A stretch of DNA of 61,780 nucleotides, taken from the NCBI GenBank assembly GCA_016937995.1, contig JAFGVM010000066.1, positions 1 to 61,780 of the forward strand. The letters run 5' to 3'. This DNA comes from Candidatus Delongbacteria bacterium. Its GTDB lineage: Bacteria; UBA4055. The notes beneath the pieces are model-generated. The model had not been told where the DNA came from, searched no databases, and saw only the letters and a list, made by a program, of their open reading frames with translations. Positions within the stretch are counted from its first letter, which is position 1. Each line of letters begins with the position of its first letter. Below are positions 1 through 61,780 of this stretch, in pieces. Both the position numbers and the translations under genes were made by a program.

Positions 1-212
1 GGTACTCGTACCGTATTTCCAACCAGTTAGTGCGTAAAAATTCCGGATATATGGTACGAGTACCGTATTTTTTTAATGTATATCAAGTTAGTAATAAAAA
101 TAAACAGTGAAGGATCTGCAAGTATTTAATTTTTCATTATCAAAGATATTGAATATATTTACTTATTTATTTCATTGAATAAAGACTACATCTTGCTTAT
201 TTTTCACCTTGT

Positions 213-800
213 ATGAAAATAAGACTATTTCTTCTAATATTGCTACTATGCAGATTGATCTATGGAAATTCAACGGACAGTACTGCATATTATGTGGATT
301 CAGCTGTTCTTGAAACAGAGAAGGGCAATATTACGATAACGTTCTTTGATAAAGATGCTCCAGATCATGTCCAGAACTTCAAGAACCTGGTCAACGAAGG
401 ATTTTACAATGGAAAATTATTTCACAGGATAGTAAAAGATTTTGTGATCCAGACAGGGAGAGCAGATAAAAATGATACGGAATTATTAAACCCTGAGATT
501 AATAAAATTCATTTCAGAGGTGCGGTCGGAGCAGCAAGAAAAGATGATAAAGTTAATCCTGAAATGAAGTCAGATCCTACTGAATTTTATATTAGTTTAA
601 GACCTAAGCCTGAACTGGACGGGAAATACACAATATTTGGAAGGGTGGCTGAAGGAATGGTAGTAGTTGAAGAAATTTCAAAAATGAAAACAAATGATGA
701 AGATTTCCCGGTGGAACCGGTAAAAATTGCAAAAGCATATTTGAAGAAGTATTTTGATAAGGAGAAGTACGAATATTTTAAAAATATAATTGATAATTGA
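213..800 (+). CDS. Cyclophilin-type peptidyl-prolyl cis-trans isomerase, exported
   Basis: Motifs FYNGKLFHRIVKDFVIQTG and LDGKYTIFGRV; N-terminal signal peptide. Confidence 0.9.
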   Translation: MKIRLFLLILLLCRLIYGNSTDSTAYYVDSAVLETEKGNITITFFDKDAPDHVQNFKNLVNEGFYNGKLFHRIVKDFVIQTGRADKNDTELLNPEINKIHFRGAVGAARKDDKVNPEMKSDPTEFYISLRPKPELDGKYTIFGRVAEGMVVVEEISKMKTNDEDFPVEPVKIAKAYLKKYFDKEKYEYFKNIIDN

Positions 801-816
801 AAATGGAAAATTGACA

Positions 817-1653
817 ATGAAACTAATAACAAAAATACTAAAATTCCTGAGATTCTATTTTAAACCGTTAGTAATATTTTCTGTCACTATGCTGATACTG
901 GGTTCATTATCGTTATTTATCTTCGATTCTGTAATAATGCCTTCGTATACTAATTTAGGAGATGAATATCCTGTACCGGATATTACAGAGAGGAATATAG
1001 ATGAAGCTAAAAGAATATTGGAAATGGATGGTTTTATACTGTCTGACGAGATCACAGAAAAGGTAGATTTTAATGTGCCTCCCGGTATAATAATAGAGCA
1101 CCATCCCAAGGCCGGATCTATTTGTAAAAAAGGCCGGAAAATATATGTTACAGTTTCAAAAGGCGGATTACCGGCAATCGTTCCAAATCTGATAGGTATG
1201 TCACCGCAGGATGCAAAGTATAATATACTTGATTCTAAATTGTATCTAGACAGTATCCTGTATGAATTCAGTGTTGATTTCCCGGAAGGTGTAGTGATGG
1301 GACAATCATTAGTAGTGAATGATTCAGCGGTTATAGGAGACAGTTTATTCATAGTAGTAAGTCTTGGTAAACATCCAACAGAATTTGTGATCCCGGGAGT
1401 AAAAGGGAAAAACATAGAGGAAGCAGCTGAGCAGATAAATAAAAGCGGGTTCAAGATCGGAGAAGTAGTGTATTACAAAGATGAAGATCTTTTACCGGGC
1501 ACTGTTATTGATCAGAAACCTTCAAAGGGTGAGATAGTATATCAGGGTACAGAGATAAGGTTGCTTGTATCAACTCTTGAAGATCCACCAGAAAAGATAG
1601 AATTTGATGAAGACAGCTTAAAAGTAGATAAGGTTGAACCTGAAGAGGAATAG
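817..1653 (+). CDS. PASTA-domain protein (three PASTA repeats, N-terminal TM anchor)
   Basis: Repeats VPDITE/VPNLIG/IPGVKG...G.VI.Q.P; ATG at 817 preferred over the track start at 790. Confidence 0.85.
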   Translation: MKLITKILKFLRFYFKPLVIFSVTMLILGSLSLFIFDSVIMPSYTNLGDEYPVPDITERNIDEAKRILEMDGFILSDEITEKVDFNVPPGIIIEHHPKAGSICKKGRKIYVTVSKGGLPAIVPNLIGMSPQDAKYNILDSKLYLDSILYEFSVDFPEGVVMGQSLVVNDSAVIGDSLFIVVSLGKHPTEFVIPGVKGKNIEEAAEQINKSGFKIGEVVYYKDEDLLPGTVIDQKPSKGEIVYQGTEIRLLVSTLEDPPEKIEFDEDSLKVDKVEPEEE

Positions 1654-1721
1654 CTTTCATTACATATGCATTTAGGTTATATTTAAATCATAATTAAAGT
1701 TAATCGAGAACCGGACTGATC

Positions 1722-2549
1722 ATGAATAAAAATTTTGTAGTAAGATCGTTAGTAGCACTAATAGCTGCACCTGTGATTCTATATCTTCCTTTTTTAGGGG
1801 ATCAATATTTTACTCTATTTATTTTTCTGATATCATTTCTTGGAACTAAAGAGCTTGTATCATTTTACGAAAAAAAGGAAGTATTTCTCAGCAAAACCGT
1901 AACATTTCTGGTTCCTTTAGTCCCAATATCTGTACTATTCTATGATCTTACTACCGGAATAGAAGTAGCATTTATTCTGGCTCTGATATTATTTTTAACA
2001 GAATTATTCAGAGGGAAAGAGAATCCGACCCAAATTGTGTCCGGTTATGCATTAGCATTCATTTATCTCGGTATTTTTCCTGCTGCCTTACTGGAAACTC
2101 TCAAGATCACTGAACCGATAATATTTATTTACATATACTCAGTTATCATGGCAACTGACATTTTTGCTTACCTGGGAGGAATGACATGTAGCAAAATGTT
2201 CAAGACCCATTCACTTGCAAAAAAGATAAGTCCCAAAAAGACAATTGAAGGTTCAATTTCCGGAATAATATTTGCGATTTTAACAGGAGTATTGATCTTC
2301 AAATACACTGCAATGTATGAAATGCGGGAATTGAGCATGATCAACGTATTGATACTTTCACTTATCATTTCGGTATTTGGGCAATTCGGAGATCTGTTCG
2401 AATCTATGTTGAAAAGAGATTCCGGAGTAAAGGACTCATCAAATATAATACCGGGACACGGTGGTATTCTGGATAGATTTGACAGTATTATTTTCATATC
2501 TCCAGTGGTTTTCATTTTTTTTAAATACATAATTTTTCTAAACAATTGA
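1722..2549 (+). CDS. cdsA: Phosphatidate cytidylyltransferase
   Basis: ISPKKTIEG and GDLFESMLKRDSGVKDSSNIIPGHGGILDRFDS signature. Confidence 0.95.
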   Translation: MNKNFVVRSLVALIAAPVILYLPFLGDQYFTLFIFLISFLGTKELVSFYEKKEVFLSKTVTFLVPLVPISVLFYDLTTGIEVAFILALILFLTELFRGKENPTQIVSGYALAFIYLGIFPAALLETLKITEPIIFIYIYSVIMATDIFAYLGGMTCSKMFKTHSLAKKISPKKTIEGSISGIIFAILTGVLIFKYTAMYEMRELSMINVLILSLIISVFGQFGDLFESMLKRDSGVKDSSNIIPGHGGILDRFDSIIFISPVVFIFFKYIIFLNN

Positions 2550-2568
2550 ATATAAAACGGGGCAAATA

Positions 2569-2910
2569 ATGGAAGGATACGAGCTGGCAAAAAAAATAAC
2601 CGAACTTGCTTTAGATAAAAAAGGTGAGAATATTAAGATCATTGATGCAACTGAGCACAAGTTACATTTTCAATATTTTGTATTGATAACCGGTGTTGTG
2701 GATCAACATCTTAAAGCACTTTCAGAGCATATCAGAAAAGAACTGTCAAAAATTGGTGTTAAACCTATCGGCTATGAAGGTCAATCTAACAGTAAATGGG
2801 TCGTACTGGATTACTCTGATATAATGGTCCATATATTTGACCCATCTTTCAGGGAGATATACAAACTGGAAGAACTTTGGCCGGATGTAAAGATCGAATC
2901 AGTGGAATAG
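2569..2910 (+). CDS. rsfS: Ribosome silencing factor (Iojap)
   Basis: DKKGENI, WVVLDYSDIMVHIF, YKLEELW motifs. Confidence 0.92.
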   Translation: MEGYELAKKITELALDKKGENIKIIDATEHKLHFQYFVLITGVVDQHLKALSEHIRKELSKIGVKPIGYEGQSNSKWVVLDYSDIMVHIFDPSFREIYKLEELWPDVKIESVE

Positions 2911-2913
2911 AAA

Positions 2914-3666
2914 GTGGAACTGATACTGGACATAGGTAATTCTACAATTACATCTGCATTTTTTAGAGATGATAAAATAATCGATATCTCCAGCATTAAA
3001 CATTTCAGAAGAACGGATGAAGTATCTCAGGAATTTATCCGTAGTATCGATCTCATTTTAGGATATTCCATTGATAAAATTGCGATAGCATCTGTAGCTC
3101 CTGAAATGACTGAACTTTATGGGAGATGTATAACTTCAAATACTGCAGTGAAACCCTATATAATTACTCACGACTCTTTTCCTGATATCAGGAGCAGATA
3201 TCAGGATATCAAAGAGTTGGGAATAGACAGGTTGTGCAATGTTGCTTATGCAGTGGAAAAATATAGAGATTCTGTAATCGTAATAGATATCGGAACTGCT
3301 TTAACGTTTGAAATAATCGGTCCGGAGGGATATTTTGAAGGCGGAATGATCCTTCCGGGTATAGATCTAAGCAGCAAAGCATTAAGTTCGAATACATCAC
3401 TATTACCTGAGATAGAAAAAAAAGGAATTGATTACATCATCGGTAAAAATACGATCGAGTGTATCAGCTCCGGAATAATCAACGGTCTGGCTTCCACCTG
3501 TGATAATTTGATCTATAAGATAGAGAAAGATCTGAAAACAAAAATGAAAGTGATCCTGACAGGTGGAGATTCGAAACTGATCAGTGACAAACTTGAGAAA
3601 GATCATGAAACTGTTGAAAACACAGTAATATTAGGCGCTAAAATTATTTATTCCAATCAACATTAA
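2914..3666 (+). CDS. coaX: Type III pantothenate kinase
   Basis: LDIGNS, LGIDR, IDIGTALT, GGMILPG, ILTGG motifs. Confidence 0.93.
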   Translation: MELILDIGNSTITSAFFRDDKIIDISSIKHFRRTDEVSQEFIRSIDLILGYSIDKIAIASVAPEMTELYGRCITSNTAVKPYIITHDSFPDIRSRYQDIKELGIDRLCNVAYAVEKYRDSVIVIDIGTALTFEIIGPEGYFEGGMILPGIDLSSKALSSNTSLLPEIEKKGIDYIIGKNTIECISSGIINGLASTCDNLIYKIEKDLKTKMKVILTGGDSKLISDKLEKDHETVENTVILGAKIIYSNQH

Positions 3667-3671
3667 AAAAA

Positions 3672-5033
3672 ATGAAAAGATCATTCTACATATTCATCAT
3701 TCTGCTATTAGCTTCTCAACTGTTCGGACAATCACTTCTCAATATAAAGAAAGCTGATTTTTTCAGACAGACCAAAGACGGAAGAAGAATTATTCACGGA
3801 CATGTGAGGATCGAGTATGATATATATAAAGTGGACTGTGACTCTGCCATAGTAGGCAAAGATCTAAAAAGTGCAAAATTATTTCGTAATGTTGTTCTTA
3901 GAGATACTTCATTAACGATACATTGTGATAAAGCTGATATTTTCAGATTTGAAGATAAAAGATCAGCATATTTGACAGGTAATGTCAAGATACATCATAA
4001 GGATGTTTCTGTATTTGGTAAAACGGCTAATATTGTTGAGTTATTTGACAGATTAATGGTAAAGGACTCAGTAAGGGTTGAATATTATCAGACACCATCC
4101 CTGTTGTTCTGCAAAGAACTGAAATACGATATGAAGAAAGAGACTATAGTTTCAACCACTATCGACAGTGTTTTTGCTATTGATTCCCTGAAATATTATG
4201 AACTGAAAACAGACAGGGCATTTTATGACCTGAACTCTTCAACTTTACAGCTGAATTCAAAATATGATCTAAAAGTTAATGAATTCGTAAACCCTATAGA
4301 GAATATTTCCGGGTTTAAACCAATAAATATTCTGAGTATTAAAGATACAGTGAAGTTTAAAAGCTGGTTGAATTTTAAAGCTGTGAAAGGTACTTTCAGA
4401 TTTGATAATAATATTTTTTCAGCAAGAGGCGGCTGTGAATTGTCAAGATATGTAGAGAGTGAACCGGATACACTGTTCTTTCAATGCGATAATATTGATC
4501 ATTCATCGATCACAGGAATAACTCAGTTCGATAAAAATGTTTCGATAGAAAAAGGAAAGATGTCCGTAACCACAGATTATGGAGAATTTCATGAGAAGAG
4601 CGATCTTGTAAAACTTCTTATAAGTCCAAAGGTCATCAATGATAAAAGTACGATCACCGGAGATACTATCTTAATTTACGCTGATAATCAAAATTTCTTC
4701 CCGAAAGAGGCATCGGTCATTAGCAACGCGAACTTTATATCAATACCAGATTCTAATAATGTCAGGGAAATTGACCGGATGAAAGGCAGAAAAATGGATA
4801 TGTGGTTCAAGGATGAAAAACTTTCGAAAATTCTTATTTCAAAGGAAGCTGAAATTGTGTATTTTATAAGAGAGGGACAGGCTGAAAGTAATGCCTCGAA
4901 TTACTTGCTTGGAGATACTCTGGTGATCCATCTTGATGAAAAGGGGATCACAAAGGCAAAGATCAAAGGTGGTTGTGAGGGGATATATTATCCGGGTAAT
5001 TTGAAAATGAAAGCTTTGGAAAAAACAAAATAG
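3672..5033 (+). CDS. OstA/LptA-like LPS transport beta-jellyroll protein
   Basis: Signal peptide, beta-rich repeats (CDSA, GNV, GDTI); directly upstream of lptB. Confidence 0.7.
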   Translation: MKRSFYIFIILLLASQLFGQSLLNIKKADFFRQTKDGRRIIHGHVRIEYDIYKVDCDSAIVGKDLKSAKLFRNVVLRDTSLTIHCDKADIFRFEDKRSAYLTGNVKIHHKDVSVFGKTANIVELFDRLMVKDSVRVEYYQTPSLLFCKELKYDMKKETIVSTTIDSVFAIDSLKYYELKTDRAFYDLNSSTLQLNSKYDLKVNEFVNPIENISGFKPINILSIKDTVKFKSWLNFKAVKGTFRFDNNIFSARGGCELSRYVESEPDTLFFQCDNIDHSSITGITQFDKNVSIEKGKMSVTTDYGEFHEKSDLVKLLISPKVINDKSTITGDTILIYADNQNFFPKEASVISNANFISIPDSNNVREIDRMKGRKMDMWFKDEKLSKILISKEAEIVYFIREGQAESNASNYLLGDTLVIHLDEKGITKAKIKGGCEGIYYPGNLKMKALEKTK

Positions 5034-5041
5034 AAGTGAAT

Positions 5042-5788
5042 ATGAAAGAAATATTAAGAGCGGATAATTTAAAAAAGATATACAGTCGTAAAGAAGTTGT
5101 AAAATCAGTTTCCATTGAGCTGAAGAAAGGTGAGATTGTAGGATTGCTTGGTCCTAACGGAGCAGGCAAGACCACCACTTTCTATATGATGACCGGAATG
5201 ATCAAGCCCAATGCCGGAGAGGTTTATTTAAATGGTAATAAAGTCACAAAAATGCCAATGTATAAACGCGCCAGACAGGGTTTGGGATATCTGCCACAGG
5301 AAGCTTCGGTATTTCGAAAACTATCTGTTGAAGATAATATCATGGCAATTCTTGAAACTGTTGAAAAAAGTAAGAAAGTGAGAAAAGAAAGACTTGAATT
5401 ACTTCTTGAAGACCTGAAGATCGGGCACATTAGAAAAAGTTTGGGATATTCTCTCAGCGGTGGAGAAAGAAGGAGGGTTGAGATCACCAGGTCACTGGTC
5501 ACAAATCCGGACTTTATTCTTCTGGATGAACCTTTTGCAGGAGTAGATCCTGTTACGATAGAATCAATACAGGCAATTGTTGTAGGTTTAAAAAAGAGAG
5601 GTATCGGGGTTCTGATAACCGATCATAATGTTTATGAAACACTTAAGATAACTGACAGAGCTTATATTCTTTTCGACGGTAAGATAATGTTAGAAGGATC
5701 ATCAGAGTTCCTTGCAAGTGATCCTACGGCCAGAAAACTCTATCTGGGTGAGAATTTTAAACTTCACAGAAAAGAGGATATAGACTAA
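5042..5788 (+). CDS. lptB: LPS export ABC transporter ATPase
   Basis: GLLGPNGAGKTTTF, LSGGERRRVEI, LLDEPFAGVDP, ITDHNV; lptB-rpoN synteny. Confidence 0.96.
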   Translation: MKEILRADNLKKIYSRKEVVKSVSIELKKGEIVGLLGPNGAGKTTTFYMMTGMIKPNAGEVYLNGNKVTKMPMYKRARQGLGYLPQEASVFRKLSVEDNIMAILETVEKSKKVRKERLELLLEDLKIGHIRKSLGYSLSGGERRRVEITRSLVTNPDFILLDEPFAGVDPVTIESIQAIVVGLKKRGIGVLITDHNVYETLKITDRAYILFDGKIMLEGSSEFLASDPTARKLYLGENFKLHRKEDID

Positions 5789-5896
5789 AAGGTCATGCTG
5801 AGCCGATTCGTTGCACAGACCTTATAAATTATTTGGAAAAGTTAATTCTTTGACGTTGTTCATAGTGACTTTTTAATAAAATTGGGGAGGTGTATC

Positions 5897-7324
5897 ATGT
5901 TAAAACATACTTTAAACACCAATCTCAGGCTAGACACCAAACTGGAACCAGCGGTAATTTTACGATCGGAAATCTTAGCTCTCCCAATTTTACAGCTAGA
6001 AGCAAAAATAAAGCAGGAACTTGCTGAAAATCCATTCCTTGAATCAGATGAATTTGAAATTGAAGATCCTAACATAGATCAGATAGATGATCAGCCTGAT
6101 ATTGATGTGCAGGAGAAAACGGAGGATATTTCTATAGAGGAGTTCATTTCTGAATTTTCAAATTACGAGGACAATTTCCCCGGTCAATATAATAAAGATG
6201 ATGATGATAATGATTTTCAGCAGCCTTTTACTAAAACACTGAAGGATTCTCTGTATGACCAGCTTTATCAGGATAGTTTTCTGCAGGATGAGATCGAGAT
6301 CGCACAGAAGATAATCGACAATCTTGACGAATGTGGATTCTTCAGACTGGAACTTGCTGAAATCGCTGATACTTTCGAAAATATATCAGAGGAAAAAGTA
6401 CAAACTGTATTGAATAAAGTTCAACATCTTGAACCAGTGGGTATAGCAGCCAGGAGTATTCAGGAAAGTCTTATTATTCAGCTTAAGTCAAAAAAGTTAT
6501 ATATGCAGGATACATTAACCGTGCTACAGGATCATTTTGATGATTTTATGAATAATAAAATGGCTCTTATCATGGACAGAACAGGCATATCCCGTGATCA
6601 GATGATTGAAGTTATTGATGAGATCAAGCATTTAAATCCAAAGCCCGGACTTTCCAGATTAATGGATCCCTGGGAAAAATACTCAGATGATAATTCTGCT
6701 ATAGTTCCTGATTTTATTATTCAGCGGATAGATGGAAAGCTTCAGGTATTTTTGAACTCTCCTTCAATACAGAACCTGTATGTTAATGAAAATGACGCAA
6801 AGATAATGCTTTCCAACTCTGCAATGGATAAGAAAGGGAAAGATTTTGTCCGTAATAAATTTGAAAAAGCCAAATGGTTCATAAATGCTATCCAGCAAAG
6901 AAGAAGAACACTGAAAAAAGTTATGTACTCAATTCTTAAATTTCAGGATGAGTTCTTTGAGGACGGACCTGAAAAGTTAAAACCTTTGATATTAAAAGAT
7001 GTTGCTGAAGATATAGGTATGGATATTGCGACGATCTCCAGATCTACGAGAGGGAAGTATGCTTACACTGAATTCGGTATATTTGAGTTAAAATATTTTT
7101 TTACCGAAAAGATCCATACTGATGAGGGAGACGATATCTCAACAACTTTGATCAAGACAAGACTGAAAGAGATCATAGATTCTGAGGATAAATTGCAGCC
7201 TTACTCCGATCAGAAACTTTCTGAGATGCTGACAAAAGAGCACAAGAACATTGCTAGAAGAACTGTACAGAAATACAGAGAACAAATGCAGATTCCTTCT
7301 GCAAGGATGAGAAAAGAGATTTAA
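5897..7324 (+). CDS. rpoN: RNA polymerase sigma-54 factor
   Basis: RpoN box IARRTVQKYRE, ENPFLE, LKPLILKDVA; GGAGG RBS before ATG 5897. Confidence 0.96.
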   Translation: MLKHTLNTNLRLDTKLEPAVILRSEILALPILQLEAKIKQELAENPFLESDEFEIEDPNIDQIDDQPDIDVQEKTEDISIEEFISEFSNYEDNFPGQYNKDDDDNDFQQPFTKTLKDSLYDQLYQDSFLQDEIEIAQKIIDNLDECGFFRLELAEIADTFENISEEKVQTVLNKVQHLEPVGIAARSIQESLIIQLKSKKLYMQDTLTVLQDHFDDFMNNKMALIMDRTGISRDQMIEVIDEIKHLNPKPGLSRLMDPWEKYSDDNSAIVPDFIIQRIDGKLQVFLNSPSIQNLYVNENDAKIMLSNSAMDKKGKDFVRNKFEKAKWFINAIQQRRRTLKKVMYSILKFQDEFFEDGPEKLKPLILKDVAEDIGMDIATISRSTRGKYAYTEFGIFELKYFFTEKIHTDEGDDISTTLIKTRLKEIIDSEDKLQPYSDQKLSEMLTKEHKNIARRTVQKYREQMQIPSARMRKEI

Positions 7325-7402
7325 AATGTATTAAATTTCGTGTTACTGCGTCATATAATTCTTTATTTAACAGCATTTTTTATAGATTGTTAAATATAAA
7401 AT

Positions 7403-7747
7403 CTAACAGCATCCTCCATCACCATCGGAACAGCTGCAACCACAGGTACAACCTTCCTCAAGTGTACCATCTTTCAATTTACGCAGATATGTACTAAGAT
7501 TTCTTTTGCGAATTTGCTTAAGATCGATCCTGTCGATAATAATATTCATGCCATCGATGGGTTTTGTACAGCATGCATACTTGATCTCTCCATCTATCTC
7601 AACGGCACAACCCATACAACAACCTTTTCTCTCTTCTGCTTTATAACATGGAGCAGGTATGCCAATTTTATTTCTGTCTGCAACATCGACAATGTTCTTA
7701 TCTGTTGAAATGACTTCGATTTCTTTGTGATCAATTGTGATCTTCAT
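7403..7747 (-). CDS. Stand-alone 2Fe-2S ferredoxin-like domain (NuoG/hydrogenase N-terminal type) with Cys-rich tail
   Basis: IPAPC...GCCMGCAVEIDG...ACCT; tail GCTCGCSCSDGDGGCC. Confidence 0.75.
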   Translation of the reverse strand: MKITIDHKEIEVISTDKNIVDVADRNKIGIPAPCYKAEERKGCCMGCAVEIDGEIKYACCTKPIDGMNIIIDRIDLKQIRKRNLSTYLRKLKDGTLEEGCTCGCSCSDGDGGCC

Positions 7748-7791
7748 TATAGAATCCTTGTTTTTGTTTTTGGGCTTAATAAATTACGCTC

Positions 7792-9138
7792 CTACACAGT
7801 TTTATGCATCCATTTTCCACGCCTGAACCAGATAGATAAGCCTACACCTTCAATTATGATCGATAATGTAATACCAAACCAGATCCAGTTAATTCCAAGA
7901 TACAGATAATAAGTTGTAACTACAGCAAAACCGACTTTTCCCAGCCAGTTGGCAATAAAGGCAATTATCGTTGGAGGAGCGGTATCACCGGCTCCGTTAA
8001 ATGCTGCTGCATAAACTGTCATTGGAACGTTGAAGATCATTCCCAGAAGGACTATGATAAGATACCCGCTTCCTGCATCTATAACAGCTTGATCAGTCGT
8101 AAAAATACCGATCGCAAGTTTTGACAGTGGAATTCCAATAGCCATAATGATGAGAGTGAAAACAGCACCGAATTGCAAACCTGTTCTGGTAGTATCATGT
8201 ACACCTTTGATATTATTCTGACCGAGAAATTGACCTACAAGAGTTGAGATCGCTACTCTCATTCCCTGCATGAATATAAATATTATTGATATCCATTGAA
8301 CTCCAAAGCTGAAAGCAGCTACACAGTAAGTTCCGTGAAATGTAATGATCTTCTGTAGGAAAATTGCCGATAATGGTCTTGAAAGGCTGTTCATTCCACT
8401 CCAGACACCGATCTTTAAGATCCTTTTTATCATATTAAAGTCAGGAATGAAAGTCTTGAACCAGCTTAGATTAAGATTTTTATCTCTATACAAAAGAATA
8501 GCCAGCCAAGAGCAAGCTATAAGTTCTGCAATAACTGTTGCCAGCGCTGCTCCTCTGACTCCCAAAGCAGGAATAGATAGAAGATCAAATCCAAAGATCA
8601 GCACAGGGTCTAAAAAAATATTTAAAATACTCATGAATGTGAAAATGAACATCGGTGTCTTTGTATTTCCAGAGGACTGAAATATTACTCCCGAAGTAGA
8701 TCCAAGCATTATCAAAGGGTAACCTAAAATAAGTATACTGAAGTATTGGTTACCCAAGTCCTCAACAGTTTTTTCAGCATTGAAGAAACCTATCAGATCT
8801 GTTGAGAAGAAATATGTTATTGCACCTATGATCAATCCTAAAGAAATTGCCAGTAGGATCGATTGTTCAGCACTTTTTGCTACTTCCTTTTCATTCTTTT
8901 CTCCGGTCTTTCTTGAAACCAGGGCTATCGTTCCACCCGTGATCAAAGTACTCACAGTTATAAGCACCCAAATGATAGTAGAGCTTAAACTTGATCCGGC
9001 AGCCTCGTTAATACCGAGTTTGGCAATAAAATACCTGTCCACAAAACTCAGGATACTGAACATTATCTCACCCATCATTACGGGTAGAGAGAGAGTTAAT
9101 ATCCTTTTAACGATTCCTATTTCTTCTTTGAGTTCCAT
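7792..9138 (-). CDS. MATE family efflux transporter
   Basis: About 12 TM segments; GNTKTPM, NIFLDPVLIFG, LGVRGAALAT. Confidence 0.93.
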   Translation of the reverse strand: MELKEEIGIVKRILTLSLPVMMGEIMFSILSFVDRYFIAKLGINEAAGSSLSSTIIWVLITVSTLITGGTIALVSRKTGEKNEKEVAKSAEQSILLAISLGLIIGAITYFFSTDLIGFFNAEKTVEDLGNQYFSILILGYPLIMLGSTSGVIFQSSGNTKTPMFIFTFMSILNIFLDPVLIFGFDLLSIPALGVRGAALATVIAELIACSWLAILLYRDKNLNLSWFKTFIPDFNMIKRILKIGVWSGMNSLSRPLSAIFLQKIITFHGTYCVAAFSFGVQWISIIFIFMQGMRVAISTLVGQFLGQNNIKGVHDTTRTGLQFGAVFTLIIMAIGIPLSKLAIGIFTTDQAVIDAGSGYLIIVLLGMIFNVPMTVYAAAFNGAGDTAPPTIIAFIANWLGKVGFAVVTTYYLYLGINWIWFGITLSIIIEGVGLSIWFRRGKWMHKTV

Positions 9139-9200
9139 TCAGATCCTGCTCTAAGTCATTAAGTTTTGCAAATATATGAAATATTATCAAATGTTGCATT

Positions 9201-9228
9201 AAAAAAGTCCGTTAGAACGGACTTTTTT
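9201..9228. terminator. Intrinsic terminator downstream of the giant surface protein gene
   Basis: AAAAAAGTCCGTT-AG-AACGGACTTTTTT hairpin flanked by A and T tracts. Confidence 0.8.
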
Positions 9229-9249
9229 CACAGAGACACCTGATCTTGC

Positions 9250-12200
9250 CTATCTAATTCTAGTTTCTGAATTAATCTCTTTTACTTTTTTCGTAGGTTC
9301 TGAATCAGTAGCTACTATTCTATAGAACTTTCTTGCATTTACAATTGATTCTGTCCATGAAGTATCTGAAATATTACTTTCTTCGATAGTCCATGTGATC
9401 AGATCATCTGATGAATATACAATATAAGTTAAATACTGATCTTTCATTATCCTGTCCCATGTTATCGTAATATTTCCACCTGACGCAACAAGAGTAACAT
9501 TTGCAGGAGTAGCAAGCTCAGTTGTATTATACTTGCTTACAGTAATATCGTCAAGAATGATAAACATGTTTGACTCCTGTTCATGTATCCAGGCCAGATA
9601 TACTGTCTGACCCGCATAATCAGAAAGATCGAGTTCTGTTTCATACCATGTATCGAAGATCTTTGAAGATGGAGTGAATTCATAAAGCAATTCAGTAAAA
9701 TCTTCCGGTGAGTTTGTTGCTGTAGAAACCATGATCTTGTAGTGCTCTGAAGGTGTATATGCATATGTTGTATAGTACCTGAGTGAAGCTACATTAGTAT
9801 TACCTGTCAGGTCAACCGCAGGAGATATTAACCAGTTCTCAGTTGCTCCTTCCATCGATACTGAACCTGCACAGTTCAATCCTGAATGAGCAACAATTCC
9901 GGATCCGGCATCCGCTTCAACGAGGTGGAACCAGTTCATCTGCTCAGGAGAGGATGTATTAATCCCATCCCCATCATACAGAGTCCAACCATCAGGTGGC
10001 CATGAAGAACCTTCAAAACCTTCATTCAGAGCATAAGTTATTCCTCCTGAAACAGTGACATTCATGGCAGATGAATAACCGGAGTTCCCACCGGTATAAG
10101 TTGCTTTTATCTTATATTCATGAGTTCCATCAACTACTCCATAGTCATAGAAATAATCTTTGTCAGGATCAGTAATTGTATATAAGAGAATGTTGTTCTT
10201 GTATATAAGATAACCTGTCAATGCATCTTTGGGATCTGATCTTACAGGATCTTCTCTTCTTTCTTTGTTCTGTTTTGAAACAGGTTTCAGGATCTCACTT
10301 TTTGCTACGGGAGTATCCCACGAAATAAATACAGTTGATCCGCTGGTTTCATATGTCAGATTGACTGGAGGTTTGTACATAGTTACCGAAATAGTATCAG
10401 ATGCCACTGATTCTGCTGTCGGATATTCATAAACGGAAGTTACGTAATAGTCATATGATGTCATGTTTGTCATAGAAGTAGTATCGGTATATGACATAGC
10501 TTCGCACGAATCAATTAATGTACCGTTCTTGTAAATATTAAATTGTACAAGCGCCTTAGATGAAGATTCAAGTATCCAGCTTAATTCTATTGCTTCACCG
10601 GATAATCCACCTACAAGATATGATGGGCTCGAAAATTCTGTTAAAGCTGTGAAAGTAATATAATTTGAAGGTCCTGACTCTCCATCCGGAGTTGAATACA
10701 TCGCAGTTATATGATAGGTATATTCAACATTGTTTTCCACATCTGTGTCAGAGTAATTTGTTGATGAAGTACTGTCGATCTTTGTTCCATCCCTGTACAC
10801 ATAATATTGAGTAAGAATTTTATTGGATTTATAAGGAGAATTCCAGCTAAGATTTATTACTCCGAGATCTCCTGTTGCAGCTAAATTGTATGGTGTACTA
10901 AAGCTTAATCCGTACTCTAAAGCTCCAATATCAGGAGCATGGTATGATGGATAACCTAATATTACCAATGCCTGACCTATACATGGGGATGATTCATTGA
11001 GATGAAGATCCCCTATAGCCGGATTGACGAATAAAGGATCATCATTGATATTCCCTGAATTTCCACCGGTATTATAATCTGTCGTACCGCTGATATCATT
11101 ATTCTTAAGGATCAACTTGGAGTCAGGATCAATTATTTGAGTGATCTGGTCATCATCATTCCATATAATATTATTCAGTACCTCGATCGTTGAGGTCTGA
11201 TTGATAGCTTTTATACCTTCACCCATATCATAAATACTGTTATGGTACAGGGAATCTACAGCAGTGTTGTCAAATAATATTCCGACCGTAGTTCCTTTAT
11301 CTTTAACTGCAGAAGAGAATGTTAATCTGTTATTAGTGATCTTTTTACCGGAGCCATTTGCTTTTAATCCAGAACCCTGAATAACTATACCTGTATCAGC
11401 ATTAGTTATCTCATTATTGATCAGTGCTACCTTATCATCTCCGAATATCTTTATTGCGGTTCGAGCATTACCCTTTGAAGCAGAAGAGAATGTTAGTCTG
11501 TTGTTGGTGATCTTTTTACCAGAAGAAGCTGCTTTGCCGGCTGTTCCGTTGATTATGATCGAAACATTATAGAATGTTGAACTGTCAATTGCAACAGAAT
11601 CGTAACCCGTAATTGAGATCATATCATCAATTATTACACTATCTGCCTGATAGATCCAGTGTTTCATATGTGCAGATGCTTTTCCCTTTGAAGTATTATT
11701 TAGAACAAACCCACCTTTTGCATTTTCGATAATGATCTTGTCTTTCTCAGTTCCATTTGCAACCAGAGAATCAGTAATTTCCACCCGATAATCATCTTTG
11801 AAATTAATATGAACACCCGGTACAATTTTAAGAGAATCCATTCCAGAAGCAGTAACATCTCCTGCGATCTCAATGATATCAGCCACCCACCTGACCGAAT
11901 CTGTTAAAGAACCGGAATATTGAACCATTGCCAGACCGTTATGCTCATAAGGTCCGATATCGATTATGTCCACATATCCGTTAAATATCCTGGTCCTTCC
12001 GGCAAGGTCCACTGGCGGAAGATTCAAAGATGTAGAATCCGGGCTTCCGGCATTGATACATGGTGAATTACCCTTATATGAGTATGGGTAAGGTCCCGTA
12101 CCCAGATATTTAGGGTCAGCACTAATATTATTTAAATATTTATAATCAGGTAACAATGGACCCTCTTCACCGAATGCTTCCTTTCCCCCTTCAATATTAC

Positions 12201-15200
12201 AGTAATTGAATTCCGGCTGGCAATCCAGTCCATTAATATTTACCTGAGAACCTTCAGGTGCTGTATTTCCGTATATAAGAGTGTTTCGTATTATAGGTGA
12301 TGGAAAGTCGATGTATCCTCTCATATGGATACCACCTCCACCATATCCAGCTGAATTATTTACAATGGAGTTATTTGTTATTACCGGATAAGAGTCACCA
12401 TAAATATACAATGCACCACCCCATCCGTTTTCCTGGTTGTTTGCAATTAGATTATTGATGATTTGAGGTGATGAATCATTTATATCGACAGGTGTACCGG
12501 TATTATTAAATATCTTACAGTTAATTACGACCGGATCGGAGTATTCATATAATCTTAAAGCTGAACCTGAGAACATGGTGGATTCGTTGTTGTAGAATTC
12601 ACAATTCTCTATCAGAGGAGAAGAGCTTTTAAGCACAATTCCACCACCTGATTCACTAATATTATTCCTGAAAGTAGAATGATGCACATGAACATTGGAA
12701 TAATATCTCATTTTCAGTGGGCCGTCTGTGATCTGGTCATTGCTTGTGTCTTCAAGTATACAGTAACCCAGCTCTGAAGCACCGTTGGTTTCTAGTGTTT
12801 CATCAAAAATTATCTGGCACCATTTCCCGTTTTCATCATACGGTCTGAATGTGATCGAATCATTCTCTGCACCCTGAGCCAGAAGCTGACCTTCAACAAA
12901 ACATGAATAGTATCCTGTAAAGATCACTTCGACCCCTGCTTCTATTGTCAGAGTAGAATCATTTGGTATAGTAATATTTCCATTTATATAGTAAGGTGAC
13001 TGAGATTTGTACCAGGTACCGTAAACATTTCCTGAAATAGAATTAGGGAATACTTTATATTCAGCTTCGGTTATAAAACTTGGTTCAATTCCGGTATAAT
13101 ATCCTTTAGCTTTTAATGTTGTTGTAGTTGTCAGATAAATTGGAGTGGTATACAAATTCGAAGATTCATCAGGATCAGTACCGTCTGTAGTGTAGTATAT
13201 GGTTGCTCCAGGTGTCGGAGAAGTTATTGTAACTGTAACATCCGGATCATGTATACCTGCAAAAGGGGTGAACTGAGGAAGTAGTACAATTTCAGGATCA
13301 GGAGTTAACGGCATTTCGATAGCCCCGATGTCAATTGTAGATTTAAAACGATTATTCCCGAGAATATCCAGTGCTCCCAGATTTAGACTGTCGGCAACTA
13401 CGGTACCATAATTCACACAAGGAGAGTATCTACGTAATCTGAGATCAAAAGTGGTAGAATCTAAAAACTCAGGATGTTCATCAATGCAGTATTTATACAG
13501 TCCTGAAAAATTTCCTTCTTCACCGATAACAAATGCATCTTTTCCTCCCTGTATGTCGCAATGTGTGAAACCGGGATACTGCTTTGTATCTAACAGGTAT
13601 ATCTGACCTTCCTGTGCGGTTGAAGTATTATAGTAAATAATGTTATTGACTATGTGCGGATCGTTCTCCTCTTCGATATAAATTCCTCCACCTTTTGCAG
13701 ATTTATTGAAAACTATTGTATTATTATATATCCTAGTACCATAATTCCCGAACATTTCTGAAATAAAAATACCTCCACCATATTTTGCTTCATTACTATG
13801 AATAACGTTATTTGTTATAAGATTTGTTCCTCTTGAACTGACCGGTGCTTCTGCGCCGGTGGAGGAGTTGTTGTATATCTGGCAGTAAGAAAGCTCCGAA
13901 TTACTATATCCCAGATCAATTATACCTGCGACACCGTTTGCTGTACAGGTATTATGATGTATCTTAGAATACTTGATGGTTAAACTGTCCTGTCCGTAAG
14001 TATCTAATATATATCCGCCATAAGAATTATTGTAAATATCACAATAAAGCATTTTGTTCTTTGACTGGAAATCCGATACTTTTTCATTGCCGCTTATGCG
14101 TGAATTTTTTACTTCTACGTATTTATTTTTTGCATAGAACAGTGTTCCCTGAGAATCATTGAAAATACAGTAATCATAAACTGATGCGAAGTTTTCATCA
14201 AAAAATGAAATGTCTTCTTCATCAAAACCTTTCCATCCAATAGAAGGATTCTCTGCATGGAAATGGATCGAATCATTTTCTGCTCCTTCTGCAAGGATCC
14301 TTCCTACTACTTCAACTCCGTAATCACCGAGGAAAATTACTTCAGTACCAGGGTTAATAGTAAGAGTAGAATCTCTCGGAACGAACAGATCACCGTCAAC
14401 ATATATAACACCCGACCATTCACCCGATACAGTATCAGACATCAGATTCGGGTAGATCTTATATTCTGCCGAACTGACAAAGCTAGTATCAATCCCTGAA
14501 TAATATGATATTGCCCTGATAGTTGTATCTGTATTTATTGATAATGCTCCGGAATATATAGTCGCTGGATAAGTTCCGTCAGTTGAATAGTATATTGATG
14601 ATCCTGTCGGCTCAGCTGTAAGGTTCACTGTCTGACTTCCGACGTAGTTTCCCGGTAATAACGAGAATTCAGGCATAGTCGATCTCATTGGTGAAGGATT
14701 CCCCTGATATTCAACAGCTCCTATATCGATCCTGTCAAGAAAATCAGCAGCACTGTCATACTGTCTTACAGATCCGTAAATATCGACTGAAGAAAGATCA
14801 AATGCAGATACATCTTTCATACCTCCGTTGATACAAGGTGAGCTTTGAGAAAGAGTAAAGAATGTACTATTCTGGAAAGCAGGATCTTCATTTATACAGT
14901 ACAGATAAAGTCCACTGAAATATTCTCCGCCTCCTTCACCACCAAATTCAGAAGGACCGGTATCGGTCAGACAGTTGTAAAATTGAGGACCTTTCCCTCC
15001 AATTATTATCTGATTACCACCTGTTTCATCATTTCCGGATATTATAGTATTGATTATTTTAGTATCGCCCAGGTTAAGGCACTCTAATCCTGTACCACCT
15101 TCATAATCTGATCCGGTATCATTATCTGTGATAGTACAATTGATCATTATTGGGAATGCATCAGGGTTGTTGTAATATCCTGATATCTTTACACCGAATT

Positions 15201-17328
15201 TATTTCTGGTCACAAGATTGTTGATTATCTGAAGACTTGAGTTGTATGAATGTATTCCAACGCTGTTAGCATTGTCCCTTACGATATTATTTCTGAAAAC
15301 AGGTTTGGTGGTCACATCATCTCCGTCTCTCCAGTGATATAGCACCCAGTAATAATCATTATCATGCAGAACACAGCCTTCAACGGTCGGAGATGCTTCT
15401 TCAGCATATACTACTTTAGTCATTCCCATCATAGTTTCACCGTTATCGGTACAATTGAATATCTCACTGTTAAATAATCTCACCTTTGAAAAATATTCGA
15501 TCTGAATACCTAGGGATGATGCAATGTCCTTAATCGCACAATACCCGATCCTTGTTGAATCGTTATCATCCATATCAACTCTCCAGTCGTTTACAAGATG
15601 GATACCACCCCAACCCGTAACGTCATCTACTGCACTGAATCTTATACTGTCTGTTGCATTACCTATGGCATTCATTGAACCCTGGATCTTAATATCGTAT
15701 GTATTTCTGAAAATAAATTCAACACCGGGATCTACTGTGAATACAGAATCATCAGGTACCATTATATCACCGTCAACATAGTATGGAGATCCTGAAGTAC
15801 CCCAAGTTCCTGTTGCATATCCACAGACTCCCTTTTCACTGTATAAAGCGAAACAAATATCATTTCCCGCATTTGTAAAAGAAGTACTTCCTGAATTATA
15901 TCCATCCAGAGGATTTCTCCAATACGCGTTAGTTGAGTTAGAGCTGGTCGATCTGGTACGAAAGTAAACATTACCCACATCATATTCAGTTGTGTCAGTC
16001 AATGCCTGAAATCCGATCCAGTAAGTACCAGCACTCAATGATATTGGTTTTTCAAAATCAAGTGCAATTATTTCTTCATAACCCGGGCTTGAGAAAGTTG
16101 TTATAGTACTGTCAATGGCAACTTCTCCGGGTTTTGATCCGGAATCATTATAAAATTTTAGTAAGTAAGAATGTTCTGCTGAAACTGTATTTTGAAACCA
16201 GCCTTTAACTTTAAATCTTTTTAAAGTGGTCTGAACCGGAAGTATAAAATCAGCTGCAAGTTCGGAATTATACGGGTCTATCACAGGATCAGTACCGGTA
16301 CTGGATACTTCCCAGTCGTAAAAGAAATAATAGTTTGAAAGGGTATTTATTGCACCCGTAATAACAACAGTTTCAGAAGGATACGGATAAGAAGCCCCTG
16401 CAGTTCGCCATAATCCTCCGCAGGCCGTACCAAAAGCATCGAGTTTATATCCTGCTCCGGGAACAAGGTCAAAACCCAGATCAAGTTTTGTTTTTACACC
16501 CGGAGTAGAAACTGCTATAGTTCTTGATTCAAGAACAGCATCTGAAGAATTTAGAAGCCTGACAGTTACATTTCCTGCAGCATTAGGATAAACATTAACA
16601 CTGCTTAATGTAGAATTTGAAAGAACATCAAATACAAGACCGTCAGTATAATTTGTATAATTTCCTCCACCTCCGATATTATTGTCAAAAGGTCCCACAG
16701 ATTCTGTCAGAATGTCAACATCTGCAACTTTCCAGTCGTAAAAATAATAATAGTAAGCATTTGCTACGCTTGACCCGGTAATATTTACATTATCTGAAGT
16801 ATACGGGTAAGGAGTTGTTGATGCATTTCTTGCAAAAGCGGGAGTACTTCCTTTTGCGTCTATCTTATAGTTTGTGCCGGCAGGTATGAATATATCCAGT
16901 TGCAGAGGGGTCTTGTTATTAATATCATCTGAACTAACTGATGTTATAACCGAATCAATTACTGTACCGGATGAATTAAGAACTCTGATAATAACAGTGC
17001 CTGCAGAAGTAGGATAAACCGAAACACTTCTAAGTACTGTAGGTACCAGAACGTCGAATTTTAATCCGTAGGTTCTATCAGAATAAGAAGAAAGAGGGGT
17101 TGGACCGTAATCTTTCTTTCCGACATGTGTTTCAAATACCTGTGCACTCATACTCAGATCCTGGTTCTGATCCAGTTGGTCCCAGACAATTGCACCGAGA
17201 CTTTTAGATTCGAGAACTCTGGAATAAGTTGTATCTTCTGGTAATATCTGCTTACTTGATATGTAACTTTCTTTTGCGAACATGACAAATACAGTCACGA
17301 GCAACAATAACAGGATAGGTTTCTTCAT
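9250..17328 (-). CDS. 2692-aa secreted multidomain surface protein (parallel beta-helix repeats, CHB_HEX_C/Fn3-like modules, cleaved-adhesin-like domain)
   Basis: Signal peptide; GGGI/N-rich beta-helix repeats; SPCING...IDIGAxE modules; IYYTTDGTDP; Fn3 motifs LSW...YNVY; ENWLISP...IDDI. Confidence 0.8.
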   Translation of the reverse strand: MKKPILLLLLVTVFVMFAKESYISSKQILPEDTTYSRVLESKSLGAIVWDQLDQNQDLSMSAQVFETHVGKKDYGPTPLSSYSDRTYGLKFDVLVPTVLRSVSVYPTSAGTVIIRVLNSSGTVIDSVITSVSSDDINNKTPLQLDIFIPAGTNYKIDAKGSTPAFARNASTTPYPYTSDNVNITGSSVANAYYYYFYDWKVADVDILTESVGPFDNNIGGGGNYTNYTDGLVFDVLSNSTLSSVNVYPNAAGNVTVRLLNSSDAVLESRTIAVSTPGVKTKLDLGFDLVPGAGYKLDAFGTACGGLWRTAGASYPYPSETVVITGAINTLSNYYFFYDWEVSSTGTDPVIDPYNSELAADFILPVQTTLKRFKVKGWFQNTVSAEHSYLLKFYNDSGSKPGEVAIDSTITTFSSPGYEEIIALDFEKPISLSAGTYWIGFQALTDTTEYDVGNVYFRTRSTSSNSTNAYWRNPLDGYNSGSTSFTNAGNDICFALYSEKGVCGYATGTWGTSGSPYYVDGDIMVPDDSVFTVDPGVEFIFRNTYDIKIQGSMNAIGNATDSIRFSAVDDVTGWGGIHLVNDWRVDMDDNDSTRIGYCAIKDIASSLGIQIEYFSKVRLFNSEIFNCTDNGETMMGMTKVVYAEEASPTVEGCVLHDNDYYWVLYHWRDGDDVTTKPVFRNNIVRDNANSVGIHSYNSSLQIINNLVTRNKFGVKISGYYNNPDAFPIMINCTITDNDTGSDYEGGTGLECLNLGDTKIINTIISGNDETGGNQIIIGGKGPQFYNCLTDTGPSEFGGEGGGEYFSGLYLYCINEDPAFQNSTFFTLSQSSPCINGGMKDVSAFDLSSVDIYGSVRQYDSAADFLDRIDIGAVEYQGNPSPMRSTMPEFSLLPGNYVGSQTVNLTAEPTGSSIYYSTDGTYPATIYSGALSINTDTTIRAISYYSGIDTSFVSSAEYKIYPNLMSDTVSGEWSGVIYVDGDLFVPRDSTLTINPGTEVIFLGDYGVEVVGRILAEGAENDSIHFHAENPSIGWKGFDEEDISFFDENFASVYDYCIFNDSQGTLFYAKNKYVEVKNSRISGNEKVSDFQSKNKMLYCDIYNNSYGGYILDTYGQDSLTIKYSKIHHNTCTANGVAGIIDLGYSNSELSYCQIYNNSSTGAEAPVSSRGTNLITNNVIHSNEAKYGGGIFISEMFGNYGTRIYNNTIVFNKSAKGGGIYIEEENDPHIVNNIIYYNTSTAQEGQIYLLDTKQYPGFTHCDIQGGKDAFVIGEEGNFSGLYKYCIDEHPEFLDSTTFDLRLRRYSPCVNYGTVVADSLNLGALDILGNNRFKSTIDIGAIEMPLTPDPEIVLLPQFTPFAGIHDPDVTVTITSPTPGATIYYTTDGTDPDESSNLYTTPIYLTTTTTLKAKGYYTGIEPSFITEAEYKVFPNSISGNVYGTWYKSQSPYYINGNITIPNDSTLTIEAGVEVIFTGYYSCFVEGQLLAQGAENDSITFRPYDENGKWCQIIFDETLETNGASELGYCILEDTSNDQITDGPLKMRYYSNVHVHHSTFRNNISESGGGIVLKSSSPLIENCEFYNNESTMFSGSALRLYEYSDPVVINCKIFNNTGTPVDINDSSPQIINNLIANNQENGWGGALYIYGDSYPVITNNSIVNNSAGYGGGGIHMRGYIDFPSPIIRNTLIYGNTAPEGSQVNINGLDCQPEFNYCNIEGGKEAFGEEGPLLPDYKYLNNISADPKYLGTGPYPYSYKGNSPCINAGSPDSTSLNLPPVDLAGRTRIFNGYVDIIDIGPYEHNGLAMVQYSGSLTDSVRWVADIIEIAGDVTASGMDSLKIVPGVHINFKDDYRVEITDSLVANGTEKDKIIIENAKGGFVLNNTSKGKASAHMKHWIYQADSVIIDDMISITGYDSVAIDSSTFYNVSIIINGTAGKAASSGKKITNNRLTFSSASKGNARTAIKIFGDDKVALINNEITNADTGIVIQGSGLKANGSGKKITNNRLTFSSAVKDKGTTVGILFDNTAVDSLYHNSIYDMGEGIKAINQTSTIEVLNNIIWNDDDQITQIIDPDSKLILKNNDISGTTDYNTGGNSGNINDDPLFVNPAIGDLHLNESSPCIGQALVILGYPSYHAPDIGALEYGLSFSTPYNLAATGDLGVINLSWNSPYKSNKILTQYYVYRDGTKIDSTSSTNYSDTDVENNVEYTYHITAMYSTPDGESGPSNYITFTALTEFSSPSYLVGGLSGEAIELSWILESSSKALVQFNIYKNGTLIDSCEAMSYTDTTSMTNMTSYDYYVTSVYEYPTAESVASDTISVTMYKPPVNLTYETSGSTVFISWDTPVAKSEILKPVSKQNKERREDPVRSDPKDALTGYLIYKNNILLYTITDPDKDYFYDYGVVDGTHEYKIKATYTGGNSGYSSAMNVTVSGGITYALNEGFEGSSWPPDGWTLYDGDGINTSSPEQMNWFHLVEADAGSGIVAHSGLNCAGSVSMEGATENWLISPAVDLTGNTNVASLRYYTTYAYTPSEHYKIMVSTATNSPEDFTELLYEFTPSSKIFDTWYETELDLSDYAGQTVYLAWIHEQESNMFIILDDITVSKYNTTELATPANVTLVASGGNITITWDRIMKDQYLTYIVYSSDDLITWTIEESNISDTSWTESIVNARKFYRIVATDSEPTKKVKEINSETRIR

Positions 17329-17450
17329 GATGACCCTTCTTATAGTAGATTATAATATTTTGCAAGTACATGTGTAATAATATTATACACAATATTTCAA
17401 TTTAAGCAATATTAAAATAAAAAGAAGTGATGTGTGTCACAGAAATAAGA

Positions 17451-17475
17451 AAGGGTCGATTATTTAAGACCCTAC
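17451..17475 (-). repeat. GTAG-type REP-like palindrome
   Basis: Minus strand GTAGGGTC-N10-GACCCT. Confidence 0.5.
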
Positions 17476-17496
17476 TATGTTTTTTTTACATTAATT

Positions 17497-17520
17497 GGGC
17501 GTTATTAATAACGCCCCTAT
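17497..17520 (-). repeat. REP-like perfect palindrome, possibly the terminator of the cluster
   Basis: GGGCGTTATTAATAACGCCC, preceded by ATAG on the minus strand, just after the stop of 17523..21983. Confidence 0.5.
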
Positions 17521-17522
17521 AG

Positions 17523-20500
17523 TTACCATACCTCCAATGCCTCTGTCAACATGGCAAGCTGCTGTTCTTCTTTGAATCCGAGCTGCTGCATTGCACCTGA
17601 TGGACAAACTGCTGCACAACTTCCACAACCCTTACAAAGAGCAGAATTTATATGGGCAAATTCCTTACCGTTCCTCCAGAATAATTCAGGAGCACCGTAT
17701 GGACAAACAGAAACACACATTCCGCAACCGACACAGACATCAAGATCGACCTTAGCAATGTTAGCTTCTGCAATATATTCATCTGAACTGATGATCATAG
17801 TAGCTCTTTCCGCCGCAGCTTTGGCTTGAGAAATAGTTTCTTCCATTCCCTTTGGAGAATGTGCAAGACCTGCAAGGAAAACTCCTTCAGCAGAGAAATC
17901 AACCGGACGAAGTTTAACATGAGCTTCCATGAAGAAATTATCTTCATTCAGAGGTATCTTTAACATTTGTGAAAGTTCAACTGCATCCTCCTGTGGAACC
18001 ATAGCGGAAGAAAGTATCACTCTATCAGGATACATAATAGTATCCTTACACATGATATGATCTTTATATGTTGCCCTCAGACCTTTACTCTTAAGCATTT
18101 CCTGTTTTGCATCAATGTCTATTACAGGTTTGGTGTCAATATCGTACCTAACAAAAACAACTCCAAGATCTCTGGCTTCTCTGTAGTATTTCTCACTGAA
18201 TCCGTAAGTCCTGATATCTCTGTATAGGATATGTATATTCATTTTAGGGTTCAATTCCTTTAATCGGATGGCATTTTTTATTGATTGAGTACAGCAAACC
18301 CTTGAACAATATGGCCTGTTCTCATCTCTTGAACCAACACACTGGACAAGAACAATATTTTTCATTTTCTTATATTCATTGATATTTTTCTCAAAATCCT
18401 GCTCAAATTCAAGCTGGGTAATTACATTTTCATTTTTGCCGTATAGATATTCTTCAGGTTTGGATTCATTTGCTCCGGTGGCAATTATAATTACGCCGTG
18501 GTCATATTTAATATCCTCATCCTCCCTGTTGAGATGTACAGTCGTTGTAAAGTTACCTACATATCCCGAAATATCTTTGATCTTTGCTTCTGTGTAGATA
18601 GTGATCAATTTATTATCTGCAACTTCATCTCTGAGTTCTGTCAGATAATCACCAACCTTTTTACCTTCAACATTCTCATCAAGTCTGTTAAGATTACCTC
18701 CGGTTCTGTCACTTTTTTCAATTATAGCAACTTCATAACCCTGATTTGCGATTGAAAGTGCGGAAGTTAAACCGGAAAGTCCTCCTCCAACGACAAGAGC
18801 TTTCTGTGTTACTCCAAGTGCTACAGAATGTAGAGGTTCAAGAAGTCTTCCTTTACTGACAGCAATTTTAGTAAGTCTTTTAGCTTTTTCAGTAGCAGCC
18901 GGATGATCATCTTTATGTACCCAGCTGCACTGGTTACGGATATTAGCCATGTCAAACAAGAACTTATTAAGACCAGCTTCTCTCATAGTTTCCTGGAAAA
19001 GTTCTTCATGGGTACTTGGAGAACAGGATGAAACAATTACCCTGTTAAGCTTATATTCTTTTATTATCTCTTTCATTTGTTCCTGAGTATCCTGTGAGCA
19101 GGTAAAAAGGTTATCGGATGCATATACTACATTAGGTAATGTTTTTGCAAATTCAACTACACTTTTTACATCAACAACACTACTGATATTTATACCGCAA
19201 TGACAAACGAATACACCAATTCTAGGTTTTTTACCGATCACATCTATTTCTTCAGGATATACTTTTTCGGTTATCTCTGTTCCTCTCACTTCAGCAAGTA
19301 TCTCAGCAGCATTTGCCACAGCTCCGGAAGCCTGCATTACTGTTTCAGGAATATCTTTTGGAGATACTGCAGGACCGCAGACAAAGATACCTGGTCTTGT
19401 AGTCTGGATAGGGGAGATACCGAAATTATCAATAAAATTATATTCATTTAATCTTACACCAAGTCTGTCCGACAATTCAATAGAAGTATTCTGTGGGTGA
19501 AGACCAATAGATAGAACTACCAGATCGAATTCCTCAATTCTGTTCTTACCGTCATCCTCTACATAATAAAGTTCAAGATTACCACTTTCTTCTATCTCTT
19601 TGATCTTTCCCACACGACCTCTAACAAATCTTACATTTGCATCTTTCGCTTTATCGTAATATTTATCAAAATCCTTACCGTATGCTCTAATATCCATGTA
19701 GAAGATAGTTGGTTCAACTGAGCTTACATGTTCTTTAGCTATAATAGCTTCTTTCATTGTGTACATACAGCAGACAGATGAACAATACGGCATGTCAGAG
19801 TCCTCTGTTCTTGACCCGACACACTGGATCCAAGCAATTTTTTTAGGTACTTTTCCGTCAGCAGGTCTTTGGAGATGACCTTCGTAAGGTCCGGAAGCAG
19901 CAAGAATTCTCTCGAACTGAATACTTGTTACAACATTTTTAAATCTGCCATAGCCATATTCATGCATTGCAGTCGGGTCATATTTCTCAGCTCCGGTTGC
20001 TACAATGATCGATCCAACATTAATTTCTTCTTCATGATCGATCATATCATGAACGATCGCTTCGGCTTCACATACAGTTACACATTCCATACATCCAGAA
20101 CAAATACCGCACTCAAGACATCTTTTAGCTTCTTCTCTTACTTCTTCTTCAGAGTAACCGAGTTCGTGTTCATCGAAATTCTTTATTCTTTCTTCAGCTT
20201 CCTGGAATCTCATCGGTTTTCTTTCCTGACGCATAACGAACTGCTGAGGTTCTTTTGCAGGGATCAGGTCCTTTTTTGCAACTCTTCCTTTTTCCATATC
20301 CTGACCTGTCAGGTATCTTTCTATAGAAATAGCAGCCTCATAAGCCTGACCTACAGCTTCAACAACTGAAGCCGGTCCCTGAACAACATCACCGCCTGCA
20401 AAAACATCAGGAATATTAGTTCCGAATGTCAATTCATTTGCAACAATAGTATTCCATGGTGTGGTTTTAACTTTACTGTCTTCTAATATTTTAAGGTCTG

Positions 20501-21983
20501 AAGTCTGAGAAACTGCAGCCATTACATTATCAAAATCTTCGACAAATTCATTTCCTGTCGGTTCAGGTCTTCTTCTACCGGAATCATCTCTTGCACCAAG
20601 TTTCATTTCAGAAAATTTAATAGATTTCATCTTGCCGTTCTCACCGATGATCTCGATAGGATTTGTAAGGAATTTAAATTTAATTCCCTCCTCTTCTGCT
20701 GCAACTATCTCATGCTTTTCTGCCGGCATTTCTCTTCTTGTTCTACGATATATTAAAGTAACATCAGCACCGAGTCTTTTAGCTGTTCTTGCACAGTCAA
20801 TAGCGGTGTTTCCACCACCTACAATAGCAACTTTTTTACCGATATGGACTTTTTCACCCCAGTTCACTTTCTTAAGGAAATCAATACCACCGAAAACACC
20901 TTCAAGGTCTTCACCTTTTATTCTAAGTGATTTACTTAGTTGCGCACCGATACCGACGAAGAATGCTTTATATCCTTTCAGTCTAAGTGCTTCAATATCC
21001 TCATGAGAATTTATCGGATGATTAACCTTGAGATCAACACCTTCTTTCAATATCTGCTCAATTTCCCAGTCAAGTTCATCTCTGGATAATCTATATGGAG
21101 GGATGCAAGAACGCATCATACCACCTGCTTTAGCATCTTTCTCAAAGATAGTTACCTGATAACCTTTCTGAGCAAGATAATACGCACAGGTCATACCTGC
21201 AGGACCTGCACCAATGACAGCAATTTTTTCTCTTGTCTTTGCAACAGGAGCTTCTTTCTTATCAAATTCATCCTGATGAGAATGTACATAGTCAGCAATG
21301 AATCTTTTTATTGATCTGATAGCCAAAGGATCGTCATAGTCACCTCTTCTACAGTCAAGCTCACAAGGATTGTGACAAACTCTACCACAAACAGAAGGGA
21401 AAGGATTATTTTGTCTGATAAGGTCATAGGCTTCTTTATATTTTCCTTGAGATACCAGAGCTATATACCCCTGAACATGGATTCCTGAAGGGCAGGATAT
21501 CTGACAAGGAGGTAATTCGTTTTTATCAATTACAAAGGCATTTGGAGATGCTTGAGGATAAGGCTTATATATAGCTGTTTTTTCAACAAGTTTTTCGTCA
21601 AATATTGAAACAGTGTTAATGGGGCAGATAGAAGCACATTCACCACATCCGGTACATTTATCAAGGTCGACAAATCGTGCTCTTTTATTAACTTTAACCT
21701 TGAAATTACCTGCTTCTCCATCTACAGAAACAAGATCGGTATTTGTTAAAAGGTCTATATTCAAATGTCTTCCGGCTTCAACGAGTTTTGGAGAGATCAC
21801 ACACATTGCACAGTCATTCGTAGGGAATGTCTTGTCAAGCTGAGCCATAGTACCACCAATAGCCGGTGTTTCTTCCATTAAATATACTTTAAAGCCTGAT
21901 CCTGCAAGATCAAGAGAGGATTGTATCCCTGCAATTCCTGCTCCGATCACTAGTACGGAACCTACTTTGTCTTTACTTTCCAT
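17523..21983 (-). CDS. hdrA: Large HdrA-like flavoprotein with inserted GltD/NfnB-type NAD(P)H oxidoreductase module (HdrL-like)
   Basis: LDKTFPTNDCAMC; CVGSR..CSSVCC; three FAD GxGxxG motifs plus the NAD(P)-binding GGGNTAIDCAR; PPCQISCP..CGRVC; C-terminal 2x[4Fe-4S]. Confidence 0.85.
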   Translation of the reverse strand: MESKDKVGSVLVIGAGIAGIQSSLDLAGSGFKVYLMEETPAIGGTMAQLDKTFPTNDCAMCVISPKLVEAGRHLNIDLLTNTDLVSVDGEAGNFKVKVNKRARFVDLDKCTGCGECASICPINTVSIFDEKLVEKTAIYKPYPQASPNAFVIDKNELPPCQISCPSGIHVQGYIALVSQGKYKEAYDLIRQNNPFPSVCGRVCHNPCELDCRRGDYDDPLAIRSIKRFIADYVHSHQDEFDKKEAPVAKTREKIAVIGAGPAGMTCAYYLAQKGYQVTIFEKDAKAGGMMRSCIPPYRLSRDELDWEIEQILKEGVDLKVNHPINSHEDIEALRLKGYKAFFVGIGAQLSKSLRIKGEDLEGVFGGIDFLKKVNWGEKVHIGKKVAIVGGGNTAIDCARTAKRLGADVTLIYRRTRREMPAEKHEIVAAEEEGIKFKFLTNPIEIIGENGKMKSIKFSEMKLGARDDSGRRRPEPTGNEFVEDFDNVMAAVSQTSDLKILEDSKVKTTPWNTIVANELTFGTNIPDVFAGGDVVQGPASVVEAVGQAYEAAISIERYLTGQDMEKGRVAKKDLIPAKEPQQFVMRQERKPMRFQEAEERIKNFDEHELGYSEEEVREEAKRCLECGICSGCMECVTVCEAEAIVHDMIDHEEEINVGSIIVATGAEKYDPTAMHEYGYGRFKNVVTSIQFERILAASGPYEGHLQRPADGKVPKKIAWIQCVGSRTEDSDMPYCSSVCCMYTMKEAIIAKEHVSSVEPTIFYMDIRAYGKDFDKYYDKAKDANVRFVRGRVGKIKEIEESGNLELYYVEDDGKNRIEEFDLVVLSIGLHPQNTSIELSDRLGVRLNEYNFIDNFGISPIQTTRPGIFVCGPAVSPKDIPETVMQASGAVANAAEILAEVRGTEITEKVYPEEIDVIGKKPRIGVFVCHCGINISSVVDVKSVVEFAKTLPNVVYASDNLFTCSQDTQEQMKEIIKEYKLNRVIVSSCSPSTHEELFQETMREAGLNKFLFDMANIRNQCSWVHKDDHPAATEKAKRLTKIAVSKGRLLEPLHSVALGVTQKALVVGGGLSGLTSALSIANQGYEVAIIEKSDRTGGNLNRLDENVEGKKVGDYLTELRDEVADNKLITIYTEAKIKDISGYVGNFTTTVHLNREDEDIKYDHGVIIIATGANESKPEEYLYGKNENVITQLEFEQDFEKNINEYKKMKNIVLVQCVGSRDENRPYCSRVCCTQSIKNAIRLKELNPKMNIHILYRDIRTYGFSEKYYREARDLGVVFVRYDIDTKPVIDIDAKQEMLKSKGLRATYKDHIMCKDTIMYPDRVILSSAMVPQEDAVELSQMLKIPLNEDNFFMEAHVKLRPVDFSAEGVFLAGLAHSPKGMEETISQAKAAAERATMIISSDEYIAEANIAKVDLDVCVGCGMCVSVCPYGAPELFWRNGKEFAHINSALCKGCGSCAAVCPSGAMQQLGFKEEQQLAMLTEALEVW

Positions 21984-22029
21984 GAAAAATTATCCTTTAT
22001 TTTTTTCGATCGTATGCGTTTCCAAATAC

Positions 22030-22053
22030 AGACGCATAGTGATGCGTCTCTAC
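22030..22053 (-). repeat. GTAG-type REP palindrome
   Basis: Minus strand GTAG-AGACGCAT-CACT-ATGCGTCT. Confidence 0.65.
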
Positions 22054-22109
22054 GGAATCGTTGTTATACGATCTGTGATTTCACTATATCAATTTTTATA
22101 AACCTTGAG

Positions 22110-23231
22110 CTACTTTATCAAAGAGTTTAATCTTGCTTGTGCTCTGGCTTTTTTTCTTATTGCAAATTCTTTAATTATATCTATCAAATAGTTACTTTCA
22201 ACTTTTTCGTGCATGCATTTATCATGCTTATTCTCAATATATCCTTTATAAAGAGCTTCTGAGTAAATTTCTCTACCCAGAGAATTTCTGATAAGTACCG
22301 TTGTAAATCCTTCGTCTGATCCAATGCCACCAACAGATATATCTGCATAATCGTTAGCAAAATCGTCACAGGCTATACAAGCCGGTCGTGCAATCTTTTC
22401 TATTACATCAAGCGGAACATGTATACAAATACCTGATTTCATATTCAATATCAATTTGTCTTTAATGTTTACCTTTACGATATCATCAATACAGATATTA
22501 TGTAACTTTGCAAATTCCTTTTTAGCAAGGTCTTCCAGTGTAAAACACTGTAAACAGAACAGACCTATAGTAAAGATCACCATATCTGAAGGAACTATGT
22601 TCATAAGCTGCATTTTTCGAATAGCTTTAATTTGACAAGGGGTGCCAACTAAAGCAAGTTTCTTCATATTCTTTTTGGCAGATTCCCGGATCACTTTTAT
22701 AACCGGAAAGCAAGATTTATATTCACTTCCTAATTTGTCCAGATGTAATGCTTCTGAATAATATGAACCGGCAGTTTCAAGCAATTCTTCTTTTGAAGTA
22801 GCTATTGTAGGACCATTACCACATGCTCCGATCCTTTTTGAAACGATCGCACCATCGATCTTGTTACTTTCAATCAAATAAGACAACAGCGAAGTTACTA
22901 CACCACCGTCTGTTGCTACCTTTTTAACATCTATATCAGTAGAACGGGCTGAAAAAACATCGATCCAATTTCCTATAGGAAATTTAGCATCGAATTTTTG
23001 CTTAAGTTCTTCCTCCAATCGTTTTGTCTGAGGGCAGATAAGGTAACAAATTCCGCCTTGCAGGCATTTTTCCTGGTCAGAATATTTCGGATAACCATCT
23101 TCACCAATTTCTAAAGCATTTATTCCATTAGCACTACAGAATGAAACACAACCTCCACAACGATTGCAAAGATCTTTGCCGATCACTTCTGTTAAAAGAT
23201 TATTGAAGCTAATACCGATATTCTTTTCCAC
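22110..23231 (-). CDS. FrhB/FdhB family (F420 hydrogenase beta-subunit-like) flavo-iron-sulfur protein
   Basis: CNRCGGCVSFC, ATDGGVVT, VGTPCQI, IGLFC, ACIACDDF, ADISVG. Confidence 0.88.
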   Translation of the reverse strand: MEKNIGISFNNLLTEVIGKDLCNRCGGCVSFCSANGINALEIGEDGYPKYSDQEKCLQGGICYLICPQTKRLEEELKQKFDAKFPIGNWIDVFSARSTDIDVKKVATDGGVVTSLLSYLIESNKIDGAIVSKRIGACGNGPTIATSKEELLETAGSYYSEALHLDKLGSEYKSCFPVIKVIRESAKKNMKKLALVGTPCQIKAIRKMQLMNIVPSDMVIFTIGLFCLQCFTLEDLAKKEFAKLHNICIDDIVKVNIKDKLILNMKSGICIHVPLDVIEKIARPACIACDDFANDYADISVGGIGSDEGFTTVLIRNSLGREIYSEALYKGYIENKHDKCMHEKVESNYLIDIIKEFAIRKKARAQARLNSLIK

Positions 23232-23267
23232 TTTATCCCTCCGGGATCATTAATTATTGAAATAAGA

Positions 23268-23293
23268 TCAAAGGGCAAATTTATGCCCTTTGA
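23268..23293. terminator. Intergenic hairpin (terminator or RNA stabiliser)
   Basis: TCAAAGGGCA-N6-TGCCCTTTGA. Confidence 0.5.
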
Positions 23294-23303
23294 ATTTCAA
23301 AAG

Positions 23304-24161
23304 TTATTTGATAGGATTATCTTTTCCGACGTTCCACTCATAATAAGCACCATCATATACTTTTACATTTTTAAATCCTGCTACATCTGTTAAAGCCATG
23401 AATACGATACCAGCTCTCACACTTGAAGCACAATAAAGAATTATTTCTTTATCGGCAGTAATACCTGCAGATTTTGCAGCGGCAATGATCTCATCCTTAG
23501 ATTTTAAAACACCATCTTCTTTGAAAACATTTACATGGTCAAAATTAACTGCACCTTCAATGTGACCTTTTTTATTAATGTTAGCATCATCTTTTTCTTT
23601 ACCGTTGTATTCATCAGCGCTTCTAACATCAACAATAACAACCTTATCATTTTTCAGGTTGGCTTTAACATATTCTATATCCGCATAAATTGCTGAATTA
23701 ACAGCAGGTGTGAATGTTGCAGCTTCGATCTCAGTTGCTTTTCCTGTGATCGGTTTTCTTGCCTTTTTCCAGCCCTTAATATGTCCGTCAAGAATGTCGA
23801 CATCCTTAGCGCCCATATATTTAAGTATCCAGTATAATCTTCCGGCTGCTTTATTTGATCCTGTATCATAAATAATGATCTTTTTATCAGCACTAATTCC
23901 CTGCTCACCCAGGATCTTTGCGATCTCTGCTGCAGGTTTCAGCATACTCTTGATACCCTCGGTATTATATAAAGCAGCATGATCAATGTTAACAGCACCT
24001 TCAATATGTTTTTTGCTGTAATCCGCAACAGGTTTTGTTGAGACAATAATTGCTTTTCCGTCCTTAGAAAGCTTAGCAGCATCTTTTGCAGATATTATAC
24101 CTGCAAAAACAAATTGAACACTGATCAACAGTACTACGATTATTCCAATATATTTTTTCAT
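23304..24161 (-). CDS. Exported tandem-domain sulfurtransferase (TST/SseA-like rhodanese)
   Basis: Signal peptide; HIEGAV twice; inactive N-domain YDTG; active loop YCASSVR; VYDGAYYEW. Confidence 0.9.
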   Translation of the reverse strand: MKKYIGIIVVLLISVQFVFAGIISAKDAAKLSKDGKAIIVSTKPVADYSKKHIEGAVNIDHAALYNTEGIKSMLKPAAEIAKILGEQGISADKKIIIYDTGSNKAAGRLYWILKYMGAKDVDILDGHIKGWKKARKPITGKATEIEAATFTPAVNSAIYADIEYVKANLKNDKVVIVDVRSADEYNGKEKDDANINKKGHIEGAVNFDHVNVFKEDGVLKSKDEIIAAAKSAGITADKEIILYCASSVRAGIVFMALTDVAGFKNVKVYDGAYYEWNVGKDNPIK

Positions 24162-24177
24162 TTTTTATCCTTCTGGT

Positions 24178-25227
24178 TTAAAACTTAACCTGTAATTGAA
24201 CAAGGATTTCGTCATTTTTCACTTCAACTTCTTCTGCTTTGTACAAATAGTTTATTTGTAATCTTGTCCAATCGTTAAAGAAGTAATTTAATCCCCAAGT
24301 TATTATACTTTGAGAATCTAGATCTTCATCAATGTCAGGATCAAAAGTTTCATATTTAATTACTGGTTGAAGATCCCATTCTGTCATATACATTGCCTGT
24401 AAAAAATATCCATCTCTTTGGATTGAACCTGTGTGGAACTCCACTTCTTCGCCACTTCAACCGCCGCCTGTTGTATAAGAACCTTCGTCTTTACCTTGAA
24501 TGTATTCAGCCTGTAATAAAAAATTATCATATTTGAATTCTAATTCTCCTCCAAAACGAGTTTTTTCATCATCTGGCTCGCCAGCAACAATAGGAGCAGA
24601 TGTTCCAAATTTATAACTACCACCAATACTGATCATATCATGTGGTGTTATTACTAACCTGCCAGTAAATGCTTTATTATTGTTGTCATCTAGGTCTCCA
24701 AGTTCGTTTCTTTTTGTCGCATTAGTGAGTGAAAGACCATATTTAAGGTATGTTCCATATTTCCCATTAATCATAATACCCATATCTCTATCAGGATATA
24801 CTAAGGTATTTACAACTGTAGATCTTTTAATCGTATGCAAAGATTGACATGGTGTGTTCATTTCAAGACCAAAAACAGATTTGAATCTACCTAACGAAAT
24901 TTTTGCATAAGGATCAAGTCTTGAATATGTTGCAAATCCATCAATCAAATAAGGGATTCCGTCTTCTGAAGCATATGGGCTAAGTTCCATTAAAAGGTAG
25001 TAACTAAAATCGTAAGGTATATTACCCACAACACCCAAACGAGCTCTGTTAAACGAAAAAGTTGTCAGATCTTCAACATTATTTTTGTACTGATGATATT
25101 CAAATTGTGATTGTAAATATCCAACGACACTAACACCTTCATCAGAAGAAGCTTCCATGCATTGTGAATATATTACTGAAGTTAACGATGCTACAATCAA
25201 AAAAGACAATAAAAATATTTTCTTCAT
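24178..25227 (-). CDS. OprO/P-like outer-membrane porin, 349 aa, predicted selenoprotein (Sec257 at TGA 24457-24459)
   Basis: Track ORFs 24457..25227 and 24178..24444 are in frame: SYTTGGG-TGA-SGEEVEFHTGSIQRDGY. The joined protein is a complete barrel ending QLQVKF, with a hairpin after the UGA. Confidence 0.8.
24423..24460 (-). promoter_or_regulatory. Putative bacterial SECIS of the porin
   Basis: Apical GUGG-AGUU-CCAC with loop 16 nt after UGA and G second in loop; basal UUGAA/UUCAA pairing. Confidence 0.5.
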
Positions 25228-25291
25228 TTGATCTCCTTTAAATTAATAAAAGAAGTAGGAACTCTCGTTCCCACTTCTAATAGTTTTTCAA

Positions 25292-26305
25292 TTATGGTGA
25301 AACTTCCAATGGAAGGTCAACAATAGCTGCTGCATCCCACTTATGTGTCTCAAGATCATCATATATCATTGAGTTTGCACCGTTTTTTAAACTAACAGCA
25401 TCAAATCCAAGCACATTAAGATAAGCAGTGATCATTGAAGAAGTTTGACCTGTCCAACAATACGTTACTATTTGCTTGCTAGGATCAAGATTAGTTATCT
25501 CCAAAGGATTTATTCTGTATGCGCCATCAATATTACCATAAAACTCTACATCAGTTGTTGTCCAGTAGTTGTTAATGAAATATTGAGTTGGATCTGCAAG
25601 AACTGTAGTAGCTGCGATACCTTTAAATCCACCGGCTAACATTGCATTAACTCTTTCGGCTAATATCTCAGCACCGTCCGTAGAAGCAACAGTTAAATCA
25701 AAATCAGGAAGATCAAAAACGATATTATCAGCGATATCGCCAGGTGCTGCTGTCCAATTAGGATCGTCCAGCTGAGAACATGAAGCAGACCAGCTATCAT
25801 ATTTTGTTATTATTGTATCTGCAACAGCATCCATTACATCAGTATGCCATCCACTCATTCCCCACATGATAGAGAAAGCATCTGAATATCCGGACAATCT
25901 TAAAGCAACCACCGCATGACATGCTGATTGTCCACTGTAGCAAACTACTGCAATAGTTTTATCTCCTGCGTTTGCAGCAGCAGTAACGACATCAGTAAAA
26001 GGAACATTTACCGCACTTGGAATATGTCCAGCAGCGTAAGCTGAAGCTGATCTGATATCCATGATGTAATAATCATTTAAAGGATCAGTGTCAGTCATGA
26101 TATCATTTACTGAACTTGCTGTTTTAATCCATGATGTAAGAACAGAAGTGATATCCATTCCATTGTCTTCCATATAATCCTGCATAATTTCGAATGCCGT
26201 TAGTGTAGGTACCGCAGGATCATCACTATCATCCTTACAACTTGTTAAGAAGATGCTCGTTAGTGCGAACATTACTACAAGTAACATTGTCCATTTCTTT
26301 TTCAT
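25292..26305 (-). CDS. Two-domain rhodanese lipoprotein
   Basis: Lipobox LTSC; GHIPSAVN; two active-site loops, CYSGQS and CWTGQT. Confidence 0.88.
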   Translation of the reverse strand: MKKKWTMLLVVMFALTSIFLTSCKDDSDDPAVPTLTAFEIMQDYMEDNGMDITSVLTSWIKTASSVNDIMTDTDPLNDYYIMDIRSASAYAAGHIPSAVNVPFTDVVTAAANAGDKTIAVVCYSGQSACHAVVALRLSGYSDAFSIMWGMSGWHTDVMDAVADTIITKYDSWSASCSQLDDPNWTAAPGDIADNIVFDLPDFDLTVASTDGAEILAERVNAMLAGGFKGIAATTVLADPTQYFINNYWTTTDVEFYGNIDGAYRINPLEITNLDPSKQIVTYCWTGQTSSMITAYLNVLGFDAVSLKNGANSMIYDDLETHKWDAAAIVDLPLEVSP

Positions 26306-26379
26306 TTTTTACCCCTTTTTCTATATTTTAGCCACAACCACTAGAGCATTATTGCTCCAGGTCTACCCATTATTTAAGA

Positions 26380-26448
26380 GTTTTGAGTTGTGGGTTTTGA
26401 GTTATGGGTTGTTTTCTCACAACTGACAACTCTCCACTCACAACTGAG
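26380..26448. repeat. Intergenic inverted heptamer repeat array
   Basis: TTTTGAG TTGTGGG TTTTGAG TTATGGG facing CTCACAA CTGACAA...CTCACAA. Confidence 0.5.
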
Positions 26449-26476
26449 AATTAAAGGCGTACAGCCTTTTAATTCT
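26447..26476 (-). promoter_or_regulatory. Putative SECIS of the Sec-rhodanese (extends into the 3' UTR)
   Basis: AGAAUUAAAAGGC-UGUAC-GCCUUUAAUUCU; 12-bp stem with one bulged A, loop 17 nt after UGA, G second in loop. Confidence 0.7.
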
Positions 26477-27023
26477 AGCCTCAACCACCTTCGTCGACTT
26501 CTTCTTCCTCGACGTCAGGAGCTGAAGGATCGAGCCATTTTTTGTAACCGCCTTTTAGGCTCTTTACATTTTTATAACCCATTTTCATCAGAGTATGAGC
26601 CGCAAGTGCAGCTCTTCCGCCTGATAAACAATAAACTACTATTTCCTCATCTTTTTCAGGCATATCGACCATCAGATCATCATTCCAGAACTTCTTGTTG
26701 TCGATCTTAAATTCAAGAAAACCTCTTGGAACGTTCACAGTAAATGCTTCAGGATAAGGGAATTCATCAGTTTCTTCATCAGCCTGATTGATAAAACCTT
26801 CGTCAAATTCTGAAGGTTCTCTTACATCGATGACCAAACGGAGCTCTTTGTTATCAAGTTTTGCCTTGAAATCCTCGTAAGATATCTCTGTAATATCCTT
26901 CTTAGCTTCCTGAACCATTTGCTTATTAGATGGATAAACACCATTCTCAGCAAAACCGCTTCCGCACCCAACTACAAAAAGGAGTGCTGAAAGCAATGCA
27001 GATAAATAAACAAGTCTTTTCAT
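26475..27023 (-). CDS. Single-domain rhodanese lipoprotein, 182 aa, predicted selenoprotein ending GG-U-G
   Basis: Start MKRLVYL at 27023, lipobox VVGC, active loop CLSGGR; 3' end GGT GGT TGA GGC TAG followed by a hairpin. Confidence 0.8.
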
Positions 27024-27039
27024 CTTATTCTCCTTTAAG

Positions 27040-28251
27040 TTATAGAGCGGAAAATTTTCCGGTCTTCTCATTCCATTTTACGAATATATATGCCAGTAGT
27101 ATGAATCCAAGAACCATTAACACAGATCCTGTATAACCTAAATAATCAGGTAAGAAGATCTTCTGAGATTCAGGTAGAAAACTTTCAAATACAGGAACAA
27201 TGAAAACCTTTGATACAGGTGCCATAACAGTAAAACCAAGTATAGACATCCATAGCTTTAGATGACCTTCACCGGCTCTCCATAAAGTACCGATCGCACA
27301 TCCACCTGCTATAGTCATTCCAAGTCCGAATATCGTACCACCGATAAGTGCCTTTGACCAGAAACTAGGATAAACAGCCTTCATTTCGATAGCTCTAACA
27401 GCTGTCTCAGCTACATTTCCCACACCGAAATACTTTAGTACCGTAAATCCGAAGATAAGTATAAGTAAACCGATCATGATAGCTACCGGAGCAGAGGATT
27501 CACCTGTCATAAAAGGTTCTCTGAATGCTCTGACGATACAGTATCTTGATCTCTGCAGGATAAATCCAAGAGTCAGACCTATGATAATGTGCCATCCGAG
27601 TATCTTCATAGCCGCAGAACCCTCTGCATTATAACCGCTGATAACATAGATAATTCCAGCTAGTAAAATCCAGGCAAGCCATCTCTGCCATCCCATGCCT
27701 TCTTTAGTTCCAGGCAAGAAAGTATATGACTTACCCATACTTACGTTTGGAAATGCTTCCATTTCCCAGAGGATATATTTCATCGCAAGAAAAGTACCGA
27801 TCAAAAATCCAGCAGTCAAAAATAATGCTCCGCCTGATAAAGCCGGAACACCAGTGAAGAATCCACCTGTAGTACAGCCAACACCGACCATTGATCCTAT
27901 ACCCATTAAAGCGCCACCTATCAAACCTTTAACAAGTTCTCCCTTAGGTGCTATCTTGATGCTAAATTCCTTTGAGAAAAGAGAAGATACAAACGCTCCA
28001 AGTACGATCATGATATTGAGAATAGCGACAGTGTGCATATTGATCGCTGTTGAAGTTCCTAGACTATCTACTCCCATAGACCCGAAAAGATTCTGACCGA
28101 TATTTAAATATCCTCCGCTTCCTCCCCAGGGATACTTAATTACAAAAAGCAGAATATTGAGAATAGCAAGAAGAACACCACCGAACCACATTGGCCAGCT
28201 TTTTGCAAAGATACTGTCATATAATTCTCTTAATATACCTTTTTTAAACAC
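27040..28251 (-). CDS. yeeE: YeeE/YedE (TsuA-like) thiosulfate/sulfur-compound transporter
   Basis: Multi-TM; GVGCTTG, QRSRYC, GMTIAGGCAIG; follows tusA/yeeD. Confidence 0.88.
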   Translation of the reverse strand: MFKKGILRELYDSIFAKSWPMWFGGVLLAILNILLFVIKYPWGGSGGYLNIGQNLFGSMGVDSLGTSTAINMHTVAILNIMIVLGAFVSSLFSKEFSIKIAPKGELVKGLIGGALMGIGSMVGVGCTTGGFFTGVPALSGGALFLTAGFLIGTFLAMKYILWEMEAFPNVSMGKSYTFLPGTKEGMGWQRWLAWILLAGIIYVISGYNAEGSAAMKILGWHIIIGLTLGFILQRSRYCIVRAFREPFMTGESSAPVAIMIGLLILIFGFTVLKYFGVGNVAETAVRAIEMKAVYPSFWSKALIGGTIFGLGMTIAGGCAIGTLWRAGEGHLKLWMSILGFTVMAPVSKVFIVPVFESFLPESQKIFLPDYLGYTGSVLMVLGFILLAYIFVKWNEKTGKFSAL

Positions 28252-28263
28252 GGTATACTCCTA

Positions 28264-28491
28264 TTATTTCTTTTTGATGTAGAATTTAGTTTCACCATCT
28301 AATTCTTCCATTGACAGGAATTCATTACCTGTTTTCTCGCACCATGCAGGAACATCTGTCTTTGAGCCGGGATCTGTTCCGATCATTTCAAGAACCTGTC
28401 CTGCTTCCATGCCTTTAATTGCCTTGCTAAGCTTAATGATAGGCATTGGGCATGATAACCCTTTACAATCCAAACTTTGATCAAAATTCAT
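28264..28491 (-). CDS. tusA: TusA/YeeD family sulfur carrier
   Basis: LDCKGLSCPMP, TDPGSKTDVPAWC. Confidence 0.92.
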   Translation of the reverse strand: MNFDQSLDCKGLSCPMPIIKLSKAIKGMEAGQVLEMIGTDPGSKTDVPAWCEKTGNEFLSMEELDGETKFYIKKK

Positions 28492-28548
28492 TTTACTCCT
28501 CCTTTTGTTATGTTATTATGTTTTATCTACAAATATAACCGATACAGT

Positions 28549-28574
28549 GAGACGTTGCAGTGCAACGTCTCTAC
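28549..28574 (-). repeat. GTAG-type REP palindrome
   Basis: Minus strand GTAGAGACGTTGCA-C-TGCAACGTCTC. Confidence 0.7.
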
Positions 28575-28583
28575 ATAAACGGT

Positions 28584-29060
28584 TTATTTTTTCCATGTAA
28601 CTTTTAATTCTTTTTCTATCATTTCTTTTACCTTCTTCTCATGATCGCCTTCTGGATGTAATTTCTGATTAATGATCTCACATCGAAGCTCCTGAACGAA
28701 TTTATCAAGTTCTTTAGCATCTTTGTATTGTTCCTTAGGAACATACCCTTCTTTTATTGCCATACCTCTCAGAACATCAAGAACATCTGAAAATTTTACT
28801 CCCTGAGGGCAAAGTGCGTAGCATGTATAACACCTTGAGCACATCCAAAGAATATCAGAAGACAATACTTCCTTTTTCATTCCAAGGATACACATTCTGA
28901 TGATCTTTCTGGGATCATAATCATCATTTACTTCTGCTACCGGACATGCAGCAGTACATGTACCACAGGTAAAACATCTCTGAATATGTTCAGCTCCGGG
29001 CTGAGCAGCGATCTCATTTTTGAAATTCGCATCCATTTCGCTTAAAATAATTTTATCCAT
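28584..29060 (-). CDS. hdrC: Heterodisulfide reductase subunit C-like
   Basis: CFTCGTCTAACP, PRKIIR, LWMCSRCYTCYALCPQGV. Confidence 0.9.
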   Translation of the reverse strand: MDKIILSEMDANFKNEIAAQPGAEHIQRCFTCGTCTAACPVAEVNDDYDPRKIIRMCILGMKKEVLSSDILWMCSRCYTCYALCPQGVKFSDVLDVLRGMAIKEGYVPKEQYKDAKELDKFVQELRCEIINQKLHPEGDHEKKVKEMIEKELKVTWKK

Positions 29061-29101
29061 TTTCTATATCCCTTTAATCTTTTTTATTTTTAATTCGCAG
29101 T

Positions 29102-29127
29102 GGGAAGGCGTAGGAGCCTTCCCCTAC
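29102..29127 (-). repeat. GTAG-type REP palindrome
   Basis: Minus strand GTAG-GGGAAGGC-TCCTAC-GCCTTCCC. Confidence 0.6.
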
Positions 29128-29147
29128 GGATATCGATCTATTTTAAT

Positions 29148-29212
29148 TGTCATCCTCGTGCTCCGACACGGGGATCTATTTCTAGATTACCGGATCAAGT
29201 CCGATAATGACA
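29148..29212. repeat. Short palindromic element with TGTCAT...ATGACA ends (RPE/dRS3-like)
   Basis: Terminal inverted repeat enclosing two hairpins (ATCCTCGTG/CACGGGGAT; CGGA-TCAAG-TCCG). Confidence 0.55.
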
Positions 29213-29218
29213 GTTTAT

Positions 29219-30046
29219 TTAAAACGCATCCGGTATGCTTTTAAGTTCTTCAAATGAGAACACAGGACCATCGATACAAACATACTTTGAACCGATACCG
29301 CATCTTCCGCATTTACCGATACCGCATTTCATTCTTCTTTCAAGAGATGTGTATATCCTTGTATCATCAAATCCAAGTTCTTTCAATACCGGCAATGTGA
29401 ACTTGATCATAATAGGAGGACCACAAACGATAGCCCATGCGCTTGGATCAGGAGATACTTCTTTAGTGATCGTAGGTACAAATCCTGTATGTTTTGCCCA
29501 TCCTTCAACAGGGGTGTCAATAGTTAAATGAAGTGTTAGATCATCTCTTTTGTCCCATTCTGCCAATTCTTCTTTATATATCAATAGATCAGGATTTCTT
29601 GCACCGTAAATAACAGTGATATCTCCATAATCCTTTCTATTCTCAAGCATATAAATAAGCATAGATCTTAACGTTGTGAACGCAAATCCTCCACCGATGA
29701 TAACGACATCTTTACCTTTTAGTTTTTCAAGTGGATACCAGTTCCCCAAAGGACCACGAATACCGACAATATCACCAACATTCAGATAATGGATCTCATT
29801 TGTAACAGACCCTGTTCTGTTGACTGTGAACTTCAGAATTCCCTCTTCAGTAGGTGAAGAAGCTATGCCAAAAGGTGATTCACCCTTGCCAAGAATAGAA
29901 AATTCACAGAATTGACCGGGCATATAATCAAATTTGTCTTCCTCATTTACAAATGAGAGATCAAAAGTACGAAGTGAACCGTCAGGGTTCTCGGATAATA
30001 TTTTCTCAACTTTCATCGGTATCGGTATGTACGTATTATTACACAT
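29219..30046 (-). CDS. flxA: FlxA (AsrB/PyrK-like FAD/NAD-binding, 2Fe-2S)
   Basis: PGQF, GIRGPLGN, IGGGFAF, CGPPIM, MKCGIGKCGRC...VCIDGPVF; hdrA-flxDCBA order. Confidence 0.85.
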   Translation of the reverse strand: MCNNTYIPIPMKVEKILSENPDGSLRTFDLSFVNEEDKFDYMPGQFCEFSILGKGESPFGIASSPTEEGILKFTVNRTGSVTNEIHYLNVGDIVGIRGPLGNWYPLEKLKGKDVVIIGGGFAFTTLRSMLIYMLENRKDYGDITVIYGARNPDLLIYKEELAEWDKRDDLTLHLTIDTPVEGWAKHTGFVPTITKEVSPDPSAWAIVCGPPIMIKFTLPVLKELGFDDTRIYTSLERRMKCGIGKCGRCGIGSKYVCIDGPVFSFEELKSIPDAF

Positions 30047-30063
30047 CTATAGTTTCCTTAAAT

Positions 30064-31095
30064 TTAGTATTCTAATACTTTTTTAATGACTTCTCTGATA
30101 TCAAGATTGACGGGACAAACACTTACACATCTTCCGCAACCTGTACAAAGATCAACCTGATAATTGTCCCTGAAGTAATTGTATTTATGCATTATTCTCT
30201 GTCTGACTCTCTGAACAGCTACACCCCTCGGGTTATGTCCCGAAGCCTCTTTTGTAAATAACTGGAACATACATGAATCCCAAAGTCTTATCCTGCTGCC
30301 TTTACCGTCCTTACCTTCATCATCAACATCGAAACAGTGACACGTTGGACAAACGAATGTACATGCTCCGCAATTGATGCATTTGGCAGATACTTCATCC
30401 CATACAGGTTCATCCCATATCTTTTTAAGTTTATCAAAGAGAGGTTTTGTGTCAATTTTGTCACCGAGATAAGATTCAGCAGTAGCTTTCAGTTCATCAA
30501 TTACTTTAACATCATTATCATCTGCTTTTTCTGCTTTGTCATAGCTATCAATGAATTTTTTACCCTTATCACTGATATCTTCCATGATATAATGGTCAGC
30601 AGTTTCAACTACAAAGACATCTGAACCGGTTTTATCAAAAGGATTTCCGTCGAACCAGTGACAGAAACAAGTTGAAAGCGGTTCATTACAAGCCAGGTTG
30701 AAGACTAAGCAGTTGTCATATTTCTGTTTCCAGTAAGGGTCTTTGAAATAGTCTTTTCCCGGATGCTGACGCGCATCACCGAAAACACTGTCAAGCATTT
30801 TCAAGCTCTTGGCATCACAATTTCTTATTGCCCAGATAGCAAAAGGTTTTTCATTTCTCTCAGGGACTTTCAAACCTTCTTTAGAATACTTAAACATTAC
30901 TTCTGCCTGAGGAAAAAATACTTCCTTTGCTGATTTCGATGTGTTATAAGCTGAATGATCTATCTCAAGAGCTGTTTCGATCTTTTTGAAAGTAGTCTTC
31001 TTCCCATGTTCAACAGGAGCATAGACAGAATAATCCCTGTTTAGAAAATCGATGAATTCATTCAGTTTTGTTTTTTTAATTTTAAGCATATACAC
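30064..31095 (-). CDS. flxB: FlxB (AsrA-like 4Fe-4S protein)
   Basis: CINCGACTFVCPTCHCF, RLWDSC, CTGCGRCVSVCP. Confidence 0.85.
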   Translation of the reverse strand: MYMLKIKKTKLNEFIDFLNRDYSVYAPVEHGKKTTFKKIETALEIDHSAYNTSKSAKEVFFPQAEVMFKYSKEGLKVPERNEKPFAIWAIRNCDAKSLKMLDSVFGDARQHPGKDYFKDPYWKQKYDNCLVFNLACNEPLSTCFCHWFDGNPFDKTGSDVFVVETADHYIMEDISDKGKKFIDSYDKAEKADDNDVKVIDELKATAESYLGDKIDTKPLFDKLKKIWDEPVWDEVSAKCINCGACTFVCPTCHCFDVDDEGKDGKGSRIRLWDSCMFQLFTKEASGHNPRGVAVQRVRQRIMHKYNYFRDNYQVDLCTGCGRCVSVCPVNLDIREVIKKVLEY

Positions 31096-31110
31096 CCTTA
31101 CTCTAACAGA

Positions 31111-32073
31111 TTACATTATAAAGTCTTGCTTTTCATTTTCGCAGAAAGATACCATAGCCGGTTTTTCATTAATGTCCAGACCTGCGGTATAGTTAAATCT
31201 TTCCTTTACTTCTTTTTCAACTTTTTTATTCATGATCCTTAGATCAAGGTCAACAGGGCATGCAGTTACGCATGAACCACAGTCAACACATCTTCCTGCA
31301 ATATGAAGATTCCTGATCAGGTGGAAAATAACCGAATCAGTTACTTCTGGTGTCTTACCTATCCATTGAGGGTCGTTCTGATCAACGAAGCATTCATTAC
31401 AATAGCACGATGGACATACGTTCCTACAAGCATAGCATCTGATACATTTTGAATATTCCTCTTCAATGTACTTCCATCTTTCTTCAGCAGTTTTGTCTTC
31501 GAAGTCAGTAACAACTTTAAATTCTTCAGCTACTTCAACTTCAACTCTAGGCTCACCAATGAAAGTGTCATATTCTTTAGCATCAGGATAACGGCAGTAG
31601 ATACATGAGTCACTTAGAACTTCTTTCAAAGGAACTTTTTTCTCAAAAGCTCTTCCTTTCAAAGTAACTTCATCACCTTCAACTTTTATATCAATAACTT
31701 CTTTTCCTTCAGTTATGGTCTGTATCTTTTTCTTTTCAAAAACACCGTTACAAGGAACACCTATGATATGAGCCTGCTCTCTTTTGATCTGATTTTCAAC
31801 AGTGTAAAGAACTACAGAACGGGCGTCACAACCTTTGGATACGATACCGATCTTTTTATAATCTTTCTTTAGTTTTTTACGATCTTTAGTCAAATAAACG
31901 GTTAGATTATTCCTGCATGTATTATCAAAGATAAGTTGGTCTGCATCCTCTGGTTTAGTAATAAAAATAGGAGTAGCAGTGTTCGGTAAAGAACCTTTTC
32001 CGTAACCGATAACAATATCTACAGTTTTATCTTCAAGGAGTTTTTTTACCTGAGATCTCAATTCGTTAATCAT
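31111..32073 (-). CDS. flxC: FlxC (FdhB-like 4Fe-4S protein)
   Basis: KGCDAR, CIRCYACRNVCPSCYC, HIAGRCVDCGSC. Confidence 0.8.
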   Translation of the reverse strand: MINELRSQVKKLLEDKTVDIVIGYGKGSLPNTATPIFITKPEDADQLIFDNTCRNNLTVYLTKDRKKLKKDYKKIGIVSKGCDARSVVLYTVENQIKREQAHIIGVPCNGVFEKKKIQTITEGKEVIDIKVEGDEVTLKGRAFEKKVPLKEVLSDSCIYCRYPDAKEYDTFIGEPRVEVEVAEEFKVVTDFEDKTAEERWKYIEEEYSKCIRCYACRNVCPSCYCNECFVDQNDPQWIGKTPEVTDSVIFHLIRNLHIAGRCVDCGSCVTACPVDLDLRIMNKKVEKEVKERFNYTAGLDINEKPAMVSFCENEKQDFIM

Positions 32074-32522
32074 TATTTAACTCCTTCTAATTCTTCAGTT
32101 TTCGCTCCATGCTTTACCATTCTTTTCGCAGGTCCAATCTTTTTGATATCTTCGGTGACCTTTGTAATGATATTTGCAAATTTTTCACCTTCTCCTGCTG
32201 AAACCCATGAAAATTGAACTCTTTCAGGTTCAATGCCTATGAACTCAAGGAGAGGTTTTATCGTAGAAAATCGTCTACGTGCGATGAAATTACCTGACAG
32301 GTAATGGCAGTCGCCCGGATGTCAACCAGAGACAAGAAGACCGTCGTATCCGCTTTGTAATGTCTTCATTATAAATAAAGGATCAACTCTACCTGAGCAA
32401 GGGATCCTGATAACTCTGACATTAGGTGGATACTGAATTCTTGAAACTCCTGCAAGATCTGCTCCCGCATACGAACACCAGTTGCACAGTATCGCGAGGA
32501 TCTTAGGTTGCCACTCTTTCAT
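32073..32522 (-). CDS. mvhD: MvhD/FlxD 2Fe-2S subunit, selenoprotein (Sec67 at TGA 32322-32324), 149 aa
   Basis: CNWCSY, CSGR, then SG-TGA-HPGDCHYLSGN...WVSAGEG; reads on to TAA overlapping the flxC ATG. Confidence 0.93.
32289..32305 (-). promoter_or_regulatory. Putative SECIS apical hairpin
   Basis: AUUACCU-GUC-AGGUAAU, stem starts 16 nt after UGA. Confidence 0.75.
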
Positions 32523-32544
32523 TTAAACTCCTAAAAATTTAATT

Positions 32545-35500
32545 TTAAAATATCTCCAGTTCTTCCGTCAATGTCAATGAATCAAACGTCGCAAATAACT
32601 GTTCATTTGTGAATCCTCTCAAATTCAATGCCCCGCAACGACAGGATGCCACACAAGCTCCACAACCTTTACAAAGTGCATCGTTAACAACAGCGATCTC
32701 TTTTTCAGGATCAACAGCTATAGCATTATAAGCACAGGCAAGTTCACAATACCCGCAACCAGTACATCTGGAATCGTTTACTTCAGTTATAGTACCTTCA
32801 GCCAGGATCTGTTTCTTGTTCAGGAATGTTAAAGCTCTACTTGCAGCAGCTTTTGCCTGCATAAGACTTTCATCCATATCTTTTGGTCCGTGTGCAAGTC
32901 CGGCAAGAAAAACACCATCAGTTGCAAAATCAACAGGTCTGAGTTTAGCGTGAGCTTCCAGGAATACTCCATCAGCATTCAAAGGAACTTTTAACATTCT
33001 TGCAAGATCGATATTGTCTTTCTTTGGGTCAACAGCTACAGAAAGAACCAGCATATCAGCTGTTATCTGTACTTCTTTATCCATAATAGGATCAAATACG
33101 GTAACATTTACACCACTGTCCGGATCCATCTCGTCAACAAGTGAAACTTCAGGTTTTTTCTCAGGAGAATAATGAACGAACATAGTACCGTTGTCTCTCA
33201 GCTCACTATAATATTTCTCTCTGAAACCATAAGTTCTCATATCACGGTAAACTATATATACATTAGTATTAGGCATCATTTCTTTGAGAACACCTGCATT
33301 TTTTACAGCTTTCGTACAACAAATACGACTACAATACATTTTACCTTCTTTTCTTGAACCTACACACTGGATCATAACCACTGTCTTAGGTTTCTTAGGG
33401 AATTTCTTTTTATGAAGCATTGATTCAAATTCCACCTGAGTAACGATAGTTGAAGTCTCTCCGTAAAGGTATTCTGAGGTTTCGTGTTCATCTGCACCGG
33501 TAGCGATCACTGTTACACCATGTTCAAAAGTATGCTCTTCTTTTGAATCTTTTTCGACCATTGTAGTTTTAAAATTACCAACATAACCATCGATCTTTTT
33601 GATATCAGTGTTCTTATATAAATGTATATGTTTATTCTTCTCTACTCTATCTATGTAATCAGCAAGATGTTTCTGTGGATCTTTTCCAAAGTTGAAATAT
33701 ATATTTTTCAGATTTCCACCAAGTGTTTTCTCTCTTTCCACCAAGAATACTTCATGACCCGCTGTTGCTAAAGTATCTGCAACGGCCATTCCTGCAAGCC
33801 CTCCTCCAACGACTAACGCTTTAGGATTGATATCAATAGGTAATCTTGCAAGAGGTTTCAATTCTTTAGCTTTGGCAGCTGCCATAGCCATAAGATCCTT
33901 TGCTTTCTCTGTTGCAAGTTCAGGTTCGTTCTGATGAGCCCATGAACACTGATCACGGATATTTGCCATTTCAAATAAATAAGGATTTAATCCGGCTTCA
34001 TTTATGGTCTCCCTAAATAAAGGTTCATGTGTACGAGGAGTACATGCGGCTACAACAACTCTGTTCAAATTATGTTCTTTTATTCTTTCTTTGATCGTAT
34101 TCATACAATCCGGAGAGCATGCATAAACAAGATCTTCAGAGTGTTCAACATTAGGAAGATCTCGAGCACTTTCAGCAACAGATTTTACATCTACTACACC
34201 GGCAATATTTATACCGCAATGACATACAAAAGTACCAATTCTGGGTCTTTCACCTTCAACTTTGATCTCTTTAGGTGCATCTTTAGCATCAGTAAGCTTC
34301 TGTCTTTCAAGTCTTAAGAATTTTGTAGCTTCAGCTACTGCACCTGATGCAGATACAACTGATTCGGGAATATCCTTTGGAGCGTTCATAGCTCCGCATA
34401 CGTAAATACCTTCTCTTGAAGTTGTTAAAGGAGTATAGGAGTCAGATCTACAAAAGCCGTATTCATTCAGTTTAATATCAAGTTTTTCAGCAAGTTCCGG
34501 CATTCCCTTTCTTGGTTGAAGACCAACTGCAAGAACTACCATATCAAAATCTTTGTACTGAATATCTCCATTTTCAAATACGTATTTTAATGTCAGGCTT
34601 CCGTCAGCATTTTCAGATATATCAGAAACTTTTGACTTGATGAACTCAACACCGTATTTGTTCTTTGCATTTTCATAATATTTGTCAAAATCTTTACCAA
34701 ATGCTCTGATATCCATATAGAAAATAGAAGATTTCAAACCTTTCATATGTTCAGTTGCAATTATAGCTTCTTTAATAGCGAACATACAGCAAGCTGATGA
34801 ACAATAGTTGTGACCTATGCTTTCGTCTCTTGATCCGACACACTGAATAAAAGCAATGCTCTTAGGTTCTTTATGATCATTGAATTTGGTTATATGACCA
34901 CCCATAGGTCCTGATGCAGATAACATTCTCTCAAATTCCAGAGATGTCACAACATTGCTGAATCTCTTGTAACCGAGATTTCCAAAGTGTATAGGATTAA
35001 AAGTATCAATACCTGTGGAAAGTATTACAGCTCCAACATTTAATTCTATTTTTCGATCTTTATCATCGTAGTTAATAGCACCGGCAGGGCAGACCTTTTC
35101 ACAGATCTTACAAACACCCTTGGTCAGGTAAAGACAGTTATTTTTGTCAATCGTATACTCAGCCGGGATACTCTGTAGAAAATATCTTGAAATAGCTCCT
35201 CTCTTTCTAAGCTGCATATCAAATTCATCAGCAACTTTTACAGGGCATTTCTCTTCACATAAACCACAGGAAACACATTTCTCAGGATCAACATATTTTG
35301 CTTCTTCCACTATCTTAGCTATAAAATCACCCGGTAAACCTTCAACTGATTCAACTTTTGATTTTATGTGTATGCTGATATTAGGATGACGGACAGCTTC
35401 ACTCATCTTAGGGGCAAGGATACACATTGAACAATCATTTGTTGGGAATGTCTTATCAAGCTGAGGCATCCTGCCTCCAATTGTAGCTGATTCTTCGACC

Positions 35501-35598
35501 AAATGTACTTTTATACCCATATCGGCAAGATCAAGAGCCGCCTGAATTCCGGCGATCCCTGCTCCGACTACCATTGCTGATCTACTTTTTAAACTCAT
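32545..35598 (-). CDS. hdrA: Double-FAD HdrA-like protein, 1017 aa
   Basis: LDKTFPTNDCSMC, two CVGSR..CS..CC, VCHCG, ACTPRTHE. Start moved to ATG 35598 (AAGGA RBS) because the track extension overlaps the read-through mvhD. Confidence 0.9.
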   Translation of the reverse strand: MSLKSRSAMVVGAGIAGIQAALDLADMGIKVHLVEESATIGGRMPQLDKTFPTNDCSMCILAPKMSEAVRHPNISIHIKSKVESVEGLPGDFIAKIVEEAKYVDPEKCVSCGLCEEKCPVKVADEFDMQLRKRGAISRYFLQSIPAEYTIDKNNCLYLTKGVCKICEKVCPAGAINYDDKDRKIELNVGAVILSTGIDTFNPIHFGNLGYKRFSNVVTSLEFERMLSASGPMGGHITKFNDHKEPKSIAFIQCVGSRDESIGHNYCSSACCMFAIKEAIIATEHMKGLKSSIFYMDIRAFGKDFDKYYENAKNKYGVEFIKSKVSDISENADGSLTLKYVFENGDIQYKDFDMVVLAVGLQPRKGMPELAEKLDIKLNEYGFCRSDSYTPLTTSREGIYVCGAMNAPKDIPESVVSASGAVAEATKFLRLERQKLTDAKDAPKEIKVEGERPRIGTFVCHCGINIAGVVDVKSVAESARDLPNVEHSEDLVYACSPDCMNTIKERIKEHNLNRVVVAACTPRTHEPLFRETINEAGLNPYLFEMANIRDQCSWAHQNEPELATEKAKDLMAMAAAKAKELKPLARLPIDINPKALVVGGGLAGMAVADTLATAGHEVFLVEREKTLGGNLKNIYFNFGKDPQKHLADYIDRVEKNKHIHLYKNTDIKKIDGYVGNFKTTMVEKDSKEEHTFEHGVTVIATGADEHETSEYLYGETSTIVTQVEFESMLHKKKFPKKPKTVVMIQCVGSRKEGKMYCSRICCTKAVKNAGVLKEMMPNTNVYIVYRDMRTYGFREKYYSELRDNGTMFVHYSPEKKPEVSLVDEMDPDSGVNVTVFDPIMDKEVQITADMLVLSVAVDPKKDNIDLARMLKVPLNADGVFLEAHAKLRPVDFATDGVFLAGLAHGPKDMDESLMQAKAAASRALTFLNKKQILAEGTITEVNDSRCTGCGYCELACAYNAIAVDPEKEIAVVNDALCKGCGACVASCRCGALNLRGFTNEQLFATFDSLTLTEELEIF

Positions 35599-35617
35599 AA
35601 ATTTTTTCCTTAGTATC

Positions 35618-36043
35618 CTATAAGAATATATTATTTCTTGTTGGGTTCTCACCCTTATTCGTAATTGTTTCAGTGTATTCACTACTTACCTGAGCAAATT
35701 TTTGACCCTCAGATGCAGAGATCCAAGAGAGTCTGAACCTTTCTTCATCAAGTCCGAGGGACTTGTAAAGTTCCTGAACTATTTTGATCCTTCTTCTTGT
35801 ATGATAATTACCAACCTGGTAATGGCAGTCACCGGGGTGTCAACCACCGACCAGAACACCGTCTGCTCCACGAAGATATGATTTTATCAAAAACACCGGA
35901 TCAATTCTACTTGAGCACATTACTTTGATAGGTAAAACTGCTGTAGGATACTGAGATCTGTTGATACCTGCCAGGTCAGCTCCAGTATAAGAGCACCATT
36001 TGCAGAGAAAACTTACTATCTTTGGTTCAAATTTATTTGACAT
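35618..36043 (-). CDS. mvhD: MvhD 2Fe-2S subunit, selenoprotein (Sec68 at TGA 35840-35842), 141 aa
   Basis: CKWCSY, MCSSR, then [16 protein letters not shown]...WISASEG; TAG at 35618. Confidence 0.93.
35807..35823 (-). promoter_or_regulatory. Putative SECIS apical hairpin
   Basis: AUUACCA-GGU-UGGUAAU, stem starts 16 nt after UGA. Confidence 0.75.
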
Positions 36044-36076
36044 TTTTTATTCCCCCTAATTTTCAATTGAGCGAAT

Positions 36077-37171
36077 TTATTCGCCCATTTCCGGAAATTC
36101 CTGTTCCTTGAATATCATTACAGGTATTTGTTCATTTACATCTCTACCAGGAACGAAATCAAATACTTTTGCTATATGTTCACCTGATCTTTTAAATACA
36201 GGACCAACTGGAATACTTGAAGGACATACATCAGTACATTGACCGCAACCTACACATGAATAAGCCATGTGCGATAATCTTCCTAGGTGAAAGAAAATCG
36301 TATCCGGAGGAAGTCTCAATGCACCTTTCTGTTCAAGTTCCTTTTCCATGATACCTGTATTATAATCAAAGTTCGATGAAGAAAAATCACATTGCGTACA
36401 GTAGCAAATTGGACAAACACTGTTACATCCACGGCAACCGATACACTTTCCAAAGATCTCTACCATTCCGTCAAGACCTTTATCACTTTTATCCACTGAT
36501 GCGAACAATGCTTCTTTTTCCTTCAGTCTTTTTTCTGCAAGCCGATCGAGAATAGATGCATCAAATTTGTTATCAGATAACTTACCTTCAAATCCTTCGG
36601 TAAATTTTACAGCTTTATCAGTATTTAGATACAATTTTGTAGTGTTAGCCTCTTCATTGATAACAGAGATAAGTATGTCCGCATTGGTCGGAGCAAAATG
36701 CTCACATGCTTTACAATTCGTACGAACTCCGTTATGAATTTCACCATTTTCAGTAGCTTTCCAATAATCCTCAAGTTGATCAGTAGCTTTTCCACGAACA
36801 TTATCTTTCAACGGAATAACACCGCCGCAAGTATGAGTTATGAAAAGGAAGTTATCCATAGAACCCTGAGCTCTTTTTACCATTTCAACATAAGCCCTGA
36901 ACTCACAAGGTCTGATAACAACTGCTACAGGTTTATCCATCGGAGTGAATCCGGAAAGAACCTGTCCTGCCTGTAATGGCATGATCGGGTAGAATGGATC
37001 TATTATATCAAGATTTTCTATTTTTGTCGTAAAAGCATAGTCGTGTGAACCTGAGTCATGGATCTTTCTCAGAGTAAACACTCCGCTTACAACTTCTTTT
37101 TCTAGAAGATGTTTAAGAAGATCTTTCACAACTGTATCACGGTTTTTATCTATAGTTAAAAGTTTACTCAT
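36077..37171 (-). CDS. FdhB/FlxC-like iron-sulfur protein
   Basis: RPCEFRA, CIGCRGCNSVCPICYC, HMAYSCVGCGQC. Confidence 0.82.
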   Translation of the reverse strand: MSKLLTIDKNRDTVVKDLLKHLLEKEVVSGVFTLRKIHDSGSHDYAFTTKIENLDIIDPFYPIMPLQAGQVLSGFTPMDKPVAVVIRPCEFRAYVEMVKRAQGSMDNFLFITHTCGGVIPLKDNVRGKATDQLEDYWKATENGEIHNGVRTNCKACEHFAPTNADILISVINEEANTTKLYLNTDKAVKFTEGFEGKLSDNKFDASILDRLAEKRLKEKEALFASVDKSDKGLDGMVEIFGKCIGCRGCNSVCPICYCTQCDFSSSNFDYNTGIMEKELEQKGALRLPPDTIFFHLGRLSHMAYSCVGCGQCTDVCPSSIPVGPVFKRSGEHIAKVFDFVPGRDVNEQIPVMIFKEQEFPEMGE

Positions 37172-38324
37172 GACCAACCTCCTTTGCTTCTACACTCTTT
37201 ACGAGATCTTTTAACTCTCCAAGTTCCTCAACTTTGTAATCTCTCATAGGAAGGGCATCACCGATACTGTTTCCCGCGATATAATCAAAAGCTTCCTGAG
37301 TTTGTGCACCTGAGTAAGCGAATATCTTAGCTACAGGAATATCAACCGGGCAAGCATCAGAGCAAAGACCGCAATTGATACATGAAAGACTCATGTGAGC
37401 CATTCTTCCAACATGGAACATTATTTTATCCTGAGGATACCCTAATGCACCTTTTTTATCAGCACGGATCTTAATAAAATCTGAATTTGGTTTATTTGCA
37501 GTTGAATCAAAATAGCATTGTCGACAGTAGCAGATAGGGCAGACGCTATTACAATTGTGGCATCCGATACAATTTGCGAAAGTCTCCTTCAGATTATCGA
37601 GACCTTGTGTCATCTTAGCTACGTTCTTGAATTCATTTTCTCTTGCTGTTGTTCTATCAGCAACGACTTTATCCATAAACTTAGACCATTCAGATAGTTC
37701 AGTATCAAGGTTTAATTTTAATTCTGAAACGACCTTTTCACCTCTTTCACTGTTAGGAATAAGGATAAGTCCTTCATTATCAATAGCAAAATGGATATCA
37801 GTTGCAACAGGTATAGAGCATTTATTACATAATTCACATGTACCTTTAATGATCTTAGAATTGTAAGTTCTATCTTCGAGTAATTTATCAAATTCTACTT
37901 CACTTTTCTCAGGATCCAAAATATAGTTCTGCATAGGTAATGCACCTACACAATCATAACTGAACAATGTGATATCATCAAGTTTGATCTGATTTAGCTT
38001 AACAAGTTCAATTATAGCTCTGATCTCACAAGGCCTTGCCAAAGCCGCGATCTTATATTTTCCAGAACCTTTTCTTGTATATCTTTTAATTGCATTTGCA
38101 GCATTAGCAGTCATGATCGGTGCAATAGGATTCGCATCGTTTAGTAATTCCATATCCTTGATCATCATCCATGCATAAGAATCCTGAGTTGGAACTCTCA
38201 TTGGCATTAAAACCAGATCAAATTGCTCTTTTTTAACTGCATCTCTGAAAAAATCCCTGATCGCAGAACGAATATCGTTCTTTGAATCCAGTTTTGACCC
38301 TTTATTAGGGATGTTATCCATCAA
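37164..38324 (-). CDS. FdhB/FlxC-like iron-sulfur protein (paralog of the neighbour)
   Basis: RPCEIRA, CIGCHNCNSVCPICYC, HMSLSCINCGLC. Confidence 0.82.
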   Translation of the reverse strand: MMDNIPNKGSKLDSKNDIRSAIRDFFRDAVKKEQFDLVLMPMRVPTQDSYAWMMIKDMELLNDANPIAPIMTANAANAIKRYTRKGSGKYKIAALARPCEIRAIIELVKLNQIKLDDITLFSYDCVGALPMQNYILDPEKSEVEFDKLLEDRTYNSKIIKGTCELCNKCSIPVATDIHFAIDNEGLILIPNSERGEKVVSELKLNLDTELSEWSKFMDKVVADRTTARENEFKNVAKMTQGLDNLKETFANCIGCHNCNSVCPICYCRQCYFDSTANKPNSDFIKIRADKKGALGYPQDKIMFHVGRMAHMSLSCINCGLCSDACPVDIPVAKIFAYSGAQTQEAFDYIAGNSIGDALPMRDYKVEELGELKDLVKSVEAKEVGHE

Positions 38325-38338
38325 ATTCTCCTTTATCT

Positions 38339-38459
38339 AGACTGTTGAAAAACTTCGTATTTCTTCGTCTGATTCAAATTTCTTAATCCGTCACTTAGGT
38401 CAATTAAGCTTCGAATACAAAATTTGATAATCCTTGAACTACTTGTTTTTGACCAGTCT
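38339..38459. mobile_element. Putative 121-bp MITE
   Basis: Terminal inverted repeats AGACTGTTGAAAAAC / GTTTTTGACCAGTCT (13/15 match); non-coding and fills the intergenic gap. Confidence 0.55.
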
Positions 38460-38476
38460 GTACTTTTTCAATAAAT

Positions 38477-40159
38477 TTACCTTAATGCTTCTTTGACTTC
38501 CTGATATAATTGAGGGTTGGTAAAGTGTTTTGATCTGATGGAACCTGAAGGACAACTACCTATACAATTACCGCACCCACGACAAATAGCTTCATTTACT
38601 ACTGAAATACCTTTTTCGTCATCAAAATAGATCGAATCGAACTTGCATACCTGAAGACATGTTTTACATCCTGTACAATAAGCCTCAAGAACTTCTGAAA
38701 CTTTAACCTCAGGTACGATCTTCTGACCCGGGATAAGCTGAGTAAGGATCTTTCCGCCAGCGGCTTTTGACTGTATAACAGCGTCTGTAATACTTCCGGG
38801 ACCGTGAGCGGTACCAACAGCGAAAACACCGTCGATATTGGTTGAAACAGGATTTATCTTCATGTGTGCTTCGTTGAAGAAACCCATTTCATCAAGATCT
38901 AAGTTCAATAATTTTGATATTTCATTTGTACTTTTACCTGGAACAGTAGAAGGTGCAAGGACTATCATGTCAGCATCTAAAACTATCTCTTCTCCTTTTC
39001 TACTCTTATATGTCAATTTCTGACCATCAATTTTGAATTCATCTATGTAAACTATTTCAGCACCGTTATCAACAACACTGTTACAGAATTTCTGACTGGT
39101 TTTATTAGGCAGACAAAGGTCTTTAACAAGATGTGTTATCTTCTTAATTCCCTGTTTTTGCAAATAATTCGATATCTTGAAACTGTAATTACAGCAGATC
39201 TTGGAGCAATACCCTACTTCGTCTCTTCCCACACAGTGTATAAGAACAACTGAGTTAACTTCCTCACCTGACCTTAATGCAACTTTCTTCTTTTCGTTGA
39301 TCATAGCTTCAAGTTCTAAAGCATTGAATACATTGTTTTCTGCTGTATAATTCACATTATCAAGCTTATTAGGATCAAAAAGATCGAATCCGGTCGCAAC
39401 AACAACCGCACCTGCCAGAAGTTCGAGAATTCCGTCATTGTTTTTAGCGTTCAGAGTAACTTCAAAATTGCCCATGAAACCGACAATTCTCTCAACTTCA
39501 GTATTTGTAAACACTTTGATATAATGGTTCTTCTTAACTTCTGCGATCATTCTCTGGAGTGAGGTCAGAGTTTCCCCCTGCATAGGAAGTAGTCCGAATA
39601 GATCTGATGCATGTCCACCCAGTTGTTCACTTTTTTCAACCAGGAATACCATTCTTTCTTTACTTGCAACAGATAACGCTGCTTCCATTCCTGCCATTCC
39701 ACCACCGATGACAAGTACATCAGGATTACTGTCAAGCTGCTTCTCTTCTAATGGAGACTGATAAAGTACTCTGTTCATTCCCGCATGAATGTAATTAATA
39801 GCTTTTTTAGTAGCTTCTTCCATGTCAGGGATTATCCAGGCAACCTGTTCTCTTATATTTATAATTGTATAAAGGTATGGATTCAGTTGTGTTTTCTTAC
39901 ATACATTAATAAAAGTGGCGTCATGATCTCTTGGTGAGCAGGCTGCACAAACCATATGGGTCAGTTTGTTTTCATTTATTTCATCCTCCAGGAATTTTTT
40001 TCCGCCAACAGAACAAAGTAGCTTGTGTTTTTTTATAATGAGTTCTTTGTCCTTAAAATCCTCTAGTCTTGAAAGTTCATCAGCGACTTTATCAAGATCT
40101 ATTTTTGAAGCGATGTTGGGTCCGCACTCACATAAATATATTCCAATTTTTTCAGTCAT
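38477..40159 (-). CDS. hdrA: HdrA-like protein (matches the C-terminal half of the 1017-aa HdrA)
   Basis: LCECG, ACSPRDH, NIREQ, GGGMAG, CVGR..CSKICC, C-terminal ferredoxin. Confidence 0.85.
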   Translation of the reverse strand: MTEKIGIYLCECGPNIASKIDLDKVADELSRLEDFKDKELIIKKHKLLCSVGGKKFLEDEINENKLTHMVCAACSPRDHDATFINVCKKTQLNPYLYTIINIREQVAWIIPDMEEATKKAINYIHAGMNRVLYQSPLEEKQLDSNPDVLVIGGGMAGMEAALSVASKERMVFLVEKSEQLGGHASDLFGLLPMQGETLTSLQRMIAEVKKNHYIKVFTNTEVERIVGFMGNFEVTLNAKNNDGILELLAGAVVVATGFDLFDPNKLDNVNYTAENNVFNALELEAMINEKKKVALRSGEEVNSVVLIHCVGRDEVGYCSKICCNYSFKISNYLQKQGIKKITHLVKDLCLPNKTSQKFCNSVVDNGAEIVYIDEFKIDGQKLTYKSRKGEEIVLDADMIVLAPSTVPGKSTNEISKLLNLDLDEMGFFNEAHMKINPVSTNIDGVFAVGTAHGPGSITDAVIQSKAAGGKILTQLIPGQKIVPEVKVSEVLEAYCTGCKTCLQVCKFDSIYFDDEKGISVVNEAICRGCGNCIGSCPSGSIRSKHFTNPQLYQEVKEALR

Positions 40160-40177
40160 TTTTATACCTTAATTATA

Positions 40178-41464
40178 TTATTCCTGGATCGACAATATTC
40201 CTGCTACTGCTGCTTCCGCCTGCAAAACTGAACGCTGTATATCTTTAGGTCCTTCAGCACATCCTGCTACGAAAATACCCGGTCTTGAAGTCTCAACAGA
40301 ACCTATTTTATGAGGTTCAACTGCGATAAAACCGAACTCATCTCTTTCAATATCAAGAGCATTTGTAATTTCTTCAATGTCTTTTGGAGGTACAAATGAA
40401 CTGGCAAGGATCAGCATATCAACAGATAATTTACTTTCTTTTTCTTCATTATTTATATAGGTGATCAATATTTTATCACCATCTTCAGAAACTTTCATTT
40501 TATTTCTATCCGTCTGAAAAATAAATTCTGAAGATTCTTCTTTAACTTTAGTATTAAATTTCTGATAAGTTTTGTCAGGGAGACAAAGGTCTGAATATAT
40601 GTTATATATTTTTGCTTCTGGAAGTTTGTGTTTAATGAAATGGGCGTGCTTTGAAGATGACATACAGCAGACACTTGAACAGTAACCTACCTTATCTCTT
40701 CCTACACAATGAACTATAGCTACAGATTCGGGTGTTTTATCAGAGTCTCTCAGGGTAAGTGCTCCTTCAGTTGGACCGTTGGAAGCAAAAAGTCTTTCAA
40801 ATTCCAATGCAGTATAAACACATTTGAATTTACCATATCCTAACTCTTCTATGGTTGATACATCGAACAATTCATAACCGGTAGCAACGATAATACCTGA
40901 AACTTCGATCTCGATCTTTTCATCTTTCTGACTGAAATCAAATGCTGCGAACATACAGGCATCAATACATTTACTGCAACTTTCATCCTGCCCGTTCAGC
41001 CTCAAGCAATGTTCAGCTTCAACTCTAGGAACATTCGGTAAGGCACCTGAACAAGGAATATATACAGCTTTTCTATCGATAAGATTCTCTTCCCACTCGT
41101 TCTTAATAACTACAGGGCAAGGTTCATAGCACATATGGCAACCAAGGCAAGCCTCTGCATTGATATATCTTGCAGTCTTATTAATTGTTACTTTAAAATT
41201 ACCTTCATCACCGGTAACTTTTTCTACAGTACTGAGGGTCAGCAGATCAATATTGGCATCCTGCAGGATTTCCTGTTGGATAGGAGCGACCAGGCAAGTT
41301 GAGCAATCAAGATTAGGATAGGTTTCCTCGTTCTTGATAGTCTTTCCTCCAGTGAGAGCCAGTTTCTCAACCAAGATAACTTTTTTACCTGCCTTAGAAA
41401 GCATTAAAGATGCATCCATCCCTGCTACTCCAGATCCTATTACTAATACTTTTTCATTATTCAT
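40178..41464 (-). CDS. hdrA: HdrA-like protein (matches the N-terminal half of the 1017-aa HdrA)
   Basis: GSGVAG, YPNLDCSTC, inserted ferredoxin, CVGR..CSSVCC, GPKDI. Confidence 0.85.
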   Translation of the reverse strand: MNNEKVLVIGSGVAGMDASLMLSKAGKKVILVEKLALTGGKTIKNEETYPNLDCSTCLVAPIQQEILQDANIDLLTLSTVEKVTGDEGNFKVTINKTARYINAEACLGCHMCYEPCPVVIKNEWEENLIDRKAVYIPCSGALPNVPRVEAEHCLRLNGQDESCSKCIDACMFAAFDFSQKDEKIEIEVSGIIVATGYELFDVSTIEELGYGKFKCVYTALEFERLFASNGPTEGALTLRDSDKTPESVAIVHCVGRDKVGYCSSVCCMSSSKHAHFIKHKLPEAKIYNIYSDLCLPDKTYQKFNTKVKEESSEFIFQTDRNKMKVSEDGDKILITYINNEEKESKLSVDMLILASSFVPPKDIEEITNALDIERDEFGFIAVEPHKIGSVETSRPGIFVAGCAEGPKDIQRSVLQAEAAVAGILSIQE

Positions 41465-41563
41465 TCAAATTTCCTTATGAGTAAACTCTATGATCTTTAA
41501 GTTTTTTTTCAAGTAGTCACTTTCAATCTATATTTTAATTTCATTTGCATTCATTATTAATTA

Positions 41564-41986
41564 CTACAACTTTGGATCCTGCTTTACAGGATTAGGACCA
41601 AGTGCTTTGATCTTTGCAGTAAAGTCATTTACAACCTGACTGTACTTCTTTCCCTCTGAGGCAGAAACCCAGGTTAACTGGATCCTTTCAGGATCAATAT
41701 TCAATGTTTGAAATACTTTTTTCAATAATGCGTATCTTCTACGCGCATAAAAATTACCAACCTGGTAATGGCAGTCTCCAGGATGTCAACCGGCTATCAG
41801 GATACCGTCAGCACCACTGAAGTATGTTGTAAGTAAGAGGTTTTGATCTATTCGGCTTGTACACATAACTCTTACAACATTTAATGAAGACGAGGTCTCC
41901 TGTTTGGCAGCTCCTGCCATATCAGCAGCGGCATAAGTACACCAGTTACAAAGAAAACCTACAATTTGGGGTTTGAATTCTTCCAT
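41564..41986 (-). CDS. mvhD: MvhD 2Fe-2S subunit, selenoprotein (Sec67 at TGA 41786-41788), 140 aa
   Basis: CNWCTY, MCTSR, then [16 protein letters not shown]...WVSASEG; TAG at 41564. Confidence 0.93.
41753..41769 (-). promoter_or_regulatory. Putative SECIS apical hairpin
   Basis: AUUACCA-GGU-UGGUAAU, stem starts 16 nt after UGA. Confidence 0.75.
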
Positions 41987-42011
41987 TTTTACTCTCTAAA
42001 GTTTATTAAAT

Positions 42012-42040
42012 GGAGTGCATTAATTTAGTCAATGCACTCC
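42012..42040. other. Intergenic hairpin between tusA and mvhD
   Basis: GGAGTGCATT-N9-AATGCACTCC perfect 10-bp stem. Confidence 0.5.
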
Positions 42041-42054
42041 TAAATTAGTTTGAA

Positions 42055-42279
42055 TTAAAACTGGATCTGAGCTGAGTGGTTACCACTACCATCATCCATA
42101 CAGAATAATAATGTTTTACCTGTTCTATCACACCAGGCTTTGATATCGGTCGGGAATGAAGGACAGTCAGCTTTAATTTCAAGTATATCTCCTTCTGCCA
42201 TTGTAGGCACTAATGCTACTACTTTAAGTATTGGTTGAGGACATTTTAGTCCCATACAATCTAATTCTTTTACTGCCAT
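42055..42279 (-). CDS. tusA: TusA family sulfur carrier
   Basis: LDCMGLKCPQP, DIKAWC. Confidence 0.92.
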   Translation of the reverse strand: MAVKELDCMGLKCPQPILKVVALVPTMAEGDILEIKADCPSFPTDIKAWCDRTGKTLLFCMDDGSGNHSAQIQF

Positions 42280-42305
42280 TTTTAGCTCCTTTTATGCAAT
42301 TTAAT

Positions 42306-42665
42306 TTAAAATGAAAATGTTAATTCTGATCCTTGTGCTTCCGCAACAAATGTTGTAGCACCAACAACTTCACAACCATCTATAAGGTCTGCTTCTTTCA
42401 ATCCATGAACTTCAAAACCTAATTCACAAATTAAAATCCTTCCGCCAAGCATTTGAAATCCCTCCATCATTTCCTCAAGGTCCGGTAAATGCTTCCCAGC
42501 TTCGTTCAATTTCGCGATCTCACCTTTTTTGAACACAGGAAGTCCGCTTGGAAGCACGAATAGAATTACCTGATCACCGCTTGCGAGTGCTGAAACTGCA
42601 ATAGTGATAGCCGGATAGATATTCTTTACTTCAGATCCGTTCAGTGTCATTGATAACTTTGCCAT
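42306..42665 (-). CDS. DsrE/DsrF-like sulfurtransferase
   Basis: About 120 aa; ALASGDQVILF, ILICELG, VVGATTF; dsrE-tusA pairing. Confidence 0.8.
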   Translation of the reverse strand: MAKLSMTLNGSEVKNIYPAITIAVSALASGDQVILFVLPSGLPVFKKGEIAKLNEAGKHLPDLEEMMEGFQMLGGRILICELGFEVHGLKEADLIDGCEVVGATTFVAEAQGSELTFSF

Positions 42666-42806
42666 GATTTACTCCTTTAATTTGATTTATTTCGATCAAC
42701 TTTTAACTTTATCTTACTTATTAAGAATATTTACAGTACTTATTCAATAATTTACCTATTTAGTTATTCACGTATTCAAATAATACGATATAAATCGGTA
42801 AAAAAA

Positions 42807-43097
42807 TTATGTTTCCATTAAATCGATAAGTTTAACTGCAAAATCATCAATAACTTTGTAACAAACTTCAGTACCCTTTCTTATACCTTTTATGATACCG
42901 GCATCCTTTAATACCCTTAAATGTTGAGAAATAGTTGATTGAGGAAGTCCCATTCTTTCAGTACATTGAGTAACATTACATTCGTTATGAAATAATCCTA
43001 CTATCATTTCCAGTCTATGGGGGTGTGATAAAGGTTTAAGAACATGAACTAATTTGTCATAATCAATCTCTTTTTGTGTTAATCGTCTTGTAGGCAT
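42807..43097 (-). CDS. ArsR/SmtB family repressor heading the cluster
   Basis: LSHPHRL, PQSTISQHLRVLK, RKGTEVCY; three Cys. Confidence 0.92.
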   Translation of the reverse strand: MPTRRLTQKEIDYDKLVHVLKPLSHPHRLEMIVGLFHNECNVTQCTERMGLPQSTISQHLRVLKDAGIIKGIRKGTEVCYKVIDDFAVKLIDLMET

Positions 43098-43137
43098 TTT
43101 TTCTCCACTATTCGTGTGTTATTAAATTCACAATTTA

Positions 43138-43166
43138 AAATTAAAATACGATATAATGTTTGTCAA
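43138..43166 (-). promoter_or_regulatory. Sigma-70 promoter of arsR with candidate operator in the spacer
   Basis: TTGACA-N17-TAATTT; the spacer holds the 12-mer repeated at 42782-42793. Confidence 0.6.
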
Positions 43167-43415
43167 GTATTTTCTTTATCTAAATATTTGGATATTATGA
43201 TATTTGTAGAAAAATAGCTATGTATGATTCGTATACAATAGTGAAAATACAAGAAAATATTTTAAATGTGTTGTATTTATTGAAATAGTAAATGCCACAA
43301 GAAATGAAACATTATAAACTGATCAAAAAACGGTAAGAAAAAGATAATTATTGAAGAAAAATAACTTTAAGGAATAATTTTAAATTTATTTATAAAAATT
43401 GGAATAATATTATGA

Positions 43416-44144
43416 TCACTTAATAAAAAAAGTTTTGGTGGTCACTTTTTTACCGCCAACTTCTATCATGGTCCAGCCAGGATTAGTGTGTTTAATGTTA
43501 AATGTAGACGGCTTTTTACCTATTTGGAACCAGGTTGATGGTGTAATTGTGAAACTGAAATTTTCTTTTTGAACAGAATGATCAGTATGATAATGACCGC
43601 AGAAAACATTATTAATTCTTTTATTCTGATTTAAGAATGAAGTAGTATCCAGATGATTAGATAATGGATATCTTGAATCCATGTATTTACAATTGGCCAG
43701 TGAAGGAGGGTGATGCATGAAAAGAAGAACATTACTTCCATCATCATTCAGATCTAATTCTTCCTGTAATCTTTCAAGGTCAAGATATTCTGAAGAAGTA
43801 TCACAGAAAATCAAAGTATGCTCTTTTATTTTCATTGAATAAAAAACTGAACCATTCTTATAATGATCTTCCAGAGAAAATGCTTTAACAAAATTAGTTA
43901 CATTATCATGATTCCCGGGCAGAACAGCATAATTTATACCTTGGAGCGTTCTTTTTATCCATTCATATGGAGTATCATCAACATCAAGTGCGAGGTCTCC
44001 GGTAATTATCAGAATATCAAAATAATGTTTTTTAATTTGATTTAATGCCTGGAGATAATTATCCCTAAGGTTTACCTCATTCATGATCTTGTCTTTTTCA
44101 CTAACATGAATATCACTTAATTGTGCGATAACTAATTTGTTCAT
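43416..44144 (-). CDS. CpdA/Icc-like metallophosphoesterase
   Basis: SDIH, TGDL, PGNHD, HHPP, CGHYH, TPSTWFQ. Confidence 0.88.
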   Translation of the reverse strand: MNKLVIAQLSDIHVSEKDKIMNEVNLRDNYLQALNQIKKHYFDILIITGDLALDVDDTPYEWIKRTLQGINYAVLPGNHDNVTNFVKAFSLEDHYKNGSVFYSMKIKEHTLIFCDTSSEYLDLERLQEELDLNDDGSNVLLFMHHPPSLANCKYMDSRYPLSNHLDTTSFLNQNKRINNVFCGHYHTDHSVQKENFSFTITPSTWFQIGKKPSTFNIKHTNPGWTMIEVGGKKVTTKTFFIK

Positions 44145-44321
44145 TTTCAAATCCAGCTTTAAAACATTCAATATTTGGACAACATAGGTAGAATATGCCA
44201 ATAATTAATGCACAAAGCAATAAGAAATAATAAGAAATAAATCTTATCAGTGTAAAAATATTTAAAAATTGAGTTGTTATTTCAGAATTATTATGTTAAC
44301 TTATTGTCTGTAATATTGACC

Positions 44322-44388
44322 TCTGGTCATGGAATTCTGTGAAAATCAGAAGCTGCCCCGCAACCGTTAGAGCCGGATCTTTACCAGA
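44322..44388 (+). ncRNA. Cobalamin riboswitch, compact form
   Basis: GGAA-TTCTG-TGAAAAT-CAGAA-GCTGCCCCGCAACCGT...AGCCGGA, closed by TCTGGT/ACCAGA; upstream of a TonB-dependent receptor. Confidence 0.8.
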
Positions 44389-44426
44389 ACAGTCGCTGCA
44401 AAAATGCAGTTTCTTCGAGGGGAGAT

Positions 44427-46667
44427 GTGAGTTTGAAAATAATTTTCATACAATACATTCCTGCTTATCGCAGGATTTTTAATTTAACAGCAATATTTCT
44501 TTTTTTTATTTCGACGGATCTATTTTCAGGATCGAGGTTCACGGGTAATGTAACTGATAAAAATAATATTCCACTGCAGGATGTGAATATTGAGTTATTT
44601 CCTACCTCTTTAGGAACAACGACTGATGAAAACGGATATTTTTCTTTTGCTAGAGTAGACAATGGAAAATATATTTTAAAATTTTCACATGTTTCGTTTA
44701 AACCTTTCGAATTAGAAGCATTATCTGGAACAGCAGATAAATTAAAATTAAAGATTCAGTTACAAAATAATAATATCGAACTTGTCCCAATATCAGTAAC
44801 GAACATATCGTTATTTTCAGAGAAAAAAATTATTCCAAGAGAGGAAATAGAAAGATCGAACTCTTCTTCACTGGTAGATCTGATTGACGATCTTTCACCA
44901 ATTTCTATAGAAGAGGTAGACGGGATAAATACAAAGGTTTCAATCAGAGGGTCTGATAGTAAACAGGTATGTATAATGGTGGATGGAACAATTATAAATT
45001 CAAAAATGGATGGATCATTTAACATAAATTCAATTCCGGTTGAAATTATAGATCATATTGAAATCTTCAAAGGTGGTGATATTTCTCTTACATCACAAGG
45101 GATGGGTGGGATCATAAATATAGTTACCAAGAAAGAAATTAAGGGTAAAGAATTTTCATTAAAATATTCTAGTTTAGTATATTTCAGTGACAGAGATAAT
45201 CTGACATTTGACAGGTTTAACAATAATCAAATATCAGCGATGGTCTCATGGCCCTTAAAAACAGGTAATTTAGTTTTATCGTACAACAATAAACGTAATG
45301 AAAATAACTGGTCATATATAAATGCAGCTAAAGCCGATGAATATAGATATATAAACAATCCAAATTTACCGAGAATACAGGGGAACGCTTTTGACCACAG
45401 TGACAATTTTTACACCATGTACAGCGCGAATTTCAAAAAAATAAATTATGGCTTAGTTTTTAATTACTCTTTGGTAAAATATGGAATGCCTGGCTGGTAC
45501 GATCTACCCTATGAAAGTGCTTTTATGGAAAAGGACGATGCGAGTTATAAAATATTTTATGATCAAAAACTGAGTAGTTCAGCAGGAGTAAAAATAGATA
45601 TATCGCAGGAAATGGGTTCAAAACATGTTTATATAAATGAAATAGATTCTTTTTACTTCGCAGATAATACAGATCTTTACGACAACAGGAAAATAAAACT
45701 TTCAACATCATTTAACAATGGATCAATCATCTCATTTTCAGGTATTGAATATAAGAGGGAGGAAGTTGAATCTGAAATGATAGTTGGATTCGATCGATTT
45801 AGAGAAAATTATTCAGCTTTTTCGAAATTGGAATGGACAAATAATATTTTCAATGAGAGTTACAAATTTCATTTACTGGGAGGAATAAGACAGGAATATT
45901 TTTCAAGCACAAAAGAATTTGAAACTCTATATTCCTATGGTACATTCACTGAGTTTCTCAAAGGCAGGTTATCCCTAATACCCAAGTTCAATTACTCCAG
46001 AAATTATAGATTACCAACATTCAGCTCTATGTTCTGGGCCGACAATTTATATACTTCCGGTAACCCGGACCTGAAACCTGAATTCTCGAATATGTATGAT
46101 ACTTCCTTATCATTATCTTATATCAATCCGACATTTACAACTTCAATATACTTCACATACTATTACAAGGAGCTTGAAGATCTTATTGTGTGGATAAAAA
46201 AATCTAATGGCAGGTATATTCCTGAAAATCAACTTGGTGGGGAAATTTCAGGTATAGAAAGCGGAGTAGATCTTTCTTTTAAAAATTTATTTAAAATTAA
46301 CCTTAGCTTAAATACTTTGTCCTCAAAGCAATTTACAGATAATGTAGTAACCAATGAAAAAAAAATAATATATAAACCTGATATTATGTTCACTTCGAAA
46401 ATGGACTATTCTTACGGGGATATAAATTTTTCATTAAGTTCAAAATATAACGGTCATATGTTCCTTAATGAGACCAATAGTATTGACATTGATCCATTTT
46501 GGCTGCACGGTATGGAAATTGCCTATCAGTGTAGCATAAATGAACACTTTCCTGTAAATTACTATTTAAAGATCGATAATATGTTCGATGAGCAGTATCA
46601 GATAATTTATGGTTATCCGATGCCGGGAAGAAAAATTGAAACTGGAATAAAATTAAAATTGAAATAA
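44427..46667 (+). CDS. btuB: TonB-dependent receptor, probable cobalamin importer
   Basis: CarboxypepD-like N-domain, plug VSIRGS..DG, GNPDLKPE, GYPMPGR; riboswitch upstream. Confidence 0.8.
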   Translation: MSLKIIFIQYIPAYRRIFNLTAIFLFFISTDLFSGSRFTGNVTDKNNIPLQDVNIELFPTSLGTTTDENGYFSFARVDNGKYILKFSHVSFKPFELEALSGTADKLKLKIQLQNNNIELVPISVTNISLFSEKKIIPREEIERSNSSSLVDLIDDLSPISIEEVDGINTKVSIRGSDSKQVCIMVDGTIINSKMDGSFNINSIPVEIIDHIEIFKGGDISLTSQGMGGIINIVTKKEIKGKEFSLKYSSLVYFSDRDNLTFDRFNNNQISAMVSWPLKTGNLVLSYNNKRNENNWSYINAAKADEYRYINNPNLPRIQGNAFDHSDNFYTMYSANFKKINYGLVFNYSLVKYGMPGWYDLPYESAFMEKDDASYKIFYDQKLSSSAGVKIDISQEMGSKHVYINEIDSFYFADNTDLYDNRKIKLSTSFNNGSIISFSGIEYKREEVESEMIVGFDRFRENYSAFSKLEWTNNIFNESYKFHLLGGIRQEYFSSTKEFETLYSYGTFTEFLKGRLSLIPKFNYSRNYRLPTFSSMFWADNLYTSGNPDLKPEFSNMYDTSLSLSYINPTFTTSIYFTYYYKELEDLIVWIKKSNGRYIPENQLGGEISGIESGVDLSFKNLFKINLSLNTLSSKQFTDNVVTNEKKIIYKPDIMFTSKMDYSYGDINFSLSSKYNGHMFLNETNSIDIDPFWLHGMEIAYQCSINEHFPVNYYLKIDNMFDEQYQIIYGYPMPGRKIETGIKLKLK

Positions 46668-46683
46668 GATCAAGGGAGAAAAA

Positions 46684-47745
46684 ATGAAAAAGTTGTTAAC
46701 ATTAATTATTAGTGTAATGTTACTGATGAGCTGCTCTGAGGAAGATGAAAGTCCGATCAGTAAAGACGGAAGTATTTTTCTGATAAACGGTTTAGGTGCT
46801 GTCGGAACATTATCGGTCATTGATGATGATGGCATGATCTCAAATGATGTAATGAATGTAGGCAGTATACCAAATCATATCAGTGAGTATGAAGGTGTGT
46901 TGTATATTGTAAATTCCGGCAACAACAATGTTCAGATGATAAATGCATCAACATGTGAAAACATTGGTTCCATTGAGTTACCACCATTTAGAAACCCAAT
47001 GAGAGCGGTAGGTTGTAACGGAAAAATATATATTACAAGTATGCAAGGACCTGGACTAGATGTTTATTCGATCGAAGAGGCATCATTGGATTCGATAGTG
47101 TTAACATCTGTACCTGCTGAAAGTATGAATGGAGGTACTGATGCTATTTATTCTGATGGCAATTTTGTTTTCGTTGGTGTAAGGAACATAAACTATGATA
47201 ACTGGCCGATAGTCAACTATGGTCCAGAGTATATGGTTATTATCAATCCTGAAAGCGATTTGGTAGAAATCACTATGGAAGTTGGCTACAATATTGCAGA
47301 CATATTGATAGACCTGGAGGGTGATCTACATGTTCTCTGCTCTGGAAACAGGGACGATGTAAACGGTGTTGTTAAAGTCTATCCAAATACCAAGGTAGAA
47401 AAGGCTGAAGTTGAAGAAATCCTATTAGGTTCAGAACCGGGAAGTCTGATAATGAACAGTGAAGGTATGGTCTATGTGGGTGTAACTGTTTATGGAGGAA
47501 CTACAGGTTCAGGTGGTATAATGAAATATAATTCTGCAACCAACGAAGTTCTGAATAGCAGTGAAAATTTGTTATATTCAACTACTGATGATGTTATCAT
47601 GGATGTAGTTGTTGATGGATATGACAAATTATATGCACCGTTATTTTATGAGAATGAATTGATTGTTTTCGAAAATGATTCAATAGATACTGTTTTAACA
47701 ACAGGAGTCGGACCTCAGGAATTGGTATTTGTAGGGGAAGAGTAA
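46684..47745 (+). CDS. Beta-propeller lipoprotein (BtuG/YncE-like)
   Basis: Lipobox LMSC; repeats VGSIPN..LYIVNSG, TGVGP; cotranscribed with btuB. Confidence 0.7.
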   Translation: MKKLLTLIISVMLLMSCSEEDESPISKDGSIFLINGLGAVGTLSVIDDDGMISNDVMNVGSIPNHISEYEGVLYIVNSGNNNVQMINASTCENIGSIELPPFRNPMRAVGCNGKIYITSMQGPGLDVYSIEEASLDSIVLTSVPAESMNGGTDAIYSDGNFVFVGVRNINYDNWPIVNYGPEYMVIINPESDLVEITMEVGYNIADILIDLEGDLHVLCSGNRDDVNGVVKVYPNTKVEKAEVEEILLGSEPGSLIMNSEGMVYVGVTVYGGTTGSGGIMKYNSATNEVLNSSENLLYSTTDDVIMDVVVDGYDKLYAPLFYENELIVFENDSIDTVLTTGVGPQELVFVGEE

Positions 47746-47790
47746 ATAGATAATGAAAGTAAGTGTATGGTATATACATTTACTTTCTAC

Positions 47791-49449
47791 TTATTTTGTT
47801 ACATAAAAAGCTTTTTTTAAATTTGTAATTTTCCCATCACTGTTCTTTACACTCAGGAAACAAATATATGCACCTGTATTGACAGTCATTCCATTATTAT
47901 CTTTACAATCCCAAACAAAATCATTTGAAGATGATGTATAAATCGAGTTAGCAGGAATCGCTACTTGCTGACCTTTGATATTGTAGATCTTAACGGTTAA
48001 AAAAATATAAGCGGAATTAAAATCGTAGGAAATTATAAGATTATCATTATTCCCGTCATTATTTGGAGTAACGGTCTTTGGATATAAAGTGAATTCATTA
48101 TGCCCACTGACATCCTCAGGATCCTGAAATACTGAATTCTCCTTTGTTGGAGTTGCTGTATTGACAGATAGCACCCAATTAGTTAACATATAAGAATCAA
48201 ATTCAGGATTTATTTTTTCTATTGAAATACCATAATCATCATTTAGATCTCTATAAGAAAAGCTGTCAATAGTGCTGAGCATTTTATCTAAAATGTAAAT
48301 ACAGTCAGTATCGTTGTTTAGTGACGGCAGCGAGCTGTTCACATATATTTTTGAAAGATCAATAGAGTGAAAATTATAGATCAGATCGTTCTCAGCAACG
48401 ACATAATATTCATCAGGTTGTAAAAATATTTCTGGTAAAGTTATCACAACTTCTTTGTTGCTATCAGTAAGACCGAAATCATTTAGATAAACACTGTCTC
48501 CAGATATGTTAACTATTTCAATAAATTCGCATTGATCACTATTCGGATATTTCATGAATTCATTAAGAGCAATAGGTCTATCATTAAAGCGAATGTAAAT
48601 TGGTATATCAAGATAGTTATTCGAAAGGTTTTCATCATTGTCCGTTTCGATGTCATATACTAATGTATCTGAGCCCGATGTTTCAATATTATCTATGAAT
48701 GATACAAAAACAGAATCCCCTGAGAGAAGCGTACCGTTAAAATCATGATAATCATAAATGATACCGGAATGGTATGCATTGCATCTGAAATTTTCAATTG
48801 GGTTTAAACCAAGATTTTTAACGATCAGATCGATCTCAAAATCAACTCCAGGTTGTAAGTTGCCTGAAATATCATATAACGATATTTCTAGATCATAGTC
48901 GTAATATGAAACTGAATTTTTGAATCCGGGTGTGCCGTTTAAAACTTTTGAATTATCCCAGATATTATCATTCAGATCAACTCTTTCGTCCGAGTAACCC
49001 TGTTCCTGATCTCTAGAGTAAGTGTAAAAAGATATAATCGTTGAATCATTATCGTATATAGTTATTGTCTCATCATATGAATTGCTCAAACCATATTGAC
49101 CTATAGCACCATCGTTTATCATTACTCTCAATATTGAGTCGGGTATCAATTCTTCATAATAAGTGCTGTTAAGATAATACGAGGAGTCCATTATTACACA
49201 ATATTGGTAAGGTTTTAATATCATATTGTCAAAACCATTATATTTGATAAGAAGATCGATCTCCCCGTCGTCTGATACCATCCAACCAGTTAGATCTACC
49301 GTATCAGTTGAATTATTATATATTTCGATAAATTCATCATTGTTTTCATCACCAGCAGTATCGAACATGATCTCAGTCAAAATTATTTGAGATCTCATAC
49401 TATTTAATATTATCAAAATAAAACTGATAATAAATAATTTTGTATTCAT
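47791..49449 (-). CDS. Secreted lamin-tail-domain protein with CARDB and FlgD-like C-terminal domain
   Basis: LTEIMFD..EFIEIYN and LNEFM..EFIEI; TPNNDGNND, IYNIKGQ, WDCKD..G..V.TG.Y. Confidence 0.8.
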   Translation of the reverse strand: MNTKLFIISFILIILNSMRSQIILTEIMFDTAGDENNDEFIEIYNNSTDTVDLTGWMVSDDGEIDLLIKYNGFDNMILKPYQYCVIMDSSYYLNSTYYEELIPDSILRVMINDGAIGQYGLSNSYDETITIYDNDSTIISFYTYSRDQEQGYSDERVDLNDNIWDNSKVLNGTPGFKNSVSYYDYDLEISLYDISGNLQPGVDFEIDLIVKNLGLNPIENFRCNAYHSGIIYDYHDFNGTLLSGDSVFVSFIDNIETSGSDTLVYDIETDNDENLSNNYLDIPIYIRFNDRPIALNEFMKYPNSDQCEFIEIVNISGDSVYLNDFGLTDSNKEVVITLPEIFLQPDEYYVVAENDLIYNFHSIDLSKIYVNSSLPSLNNDTDCIYILDKMLSTIDSFSYRDLNDDYGISIEKINPEFDSYMLTNWVLSVNTATPTKENSVFQDPEDVSGHNEFTLYPKTVTPNNDGNNDNLIISYDFNSAYIFLTVKIYNIKGQQVAIPANSIYTSSSNDFVWDCKDNNGMTVNTGAYICFLSVKNSDGKITNLKKAFYVTK

Positions 49450-49536
49450 ATCATATCTCTTTAGTTATAACATAATATCAATTAAAGAAATTTATATTGA
49501 TTTCGAAAGAATAAATTTCTTTTAGAATTGAAATTC

Positions 49537-49565
49537 TTGACTTGAATTTAATTAATGCATATATT
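49537..49565 (+). promoter_or_regulatory. Sigma-70 promoter of selC
   Basis: TTGACT-N17-TATATT, 18 nt before the tRNA. Confidence 0.6.
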
Positions 49566-49583
49566 AGAAACGCGATTATGCAT

Positions 49584-49679
49584 GGGCTTGGATGGAGACC
49601 TGGTGGCTCCCGCGGACTTCAAATCCGTAAGCGAGGCATTGATACTGTCTTGGGTGAGTTCGATTCTCACACTAGCCCG
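49584..49679 (+). tRNA. selC: tRNA-Sec (anticodon UCA)
   Basis: GCGGA-CTTCAAA-TCCGT anticodon arm, TGGT D-loop, long variable arm, GTGAG-TTCGATT-CTCAC T-arm, G discriminator; CCA not encoded. Confidence 0.93.
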
Positions 49680-49699
49680 TTTTTTTTAAGGAGTACTTT

Positions 49700-50863
49700 A
49701 TGGAGTACGATATTCTGATCATAGGAGCCGGTCCATCCGGCTGTTCATTAGCTCTTCATCTTTCAAAGACGGATCTCAAGATAGCTTTGATCGACAAAGA
49801 AACATTTCCAAGAAGAAAAGTATGTGGTGGGGCCTTAAGTGAAAGAGCTTTAAATCAGTTGAAAGAATTAAATATATATGAAAATTTGCTCAACTCTATA
49901 AGTACAACTAAATCCTACGGACTGAGAGTTTTCACTCCAAAGAAAGAAATACTGGAATTCAATTTCAAAGATCATAGTGATAAAGATAATATTCCTGGTT
50001 TATTATGTGAAAGAAGTGATTTTGATAATTTTTTGATAAATGAAGTCAAAAAATGTAATAATGTTAATATTTTTACAGATGTCAAAATATCTGATATAAA
50101 GATCAACAAGGATAAGGTTTATGCAAATAGTAAAGACCGTTCATTTGTGGGAAAATTCATAGTTGGAGCAGACGGGGCAAATTCGATTCTGAGAACCAAA
50201 TATCCAAGCTATAGAAAAGTATCAGATATTGGAATAAGCTGTCATTTCAAAAATGTATCAGGATTTCATAATGACAATTTAATAGATATGTATTTCCTCA
50301 ATGAAACTTTACCGGGATATTTTTGGATATTTAAATTACCAGGAAATAAAGCTAATGTAGGTGTGTATACTACGAGGGAGTGTGTAAATAAAAATAAACT
50401 CAATTTGAAAGCACTGATTAAGCAAATAATTTCAAATCATCCTGAGATATCCGTAAGGTTCAATAACGCAGAGCAAATTGATGATGTAAAAGGTTGGAAA
50501 TTACCAATATTATTTAAAAGGGTATTTGACAGAAATAATTTATACGGACATAGATATTTATTTATTGGTGATTCAGCATCATTGATCGATCCTGTAACTG
50601 GTGAAGGTATAGGAAATGCGTTGTTAAGTGGTAATTATGCTGCTACAGCAATAAAAGAAGCATTATCCTCCGGGGCTTATTATAGAAAGGGTTTAGAAAT
50701 TTACAGGAACTTATTACTAAAAAAATTAAAGTACGAGCTAAAGATACATCTTTACGGAAGAAACTTATTTAAAAACAAAACGATATTAGAATTTTGTTTT
50801 TCTTTAATAAAAAATTTAAAGCTCATCAATTTACAAATTTCTAAAAGATTATATAAATATTAG
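49700..50863 (+). CDS. Geranylgeranyl reductase family FAD-dependent oxidoreductase
   Basis: GAGPSG, FPRRKVCGG, GADGANS, GYFWIF, IGDSA..IDPVTGEGI. Confidence 0.88.
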   Translation: MEYDILIIGAGPSGCSLALHLSKTDLKIALIDKETFPRRKVCGGALSERALNQLKELNIYENLLNSISTTKSYGLRVFTPKKEILEFNFKDHSDKDNIPGLLCERSDFDNFLINEVKKCNNVNIFTDVKISDIKINKDKVYANSKDRSFVGKFIVGADGANSILRTKYPSYRKVSDIGISCHFKNVSGFHNDNLIDMYFLNETLPGYFWIFKLPGNKANVGVYTTRECVNKNKLNLKALIKQIISNHPEISVRFNNAEQIDDVKGWKLPILFKRVFDRNNLYGHRYLFIGDSASLIDPVTGEGIGNALLSGNYAATAIKEALSSGAYYRKGLEIYRNLLLKKLKYELKIHLYGRNLFKNKTILEFCFSLIKNLKLINLQISKRLYKY

Positions 50864-50982
50864 GCAGAACTTACAATAATCTGCCATATTTGCTTCAAAA
50901 ACTAAATTATAAAATGTTTAGAACAAAAACATTAAAATCATAGTTTAAGTGCTATCAATAAATTAACGAAACAGGTGGTAAA

Positions 50983-51972
50983 ATGAACAGCGATATTAGA
51001 GAAATAACAGAAAAAGTAGAAAGAGAAAGTAAATTTCTTGATATCTTATCTATGGAAATAGGTAAAGTGATCGTGGGCCAAAAATATATGGTGGACAGAT
51101 TATTGATCAGTTTATTTACTGGTGGACATATATTACTTGAAGGAGTTCCTGGTCTTGCGAAAACTGAAACCGTAAAAACTTTAGCTAAAGCTGTTGATGT
51201 GAAATATCAAAGATTACAGTTTACTCCGGATCTTTTACCAGCAGATCTTATTGGAACAATGATCTATAACCAGAATGAAAACAAATTTGAAACCAAGAAA
51301 GGTCCAATATTTGCTAATATAGTTTTAGCAGATGAAATTAACAGATCACCTGCAAAAGTTCAGTCAGCACTTCTTGAAGCTATGCAGGAAAAACATGTTA
51401 CCATTGGGGAAAATACTTTTTATTTAGATGAACCGTTTTTAGTGTTGGCTACTCAAAATCCTATAGAACAAGAAGGAACGTATCCACTACCTGAAGCTCA
51501 AGTTGATAGATTTATGATGAAAATAAAAATTACTTATCCTACCCCAAATGAGGAATTAGAAATAATGAGAAGGGTCACTTCCTCTGAAAAACCTGAAATT
51601 AAAACCGTGATTACAAGGGATGAAATAAAAAGAGTGAGAGAGATAGTAAAAGAGATCTATATTGACGAAAAAGTGGAAAAATATATAATAGATATTGTGA
51701 ACGCAACAAGAACCCCGGAGAAATACGGATTGAAGGAACTTGAACCTCTAATTGGGTATGCTGCCTCACCAAGAGCTTCCATATATCTTGTATTGGCCTC
51801 TAAAGCACAAGCATTTATGAAGAAAAGAGGATTTGTAACTCCAGAGGATATTAGAACAATTGGAATGGATGTACTCCGACACAGGATAGGAGTAACTTAT
51901 GAAGCTGAGGCTGAAGAGATAACAAGTGAAGATATTGTAAAGAAAATTTTTGATACTATTGAGATACCGTAG
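50983..51972 (+). CDS. moxR: MoxR family AAA+ ATPase
   Basis: LEGVPGLAKT, QFTPDLLPAD, DEINR, ATQNPIEQEGTYPLPEAQ. Confidence 0.95.
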   Translation: MNSDIREITEKVERESKFLDILSMEIGKVIVGQKYMVDRLLISLFTGGHILLEGVPGLAKTETVKTLAKAVDVKYQRLQFTPDLLPADLIGTMIYNQNENKFETKKGPIFANIVLADEINRSPAKVQSALLEAMQEKHVTIGENTFYLDEPFLVLATQNPIEQEGTYPLPEAQVDRFMMKIKITYPTPNEELEIMRRVTSSEKPEIKTVITRDEIKRVREIVKEIYIDEKVEKYIIDIVNATRTPEKYGLKELEPLIGYAASPRASIYLVLASKAQAFMKKRGFVTPEDIRTIGMDVLRHRIGVTYEAEAEEITSEDIVKKIFDTIEIP

Positions 51973-51978
51973 AGCAAA

Positions 51979-52866
51979 ATGGAAAAAAAAGATAAACAAA
52001 AAGAAATATTAAAGAAAGTCCGCTACCTTGACATTAAGACAAGAAAGATCATAAATGAACTTTTTGGAGGAGAATACCACAGTGTTTTTAAAGGTCGTGG
52101 TATGAATTTTTCCGAGGTTAGAGAATATTCCTATGGTGATGATATCAGGAATATTGACTGGAATGTTACAGCCAGGATGAGAAAACCTTTTGTTAAAGTA
52201 TTTGAGGAAGAAAGAGAACTGGTTTTAATGCTGATAGTTGATATTTCCGGAAGTGGTTATTTTGGTTCGGGAGAAAATTTAAAACGTGAGATCGCCGCAG
52301 AAATTGGTGCGTTACTGGCTTTCAGTGCAGTAAAGAACAATGATAAGGTTGGAATGATACTTTTCAGTGATAAAATAGAAAAATATATCCCACCACAAAA
52401 AGGAAGAAGTCATGCCTTCAGATTGATCAGGGAACTTCTTTTTTTTGAACCTGAGTCATCTAAAACATCTATCGAGGAAGCTTTAGTATTTTTTAACAAA
52501 GTACAAAAAAAGAAAACGATCGCATTTTTAATTTCAGATTTTGAGGATGAAAATTATGAGAAAGGTTTACAGATCGTAAGTAAAAAACATGATCTTGTAG
52601 CAATTGATATTTTTGATAAATTAGAAGAGGAACTCCCTGAATCGGGATTGTATGAATTTTTCGATAATGAGACTGAAGAAAGAGTAATTGTTGATCTCAG
52701 TAGAAATGAAAACAGAGAATTGATCAAAAACGATATTGCCAATAAGATAGAATTCAGACAGAATATGTTTAAGAAAAATAAAATAGACAGTATAAGAATT
52801 GAAACGAATTCTCCATATATAGAGTCATTCATAAGATTTTTCAAAAAAAGAAAGGGTAGGAATTAG
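51979..52866 (+). CDS. DUF58 family protein
   Basis: GRGMNFSEVREY, DDIRNIDWNVTAR, LISDF. Confidence 0.92.
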   Translation: MEKKDKQKEILKKVRYLDIKTRKIINELFGGEYHSVFKGRGMNFSEVREYSYGDDIRNIDWNVTARMRKPFVKVFEEERELVLMLIVDISGSGYFGSGENLKREIAAEIGALLAFSAVKNNDKVGMILFSDKIEKYIPPQKGRSHAFRLIRELLFFEPESSKTSIEEALVFFNKVQKKKTIAFLISDFEDENYEKGLQIVSKKHDLVAIDIFDKLEEELPESGLYEFFDNETEERVIVDLSRNENRELIKNDIANKIEFRQNMFKKNKIDSIRIETNSPYIESFIRFFKKRKGRN

Positions 52867-52871
52867 CAAAC

Positions 52872-53846
52872 ATGTACTCAAGGTTAATATTTTTTACAAT
52901 AATATTTTCGTTAAGATTATTTTCGAGCATAGGTGTAACTCCTGACCGCTATGAATTAATAACCGGTGATAAGTTAAATCTTAAAATAGAATTAACTTAT
53001 CCAAGCGATGCTATTATTGATATATCCCAAATTAAAAACCTTTCAACTGAGGAATTTGAACTATTAAATTCTATTCAGATATCAAAAAAAGAAATTGACG
53101 GTAAAACGACTGAGACCATTAATAATGAATATATAGCTTTCGGAAACCCGGGGGAAGTATATTTCCCTTCGTTTGATTACTCATATGTTTTTAAAGATGA
53201 AACAAAAACATTCAGAAGTGATTCTATTAAAATAATAGTTAAATCAATTTTAAATGGGAATGTTGCATATATTGATTCTACGGGCAAGAAAAATACGATA
53301 CCTTTAGATTCCTTAAAAATGATACTCCCCATAAAAGATATATGGGAATATAAATTGTCCGCAACAGAGAAGAAGTACATTGTTTCTTTTATTATACTCC
53401 TGATAGCACTATTTATAACAGTATATTATTTTTTAAAACGTAAGAAGAAAAATGGAGATCACTTATTATCTGAAGAAAAGATCATTATAATACCTGCTCA
53501 TATTAAAGCCATTGAGAGATTAGACGCATTAAAACAAAAGAGTTATTTATCAAAAGGAAATTTCAAGGAATTTGCAGCTGAATTATCATTGATAACGAGA
53601 TTATTTCTGGAGGATAGGTACAAGTTTCCAGGGGCTGAATTACCAACCGAAGAACTAAAAGAAAAAATATCAGGATTTATTCTAAATGAAGATATATTAG
53701 CGGGAATGTATAAATTACTTGAAATAACCGACTACGTAAAGTTCGCTAAATTTATACCGTTAGAAGCAGAATTAAAAAGATTTCTTGAGTTTGCATACGA
53801 ATTAGTAGATAACCTAAAGGATAAGGATAGTAAAGAAAATGTTTAA
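52872..53846 (+). CDS. Bat-operon membrane-anchored protein (BatD-like N-domain)
   Basis: Signal peptide, single TM, DYVKFAK motif; lies between DUF58 and batA. Confidence 0.7.
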   Translation: MYSRLIFFTIIFSLRLFSSIGVTPDRYELITGDKLNLKIELTYPSDAIIDISQIKNLSTEEFELLNSIQISKKEIDGKTTETINNEYIAFGNPGEVYFPSFDYSYVFKDETKTFRSDSIKIIVKSILNGNVAYIDSTGKKNTIPLDSLKMILPIKDIWEYKLSATEKKYIVSFIILLIALFITVYYFLKRKKKNGDHLLSEEKIIIIPAHIKAIERLDALKQKSYLSKGNFKEFAAELSLITRLFLEDRYKFPGAELPTEELKEKISGFILNEDILAGMYKLLEITDYVKFAKFIPLEAELKRFLEFAYELVDNLKDKDSKENV

Positions 53847-54819
53847 ATTTAATAATCCTGAATATTTTTATCTGTTTTTTGTACTCATAGTTGCTACGAT
53901 ATATCGTTTTTCAAGAAGAAGATATCCAAGCTTAAGATATTCATCAATAAGACCTCTGAAAAATTCAAAACCAACTCTTAGAACAAGAGTTATTTTGTTA
54001 CCGGACATTATAAAATTAGCTGCCATTACATTGTTCATTTTTGCATTAGCAAGACCACAATCAACCTCAGAATCTTCAGAGACAATAACGGAAGGTATTG
54101 ATATAGTAATAGCTCTTGATATCTCCACTTCAATGCTGGCGCAAGATTTTAAACCTGATAGATTTAGAGCATCGTTGGAGGTTGCAAAAGAGTTTATTAA
54201 GGGAAGGCAGAATGATAGAATAGGTTTTGTTGTATTCGCAGGTGAATCATATACTCAATGTCCTTTAACTACAGATTATAATATTCTTTATGAGCTATCG
54301 GATAAAATCAAAATGGGTATTATTGAAGATGGAACTGCTATAGGTACGGCAATAATTAATTCAATTAACAGACTGAAAGAAAGCAAATCTAAAAGTAAAG
54401 TTATAATATTGCTTACTGATGGAGAAAACAATAAAGGTGAGATCGAACCAGAAACTGCAGCACAGGCAGCAGAAGCCTTAGGTATAAGGATATACTCTAT
54501 TGGAATTGGGAAAGATAGAGCTCCTTATCCATTTAAAGATATGTTCGGCAATACAAGATTGAGAGAGATAGATTTTAAAATAGATGAAGAAATGATGGTT
54601 AGTATTGCTGAAACAACCGGTGGTAAATATTTTAGAGCTCAGGATAAAGAGAAGTTAGAAAAAATATACGAAGAGATAGACAAACTTGAAAAAACAAAAA
54701 TAAAGATAAAATCCTATAAAAGATTCAATGAAAAATTCGAACAGTTTCTTCTTCCGGGTATTATTCTTTTACTCTTATCACTCGTCTTAGAAAATACATA
54801 CTTTGCGAAAAAACCCTGA
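53839..54819 (+). CDS. batA: BatA-like VWA domain protein
   Basis: ALARPQ, MIDAS DISTSM, DGTAIG, LLTDGENN, TGGKYFRA. Confidence 0.9.
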   Translation: MFKFNNPEYFYLFFVLIVATIYRFSRRRYPSLRYSSIRPLKNSKPTLRTRVILLPDIIKLAAITLFIFALARPQSTSESSETITEGIDIVIALDISTSMLAQDFKPDRFRASLEVAKEFIKGRQNDRIGFVVFAGESYTQCPLTTDYNILYELSDKIKMGIIEDGTAIGTAIINSINRLKESKSKSKVIILLTDGENNKGEIEPETAAQAAEALGIRIYSIGIGKDRAPYPFKDMFGNTRLREIDFKIDEEMMVSIAETTGGKYFRAQDKEKLEKIYEEIDKLEKTKIKIKSYKRFNEKFEQFLLPGIILLLLSLVLENTYFAKKP

Positions 54820-55043
54820 TGTTTAAATTTAACAAAAACAGTATCATAGGAACTCTGCTGATAGGATATTCTATCTATGACGAGATAGTATTGTTCATAA
54901 ATAAGATATCGCTTGATAAAATCAAAGATATACCTTCTGGAGATTTTCCAATAATGTTCATGTCGTTATTAAATGTATGTATTTTTACGGCCGGTATAAT
55001 TTTTATTCGAAGATCAACTAAAAGAGCAAATAAGAGTGATTGA
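54819..55043 (+). CDS. Small membrane hypothetical protein
   Basis: 74 aa, two hydrophobic stretches, TGATG coupling to batA. Confidence 0.45.
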   Translation: MFKFNKNSIIGTLLIGYSIYDEIVLFINKISLDKIKDIPSGDFPIMFMSLLNVCIFTAGIIFIRRSTKRANKSD

Positions 55044-55197
55044 TAATCTATCACCCTTTGAGTGTTTATTATAATATTGATTTTATTCAAAATCGTATTT
55101 ATATTACAAACGTCATAAATTATAAAATTTAAATAAATATAAATATTAAGATTTCTTTTCAGATATTTTTATAGATGAAATTAAATATTGAGAAAAA

Positions 55198-55965
55198 ATG
55201 AAAAAGGTTGGTACAATATCTATCTTATATCTAGAAGATGATGATTTAGATGTGGATATTATTAGAATGACAATCGCAGAAGGGAACTTTAAATTCAATT
55301 TAACACATGTAAAAAATAAATATGAATTTAAGACTGCTTTAAGGACAATGAATTATGATGTCATTATAGCAGATAATAATTTGCCCGATATGGATAGTTA
55401 TGATATTTTATCTATGATCAATGAAAGTAATTCCAATATTCCTCTGATAATATTAGCTGGTGTTCTTGATGAGGAAGATGCTATAAAAATACTAAAATAT
55501 GGTGCAAGTGATTATATACACAAAGAAAAGCTTTATAAACTTTTGCCATCAATAGTCAAAGTTATAGATGAATCTCATAAGACAAAAAAAGAGAAAATAA
55601 TTCAGGAGGAAATTAGACAGTCTGAGGAGAATCTATCTACAATTTTTCATGAATTGCTAGATGTAATATTTGTATTTGACTTAAAGGATACTTCGATAAT
55701 TAATGTTAACCAGGCAATAAAAAAGAATTTGGGGTATAATAGAAATAATGTAATAGGAAAGAGTATATTTTCATTGTTGCTGGATGAAATGAAAAATTCT
55801 GACAGGAAAAACTACATAAAAAATTTAATTACTTACGGATATATTATTGAAAACAGAAAATTTAAAGATAAAAATGGGAATTCCTGCGATATGGAAGTTG
55901 TGATAAAAATTATTCCATGGGGAAATGATAAAGTAGGATTAGGAACATTGAGAAAAATATTATAA
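55198..55965 (+). CDS. Receiver-domain plus PAS protein
   Basis: LYLEDD, IIADNNLP, GASDYIHK; C-terminal PAS. Confidence 0.85.
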   Translation: MKKVGTISILYLEDDDLDVDIIRMTIAEGNFKFNLTHVKNKYEFKTALRTMNYDVIIADNNLPDMDSYDILSMINESNSNIPLIILAGVLDEEDAIKILKYGASDYIHKEKLYKLLPSIVKVIDESHKTKKEKIIQEEIRQSEENLSTIFHELLDVIFVFDLKDTSIINVNQAIKKNLGYNRNNVIGKSIFSLLLDEMKNSDRKNYIKNLITYGYIIENRKFKDKNGNSCDMEVVIKIIPWGNDKVGLGTLRKIL

Positions 55966-55984
55966 AGATATTACATAACACAAT

Positions 55985-56015
55985 AAAAAAAGCGGATATT
56001 AATCCGCTTTTTTTT
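55985..56015. terminator. Bidirectional intrinsic terminator
   Basis: A7-GCGGAT-ATTA-ATCCGC-T8 between convergent genes. Confidence 0.85.
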
Positions 56016-56029
56016 ATTAGTCATTATCA

Positions 56030-57310
56030 TTAGAAACAGTACTTTAAAGTTGTTCCCAGTTTCATAATCATATCTTCAGGATGATCCTGATTTGATAGGT
56101 CCATTACTCTTGCGTAACCTACGTCAGGTAAGAAGAATGCCATGTAAGGAATAATATCAAGGCTTTCATACATTGTTATCTTTGCTTTAAGATCGAATTC
56201 CGTTCCCTGATACATTGCATCAGATACTTTACCATAATTCTGGTCGAACATGAACACACCAAGACCACCGGTTAATGTCAAGTTGTCTTTTAACTTATAG
56301 TCAACAAATACTGAAGGAAGAGCTACACCGAGTTCTTGGTACAGGTCGAAATCCATTGGATTCCTTTCTGCAATTCCATCAGGAGTCTGGTTTATAATTT
56401 CTAAACCTGTATCGTAGAATGGTGCGTAAGTTTCAAAATTTTCATACATTGTTTGACATCCTCGGTATAAAAAGTTTGCCCTTAATGATAATTTGCTGTC
56501 TACTTCAAATGATGATTTCAGACTAAAACCAGTTCCGGTTTTATCCGGATCATGTGGCTGGCTGAAAGTAGCAGGATCACCATCAATAACATCGTAATCG
56601 TAATATCTGTTGTTTACAACAAATTGAGCATCGAATTTGATTTTACCATAGTTGCCTATGACTCTTGGTGCTACAAAGATGCTAACTTCATCTCTGTTAA
56701 CAGTCAAAACCGGGATATTGTACTCTTCTCTTGTAAAAACTAAATAATTAGATAAACCAAGAGTGACTTTTTCGTTTAGATCATAAGTTAATCCAAGTGC
56801 GAAGAAAGTTGTACCATAGCTATAAGTATTCTCGTTAATGTTTACTTCATCAAGATCATAAGGTGCGAACCAACCAAGATCAACATTATACTTATTGAAC
56901 CTTCCATTCCATAGGATACCTGCAACATCAGCATTGAAAATGAATCCATGAGGATCTTGGTAAGGAAGAAGTCCGATTGTAATCTTGTGGTCTTCGTTAG
57001 GAATGATGCTCAGGTAGAGGTTTTTTGTTTCGGTATTTATTCCATCTGTACCTAGATCAGCGCTTGGATTTGTACCAAACTGAATATCACCAACTTCAAA
57101 TACCGCTTTAACAATCAGATTATCATTGATATTATAGTCAACGAACGGTCTGAATCTCAGGTCGGCTTTTTTGTCGTAGATCTGTGTGTCAGCATCGGTT
57201 GAGTTCAAATTTTGCAATTCAGAACGTACTCTCATATTCATTCCGAATTTTATTTGAGCAAAAGCCATCGCTAATGACACCAGTATCAAGATTGAAAGAA
57301 GCTTTTTCAT
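56030..57310 (-). CDS. Outer-membrane beta-barrel protein (porin-like)
   Basis: Signal peptide, amphipathic strands, C-terminal YCF. Confidence 0.7.
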   Translation of the reverse strand: MKKLLSILILVSLAMAFAQIKFGMNMRVRSELQNLNSTDADTQIYDKKADLRFRPFVDYNINDNLIVKAVFEVGDIQFGTNPSADLGTDGINTETKNLYLSIIPNEDHKITIGLLPYQDPHGFIFNADVAGILWNGRFNKYNVDLGWFAPYDLDEVNINENTYSYGTTFFALGLTYDLNEKVTLGLSNYLVFTREEYNIPVLTVNRDEVSIFVAPRVIGNYGKIKFDAQFVVNNRYYDYDVIDGDPATFSQPHDPDKTGTGFSLKSSFEVDSKLSLRANFLYRGCQTMYENFETYAPFYDTGLEIINQTPDGIAERNPMDFDLYQELGVALPSVFVDYKLKDNLTLTGGLGVFMFDQNYGKVSDAMYQGTEFDLKAKITMYESLDIIPYMAFFLPDVGYARVMDLSNQDHPEDMIMKLGTTLKYCF

Positions 57311-57346
57311 AGTGTTTTCCTTTTTATTTTAGATTTTTTTATATCG

Positions 57347-58660
57347 CTAAAGATTTGTTTTCAACGTCATTCCAACTTTGAAGAACATATCCGCTTCACC
57401 TGAGTAATCGTACCACTCACCAGGGAACATAACAGCTAAATATGGAAGAAACGAAACTTTTTCATATAGCTTAATGTCAGCTTTAAGATCTACTTCAGTT
57501 CCAATCCAAGATTCAGGTCTATACATACCGTCACTTCCCAAGATAAGCAATTCAACTGGAGTAGTTGCATGTCCTGCTCCGAATGTAAGTTTGATTCCCT
57601 CTTTGATCTTATAGTCAAAGAAAATCGAAGGAAGGATTATACCGACAGTATTGAAACTGCTTATTGGACTGAAAACATTGTTACCGATATTGTTCATTCC
57701 ATATCCTGTCTCTGTAAGTATTTCTAATCCAGTTTCATAGTAAGTTACATTTTGATAACCGAAATAAGTATCATATCCACCTTCTGATGAGCTGTCACCA
57801 TCTCTGAACAAGAAATTGAATCTTGCACAAGTTTTACTATCAATTTTATAATTTGTCTTTAGACTGAAAAGAATTCCTGTAGATTCAGCACCAAAATCCT
57901 CTTCAGAACCGCTTATTATGTCAAGGTCAGGACGTTTATTGGTTGCAGCCAATACAGTTTCTATGTGGAAATTATTGAAAGTTCCTGAGAAATATGGTGC
58001 AAACCACAAGTTTATTGATGTTTCATGAATATTAGGATCAGCAGTCTTTTCTCTTACAAATTCTGATAAAGAGTTAAAACCAACTTTCATATTTTTATCG
58101 ATGTCATAGTTAAAGTCACCAATCAATACAGAATTTCCAAAACTATAGGTTGCCCCATCAATAATATCCTCATTATCATCAACAGGTACAAACCAAGCAA
58201 GTTTGGAAGTGAATTTTTCTCTGTAAACATTTGACCAAGAAATACCGGCAAGATCAGAATCTAATATTACTCTGTGAAAGTCCCTGTATGGTTGCAGACC
58301 TAGGATGACTTTATTATCTTTGTTAGGGGTAATTTCCAAATAAAGATTCTTTGTTTCAATGTTTACTCCGTCAGTTCCAAGACCACCACCGGAAATACTA
58401 TCTCCAAACTGTATGTCGCCGATCTCAAAGATCGCCTTGGCTGAAATGTAGTTATTTTTTCTGTAGCTGATCCATGGTTTGAACCTTAGATCAACAAGTC
58501 TTTGCCATGGCTGAGAATCGTAATAGATAGATAGGTTGCCATTCGAGTCCGTCATGTTGTACATCTCTGATCTCGTTCTTAGGGACATTCCGTTCTCAAG
58601 TTGAGCATTTGCCATAATCACAAACAGTGCAACAAAGGCAAAAGCTGTTAACTTCTTCAT
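57347..58660 (-). CDS. Outer-membrane beta-barrel protein, paralog of the neighbour
   Basis: Shares DLRFxP, FExGDIQFG, LGTDGxNxETKNLYL, GTExDLKA. Confidence 0.7.
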   Translation of the reverse strand: MKKLTAFAFVALFVIMANAQLENGMSLRTRSEMYNMTDSNGNLSIYYDSQPWQRLVDLRFKPWISYRKNNYISAKAIFEIGDIQFGDSISGGGLGTDGVNIETKNLYLEITPNKDNKVILGLQPYRDFHRVILDSDLAGISWSNVYREKFTSKLAWFVPVDDNEDIIDGATYSFGNSVLIGDFNYDIDKNMKVGFNSLSEFVREKTADPNIHETSINLWFAPYFSGTFNNFHIETVLAATNKRPDLDIISGSEEDFGAESTGILFSLKTNYKIDSKTCARFNFLFRDGDSSSEGGYDTYFGYQNVTYYETGLEILTETGYGMNNIGNNVFSPISSFNTVGIILPSIFFDYKIKEGIKLTFGAGHATTPVELLILGSDGMYRPESWIGTEVDLKADIKLYEKVSFLPYLAVMFPGEWYDYSGEADMFFKVGMTLKTNL

Positions 58661-58884
58661 AAGATCTCCGTTTTCGCTATATTAATATTATATCATACAT
58701 TAATAAATGAAAGCTTGCTCCATAATGAAAGCTCTCATTTCGATACAATTTAACAAGAGCAGTCAAGCTTGTCAAGTAAAAAATATATACTTTTGCCATG
58801 TTTGCTCTAGAATAAAATTTGAAGTCAAAATTAAGCCTTACTTAACTTGACAATGTAGGTATTAATTTCGTACTTTACTCCTAC

Positions 58885-60297
58885 ATGAGTATAGCGGATG
58901 ATGAAAACATATTTGAGATAATAAGCGACATAGCTCTGCAGGAAAACGTTAAAGTATTTTTAGTCGGAGGTTATGTTCGTGATATTATGTTGGATAGACG
59001 ATCAAACGATATTGATTTCGTTGTGGAAGGAGATTCTTTACAATTTGCGAGAATAGTTGCGAAAAGATTAAATAGAAAAAAAGTTGTTGAATTTCCCAAA
59101 TTCCAAACCTCGAAATTAAGCTATAAAGAATATGATTTGGAGTTTGTAACTGCAAGAAAAGAAAGTTATTTAGAAAATTCAAGAAATCCTGAGGTTGAAA
59201 AGAGTAATTTGCCTGAAGACCTAAAAAGAAGAGATTTTACGATAAACACACTTGCTATTGATTTAAATGACAGGGAAAACATCATAAATTTGTTTAACGG
59301 TATAGAGGATATCAAAAGCAGAATAATTAGAACCCCTTTAGACCCTGATATTACTTATTCTGATGATCCATTAAGAATGCTTAGAGCCGTTAGATTTGCT
59401 TCAAGGTTTAATTTTAAAATAGAAAAAGAGTCTTTTGAAGCGATAAAAAGGAACGCAAGCAGGTTGGATATTGTGTCCGAAGAAAGAATTAGTGATGAAT
59501 TTTTTAAGATACTGCTGTCTGATTATCCTGTGAAAGGTATTTATTTACTCGACCAAGCAGGATTACTTGAAACAATTTTGCCTGAACTGTCACAGCTGAA
59601 AGGAATAGAAATTTTAGATGGCACAGGGCATAAAGACAACTTTATTCATACTCTGAAAGTTTTAAATAACATCTCAAAGATAACAAAGAGCCTAAAACTT
59701 AGATTGTCTGCACTTATGCATGATATTGGCAAACCAAAATCAAAATACTTCAAGAAGGGTGTAGGTTGGACATTCCACGGTCATGATGATGTTGGAGTAA
59801 AGATTTTTACTGAGATCGCAAAAAGACTGAAGTGGCCAAATGATATTACAGAATACGTTTCAAAGATGATAAACCTACACCATAGACCCATATCCTTGAC
59901 AAAAGAGGAAGTTACAGATTCAGGAGTTAGAAGATTTTTATTCGAAGGTGGGGAGTTAGTTGATGATCTAATGCTTTTATGCAGAGCGGATATCACTACA
60001 TCGAACAAAAAAAAATTAAATAATTACCTTGATAATTTCGATAAACTTTCCGAAAAATTAATAGTTGTTGAAGAGAAGGATAAACTGAGGAACTTTAAAC
60101 CACCGGTCAATGGTATAGACATTATGAACGAGTTTTCCATAAATGAAGGTCCTATTATCGGGCAGATAAAGAAAGAGATCGTTGACTCAATAATAAACGG
60201 CTCCATTCCAAATGAAAAAGAAGCAGCGATGAATCTGCTTAAAAAAATAAAAGCAAGAATTGAAAAAAAATCAAACTTACATATCAAGAAGGTATAA
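58885..60297 (+). CDS. CCA tRNA nucleotidyltransferase / poly(A) polymerase family with HD domain
   Basis: LVGGYVRD, DIDF, RRDFTIN, DDPLRMLRAVRF, HDIGK. Confidence 0.92.
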   Translation: MSIADDENIFEIISDIALQENVKVFLVGGYVRDIMLDRRSNDIDFVVEGDSLQFARIVAKRLNRKKVVEFPKFQTSKLSYKEYDLEFVTARKESYLENSRNPEVEKSNLPEDLKRRDFTINTLAIDLNDRENIINLFNGIEDIKSRIIRTPLDPDITYSDDPLRMLRAVRFASRFNFKIEKESFEAIKRNASRLDIVSEERISDEFFKILLSDYPVKGIYLLDQAGLLETILPELSQLKGIEILDGTGHKDNFIHTLKVLNNISKITKSLKLRLSALMHDIGKPKSKYFKKGVGWTFHGHDDVGVKIFTEIAKRLKWPNDITEYVSKMINLHHRPISLTKEEVTDSGVRRFLFEGGELVDDLMLLCRADITTSNKKKLNNYLDNFDKLSEKLIVVEEKDKLRNFKPPVNGIDIMNEFSINEGPIIGQIKKEIVDSIINGSIPNEKEAAMNLLKKIKARIEKKSNLHIKKV

Positions 60298-60298
60298 T

Positions 60299-61627
60299 GT
60301 GAATGACGTAAGAGATGAGAAGAGAAAAATAAGTGCCAGTGACAGCGATATCTTTTCCATAAGCAGTGAAGAAAGTTTCTTCAATAATATTGCTGAAATT
60401 GAAGATCTGAGGAGTGTGGTTCCTACTCATGAAGAAACTGCAAATAAAAAACTGCAGGAGGTATTGAGTGTAACTGAAAAATTAATGACAACTTACAATA
60501 AAGATGAAATATTTGATCTCATAATTTCAAAGTCCATAAGATTAACTGGAGCAGAGAGAGGATATCTTATATTGATCGGAGACAATAATGAGCTTGAAGT
60601 TTCATATGCTCTCAAAATGGATTCAGAATCACCTGAAGATTCTTTAAAAGAAATATCGTCAACTGTTATAAATAAGGTTATCAGTGATAAAGAAGTCATC
60701 ATAGTCAAGGATGCGCTGAAGGACCAGGAATATGAGGTGAAAAGAAGTATTATCAATCTTAAGTTAAAATCTATCATGTGCGTTCCTATGATAAAAGAAG
60801 ATGTGGTCATAGGTATTATTTATGTTGAAAATAGAACAATTCCCGGAATTTTCAATTCAGAATCAGGAGAAATTTTAAAATTTTTTGGTAATCAGTGTGC
60901 TGTAGCCTTAGAAAATTTAGATCTTCTTGAAGAGAATAAGAGATATGCTTTAACTCTTGAAAAGCAGGTTCAAGAGAGAACTAGCGAGTTGGAATATGAA
61001 AAAAGTTTCGTTGAAAAGATAATAGATAATGTAGGTGAGATCCTGATAACTGTGAACCAGGACCTTATTATTCAGAAATCAAACATTGCTCTGAAATTGC
61101 TCGGTATGAATTCAAAAAACATAAAAGGAATGCATTTAAGTCAGTTTTATGAAAGTGAGTCATTTAAAAAAATTGAAGAAGCTATTTTGGGGGGTAAAAA
61201 CGCTTCGAATATTTCTTGCTATATAAAAAATATTGATGGAATAAAGATCCATTTTTCCGCAACGATAACACATATTACTGAGAATGGAAAAATATCCAGT
61301 TCTATCATAATAAACAAGGATATGACAGAAGTAGAAAAATATGAAAATGAAAGATTGGCAAAAAATGCTCTAGAATCTATCACGAAAGCAGCTGTTACAG
61401 CGAATGATCAAATCAATACTCCTCTCGGAGTTATAATTGGAAGAGCTACGATCCTTTCATCTTTTTTGCCTGAAGATTCCAAATTTCAAAAAAATCTTGA
61501 AATTATAAAAGAGCAGTCGTACAGAATAAAAGAAACTTTGAATGAAATGAAAGAAATAACAAAAATTGAAGATAAAGACTATAAATTAGACGGTATAAAA
61601 ATGATCAACCTTGATCAAAAGAAATAA
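60299..61627 (+). CDS. GAF-PAS sensor protein with degenerate HisKA-like C-terminus and no ATPase domain
   Basis: AERGYL, SIMCVPM, IYVEN (GAF); PAS; AVTANDQINTPL; GTG 60299 chosen to avoid overlap with the upstream gene. Confidence 0.75.
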   Translation: MNDVRDEKRKISASDSDIFSISSEESFFNNIAEIEDLRSVVPTHEETANKKLQEVLSVTEKLMTTYNKDEIFDLIISKSIRLTGAERGYLILIGDNNELEVSYALKMDSESPEDSLKEISSTVINKVISDKEVIIVKDALKDQEYEVKRSIINLKLKSIMCVPMIKEDVVIGIIYVENRTIPGIFNSESGEILKFFGNQCAVALENLDLLEENKRYALTLEKQVQERTSELEYEKSFVEKIIDNVGEILITVNQDLIIQKSNIALKLLGMNSKNIKGMHLSQFYESESFKKIEEAILGGKNASNISCYIKNIDGIKIHFSATITHITENGKISSSIIINKDMTEVEKYENERLAKNALESITKAAVTANDQINTPLGVIIGRATILSSFLPEDSKFQKNLEIIKEQSYRIKETLNEMKEITKIEDKDYKLDGIKMINLDQKK

Positions 61628-61780
61628 GAAAACACATAGAAAACATTTTAAATATAGTGAATGATCCGGGAATAGACTTTATGGAATTAGAGTCTAAAGT
61701 ACGTTGGGGATCATAGGAATTGAGCCTAAAAACATTAGGCGAAAAAAAATCAAAAAAATATTTACAAATTACTTGACAAA

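Follow-up and report, generated by a model that had tools for sequence, protein, structure and literature searches.

During polysulfide respiration in Wolinella (PsrABC/Sud), an exported rhodanese-type carrier feeds the sulfur reductase, and for large HdrA-containing assemblies the described points of comparison are FlxABCD-HdrABC of Desulfovibrio and HdrL of Desulfobacterium. In Geobacter, the porin ExtI and the rhodanese lipoprotein ExtH flank a selenocysteine (Sec)-dependent periplasmic polysulfide reductase; the available excerpts of the 2026 paper on this enzyme, MccSep, state that the outer-membrane route is unknown and that the mechanism of sulfur transport across the outer membrane was not elucidated (PMC13510729). 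A Sulfurovum study notes that no experiment has identified the membrane proteins involved, and cites an old 'reactive thiol OMP' hypothesis. Crossing of the outer membrane by insoluble S0 or polysulfide is an acknowledged gap, for which the locus described here offers a concrete and widespread candidate, a porin. Elements of this locus have been seen before: the accessible portions of one report describe a Desulfurivibrio dismutans Psr operon that includes an exported rhodanese, note co-localisation of a porin with sulfurtransferases and YeeE, and mention HdrL (PMC12142623), and clusters of Hdr, exported TST, TusA and sulfur-transporter genes in Cloacimonadota were interpreted in 2021 as sulfur oxidation, in the excerpted text (PMC8542988). 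Hence, the full combination, which an initial annotation of the locus did not recognise as a described system, is not entirely new; the porin and a rhodanese with C-terminal Sec appear to be undescribed.

We analysed a 61,780-nucleotide stretch (the window) from a Candidatus Delongbacteria genome with a completeness of 97%. ORF listing combined with Pfam and NCBIfam scans identified a ~25-kb cluster of 23 genes, all on the minus strand (43097→17523), with gaps between neighbouring genes of no more than 169 nt. The orientation and order of these genes are those given in the initial annotation, which had been made from the sequence alone.

Five of the genes contain an in-frame TGA preceded by GGT (T-coordinates 41788, 35842, 32324, 26483 and 24459), each followed by a hairpin, as had been proposed. 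Three of them encode MvhD proteins (PF02662): MvhD/FlpD selenoprotein 1 (41564..41986; E 1.9e-46, across the TGA) has Sec67 at 41788-41786 and a SECIS-like hairpin at 41769-41753; MvhD 2 (35618..36043; E 1.6e-47) has Sec68 at 35842-35840 and a hairpin at 35823-35807; and the FlxD-like MvhD 3 (32073..32522; E 1.8e-54) has Sec67 at 32324-32322 and a hairpin at 32305-32289, with a fold z-score of -2.35. The fourth encodes a lipoprotein rhodanese (26475..27023; PF00581) with its TGA at 26483-26481 and a SECIS-like hairpin at 26469-26453, in the 3' flank; the Sec codon reported for this gene is there, and we can now specify that it is the penultimate codon (...EGG-U-G-stop). The fifth encodes a 349-aa OprO/P-like porin (24178..25227; PF07396, PF13609) with Sec257 at 24459-24457 and a hairpin at 24444-24433. 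A Pfam domain extends across the TGA in all three MvhD proteins and in the porin (PF13609).

Comparison with relatives reveals the same pattern. In all TGA forms examined, a GU-loop hairpin lies 12–19 nt past the TGA; most Cys forms have none. For the porin, requiring a stem of at least 4 bp, we found a GU-loop hairpin 12-16 nt after the codon in 19/19 TGA forms versus 19/60 Cys forms (mean MFE -10.6 versus -5.1 kcal/mol), and for the lipoprotein rhodanese in 8/8 Sec forms versus 0/40 Cys forms, counts whose statistics overstate significance because relatives share ancestry. The MvhD hairpin (AUUACC-loop-GGUAAU) lies 19 nt beyond the UGA, and codons downstream of the TGA are fixed in Sec forms only; the MvhD motif G[U/C]HPGDCHY carries Sec in 12 and Cys in 11 orthologue matches, with Cys in other phyla. 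RNAalifold detected no consensus hairpin in MAFFT alignments, because the hairpins are out of register in them. The genome encodes selA, selB and selD, all over cut-off, as the initial annotation presupposed, and tRNA-Sec (anticodon TCA; ARAGORN; Rfam RF01852, 58.4 bits) is on the plus strand of the window at 49584..49679, about 6.5 kb from the cluster, as stated there. The TGAs are identical at all five sites in contigs of two DNA runs, which are possibly the source of the assembly and hence not independent of it. Judged from sequence, by Cys/Sec pairs, downstream hairpins and complete machinery, all five TGAs do encode Sec. MvhD/VhuD is already a known selenoprotein family, which the three MvhD proteins match as PF02662 domains with Sec, and the known rhodanese selenoproteins (forms 1-5) have the Sec motifs UxxS, UxxG, CxU or UxxxxU, according to the available text (PMC13188914); the rhodanese in the window matches none of these, its Sec being penultimate (GG-U-G-stop). 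Two of the five selenoproteins, the porin and the rhodanese, appear to be undescribed and add two apparently unlisted selenoprotein types.

The porin belongs to the OprO/OprP family (PF07396; 58.2 bits versus a gathering score of 20.9). Its AF2 model has 16 strands (pLDDT 84), and the top Foldseek match is OprP (2o4v; E 1.2e-14, TM 0.74). In the model, U257 is in loop 254-262 and C127 is in the long third loop, 117-146, so that the Cys/Sec site is predicted to lie in an outer loop and C127 in the constriction loop. Together with Cys23, at the N-terminus, these are three positions invariant as Cys/Sec. The Sec column is Cys in all 25 full-length homologues aligned; across 80 related loci it is TGA in 18 and Cys in 60, and five truncated database entries stop exactly before it. 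A-Q-G precedes the N-terminal Cys in most homologues, and A-Q-G-Cys resembles a lipobox; by its sequence, this Cys may serve for lipid attachment and not as a relay thiol. A relative is encoded in 417 genome loci, and we found 655 database homologues. Within the phylum, only 4/16 genomes have it, our own genome included, and it is therefore an accessory trait; all four have the in-frame TGA, with a protein identity of ~63%.

Three exported rhodanese proteins accompany the porin. The Sec-containing lipoprotein has an acidic tail ending in GG[C/U]G (GG-U-G in the window), and among the 54 orthologous loci listed, all have a lipobox and a C-terminal G[C/U], with Cys in 45 and Sec in 9. In the structural model (pLDDT ~50, no secondary structure), this tail is flexible and unstructured; the catalytic loop retains Cys (CLSGGR). 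Next to the porin gene are rhd2, encoding a 337-aa lipoprotein with two rhodanese domains (25292..26305; PF00581), and rhd3, encoding a 285-aa exported tandem-rhodanese sulfurtransferase (23304..24161; PF00581, 127.7 bits over two stretches) whose N-terminal rhodanese domain is inactive. These two genes are beside the porin gene in 78/80 and 77/80 related loci, respectively. As in Geobacter sulfurreducens, where ExtH/ExtI-MccSep (ExtKL) has been described in the excerpts available (PMC13510729; PMC5877670), an OprP-like porin gene adjoins a rhodanese lipoprotein gene, and porin and rhodanese are linked to a Sec-dependent sulfur-reducing enzyme (PMC13510729), in our case a putative one. However, ExtI has only one Cys, according to the same excerpts (PMC5877670), versus three invariant Cys/Sec positions here, and the cluster has no multihaem cytochromes; its terminal enzyme would be cytoplasmic, reached via YeeE/TusA.

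The YeeE/YedE-family inner-membrane sulfur transporter (27040..28251; 403 aa; PF04143, 155 bits) is encoded 12 nt downstream of its partner, TusA copy 2 (28264..28491; 75 aa; PF01206, 93.5 bits), and the tusA-yeeE adjacency is conserved. The arrangement of a PF04143 transporter gene right after a TusA-family gene is shared with YeeE(TsuA)-YeeD/TusA and YedE-YedF, but the YeeE here is below the TsuA (98 versus a cut-off of 400; 70 versus 645) and YedE equivalog cut-offs, and its gene is set between those for exported rhodaneses and Hdr proteins. Two further sulfur carriers are encoded near the start of the cluster: TusA copy 1 (42055..42279; 74 aa; PF01206, 61.6 bits) and a 119-aa DsrE-family protein (42306..42665; PF13686, PF02635) with one conserved Cys (LxCELG) in the orthologue alignment.

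Three HdrA'/HdrA'' pairs are encoded in the cluster: one split, one fused and one fused with a GltD module. The split pair, called hdrA-N and hdrA-C in the initial annotation, is better described as two distinct HdrA-type subunits, A' (40178..41464; 428 aa; NF040770, 376 bits, below cut-off) and A'' (38477..40159; 560 aa; Pfam/NCBIfam scans), which by blastp correspond to the first and second half of the 1045-aa fused HdrA (residues 31-450 and 481-1030, respectively). This tandem fusion (32545..35598; NF040770, 979 bits) matches HdrA 5odc with an E value of 1.3e-191, and the ATG at 35598 is its probable start codon, though the listed ORF extends to 35682. The third pair is a 1486-aa fusion (17523..21983; Pfam/NCBIfam scans and protein comparison), which we take to be HdrL: HdrA' into which a GltD/NfnB-like NAD(P)H module is inserted, then HdrA''. 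The first FdhB/FrhB-like Fe-S protein (37164..38324; 386 aa) matches FdhB of Fdh-Hdr complexes in the PDB (9t1s, 8rvu, 7bkb; E down to 2.9e-25), and the second (36077..37177; 366 aa) is its paralogue (31% identity), to which pair the FlxC-like Fe-S protein (31111..32073; 320 aa; Fer4 domains) is related. The FlxB-like protein (30064..31095; 343 aa; PF17179) matches PDB 9nez_B (E 5.3e-41) and resembles sulfhydrogenase beta and AsrA, with scores for the AsrA, ShyB and HydB models below cut-off. The FlxA-like FAD/NAD(P)-binding [2Fe-2S] protein (29219..30046; 275 aa; PF00175, PF10418, PF00970) is HydG- and AsrB-like by NCBIfam. The set is completed by an HdrC-like two-cluster Fe-S protein (28584..29060; 158 aa; TIGR03290, 97.5 bits, below the cut-off of 160) and an FrhB/FdhB-family flavo-Fe-S protein (22110..23231; 373 aa; PF04432, PF04422).

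None of the 23 cluster proteins has a PF02754 match, the HdrB/CCG domain, and the CCG proteins of the genome are encoded on two other contigs only (C2 and C73). Lacking HdrB, the cluster has no known disulfide-reducing site. The domain content shared with FlxABCD-HdrABC comprises FlxA-like FAD/NAD, FlxB/C-like Fe-S, MvhD-like FlxD, HdrA and HdrC-like proteins; the window differs in lacking HdrB, the CCG catalytic subunit, in its reversed gene order, in its heterotypic A'/A'' HdrA pairs, in that all three MvhD proteins are selenoproteins, and in that its genome has no DsrC/DsrAB system. The locus defines a type of HdrA/MvhD/Flx assembly that has no HdrB and is linked to sulfur carriers. By standard potentials, NADH-dependent ferredoxin reduction could not be driven by the sulfane/sulfide couple, which is too negative; hence, electron bifurcation in the form pictured in the initial annotation is doubtful.

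We then asked how the cluster is built elsewhere. In the 80 related loci, which come from at least eight phyla, a rhodanese–porin–rhodanese 'front end' is constant, and the back ends joined to it exclude one another: yeeE(–TusA) with HdrA-type genes (HdrA/MvhD/Flx) beside the porin in 25/80 loci, HdrA-type genes alone in 2/80, a Psr/Phs-type molybdoenzyme (psrA + psrC) in 14/80, and an octaheme cytochrome with cytochrome b in 9/80. The octaheme protein scores 577 bits against TIGR04315 (tetrathionate reductase family; cut-off 375), the best model for the molybdoenzyme is PhsA, and the accompanying NrfD is PF03916. In Marinilabiliales, the porin-rhodanese module is directly upstream of Psr/Phs-like genes. 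Thus, the envelope and hdr/flx genes are co-conserved, as a gene-neighbourhood search had been expected to reveal if they act together. The fixed front end and alternative back ends support a trans-envelope sulfur relay into a cytoplasmic reductase that lacks HdrB.

The relay from envelope to HdrA/Flx proposed in the initial annotation gains from the Cys/Sec pairs at five sites and from the alternative sulfur-reductase back ends, and its co-conservation stands; set against it are the absence of an HdrB-type catalytic subunit from the cluster and the doubtful bifurcation step. On balance, we favour the view that the cluster encodes a modular trans-envelope relay for S-S-bonded inorganic sulfur (polysulfide or S0, possibly thiosulfate or tetrathionate), which is reduced by a cytoplasmic complex without HdrB and serves as an electron sink. 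The OprP-like porin and three exported rhodaneses would capture sulfane sulfur and transfer it in the form of per(seleno)sulfides on proteins; YeeE/YedE and its TusA partner would deliver the sulfur to TusA and DsrE on the far side of the inner membrane; and the three HdrA'/HdrA'' pairs, with three Sec-MvhD connectors and FdhB-like, Flx-like and HdrC-like subunits, would reduce it to H2S at the expense of fermentation-derived NAD(P)H and/or ferredoxin. We found no dsrA, NrfD/Psr, AprA or [NiFe] hydrogenase in the genome, and it encodes an [FeFe] hydrogenase, which fits a fermenter, as had been suggested for the host. Since NrfD/Psr is lacking, in contrast to PsrABC/Sud systems, sulfur reduction would have to be cytoplasmic. 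For a fermenter that has no respiratory sulfur reductases, the relay would be an electron sink, and it suggests that sulfide is also produced by uncultured fermenters (Delongbacteria, Cloacimonadota, Marinimicrobia, KSB1 and others) that have no canonical dsr/psr marker.

A bolder version of this relay, which we put forward tentatively and regard as possible but rather improbable, makes the porin a covalent conduit, from an outer-loop selenolate/thiolate to the constriction-loop Cys to the rhodanese tail Sec/Cys. The selenolate (a thiolate in other phyla) would attack extracellular S8 or polysulfide, so that the porin would be the long-postulated 'thiol-bearing outer-membrane protein' and not a passive channel. 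The tail of the rhodanese lipoprotein, a swinging arm, would enter the barrel from the periplasm and take the sulfur chain from the constriction-loop Cys. Sulfur would pass both membranes as protein-bound per(seleno)sulfide, and the TusA/DsrE persulfide would be reduced in the cytoplasm by the HdrB-less Hdr complex, possibly at the Sec-x4-Cys site of MvhD. The invariant Cys/Sec residues are open to testing in cultured Cys-type Marinilabiliales.

The direction of electron flow could also be the reverse, with rhodaneses, YeeE and TusA/DsrE feeding an sHdr-like complex that oxidises sulfur and passes electrons to NAD+/ferredoxin for biosynthesis or carbon fixation, as published for the Cloacimonadota clusters in the accessible text (PMC8542988). 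Like the window, sHdr loci have TusA, DsrE and rhodanese-type carriers by Hdr-like genes, and in the excerpts available these carriers always accompany sHdr systems (PMC11094781); ArsR-type regulators and YeeE-like importers are likewise used by some sulfur oxidisers, in partial text (PMC11582611). However, domain scans of the 23 proteins detected neither HdrB1/B2 nor a lipoate-binding protein, the sole GcvH-like gene of the genome is on another contig (C66), and the cluster has Flx, HdrL and FdhB-like modules. Moreover, neither AprA nor DsrA, which could process the products, was found, elsewhere the front end joins Psr/Phs-type and tetrathionate-reductase-type enzymes, and the NAD(P)H-binding Flx and GltD modules, with the [FeFe] hydrogenase, fit an electron-disposing fermenter. 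We infer reduction, and consider oxidation unlikely.

Selenium or tellurium handling, in which selenite or Se0 is imported and reduced by the porin, rhodaneses and YedE/YedF-like pair, either for selenoproteins or for detoxification, appears distinctly unlikely. It would account for the proximity of tRNA-Sec, for the presence of selD over cut-off in 4/5 Cys-type carrier genomes tested, and for the best NCBIfam model of YeeE being YedE/FdhT; the porin and rhd3 also weakly match porin_ExtI (NF040900) and ExtH (NF040901) of the selenite/tellurite operon, and ExtI has been implicated in selenite uptake, in the available excerpts (PMC5877670). All three scores are far under the curated cut-offs, however (116/350, 39.8/150 and 67.6/200, respectively), the fifth carrier genome, a KSB1 MAG, has no selD over cut-off, and the selenoprotein of the ext cluster has since proved to be a polysulfide reductase on which S0 respiration depends, according to excerpts of the report (PMC13510729). 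The alternative back ends are sulfur-compound reductase families, and a trace-element pathway would hardly be expected to need 25 kb and three HdrA pairs.

Two terminator-like hairpins, at 25278-25251 and 23293-23268, lie on either side of porin-rhd3 and may divide the cluster into several transcripts. Such hairpins, the canonical hdrA-mvhD-hdrC-hdrB set elsewhere in the genome, and the related loci that have yeeE without Hdr genes in view (10) or no back end (20) would suit unrelated neighbours, with the envelope and YeeE/TusA proteins importing thiosulfate/persulfide for assimilation or reactive-sulfur detoxification and Hdr/Flx/HdrL balancing NADH and ferredoxin, but this is very unlikely, given that those loci are mostly on short contigs, that Hdr genes stay beside the envelope genes in at least two gene orders and at least five phylum labels, with TusA/DsrE genes directly ahead of mvhD-hdrA, and that yeeE occurs with Hdr in 25 loci and with Psr in only one, a distant 28% match.

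The first gene of the cluster encodes a 96-aa ArsR/SmtB-family regulator (42807..43097; PF01022 and NF033788 over cut-off). As a two-Cys ArsR-type repressor, it probably senses sulfane sulfur. Cys40 and Cys79 are kept in 5/5 sequences aligned, and orthologues are encoded upstream of tusA-yeeE in four related loci (L036, L040, L055 and L073).

The sulfur cluster is a minus-strand array of 23 co-oriented genes, from position 43097 to 17523, separated by 169 nt at most. The gene listing, together with Pfam and NCBIfam scans, bore out the gene order and the five GGT-TGA motifs described in the initial annotation. Starting from 43097, genes 1-3 encode an ArsR/SmtB regulator, DsrE and TusA; genes 4-8 encode an MvhD, two HdrA-like proteins (428 and 560 aa) and two FdhB/FrhB-like Fe-S proteins; genes 9-10 encode a second MvhD and a tandem HdrA (listed as 1045 aa, with a likely start at 35598); genes 11-13 encode a third, FlxD-like MvhD and two Fe-S proteins, one of them sulfhydrogenase beta/AsrA-like; and genes 14-15 encode a HydG/AsrB-like FAD/NAD(P)/[2Fe-2S] protein and an HdrC-like protein. 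These are followed by a second TusA and a YeeE/YedE transporter (genes 16-17) and by a lipoprotein rhodanese, a double-rhodanese lipoprotein (rhd2), an OprO/P-family porin and an exported tandem rhodanese (rhd3; genes 18-21). Gene 22 encodes an FrhB-like protein, and gene 23, the last, an HdrL-type fusion of HdrA and GltD (1486 aa). By blastp, the separate HdrA-like proteins align to residues 31-450 and 481-1030 of the fused HdrA, and HdrL consists of the same HdrA pair with an inserted GltD module; hence, the cluster encodes three heterotypic HdrA pairs. Pfam scans detected no CCG (HdrB) domain in any of the 23 proteins.

We used tblastn with the 23 window proteins to analyse the best 80 of 417 genome loci that encode a relative. 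The closest named records among these 80 are metagenome-assembled genomes labelled Candidatus Delongbacteria and Cloacimonadota; other carriers belong to Marinimicrobia, KSB1, Zixibacteria, Krumholzibacteriota, Calditrichota, many Bacteroidota and one Armatimonadota-labelled bin. Across the best 80 of 417 loci, the porin is flanked by rhd2 (78 loci) and rhd3 (77 loci), and the lipoprotein rhodanese with a C-terminal Sec or Cys (tail-rhodanese) is found in 56. The initial annotation expected the envelope genes to be conserved together with hdr/flx genes, and yeeE and HdrA-type genes indeed occur together at 25 of these best 80 loci, in two arrangements. The first is that of the window (hdrA-flxDCBA-hdrC-tusA-yeeE-rhodaneses-porin-rhodanese-frhB-hdrL); in the second, the envelope genes come first, followed by (dsrE)-tusA-mvhD-hdrA'-hdrA''-fdhB-like x2-mvhD-hdrA, where hdrA' and hdrA'' match the two halves of the fused HdrA. 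Some Bacteroidales have a shorter, more divergent Hdr set. Carriers of the Cys type that are in culture include Ancylomarina, Marinifilum, Labilibaculum and Draconibacterium aestuarii. Within the same best 80 of 417, HdrA-type genes lack yeeE at two loci, both truncated, and yeeE stands alone at ten, mostly on short contigs. At 14 of the best 80 loci there are Psr/Phs-like genes for three proteins, namely NrfD, a four-cluster protein and a molybdopterin subunit that matches the PhsA model best; nine loci encode an octaheme cytochrome with a cytochrome b, the octaheme protein scoring 577 bits against a tetrathionate-reductase-family cut-off of 375. At 20 of the best 80 no back end of these kinds is in view, and none of the best 80 combines Hdr and Psr in one locus. 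Our case that the envelope genes supply a sulfur substrate, and that cytoplasmic Hdr-type enzymes receive it in this organism, rests mainly on the conservation of these neighbourhoods with either Hdr or alternative back ends.

Each of the five in-frame TGA codons is preceded by GGT. A tRNA-Sec gene, also noted in the initial annotation, lies at 49584-49679, and the 2.75-Mb genome (97% complete) carries selA, selB and selD, all over cut-off; the initial annotation had made its reading depend on these genes. The selD gene (locus L001, G000:C37:2048-2968 in this genome) contains one in-frame TGA, which makes SelD itself a selenoprotein. Sequencing error or pseudogene formation is ruled out as the origin of the TGAs, since these are conserved in orthologues of 57-63% identity with matched hairpins; all five sites are also identical in contigs of two DNA runs, which are possibly the source of the assembly. 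Among orthologue hits, the MvhD motif G[U/C]HPGDCHY carries Sec 12 times and Cys 11 times. Given the consistent pattern of TGA, Cys and hairpins, we regard all five as genuine selenoprotein genes.

We scanned for hairpins sequence by sequence, in frame, using Cys-type orthologues as controls; since relatives are not independent, the P values are only indicative. A GU-loop hairpin of at least 4 bp, 12-16 nt past the porin codon, is present in 19 of 19 TGA forms but only 19 of 60 Cys forms, and at a threshold of at least 5 bp the counts are 16 of 19 and 9 of 60. Mean folding energies are -10.6 kcal/mol for TGA and -5.1 kcal/mol for Cys forms. Stem sequences vary by lineage with pairing retained (GUGG/CCAC, CGUGC/GCACG, CCGAGG/CCUCGG, UUGGUG/CACCAA). 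The tail-rhodanese hairpin falls within the 3' flank; 8/8 TGA forms have it versus 0/40 Cys forms scanned, and it is also present in two TGA forms outside the scripted scan. The MvhD hairpin is AUUACC-loop-GGUAAU, and the downstream codons (YQVGN or YLSGN) are fixed in Sec forms only. RNAalifold on MAFFT alignments of the TGA-downstream regions yielded no consensus structure, because the hairpins are out of register.

The porin occurs in four of 16 genomes of this small phylum, including the one studied here; the other three encode orthologues at 63% identity, with a single in-frame TGA apiece, within the motif GSYTTGGG-U. A database search identified 655 homologues. In an alignment of 32, Cys occupies the Sec column in all 25 full-length homologues, and five truncated entries end just ahead of it. 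One partial homologue from a public source (P0116) has Trp there, probably reflecting a mis-annotated Sec codon that the source translated as Trp. Among the best 80 of 417 loci, this column is TGA in 18, Cys in 60 and Cys within a longer loop in two, which the search pattern had skipped. The AlphaFold model (pLDDT 84, pTM 0.79) is a 16-strand barrel with OprP and OprO as best fold matches. Porin termini and short turns usually face the periplasm; with this topology, Sec257 would lie in the sixth outer loop (254-262), where the barrel is modelled with the lowest confidence. Cys127 is in the long third loop (117-146), which forms the constriction in porins of this kind, and Cys23 falls in a stretch conserved at the N-terminus of the mature protein. 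None of the three Cys/Sec positions varies among 23 full-length Cys-type homologues. The N-terminal Cys is preceded by A-Q-G in most homologues, which is lipobox-like, and by S-Q in the window, which is not; its role is therefore ambiguous. In one Cloacimonadota locus (L039:8120-12500), both the double rhodanese and the porin are tandemly duplicated, and both porin copies have an in-frame TGA and a downstream hairpin.

Each of the 54 listed tail-rhodanese orthologues combines a lipobox and an acidic linker with a C-terminal G-[C/U], after which come 0-2 residues; TGA encodes the tail residue in nine of the 54, and also in the window. In the rhodanese model (pLDDT 87.5), the domain is predicted with confidence and the tail (pLDDT ~50) is unstructured. 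In a Krumholzibacteriota orthologue (L073:8262-8777), Gly replaces the catalytic-loop Cys and the C-terminal GGCGG is retained, hinting that the tail Cys may be the indispensable one.

Directly established are the gene content, the coding of Sec, the invariance of the Cys/Sec positions, the export signals, the synteny and the interchangeability of the back ends, and the comparative evidence gives good support to the Cys/Sec relay of the initial annotation; the redox direction, which that annotation took to be reductive, is only inferred, as are the substrate and the catalytic site. The porin and exported rhodaneses would pick up sulfane sulfur as a per(seleno)sulfide and hand it to YeeE, from which it would pass to TusA and DsrE. 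Sulfane sulfur would then be reduced to sulfide using NAD(P)H (through the FlxA and GltD modules) and/or ferredoxin, via MvhD and the HdrA flavins. Since HdrB is missing from the cluster, the reducing site has to be sought elsewhere; candidates are the sulfhydrogenase-beta-like FlxB (PDB 9nez), the FdhB-like pair and the Sec-x4-Cys of MvhD. Redox potentials make it doubtful that sulfane reduction could drive NADH-dependent ferredoxin reduction, and flavin-based bifurcation as initially drawn is not supported. Sulfur is much more likely than selenium to be the substrate; selD is over cut-off in four of five Cys-type carrier genomes and is hence uninformative on the selenium reading.

Membership of ExtHI, TsuA, YedE or sHdr is ruled out by scores below cut-off or by missing defining subunits. 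The nearest analogue is Geobacter ExtH/ExtI/ExtKL, which pairs a porin and a rhodanese lipoprotein with a Sec-dependent polysulfide reductase. However, the cluster porin and rhodanese score below the ExtI/ExtH family cut-offs, and ExtI has a single Cys (PMC5877670), in contrast to the three invariant Cys/Sec positions here. The outer-membrane sulfur route of Geobacter is declared unknown in another paper (PMC13510729). The initial annotation recognised no described system with this full combination. In a Cloacimonadota MAG, however, Williams et al. 2021 had noticed that Hdr genes cluster with genes for a sulfur transporter, TusA and an exported TST, and they proposed sulfur oxidation; in the portion of that paper available, the porin is not mentioned and 'selenocysteine' has no occurrences (PMC8542988). 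The Desulfurivibrio dismutans paper proposes that a porin located beside sulfurtransferases and YeeE may import sulfur (PMC12142623). The table of a 2026 review of prokaryotic selenoproteins includes MvhD/VhuD, HdrA, five forms of rhodanese whose Sec motifs differ from the one here, ExtKL and a single outer-membrane beta-barrel, of the GSU2204 family; the word 'porin' is absent from the part available (PMC13188914). The literature searched contained no description of a Sec- or Cys-triad porin or a C-terminal-Sec rhodanese, which selenoproteome supplementary tables may list. Two selenoprotein/Cys-protein families in the cluster are apparently undescribed, and through them the outer-membrane step of sulfur reduction becomes accessible to experiment.

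Two Cys residues of the ArsR protein are kept in 5/5 orthologues, fitting a putative thiol-based sulfur sensor. Strong terminator-like hairpins with 12- and 10-bp stems and T-rich tails lie on the minus strand just ahead of the porin gene (25278-25251) and just past rhd3 (23293-23268); these may act as attenuators or stabilisers, giving porin-rhd3 a dosage different from that of the other cluster genes. A sigma-70 promoter scan performed no better than on shuffled sequence, and coverage of the window in the study's single RNA run was not meaningful.

Elsewhere in the 97% complete genome, searches for dsrA and NrfD/Psr, which are among the markers (dsrAB, psr, sox) that the initial annotation had named, and for AprA and [NiFe] hydrogenase found none; an [FeFe] hydrogenase is present. 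Other contigs of this genome carry a canonical hdrA-mvhD-hdrC-hdrB set (G000:C73:17846-21391) and a second dsrE-tusA pair (G000:C99:17904-18586), whose TusA is 95% identical to the first copy in the window. Immediately downstream of the cluster, positions 9250-17328 (minus strand) encode a 2692-aa, probably secreted or surface protein with beta-helix, chitobiase C-terminal, Fn3-associated and cleaved-adhesin domains. On the other side, an AdoCbl-II cobalamin riboswitch (44313-44390, plus strand; Rfam RF01689, 40.5 bits) lies directly 5' of a TonB-dependent receptor gene (44427-46667); the two probably form a unit for B12 uptake, oriented divergently from the sulfur cluster. The protein encoded at 47791-49449 carries a CHU_C type IX secretion signal, and genes for a MoxR AAA ATPase, a DUF58 protein and VWA/BatA at 50983-54819 (plus strand) form a Bat-type 'aerotolerance' operon.

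Follow-up and report, generated by a model that had tools for sequence, protein, structure and literature searches.

We report a porin gene from an uncultured, anaerobic member of the Delongbacteria in which an in-frame TGA, codon 257, is very probably decoded as selenocysteine (Sec) that is truly inserted into the protein. The gene is flanked by two rhodanese genes in the window, by which we mean the whole 61,780-nt stretch of DNA that was analysed. The explanation that best accounts for the observations as a whole, with a probability of roughly 0.55, is a Sec-containing anion porin that relays sulfane sulfur to the rhodaneses. The porin is absent from the 2026 catalogue of 119 selenoprotein families (PMC13188914) and is a selenoprotein family additional to it. 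No Sec-containing porin was found in the literature searched, including two selenoproteome papers whose supplementary tables might list one. Porins are usually viewed as passive sieves, and passages of recent studies of sulfur respiration and of disproportionation state that the way in which polysulfide, thiosulfate and S0 sulfur cross the outer membrane is unknown. The module described here is a concrete and widespread candidate for that crossing.

The probable selenocysteine codon and its downstream hairpin

The ORF listing for the minus strand contains two same-frame ORFs, 24457..25227 (256 aa, ATG start) and 24178..24444 (88 aa). Translation of 25227..24178 with TGA read as U gives 349 residues with a single U at position 257 (...SYTTGGG-U-SGEEVEFHTG...) and the C-terminus ...LQVKF, which confirms the frame on which the initial annotation had joined both ORFs through one TGA into an OprO/P-like protein. 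Five strands and the C-terminal Phe are encoded 3' of the TGA, in agreement with the earlier remark that a stop at this codon would cost the barrel its last strands and its terminal Phe. Coordinates of all features are collected in Table 1.

The Sec assignment made from the sequence is borne out by homologues that carry either GGG-C-G or an aligned TGA at this position. Of 120 database homologues, 112 have Cys in the column aligned with U257, and five more proteins end exactly at that column. At genomic loci (n = 80) the aligned codon is TGT or TGC in 62 cases and TGA in 18, all TGA-bearing rows falling in one clade of a quick tree; statistics across loci, here and below, are inflated by kinship. 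The 18 TGA loci belong to Cloacimonadota and Delongbacteria, and a TGA at the U257 column is also present in one Bacteroidales genome. Among 40 other genomes searched, three related ones (counted among the 18 TGA loci) have an orthologue at approximately 63% identity, each with one TGA, and the matches in the remaining genomes have at most 33% identity and no stop. Compared with the 18 Sec orthologues, the porin is 63% identical past the TGA and 58% identical ahead of it. Decoding as Sec explains the truncation of these porin genes in public gene calls.

Two public sequencing runs, both DNA runs from one study, contain the stretch, and no RNA run is listed as containing it. A check of the reads, which had been suggested as a guard against sequencing error, supports the TGA in so far as one contig of a public DNA run spans the stretch with 0 differences, but this run is possibly the source of this DNA, and the match is no independent support.

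The small G-loop hairpin noticed past the TGA is present, conserved and covarying across the family, and the copy in the window is weak by itself. It reads GUGG-AGUU-CCAC (24444-24433), and its loop begins 16 nt past the UGA. The bSECIS model (PMC13188914) specifies a loop of 3-9 nt with a G among its first two positions, a stem of at least 4 bp, a distance of 16-37 nt past the UGA and a minimum free energy (MFE) of -7.5 kcal/mol or lower. The element in the window fits this geometry (4 bp, loop AGUU, 16 nt) and is just short in energy, at -6.0 to -7.0 kcal/mol over 36-48 nt; it is the weakest in the family, and the 76-nt stretch around it does not fold better than shuffles (z = -0.42). The energy threshold is reached by 16 of the 18 Sec orthologues (mean -10.8 kcal/mol; two at -7.1 and -7.5), and folding energy is -10.8 kcal/mol for TGA loci versus -4.6 kcal/mol for Cys loci. 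A loop of the form [A/U]G[G/U]U or G[U/G]N at 16-18 nt past the UGA occurs in the window and in 17/18 TGA loci, compared with 4/62 Cys loci. Over 19 sequences, 78.4% of cells are paired, versus 68.6% in shuffles and at most 49% with partners slid, and compensatory changes occur five times at pair 23/32 (UA to AU) and four times at pair 25/30 (GC to CG). The geometry of the porin hairpin is the same as that in the genome's own Sec-containing selD.

The genome encodes SelA, SelB, a Sec-containing SelD and tRNA-Sec. General reassignment of TGA is ruled out, given that TGA terminates 164 of 1583 long ORFs of the genome. Adjacent in-frame HdrA-like ORFs at 38477-41464 were considered as a second selenoprotein and rejected, the stops that separate them being other than TGA. 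Other ORFs of the window that are lengthened by reading TGA as U are ordinary proteins with the TGA outside the conserved part, and yield no further selenoprotein.

Table 1 Positions of the porin gene, its elements and its neighbours in the window.
Feature	Position	Strand	Remarks
Porin gene	24178..25227	minus	349 codons + TAA, one in-frame TGA; OprO/P-type 16-strand barrel, tri-Cys subfamily
Signal peptide, residues 1-21	25165..25227	minus	From sequence; helix 2-15 in AF2 model; presumed cleavage site
Cys23 (QCM)	25159..25161	minus	Residue 2 of predicted mature protein, after ...IYS|QC
Cys127 (NTPC, in NTPCQSL)	24847..24849	minus	In 30-residue loop 117-146, at the position of the L3 constriction loop
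TGA codon, U257	24457..24459	minus	In loop 254-262, flanked by the two longest strands (236-253, 263-280)
SECIS-like stem-loop	24425..24450	minus	Upper stem GUGG/CCAC (24444-24441 with 24436-24433), loop AGUU (24440-24437)
SECIS-like lower stem GAA/UUC	24450-24448 with 24427-24425	minus	From RNA folding
FrhB-like protein and 1486-aa HdrA/GltD-like flavo-iron-sulfur fusion	17523..23231	minus	Downstream of RhdA; HdrA-like in 32/80 loci
RhdA, secreted tandem rhodanese (thiosulfate/3-mercaptopyruvate sulfurtransferase type)	23304..24161	minus	16 nt downstream of porin; plain signal peptide
RhdB, two-domain rhodanese lipoprotein (lipobox LTSC, then KDDSDD)	25292..26305	minus	Directly upstream of porin
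RhdC, single-domain rhodanese lipoprotein (VVGC)	26481..27071	minus	56/80 loci
YeeE/YedE-family inner-membrane sulfur (or selenium) transporter	27040..28251	minus	Sulf_transp 155 bits; 38/80 loci
TusA-type sulfur carrier	28264..28491	minus	93.5 bits; 33/80 loci
tRNA-Sec, anticodon TCA	49584..49679	plus	Within the window; decoder of the porin UGA

Porin fold, cysteine triad and gene neighbourhood

The protein matches Pfam Porin_O_P (PF07396) with 58.2 bits against a cut-off of 20.9, and its AF2 model has 16 strands at a pLDDT of 85.8, with OprP (2o4v) as the top Foldseek match (TM 0.74). Ten Arg are invariant in 40 sequences, and the porin is probably anion-selective. Both cysteines named in the initial annotation, in QCM and NTPCQSL, are present as C23 and C127. 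C23 is invariant in 40/40 aligned sequences and found in 79/80 loci, the remaining locus being cut by a contig end; C127 is invariant in 40/40 aligned sequences and 80/80 loci. By porin topology rules applied to predicted secondary structure rather than to coordinates, the loop that carries U257 would be extracellular loop L6, C127 would lie at the constriction and C23 on the periplasmic side.

The Cys triad is all-or-none, given that 16 of 106 representatives have all three residues, 85 have none and five have one. Judged by sequence, C23, C127 and U/C257 define a discrete porin subfamily. Bonded Cys pairs could not be resolved from patterns of loss, in which the three Cys go together; because the three are invariant together, which of them bond or react is not readable from the alignment.

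The two flanking rhodaneses are nearly constant partners: RhdB is present in 79/80 loci, with an invariant C283, and RhdA in 78/80, and their order and strand are the same across loci. That the rhodanese upstream of the porin is a lipoprotein, as had been claimed, is confirmed by its LTSC lipobox. A lipobox is present in 73/77 RhdB orthologues, 32 of those 73 having a strict K-(D/E)2, and RhdB may be surface-exposed, this export signal being one defined for Bacteroidota and not for this lineage. The module lies within a 24-kb run made up of genes for Hdr-like proteins, flavoproteins and Fe-S proteins, along with TusA, and the FrhB-like and HdrA/GltD-like proteins are possible cytoplasmic acceptors or reductases. 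No cytochrome families were found among the genes scanned from 17.5 to 41.5 kb, in line with the earlier description of the cluster, and no ars, mer or cop genes among the scanned neighbours. Carriers of the three-gene module are found in Bacteroidota, Cloacimonadota, Delongbacteria, Marinimicrobia, KSB1, Zixibacteria, Calditrichota and Krumholzibacteriota, and include 16/101 sampled Bacteroidales genomes. The idea of a sulfur-relaying porin is testable, as carriers with the Cys form are in culture (Ancylomarina, Draconibacterium and Maribellus).

A proposed sulfur relay and competing explanations

We consider it reasonably probable that the module handles sulfane sulfur or thiosulfate. The outward-facing Sec loop and the rhodaneses on both sides suggest a pore that chemically captures sulfur compounds instead of relying on diffusion alone. 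In the proposed mechanism, SelB and tRNA-Sec would decode UGA257, guided by the small hairpin 16 nt downstream, and would place Sec257 at the apex of L6, the longest hairpin, which points outward, with C127 in L3 and C23 at the periplasmic N-terminus. The porin would work as a unit with its two flanking rhodaneses, the lipoprotein RhdB and the soluble periplasmic RhdA. Anionic sulfane-sulfur compounds (polysulfide, thiosulfate or S0-mobilised sulfur) would enter the channel, where the selenolate would attack them and carry the sulfur as an Se-S(n) adduct; the sulfur would reach the periplasmic rhodaneses by way of the channel cysteines, by direct transfer, or both. From there, in the Delongbacteria organism, it would move on to the products of neighbouring genes, namely YeeE, TusA and the Hdr-like flavo-iron-sulfur enzymes. 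Covalent participation of the Sec/Cys residues in the passage, which fits the gene context and the all-or-none triad, has slightly less than even odds. More tentative, and on balance rather doubtful, is a three-station chalcogen relay made up of the L6 selenolate, the constriction Cys and the periplasmic-mouth Cys, which would take sulfur from surface-exposed RhdB, polysulfide or S0 and deliver it to the periplasmic rhodanese. If true, the porin would be the first outer-membrane channel of a 'reactive' kind, and its Sec the first such residue displayed at the surface of a bacterial cell.

The alternatives differ in whether the Sec is real and in what it would do. A true stop at the TGA is very improbable, whether it came from a sequencing error, from a pseudogene or from a gene split into a 256-residue fragment and perhaps a second product of 88 residues. 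TGA does serve as a normal stop in this genome, the window's hairpin is not significant alone and public gene calls end five homologues at the column, but TGA occupies this codon in 18 other assemblies and in the Bacteroidales genome, always in frame, and the separately built public-run contig shows 0 differences, with the caveat that this DNA possibly came from its run. Conservation of the downstream third is 63%, the hairpin covaries, and the fragment would be left without five strands and the terminal Phe. If the Sec is real it might still be structural or regulatory, with U257 joined to C127 or C23 by a selenylsulfide that would hold L6 over the pore as a staple or gate it through redox, while the rhodaneses act only on diffusing substrate, an explanation that we regard as unlikely. 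The joint gain and loss of three invariant Cys is a pattern to be expected of a bonded set, and a pLDDT of 67 at the L6 tip (residues 251-260) fits a mobile lid. However, an odd number of Cys leaves one unpaired, Sec replaces reactive, mostly redox, residues in the selenoprotein catalogue (PMC13188914), and it is hard to explain why anaerobes of two candidate phyla would keep a costly Sec for a staple. Because Cys has been upgraded to Sec in two candidate phyla, residue 257 appears to be chemically active rather than structural, and Sec at this one channel residue in both phyla points to the residue for mutation.

The cargo could also be selenium (or tellurium), with ExtI/ExtH-like uptake of selenite or Se-S species feeding the rhodaneses, a YedE-type transporter and SelD, which we find improbable. 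The best NCBIfam match of the porin is ExtI, a protein linked to selenite and tellurite reduction in the available text of PMC5877670; ExtH is second of 12 matches for RhdA; and the best match of the YeeE homologue is 'selenium metabolism membrane protein YedE/FdhT', slightly above thiosulfate transporter models. These scores are nevertheless far under the cut-offs (39.8 vs 150, 67.6 vs 200 and 115.9 vs 350). SelD is found in 5/5 cultured carriers and, among 101 Bacteroidales genomes, in 11/16 carriers vs 34/85 non-carriers (Fisher two-sided p = 0.053, which ignores kinship), and a selenium role keeps some probability because SelD is somewhat commoner in porin carriers. On the other hand, 5/16 Bacteroidales carriers are without SelD, so the module occurs with no known selenium-use trait, and the 24-kb set of genes around it (Hdr-like, flavoprotein, Fe-S and TusA) far exceeds the needs of trace-element supply. 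Rhodanese folds are also found in arsenate reductases, a point in favour of a highly improbable reading in which the module serves detoxification or sensing and its Cys/Sec triad is a binding site for a metalloid or a thiophilic metal, such as Cu, Hg or arsenic-sulfur species. Metal binding is also a property of several predicted selenoproteins in the catalogue (PMC13188914), but the scanned neighbours lack ars, mer and cop genes, and the conserved partners belong to sulfur-carrier families.

Comparison with known systems

A Sec-containing porin that relays sulfane sulfur would share features with several known systems. OprP and OprO of Pseudomonas aeruginosa (PDB 2o4v, 4rjw) are porins of the same Pfam family with a 16-strand barrel and are the top Foldseek matches (TM 0.74), and the many invariant Arg of the porin subfamily are as expected for an anion channel. 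However, identity to OprP/OprO is 17%, and the porin has rhodaneses rather than phosphate-uptake genes as neighbours. Of 90 distant Porin_O_P representatives, 85 lack the tri-Cys signature and the extended L6 'GGG-C/U-G' hairpin.

Sec in an outer-membrane beta-barrel has been predicted before from Sec/Cys pairs, as it is here, in the GSU2204-family MtrB/PioB-type barrel (NF041027) and in a TonB-dependent receptor with an FCYXU motif (NF049945) (PMC13188914, Table 1). These are other barrel families, neither being a rhodanese-flanked channel of the general-porin type, and the porin has no match to NF041027 or NF049945 in NCBIfam at E up to 0.01. On the periplasmic side, the available text of PMC2885270 describes Sud of Wolinella succinogenes as a rhodanese of the periplasm to which polysulfide sulfur binds and from which the next enzyme receives it. 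RhdA is proposed to act in a like manner, by functional likeness only; Sud has a reductase as its partner and is not known to have a dedicated Cys/Sec porin.

In Geobacter sulfurreducens (ExtI/ExtH), as in the window with RhdB, a porin gene adjoins a rhodanese lipoprotein gene. According to the source text available, the Geobacter pair adjoins ExtKL/MccSep, a multihaem selenoenzyme for sulfur respiration, and on that basis both systems are tied to sulfur/selenium chemistry and to a selenoprotein. The analogy drawn in the initial annotation stands as regards the best and second-best NCBIfam matches and the adjoining lipoprotein, but not as regards membership or a multihaem-cytochrome cluster. 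The porin scores 39.8 bits against the ExtI cut-off of 150 (NF040900), over the N-terminal half only, and RhdA scores 67.6 against 200 for ExtH; because these scores are far under the cut-offs, we regard ExtI/ExtH as a likeness and not as the same family. ExtI has one cysteine and no Sec in the available text of PMC5877670, in contrast to the Sec and cysteines of the window's porin, and the selenoprotein in Geobacter is a cytochrome, whereas in the window's cluster, where no cytochromes were found among the genes scanned, it is the porin.

The same pairing of families is seen in Deferribacter desulfuricans, in which DEFDS_0667/0668, a Porin_O_P porin and a rhodanese lipoprotein beside Psr/Phs, have been proposed as a polysulfide-specific porin and a polysulfide-binding carrier (PMC2885270, in the part available). 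Compared by description, the two pairs agree, and Sec is not mentioned in that part of the paper. The Deferribacter partner is described there as a molybdopterin polysulfide reductase, whereas the partners in the window are YeeE-TusA and Hdr-like genes.

A porin gene with an in-frame TGA

Reading TGA as U across 25227..24178 joins two minus-strand open reading frames that share a frame under translation table 11, and gives a 349-residue product whose only U stands at position 257 (U257; ...DEGSYTTGGG-U-SGEEVEFHTGSIQRDGYFLQA...) and whose C-terminus is ...LQVKF. Against Pfam Porin_O_P this product scores 58.2 bits, where the cut-off is 20.9, and an AlphaFold2 model built from 40 homologues has 16 strands (mean pLDDT 85.8, pTM 0.81), with OprP as its top structural match (2o4v, TM 0.74) and general porins and OprO ranking next. 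The 349-aa OprO/P-like barrel proposed in the initial annotation is confirmed by the frame, the family score and the model, and the two additional cysteines named there are both present (C23 in QCM, C127 in NTPC). Judged from sequence and predicted secondary structure, stopping at the TGA would cost the protein strands 12–16 and the terminal Phe, as had been proposed. By model score and predicted fold the protein is a member of Porin_O_P.

Features of the window and occurrence of the porin's neighbours among the best 80 of 333 porin loci
Feature	Position	Strand	Loci	Remark
Porin ORF before TGA	24457..25227	minus		256 aa
Porin ORF after TGA	24178..24444	minus		88 aa
In-frame TGA	24459-24457	minus		frame reading
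RhdB, upstream two-domain rhodanese	25292-26305	minus	79/80	same strand and order; miss at contig end
RhdA, downstream tandem rhodanese	23304-24161		78/80	same strand and order; misses at contig ends
RhdC, third rhodanese	26481-27071		56/80	
YeeE/YedE transporter			38/80	
TusA			33/80	
HdrA-like gene			32/80	
tRNA-Sec	49584-49679	+		only one detected in genome
HdrA-like and GltD/NfnB-like fusion	17523-21983	minus		1486 aa
Series of HdrA-, FNR- and ferredoxin-like genes	28584-41464	minus		long series, together with 17523-21983
Two in-frame HdrA-like ORFs	38477-41464			rejected as second selenoprotein; split by non-TGA stops
Multidomain protein	9250-17328	minus		2692 aa; beta-helix, chitobiase C-terminal, Fn3-associated and Cleaved_Adhesin domains
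Lamin-tail protein	47791-49449	minus		Lamin-tail domains and CHU_C type IX secretion signal

Evidence for selenocysteine at position 257

We consider genuine Sec insertion at UGA257 very likely (probability about 0.93), a reading strongly supported by four independent lines: the Sec/Cys pair, a SECIS-like hairpin, the Sec machinery and selection past the TGA. At the aligned column, the best 120 of 655 database homologues with E <= 0.001 have Cys in 112 cases, Trp in 2, a gap in 1 and a truncation in 5, and all five truncated proteins end exactly at GGG or GGS. The two Trp residues (homologues P0057 and P0117) may be TGA codons that a gene caller working with a different code translated as Trp. 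A one-genome-per-species scan gave 333 confirmed relatives, and the best 80 of these have TGT/TGC at the codon in 62 cases and TGA in 18; the TGA loci include Cloacimonadota, Candidatus Delongbacteria and one bin labelled Armatimonadota, and count among them three kin orthologues at approximately 63% identity with one TGA apiece. Both outcomes that the initial annotation had named as support for Sec, Cys in the homologues and an aligned TGA, were thus found. The window porin is 63% identical to the 18 Sec orthologues over residues 258–349 and 58% over 32–256, and the stretch after the TGA is under selection. A contig from a public run covers the TGA site with 0 differences, although the run is possibly a source of the same DNA and so adds little.

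The genome (2.75 Mb, 34.6% G+C) encodes SelA, SelB (above cut-off) and SelD, and its tRNA-Sec is located in the window, approximately 24 kb from the Sec porin. General reassignment of TGA was ruled out, given that among 1583 naive ORFs with 200 codons or more, 164 stop at TGA. The genome's SelD also contains Sec (AAG-U-AGK; contig C37:2048-2968, locus L010), and the selD hairpin, with 7 bp and a GGA loop starting 17 nt past the UGA, has the same geometry as that of the porin.

In the window porin mRNA a loop AGUU, closed by the stem GUGG/CCAC, lies 16 nt past the UGA. Under a fixed rule that asks for a stem of 4 or more contiguous pairs, 2 or more of them G-C, and for a 3–6 nt loop whose first two positions contain G and which starts 14–21 nt past the codon, a hairpin is found in the window and 17 of the 18 TGA loci versus 4 of the 62 Cys loci (best 80 of 333), the sole failing TGA locus (L030) having an interrupted stem. 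Folding energy over 36 nt from +9 is -10.8 ± 2.4 kcal/mol for TGA loci and -4.6 ± 3.0 kcal/mol for Cys loci (Mann-Whitney p = 1.4e-8, overstated because the loci are kin), and G+C is unequal as well (0.53 and 0.46, respectively). Across the 19-sequence alignment 78.4% of cells are paired versus 68.6% in shuffles (0 of 500 were as high as the alignment itself) and at most 49.2% with slid partners; the covariation score is 0.209 versus 0.087, with a significance inflated by kinship. Compensatory switches occur in 5 sequences at pair 23/32 (UA to AU) and in 4 at pair 25/30 (GC to CG), and RNAalifold recovers the identical core. Loop and spacing agree with the bSECIS model quoted in PMC13188914, which has a loop of 3–9 nt whose first two positions contain G, often then G or U, placed 16–37 nt from the UGA, and an energy threshold of -7.5 kcal/mol. 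The window's own hairpin is the weakest of the set, just short of this threshold at -6.0 to -7.0 kcal/mol over 36–48 nt, and is no better than shuffled sequences.

A quick maximum-likelihood tree with 81 porins places 19/19 Sec rows inside one 22-row Delongbacteria/Cloacimonadota group (SH-aLRT 88) that also includes 3 Cys rows, and at least three Sec/Cys changes are required. Not part of this set is the Bacteroidales genome G131, which encodes SelA and SelD and carries TGA at the corresponding codon of its porin (YGG-U-GG; locus L108, G131:C53, approximately locus position 3278). The RNA downstream of this TGA showed no convincing hairpin, and the case may reflect a Cys-to-Sec switch that arose independently, another type of SECIS or a gene that is broken.

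Cysteine triad, rhodanese module and a possible sulfur relay

C23, C127 and C257 are invariant across 40 aligned homologues. Ten conserved Arg were counted in the same set, with R61, R63, R103, R135, R147, R190 and R322 invariant and R224 and R271 nearly so, which would be the pattern expected of an OprP-kind anion channel. For the wider family, 44 shorter sequences were dropped from 150 representatives and 106 of at least 290 aa kept; here the triad is all-or-none (all three Cys in 16, none in 85, one in 5), and representatives without it also do not have the extended 'GGG-C-G' hairpin. Because the cysteines are present or absent together, the triad defines a discrete Porin_O_P subfamily. Long and short strand connections alternate in the predicted secondary structure, as is usual for porins, and long porin loops face outward, a rule applied here to that predicted structure. 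By this rule L6 would carry U257, at the tip where the two longest strands (18 residues apiece) meet; C127 would lie in L3, the constriction-forming loop of classical porins, 30 residues long here; and C23, which comes second after the predicted cleavage of the signal peptide, would be on the periplasmic side.

What is shown is a Sec/Cys subfamily of porins, partnered in a fixed way with two exported rhodaneses and often with YeeE-TusA. RhdB is a lipoprotein across its orthologues: a lipobox is present in 73 of 77 recovered ORFs (loci L028-L107, best 80 of 333), the lipidated Cys being followed by K-(D/E)2 in 32/73 and by two or more acidic residues among the next five positions in 59/73; the window's RhdB has C-KDDSDD. 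This suggests a rhodanese on the cell surface, although K-(D/E)2 is defined as a surface-export signal for Bacteroidetes lipoproteins (PMC5080379) and may not serve Delongbacteria. The RhdB ORF is approximately twice as long (620–653 aa) in L052, L087, L090-L092, L100, L104 and L107, as would result from a duplication or a fusion. For RhdA, the signal peptide is plain and the best named relative is a 3-mercaptopyruvate/thiosulfate sulfurtransferase. In the window the module runs on into YeeE, TusA and approximately 24 kb of HdrA-, GltD/NfnB-, FrhB- and ferredoxin-like genes, all on the minus strand, which may form an electron-bifurcating complex working on imported sulfur. Elsewhere in the window, the 2692-aa protein is probably a giant surface protein, and the CHU_C signal hints at a Bacteroidota-like type IX secretion system in this lineage.

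A covalent relay is a plausible, and testable, mechanism. The channel would admit anionic sulfane-sulfur compounds, the selenolate (thiolate in the Cys forms) would attack them, and the sulfur would be handed inward, first to RhdA, next to RhdC, YeeE and TusA, and at last to cytoplasmic Hdr-like enzymes. Compared with thiolate, selenolate is both the better nucleophile and the better leaving group, a point of general chemistry. Two observations support the idea. Sec takes the place of Cys in sulfur-carrying proteins elsewhere, among them rhodaneses, DsrE-like proteins, YeeE and one sulfide:quinone reductase (PMC13188914, Table 1), and Geobacter requires for its sulfur respiration a Sec cytochrome that adjoins ExtH/ExtI (PMC13510729).

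A selenylsulfide with a structural or gating role would agree with the all-or-none triad, but is unlikely, as Sec is costly and the Cys are odd in number. More doubtful still is a selenium route resembling ExtI/ExtH (the Geobacter porin and rhodanese-like lipoprotein): the best NCBIfam hits point to it but all lie far below cut-off. SelD is found in 5/5 cultured carriers of the tri-Cys module and, among 101 Bacteroidales genomes, in 11/16 carriers versus 34/85 others (two-sided Fisher p = 0.053, kinship ignored; two genomes with only a distant porin match near 1e-45 scored as non-carriers), but five carriers do not have SelD, which argues that the module is independent of selenium use. Metal binding by the module and a TGA that is a true stop are both poorly supported and highly improbable. 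Many of the Bacteroidales SelD matches lie in open frames of approximately 730–760 aa, in which SelD appears to be fused with another large domain.

Comparison with known systems

The likeness to Geobacter ExtH-ExtI drawn in the initial annotation holds in part: there is an ExtI-type NCBIfam match and, as stated there, no cytochromes lie near the window porin, but the porin is not ExtI, its score of 39.8 bits being far below the cut-off of 150. ExtI itself has one Cys and is not a selenoprotein, according to an excerpt of PMC5877670. In Deferribacter desulfuricans a Porin_O_P gene and a rhodanese lipoprotein have been proposed as polysulfide porin and carrier (PMC2885270, in excerpt), and OprO/P-like porins beside sulfur enzymes are mentioned in work on sulfur disproportionators. 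A module of this kind, a porin with a rhodanese, had thus already been noticed, but is not known to have been characterised.

Two outer-membrane barrels, the GSU2204 family and an FCYXU TonB-dependent receptor, appear in the 2026 catalogue, which covers 119 families of prokaryotic selenoproteins (PMC13188914); no porin is among its entries, and the word 'porin' occurs neither in its text nor in that of the deep-Sep paper. NCBIfam release 20 has no model for the porin described here, and the full-text literature yielded no Sec porin, although supplementary tables of surveys might list one. Set against these systems, the porin family itself is known, and the Sec porins inside it form a new selenoprotein family.

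Follow-up and report, generated by a model that had tools for sequence, protein, structure and literature searches.

The question raised by this locus is whether a gene for an exported rhodanese ends at its TGA codon or continues through it into a selenocysteine (Sec) tail, and what such a tail would do. The gene lies on the minus strand of contig JAFGVM010000066.1 from a Candidatus Delongbacteria bacterium (assembly GCA_016937995.1), of which the whole stretch of 61,780 nt, here called the window, was analyzed. Translation starts at an ATG at position 27023, with AAGGAG 8 nt upstream of it, and the gene lies downstream of the yeeE stop codon after a gap of 16 nt. According to its sequence and translation, the coding sequence read through the UGA covers 26475..27023 (-) and gives 182 residues ending in GG-U-G, followed by TAG. 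Its 3' end reads ...DPSAPDVEEEEVDEGG-TGA-GGC-TAG, the closing codons being TGA at 26483-26481, GGC at 26480-26478 and TAG at 26477-26475, and the translation up to the TGA is ...WLDPSAPDVEEEEVDEGG.

A signal peptide with the lipobox VVG-C was read from the sequence (26964..27023, -). By the lipobox consensus, the protein was assigned as a lipoprotein anchored at Cys20 (26966-26964), with which the mature form is predicted to start and which would bear the lipid. All 35 aligned orthologs had Cys20, and within the context LFVVG-C20 the flanking G19 and G21 were conserved in at least 90% of them. The rhodanese domain comprises residues 49-164 (26532..26879, -; Pfam PF00581, 66 bits, cut-off 22.2) and carries the active-site loop C132-LSGGR, with Cys132 at 26630-26628. 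In the translation it is followed by an acidic, Pro-containing linker, DPSAPDVEEEEVDE (residues 165-178; 26490..26531, -), and then by the tail (26478..26489, -), which consists of Gly179, Gly180, the UGA codon (26483-26481) as proposed Sec181, and Gly182 (GGC). Both Gly179 and Gly180 were invariant among the aligned orthologs. A look-up in the ESM Atlas returned generic rhodanese clusters only.

The homolog search yielded 247 matches at E <= 1e-3, the best 120 of which were listed, and the 41 closest proved to be full orthologs. Among these 41, taken from the best 120 of the 247, a Cys tail was present in 24 (21 GGCG, one GGCGG and two GGC), and the UGA of the window aligned with the Cys of these tails, forming a Sec/Cys pair. 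The remaining 17, the window protein included, were annotated as ending at GG, two residues short, exactly at the Cys site. The TGA form is known at the DNA level from the window only; the 16 other GG-ending orthologs, NOR45344.1, MDO9577344.1, MDA3838943.1, MDA3885413.1 and NQV19211.1 among them, are known as proteins. The proposal of a Sec hidden in a GG-U-G tail, made in the initial annotation, was thus upheld by the comparison with homologs.

Cys tails were also found in wider samples. In a scan of 600 genome stretches, which gave at least 420 relatives, ten tail-bearing loci were present among the best 80 that were kept, all of the Cys form and none with TGA. In a survey of the best 150 representatives of 50%-identity clusters, 56 had the size of a single domain; their tails were of the type G-(G/A)-C-(G)(G) in 27 cases, five more had a Cys within the last four residues, and one ended in GG. 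The variants seen in relatives were GGCG, GGCGG, GCGG and GGC, with GGCGG in P0039 and L062.

The linkers behind the domain in the 50%-identity representatives ranged from 18 to 51 residues and were of low complexity and variable composition, a result that fits the swinging arm suggested earlier. Of 35 orthologs, 28 had Cys at position 132 and seven had Ser there, and all retained the C-terminal tail. Taken together, these two observations led us to regard the tail as a carrier arm on a tether. The second did not agree with the further suggestion that the arm serves the protein's own CLSGGR site, since the Cys of that site is replaced in the seven Ser orthologs, all of which keep the tail.

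Gene neighbourhood was considered as a guide to possible partners. Directly upstream, in the same operon, lie genes for a YeeE/YedE-family membrane protein with conserved Cys126, Cys238 and Cys318 (27040..28251, -) and for a TusA-family sulfur carrier (28264..28491, -; PF01206, 93.5 bits). On the other side follows a conserved module with a 337-aa rhodanese lipoprotein (25292..26305, -), a porin of the Porin_O_P family (24178..25227, -) whose in-frame UGA (24459-24457) lies in the context SYTTGGG-U-SG, and a 285-aa two-domain, SseA/ExtH-like rhodanese with a signal peptide (23304..24161, -). Conserved Cys/Sec positions of the porin are C23, C127 and U257. The operon runs on into HdrA/HdrC/MvhD and AsrAB/sulfhydrogenase-like reductases.

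Synteny was compared over nine loci. The module, defined as the tailed rhodanese, a rhodanese of about 330 aa and the Porin_O_P porin, often accompanied by the rhodanese of about 285 aa, was present in the window and in L001, L002, L003, L005 and L006. YeeE was encoded directly upstream of the tailed rhodanese in the window, L001, L002, L003 and L062. In contrast, L004, L006, L007 and L009 carried a TIGR04315 octaheme cytochrome (550-583 bits against a cut-off of 375) and a cytochrome b upstream. The adjacent YeeE had been named as a partner of the arm; this holds for some lineages, whereas in four Bacteroidota loci the neighbour is instead a cytochrome of the octaheme tetrathionate-reductase family. 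The relatives also carry DsrE2-like carriers.

From analogy and from this neighbourhood, we infer a sulfur-carrier role. The exported 182-residue lipoprotein would consist of the lipid anchor at Cys20, the rhodanese domain, a flexible acidic linker and the Gly-Gly-Sec-Gly tip. The tail chalcogen, Sec here and Cys in most relatives, would hold sulfane sulfur in tethered form as a seleno-persulfide or polysulfide adduct. The arm would collect this sulfur from its envelope neighbours, namely the Cys/Sec porin and the two other rhodaneses, and pass it to the inner-membrane YeeE, from which it would reach the cytoplasmic TusA and the Hdr/sulfhydrogenase-like reductases. In the Bacteroidota relatives, the arm would deliver to the periplasmic octaheme reductase. 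Taken as one statement, a Sec-tipped tethered carrier lipoprotein passing sulfane sulfur between envelope partners is somewhat favoured over its negation, and the loading of the arm with sulfur, together with the direction and partners of transfer, stands at roughly even chances or slightly above.

The closest model for such an arm is SoxY, in which, according to PMC6067878 (citing Sauve et al. 2007), a Gly-flanked C-terminal Cys (GGCGG) covalently carries sulfur and presents it to periplasmic partners. The likeness is confined to the motif: the GG-U-G of the window stands beside the GGCG of 21 relatives and the GGCGG of P0039 and L062. In contrast to SoxY, a long, variable linker joins the arm of the tailed rhodanese to a rhodanese domain with a lipid anchor, and in one lineage the arm carries Sec. 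Pfam and NCBIfam scans of the tailed rhodanese and its neighbours gave no match to SoxY or SoxZ, and SoxY is not mentioned in the 119-family selenoprotein catalogue (PMC13188914).

Sud of Wolinella succinogenes (PDB 1qxn) was the second-best match among solved structures (E = 1.6e-9), covering the active-site half of the domain. Sud is a periplasmic polysulfide-sulfur transferase whose bound sulfur is passed on to a respiratory reductase. Both are single-domain rhodaneses and their similarity is confined to the domain; Sud differs in that it carries sulfur on the rhodanese Cys, and to our knowledge it has neither a lipid anchor nor a C-terminal Cys/Sec arm.

An alternative in which Sec is inserted is that the locus traffics selenium, with selenite or selenide being brought in for selenophosphate synthesis, the arm binding selenium and import proceeding in a YedE/YedF-like manner. 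We consider this unlikely. The best NCBIfam matches were partly selenium-related: the membrane protein matched "selenium metabolism membrane protein YedE/FdhT" best (115.9 against a cut-off of 350), the porin matched ExtI only (39.8 against 150), and the 285-aa rhodanese had ExtH among its matches (67.6 against 200), the last two models being named for a selenite/tellurite reduction operon. However, every NCBIfam match obtained for the YeeE-like protein, the porin or the rhodaneses fell below its curated cut-off, those cited here by a wide margin. The TusA-like protein also matched YedF, with a lower score (38.9 bits) than TusA (55.9 bits). The continuation of the operon into HdrA/HdrC/MvhD and AsrAB/sulfhydrogenase-like genes likewise speaks against a selenium locus, as do the DsrE2-like carriers and octaheme tetrathionate-reductase cytochromes of the relatives.

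The ext cluster of Geobacter sulfurreducens bears on both readings. Excerpts of PMC5877670 implicate ExtI in selenite and tellurite reduction, whereas the selenoenzyme of the ext cluster is now assigned to polysulfide respiration in those of PMC13510729. As far as these excerpts go, the cluster resembles the present locus in encoding a rhodanese lipoprotein (ExtH) beside a porin (ExtI) within a chalcogen-reduction cluster, and no C-terminal arm is described in them for ExtH. It differs in having multihaem cytochromes in place of YeeE, TusA and Hdr, and the ExtH and ExtI scores lie far below the cut-offs.

A second alternative with inserted Sec is that the tail is a redox centre that would cycle in the manner of the C-terminal centre of thioredoxin reductase. 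A selenosulfide would link Sec181 to Cys132 or to a Cys of a partner, and the centre would reduce periplasmic polysulfide or disulfides. Mammalian thioredoxin reductase has a flexible C-terminal tail, Gly-Cys-Sec-Gly, with Sec penultimate before Gly, and the layout UGA-Gly-stop-SECIS has reportedly been used for its expression in E. coli. A Sec next to Gly on a flexible C-terminus resembles that tail, and Cys132 is kept in 28 of the 35 orthologs; Sec is also favoured in S-S bond chemistry, according to the excerpts of PMC13510729. The comparison with thioredoxin reductase, made in the initial annotation, proved to be loose, since no Cys stands next to the Sec: the penultimate position is shared, whereas the vicinal Cys-Sec pair (GCUG) is absent from the GGUG/GGCG tail, and fold, compartment and SECIS type differ. 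The missing vicinal Cys counts against a redox centre, and so do the seven orthologs that lack Cys132 and still have the tail, the absence of any electron-donating domain from the Pfam and NCBIfam results for the protein, and a tail motif that is closest to the GGCGG of SoxY, exactly so in L062. A redox centre is therefore quite unlikely, and the sulfane-sulfur carrier remains the preferred reading of the tail.

Whether Sec is decoded in this organism was examined within the window. A tRNA-Sec with anticodon TCA was found at 49584..49679 (+) by ARAGORN and by Rfam (RF01852, 58.4 bits, gathering score 47), while selA, selB and selD were not found within the window. A gene for an MvhD/VhuD-like protein (32073..32522, -) contains an in-frame UGA (32324-32322) in LLVSG-U-HPGDCH, at the known Sec site of a family that is listed as an experimentally verified selenoprotein (PMC13188914), and it provides a positive control for Sec decoding from within the window. 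The in-frame UGAs of both MvhD and the porin fall at Cys columns. TGA was the rarest stop codon in the window, ending 5 of 44 genes. Genes at 1722..2549 and 43416..44201, in which the TGA is followed by one codon and a stop and no hairpin is present, were rejected as read-through candidates; the pattern of TGA, one codon and stop is thus not significant on its own. A TGA preceding the HdrA-like gene at 41464 was likewise rejected, being a simple upstream stop.

The hairpin behind the UGA of the tailed rhodanese is a candidate bacterial SECIS (26442..26480, -), with 15-16 pairs in the minimum free energy (MFE) fold and lying mostly past the TAG. Its core of 12 pairs is formed by the arms 26447-26455 and 26468-26476 and a GGC/GCC top, with one bulged A on the 5' arm, and its predicted energy is -12.8 to -14.0 kcal/mol. 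The loop UGUAC (26463-26459) stands 17 nt from the UGA; this arrangement, and the ORF ending in TGA-GGC-TAG before it, had been noticed initially and were found again in the sequence. The hairpin passed the published criteria for bacterial SECIS elements, which are a loop of 3-9 nt, a stem of 4-16 bp, a spacing of 16-37 nt and an MFE of at most -7.5, with a G within the first two loop positions and U next (PMC13188914). It would be the element bound by SelB, situated right after the UGA and for the most part in the 3' UTR.

The background was estimated with our own implementation of these criteria, applied to the 2987 TGA triplets on both strands of the window. Thirty triplets passed, 20 of them with G[G/U], and only two, that of the tailed rhodanese included, combined G[G/U] with an energy of -13 or below. 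Looser criteria were satisfied behind the stop codons of 4 of 44 genes, that is, behind 3 of 43 besides the tailed rhodanese, so terminators can mimic a SECIS and the hairpin by itself is weak evidence. Among the five genes that end in TGA, a hairpin was present behind this one only (-14.0 kcal/mol, against -0.2, -0.5, 0.0 and -4.1 for the others). It was not called in the terminator scan, owing to the lack of a T-run, while the terminator of the next gene was called.

Comparable hairpins occur behind the in-frame UGAs of the porins, which cannot be terminators. There too an xGU loop was found at a similar distance, with GGUCG and AGUU at a spacing of 17 in L001 porins A and B, respectively, and AGUU at 16 in the porin of the window. 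At the ten Cys-form loci, no comparable hairpin was present after the Cys codon (best -8.6 kcal/mol), and the closest ortholog, L001, gave -0.8 kcal/mol. A permissive Rfam scan of 26380-26540 gave chance-level matches only, a result to be read with the possibility that Rfam holds no such SECIS model, and at the gathering score no family other than tRNA-Sec and a cobalamin riboswitch was found in the window.

The spacer before the next gene measures 169 nt and folds into three hairpins (-47.9 kcal/mol, z = -5.0). Of the two further ones, located by inverted-repeat search (26340..26441, -), one is a long, imperfect inverted repeat and the other a short stem containing GC; they may function in termination, processing or regulation. 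The spacer also contains the repeat TCAGTTGTGAG, which is confined to it.

That the TGA is an ordinary stop, an ancestor having lost the Cys-Gly tail by a TGY-to-TGA change and the hairpin being a terminator or an mRNA-stabilising stem, is very unlikely. A single base change would suffice, so that an ancient truncation is formally possible; the TGA form is seen in the DNA of one ortholog, that of the window; hairpins behind stops are common, as the three other genes passing loose criteria illustrate, and TGA-codon-stop recurs by chance in two other genes. Against this reading stands the history of the GG-ending forms. In the tree of 38 orthologs (three fragments dropped), the GG-ending rows formed a clade of ten (support 95/99), a clade of four and one single row, at least three changes between the Cys and GG states being needed. 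In the clade of ten, identity to the window protein falls to 54% and GG is still invariant. Judging from this tree, the GG-ending state is old and sits in deep clades, through which it has persisted with linker length kept. Moreover, in GG-ending P0030 the rhodanese site too is Ser; if truncated, this protein would lack any reactive Cys in its mature form.

Other observations point the same way: the rarity of TGA as a stop, with a hairpin behind this one only; the lack of a T-run and the xGU loop at the spacing seen in the porins; the in-frame GGC-TAG, mirroring the Cys-Gly-stop ending of the Cys forms; and the tRNA-Sec and other Sec genes in the same window. An alternative code, with TGA read as Trp or Gly, was rejected because TGA serves as the stop of four further genes and in-frame TGAs are confined to Cys columns. 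On this sequence evidence, the UGA at 26483-26481 is very probably a Sec codon at which Sec is actually inserted.

A similar gene layout is known from SaoC and the KCU-star DUF466 proteins. In the SaoC example (Cys-Sec-COOH), as given in the excerpts of Haft & Gwadz (10.1101/2022.07.06.499078), UGA is followed by UAG and a 7-bp stem with the loop GGU, and by our count on the printed sequence the UGA-to-loop distance is 17 nt, as in the tailed rhodanese. So far as these excerpts describe them, both known types share a UGA at or near the annotated stop, a true stop directly after it and a SECIS in the 3' UTR. They differ in being small cytoplasmic or metal-related proteins of unrelated sequence with CU dipeptide tails, whereas here a single Gly-flanked Sec is placed on an exported sulfurtransferase.

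Rhodanese-like selenoproteins have been catalogued in forms 1-5, with the Sec motifs UxxS, UxxG, CxU, UxxG and UxxxxU (PMC13188914). These share with the window protein the rhodanese domain, the Sec/Cys pair and an origin in anaerobes rich in selenoproteins; none has a C-terminal GG-U-G, and the window protein has Cys in the active site and Sec in the tail. The UxxG motif presumably corresponds to the active-site loop, judging from the CLSGGR pattern. Scores against NF041203 (rhodanese_LYCAU; 49.3, cut-off 115) and NF045694 (TsoB; 25.5, cut-off 805) stayed below the cut-offs. The armed rhodanese family was absent from the NCBIfam models, the 119-family catalogue (PMC13188914) and the portions of the literature searched, and the titles and abstract openings described neither a rhodanese with a C-terminal GGC/GGU arm nor a Sec porin. 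Rhodanese, porin, outer membrane and YeeE are not mentioned in the deep-Sep and BSepDB main texts, nor rhodanese, porin and YeeE in a BSepDB supplement. We class the tailed rhodanese, as predicted from its gene, as a new subtype of rhodanese selenoprotein.

Exchange between Sec and Cys was also observed in neighbouring proteins. Column 257 of the porin was Cys in 112 of 120 database proteins, five sequences were cut just before it, and at the DNA level three cases of in-frame TGA with a continuing reading frame were found. The porin of the window is a clear, uncatalogued Sec/Cys pair. Four close homologs of YeeE end just before Cys318, which suggests that close relatives carry Sec there; for one of the four, a cluster member bearing an NCBI name shares a 23718-nt contig with a GG-ending rhodanese. 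An exported selenoprotein, regarded as unusual in the initial annotation, is less so, given that the same locus encodes a Sec porin and that outer-membrane beta-barrel and TonB-receptor selenoproteins are among those listed in a 2026 review (PMC13188914).

A broader and doubtful extension would make the cluster a covalent sulfane-sulfur relay across the whole envelope, built on Gly-Gly-Cys/Sec sites and, in this lineage, turning from sulfur to selenium station by station. Its stations would be the porin with three invariant Cys (one of them Sec here), the Sec-tethered lipoprotein, the YeeE channel and TusA. The exchange of Sec and Cys at GG-C sites in three relay proteins marks these residues as reactive.

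The tailed rhodanese, as predicted, would represent a type of selenoprotein invisible to standard annotation, which misses its Sec because read-through adds two residues only, and in which Sec caps a tethered arm with a carrier role and does not lie in an enzyme active site. In its Cys-tailed form, the armed rhodanese lipoprotein family itself is widespread. The passage of sulfur compounds through the outer membrane and periplasm of sulfur reducers and disproportionators is stated as unexplained in PMC13510729 and PMC13490349, and the combination of porin, rhodaneses and armed carrier beside YeeE or an octaheme reductase offers a testable candidate for this crossing. The Sec/Cys exchange in three of the proposed relay proteins provides a natural experiment on the replacement of sulfur by selenium in sulfur trafficking. 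The relay, if true, would include two novelties: a porin whose transport relies on covalent catalysis, and a counterpart of the SoxY arm that works with selenium.

The gene of the tail-rhodanese, a lipoprotein of 182 residues if the UGA is read through (26475..27023, minus strand), was found by sequence and translation to start at an ATG at 27023, with AAGGAG 8 nt 5' of it and the stop of the yeeE-like gene 16 nt before it. Its translation reads MKRLVYLSALLSALLFVVG-C-GSGF ... VVYCLSGGR ... WLDPSAPDVEEEEVDEGG, followed by TGA (26483-26481), GGC and TAG. The gene-end and hairpin elements listed by the initial annotation, which had proposed a selenocysteine (Sec) in a C-terminal GG-U-G arm, were each recovered, position for position, in the sequence, translation and fold.

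A search of a 5.8-billion-protein collection yielded 247 matches at E <= 1e-3, of which the best 120 were considered. The 41 best were full-length orthologs, all with a signal peptide, rhodanese domain and acidic linker. The GGCG-type tails that the initial annotation had proposed to look for were present: 24 of the 41 carried a Cys tail (GGCG in 21, GGCGG in one, GGC in two), and the other 17, the window protein included, were annotated to a GG end, the TGA being seen in the window DNA alone. The GG-ending class is two residues short, stopping precisely where the Cys-tail forms have Cys, and G179 and G180 are invariant among the aligned orthologs. Among the relatives listed from a scan of genome contigs, all tail-rhodanese forms were of the Cys type. 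In these alignments, the two classes form the pattern typical of a Sec/Cys pair, with gene callers presumably cutting the Sec forms at the UGA.

The same exchange was observed in neighboring genes. The Porin_O_P porin (24178-25227, minus strand) carries an in-frame TGA (24459-24457) in SYTTGGG-U-SG, followed by 92 clearly homologous residues up to the conserved C-terminal ...LVQLQVKF. In the best 120 of 655 matches, the Sec column, within the motif SYTTGGG-C/U-[GS]G, held an almost invariant Cys (112), Trp in two and a gap in one, and five, the closest relatives, were cut immediately before it. C23 and C127 are likewise conserved. The two Trp residues (P0180, P0240) may represent TGG, or TGA translated under a Trp-reading code. 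Locus L001, the closest ortholog locus, encodes two tandem porins (L001:10508-11590 and L001:11627-12730), both with TGA at the Sec column and the frame continuing. Three porin genes seen as DNA thus stay open past the TGA, for about 92-95 residues, up to the conserved C-terminus. On sequence grounds, the porin is a strong Sec porin candidate.

YeeE/YedE is an already catalogued selenoprotein family (PMC13188914). The YeeE-like gene (27040-28251, minus strand) is intact in the window, where AGG-C-AIG holds Cys318. Four close homologs (P0448, P0460, P0461, P0463) end in ...MT[IL]AGG, immediately before Cys318, and are probably Sec forms of this family; one 23718-nt contig encodes both MDA3885411.1, a member of the P0448 cluster, and the GG-ending rhodanese MDA3885413.1. 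Taken together, the porin, YeeE and tail-rhodanese data suggest three stations of one envelope pathway, at which a GG-Cys site would be exchanged for Sec in this lineage (for YeeE probably, and in close homologs).

The organism is a selenocysteine user. A tRNA-Sec gene was located at 49584-49679 (ARAGORN; Rfam RF01852, 58.4 bits vs. a gathering score of 47), and no selA, selB or selD was found within the window. The MvhD/VhuD-like gene (32073-32522, minus strand) has an in-frame TGA (32324-32322) in LLVSG-U-HPGDCH; this family is among the experimentally verified selenoproteins in a 2026 review (PMC13188914). The annotation splits this gene at the UGA, and a GUC-loop hairpin begins 23 nt 3' of it. 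Decoding of the tail-rhodanese UGA as Sec is very likely.

Directly after this UGA, the RNA forms a hairpin that has a 12-pair core (15-16 pairs if extended) and a single bulged A, with loop UGUAC, a UGA-to-loop distance of 17 nt and dG of -12.8 to -14.0 kcal/mol. The hairpin fits the published four-point model of the bacterial Sec insertion hairpin (bSECIS) throughout: an apical loop of 3-9 nt on an upper stem of 4-16 bp; G at loop position 1 or 2, in most cases with G or U after it; UGA-loop spacing of 16-37 nt; and MFE <= -7.5 kcal/mol (PMC13188914). As a control, our own implementation of these criteria passed 30 of the 2987 TGA triplets in the window, 20 of them with G[G/U]; two of those 20, one being the tail-rhodanese hairpin itself, reached its stability. 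Real gene ends provided a fairer control. Stop codons of the 44 window genes were TAA (28), TAG (11) and TGA (5), and a post-stop hairpin passed loose criteria in four of the 44; terminators can therefore mimic SECIS. Among the five TGA-ended genes, a hairpin was found only behind the tail-rhodanese (-14.0 vs. -0.2, -0.5, 0.0 and -4.1). A terminator scan did not call it, because it lacks a T-run, though the stem behind the next gene was called. At ten Cys-tail ortholog loci, no comparable hairpin followed the Cys codon (best -8.6 kcal/mol; -0.8 kcal/mol in L001).

The geometry of the tail-rhodanese hairpin (UGUAC, 17 nt, -12.8 kcal/mol) matches that of hairpins behind frame-continuing UGAs, which, with the reading frame running on, cannot act as terminators: the window porin (AGUU, 16 nt, -6.2 kcal/mol), L001 porins A (GGUCG, 17 nt, -13.4 kcal/mol) and B (AGUU, 17 nt, -3.2 kcal/mol), and MvhD (GUC, 23 nt, -12.6 kcal/mol). 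For SaoC, the passage concerned describes UGA with UAG as the next codon, and a 7-bp stem carrying loop GGU; its printed sequence gives, by our count, 17 nt from UGA to loop (10.1101/2022.07.06.499078); as printed there, SaoC offers a natural precedent for a SECIS 3' of a true stop, as proposed for the tail-rhodanese.

The minus-strand operon comprises, in order, HdrA-like, MvhD (Sec), two Fe-S proteins (one AsrA/sulfhydrogenase-beta-like), AsrB/gamma-like, HdrC-like, TusA, YeeE-like, tail-rhodanese, a structured 169-nt spacer, a 337-aa rhodanese lipoprotein, the porin and a 285-aa two-domain rhodanese. Nine related loci were compared. The tail-rhodanese, a rhodanese of about 330 aa and the porin, often with a rhodanese of about 285 aa, occur together in three Bacteroidota loci (L003, L005 and L006), in L001 of Cloacimonadota and in L002 of Calditrichota. 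In the window, L001, L002, L003 and L062, the gene directly upstream of the tail-rhodanese encodes YeeE; in L004, L006, L007 and L009 that position is taken by a cytochrome b and an octaheme tetrathionate-reductase-family (Otr) cytochrome (TIGR04315, 550-583 bits, cut-off 375). These four Bacteroidota loci have a tail-rhodanese ending in EVGGC, and two of them encode a cytochrome b with a fused PAS domain. An inserted Sec could also serve selenium trafficking and not sulfur, as weak best matches to YedE/FdhT, YedF, ExtI and ExtH would suggest, but the Hdr/Asr-like, DsrE and Otr contexts speak against this, and we regard it as unlikely. The element shared across loci would be a periplasmic carrier, serving an importer or a periplasmic reductase. 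Among solved structures, the tail-rhodanese is closest to 6mxv, a tandem rhodanese (6e-26), and to 1qxn, the periplasmic polysulfide-sulfur transferase Sud of Wolinella (1.6e-9).

Beyond the SECIS-like hairpin, the spacer (26340-26441, minus strand) holds a long imperfect inverted repeat with 32-nt arms, in which TCAGTTGTGAG is present twice, and a third short hairpin; the motif has no other occurrence in the window. A 147-nt region here folds at -47.9 kcal/mol (z = -5.0), and the spacer may be a terminator, processing site or regulator binding site. The mature part of the 337-aa rhodanese (25292-26305, minus strand) starts with C-KDDSDD; since this resembles the surface-export signal of Bacteroidota lipoproteins, the protein may face outward. 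Two very large minus-strand ORFs are found downstream of the sulfur cluster (9250-17328, 2692 aa; 17523-21983, 1486 aa). On the plus strand, an AdoCbl-II cobalamin riboswitch (44313-44390, 40.5 bits vs. 36.5) directly precedes a TonB-dependent receptor with weak BtuB similarity (44427-46667).

Three observations favor a tethered carrier over a helper of the rhodanese active site as the role of the tail. Firstly, 7 of the 35 aligned orthologs (six Cys-tail, one GG-ending) have Ser in place of the catalytic Cys132, and the tail is present in all 35, the Ser132 forms included. A TrxR-like redox tail is quite unlikely given these Ser132 orthologs and the lack of a vicinal Cys in the tail. Secondly, in a profile search of 1.84 billion representatives (26,739 matches, best 150 inspected), 27 of the 56 single-domain sized proteins among those 150 end in G-(G/A)-C-(G)(G), five have Cys in the last four residues, one ends in GG and 23 have no tail. 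The stretch from domain to tail spans 18-51 residues and is acidic, Pro/Ala-rich or Lys-rich, and 23 of the 33 tail-bearing proteins have a lipobox-like N-terminus. Thirdly, the tail motif resembles that of SoxY, whose C-terminal GGCGG bears sulfur intermediates on its Cys, according to a passage in PMC6067878; the L062 ending is exactly GGCGG. The tail-rhodanese would thus function like SoxY yet stand outside its family, since Pfam and NCBIfam scans gave no SoxY match.

For the ortholog tree, tails were removed prior to alignment and fragments P0019, P0028 and P0038 were left out, leaving 38 of the 41. GG-ending proteins fell into two clades, one of 10 (support 95/99) and one of 4, plus a single row on its own, with at least three changes between GG ending and Cys tail. 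That the TGA is an ordinary stop after ancient tail loss is very unlikely, since the clade of 10 retains ending and linker length down to 54% identity to the window protein, unlike the expected behavior of a dead truncation.

The published catalogue of 119 prokaryotic selenoprotein families includes five rhodanese forms (UxxS, UxxG, CxU, UxxG, UxxxxU); neither a form with a C-terminal GG-U-G nor an OprO/P-type porin is among its entries (PMC13188914). The NCBIfam June 2026 release gave no model at cut-off for the tail-rhodanese or porin; of the Haft & Tolstoy 2025 families, taken by the NCBIfam accessions in the PMC13188914 table, TsoB alone matched, weakly. None of the papers listed by a literature search described a rhodanese with such a C-terminal arm. 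Recoding near the C-terminus, rhodanese selenoproteins and periplasmic or outer-membrane selenoproteins are already known; what is new is that Sec would sit on a carrier arm, together with the family bearing such arms and the candidate Sec porin. The porin-rhodanese-carrier module is a concrete candidate route for sulfur compounds across the outer membrane and periplasm.
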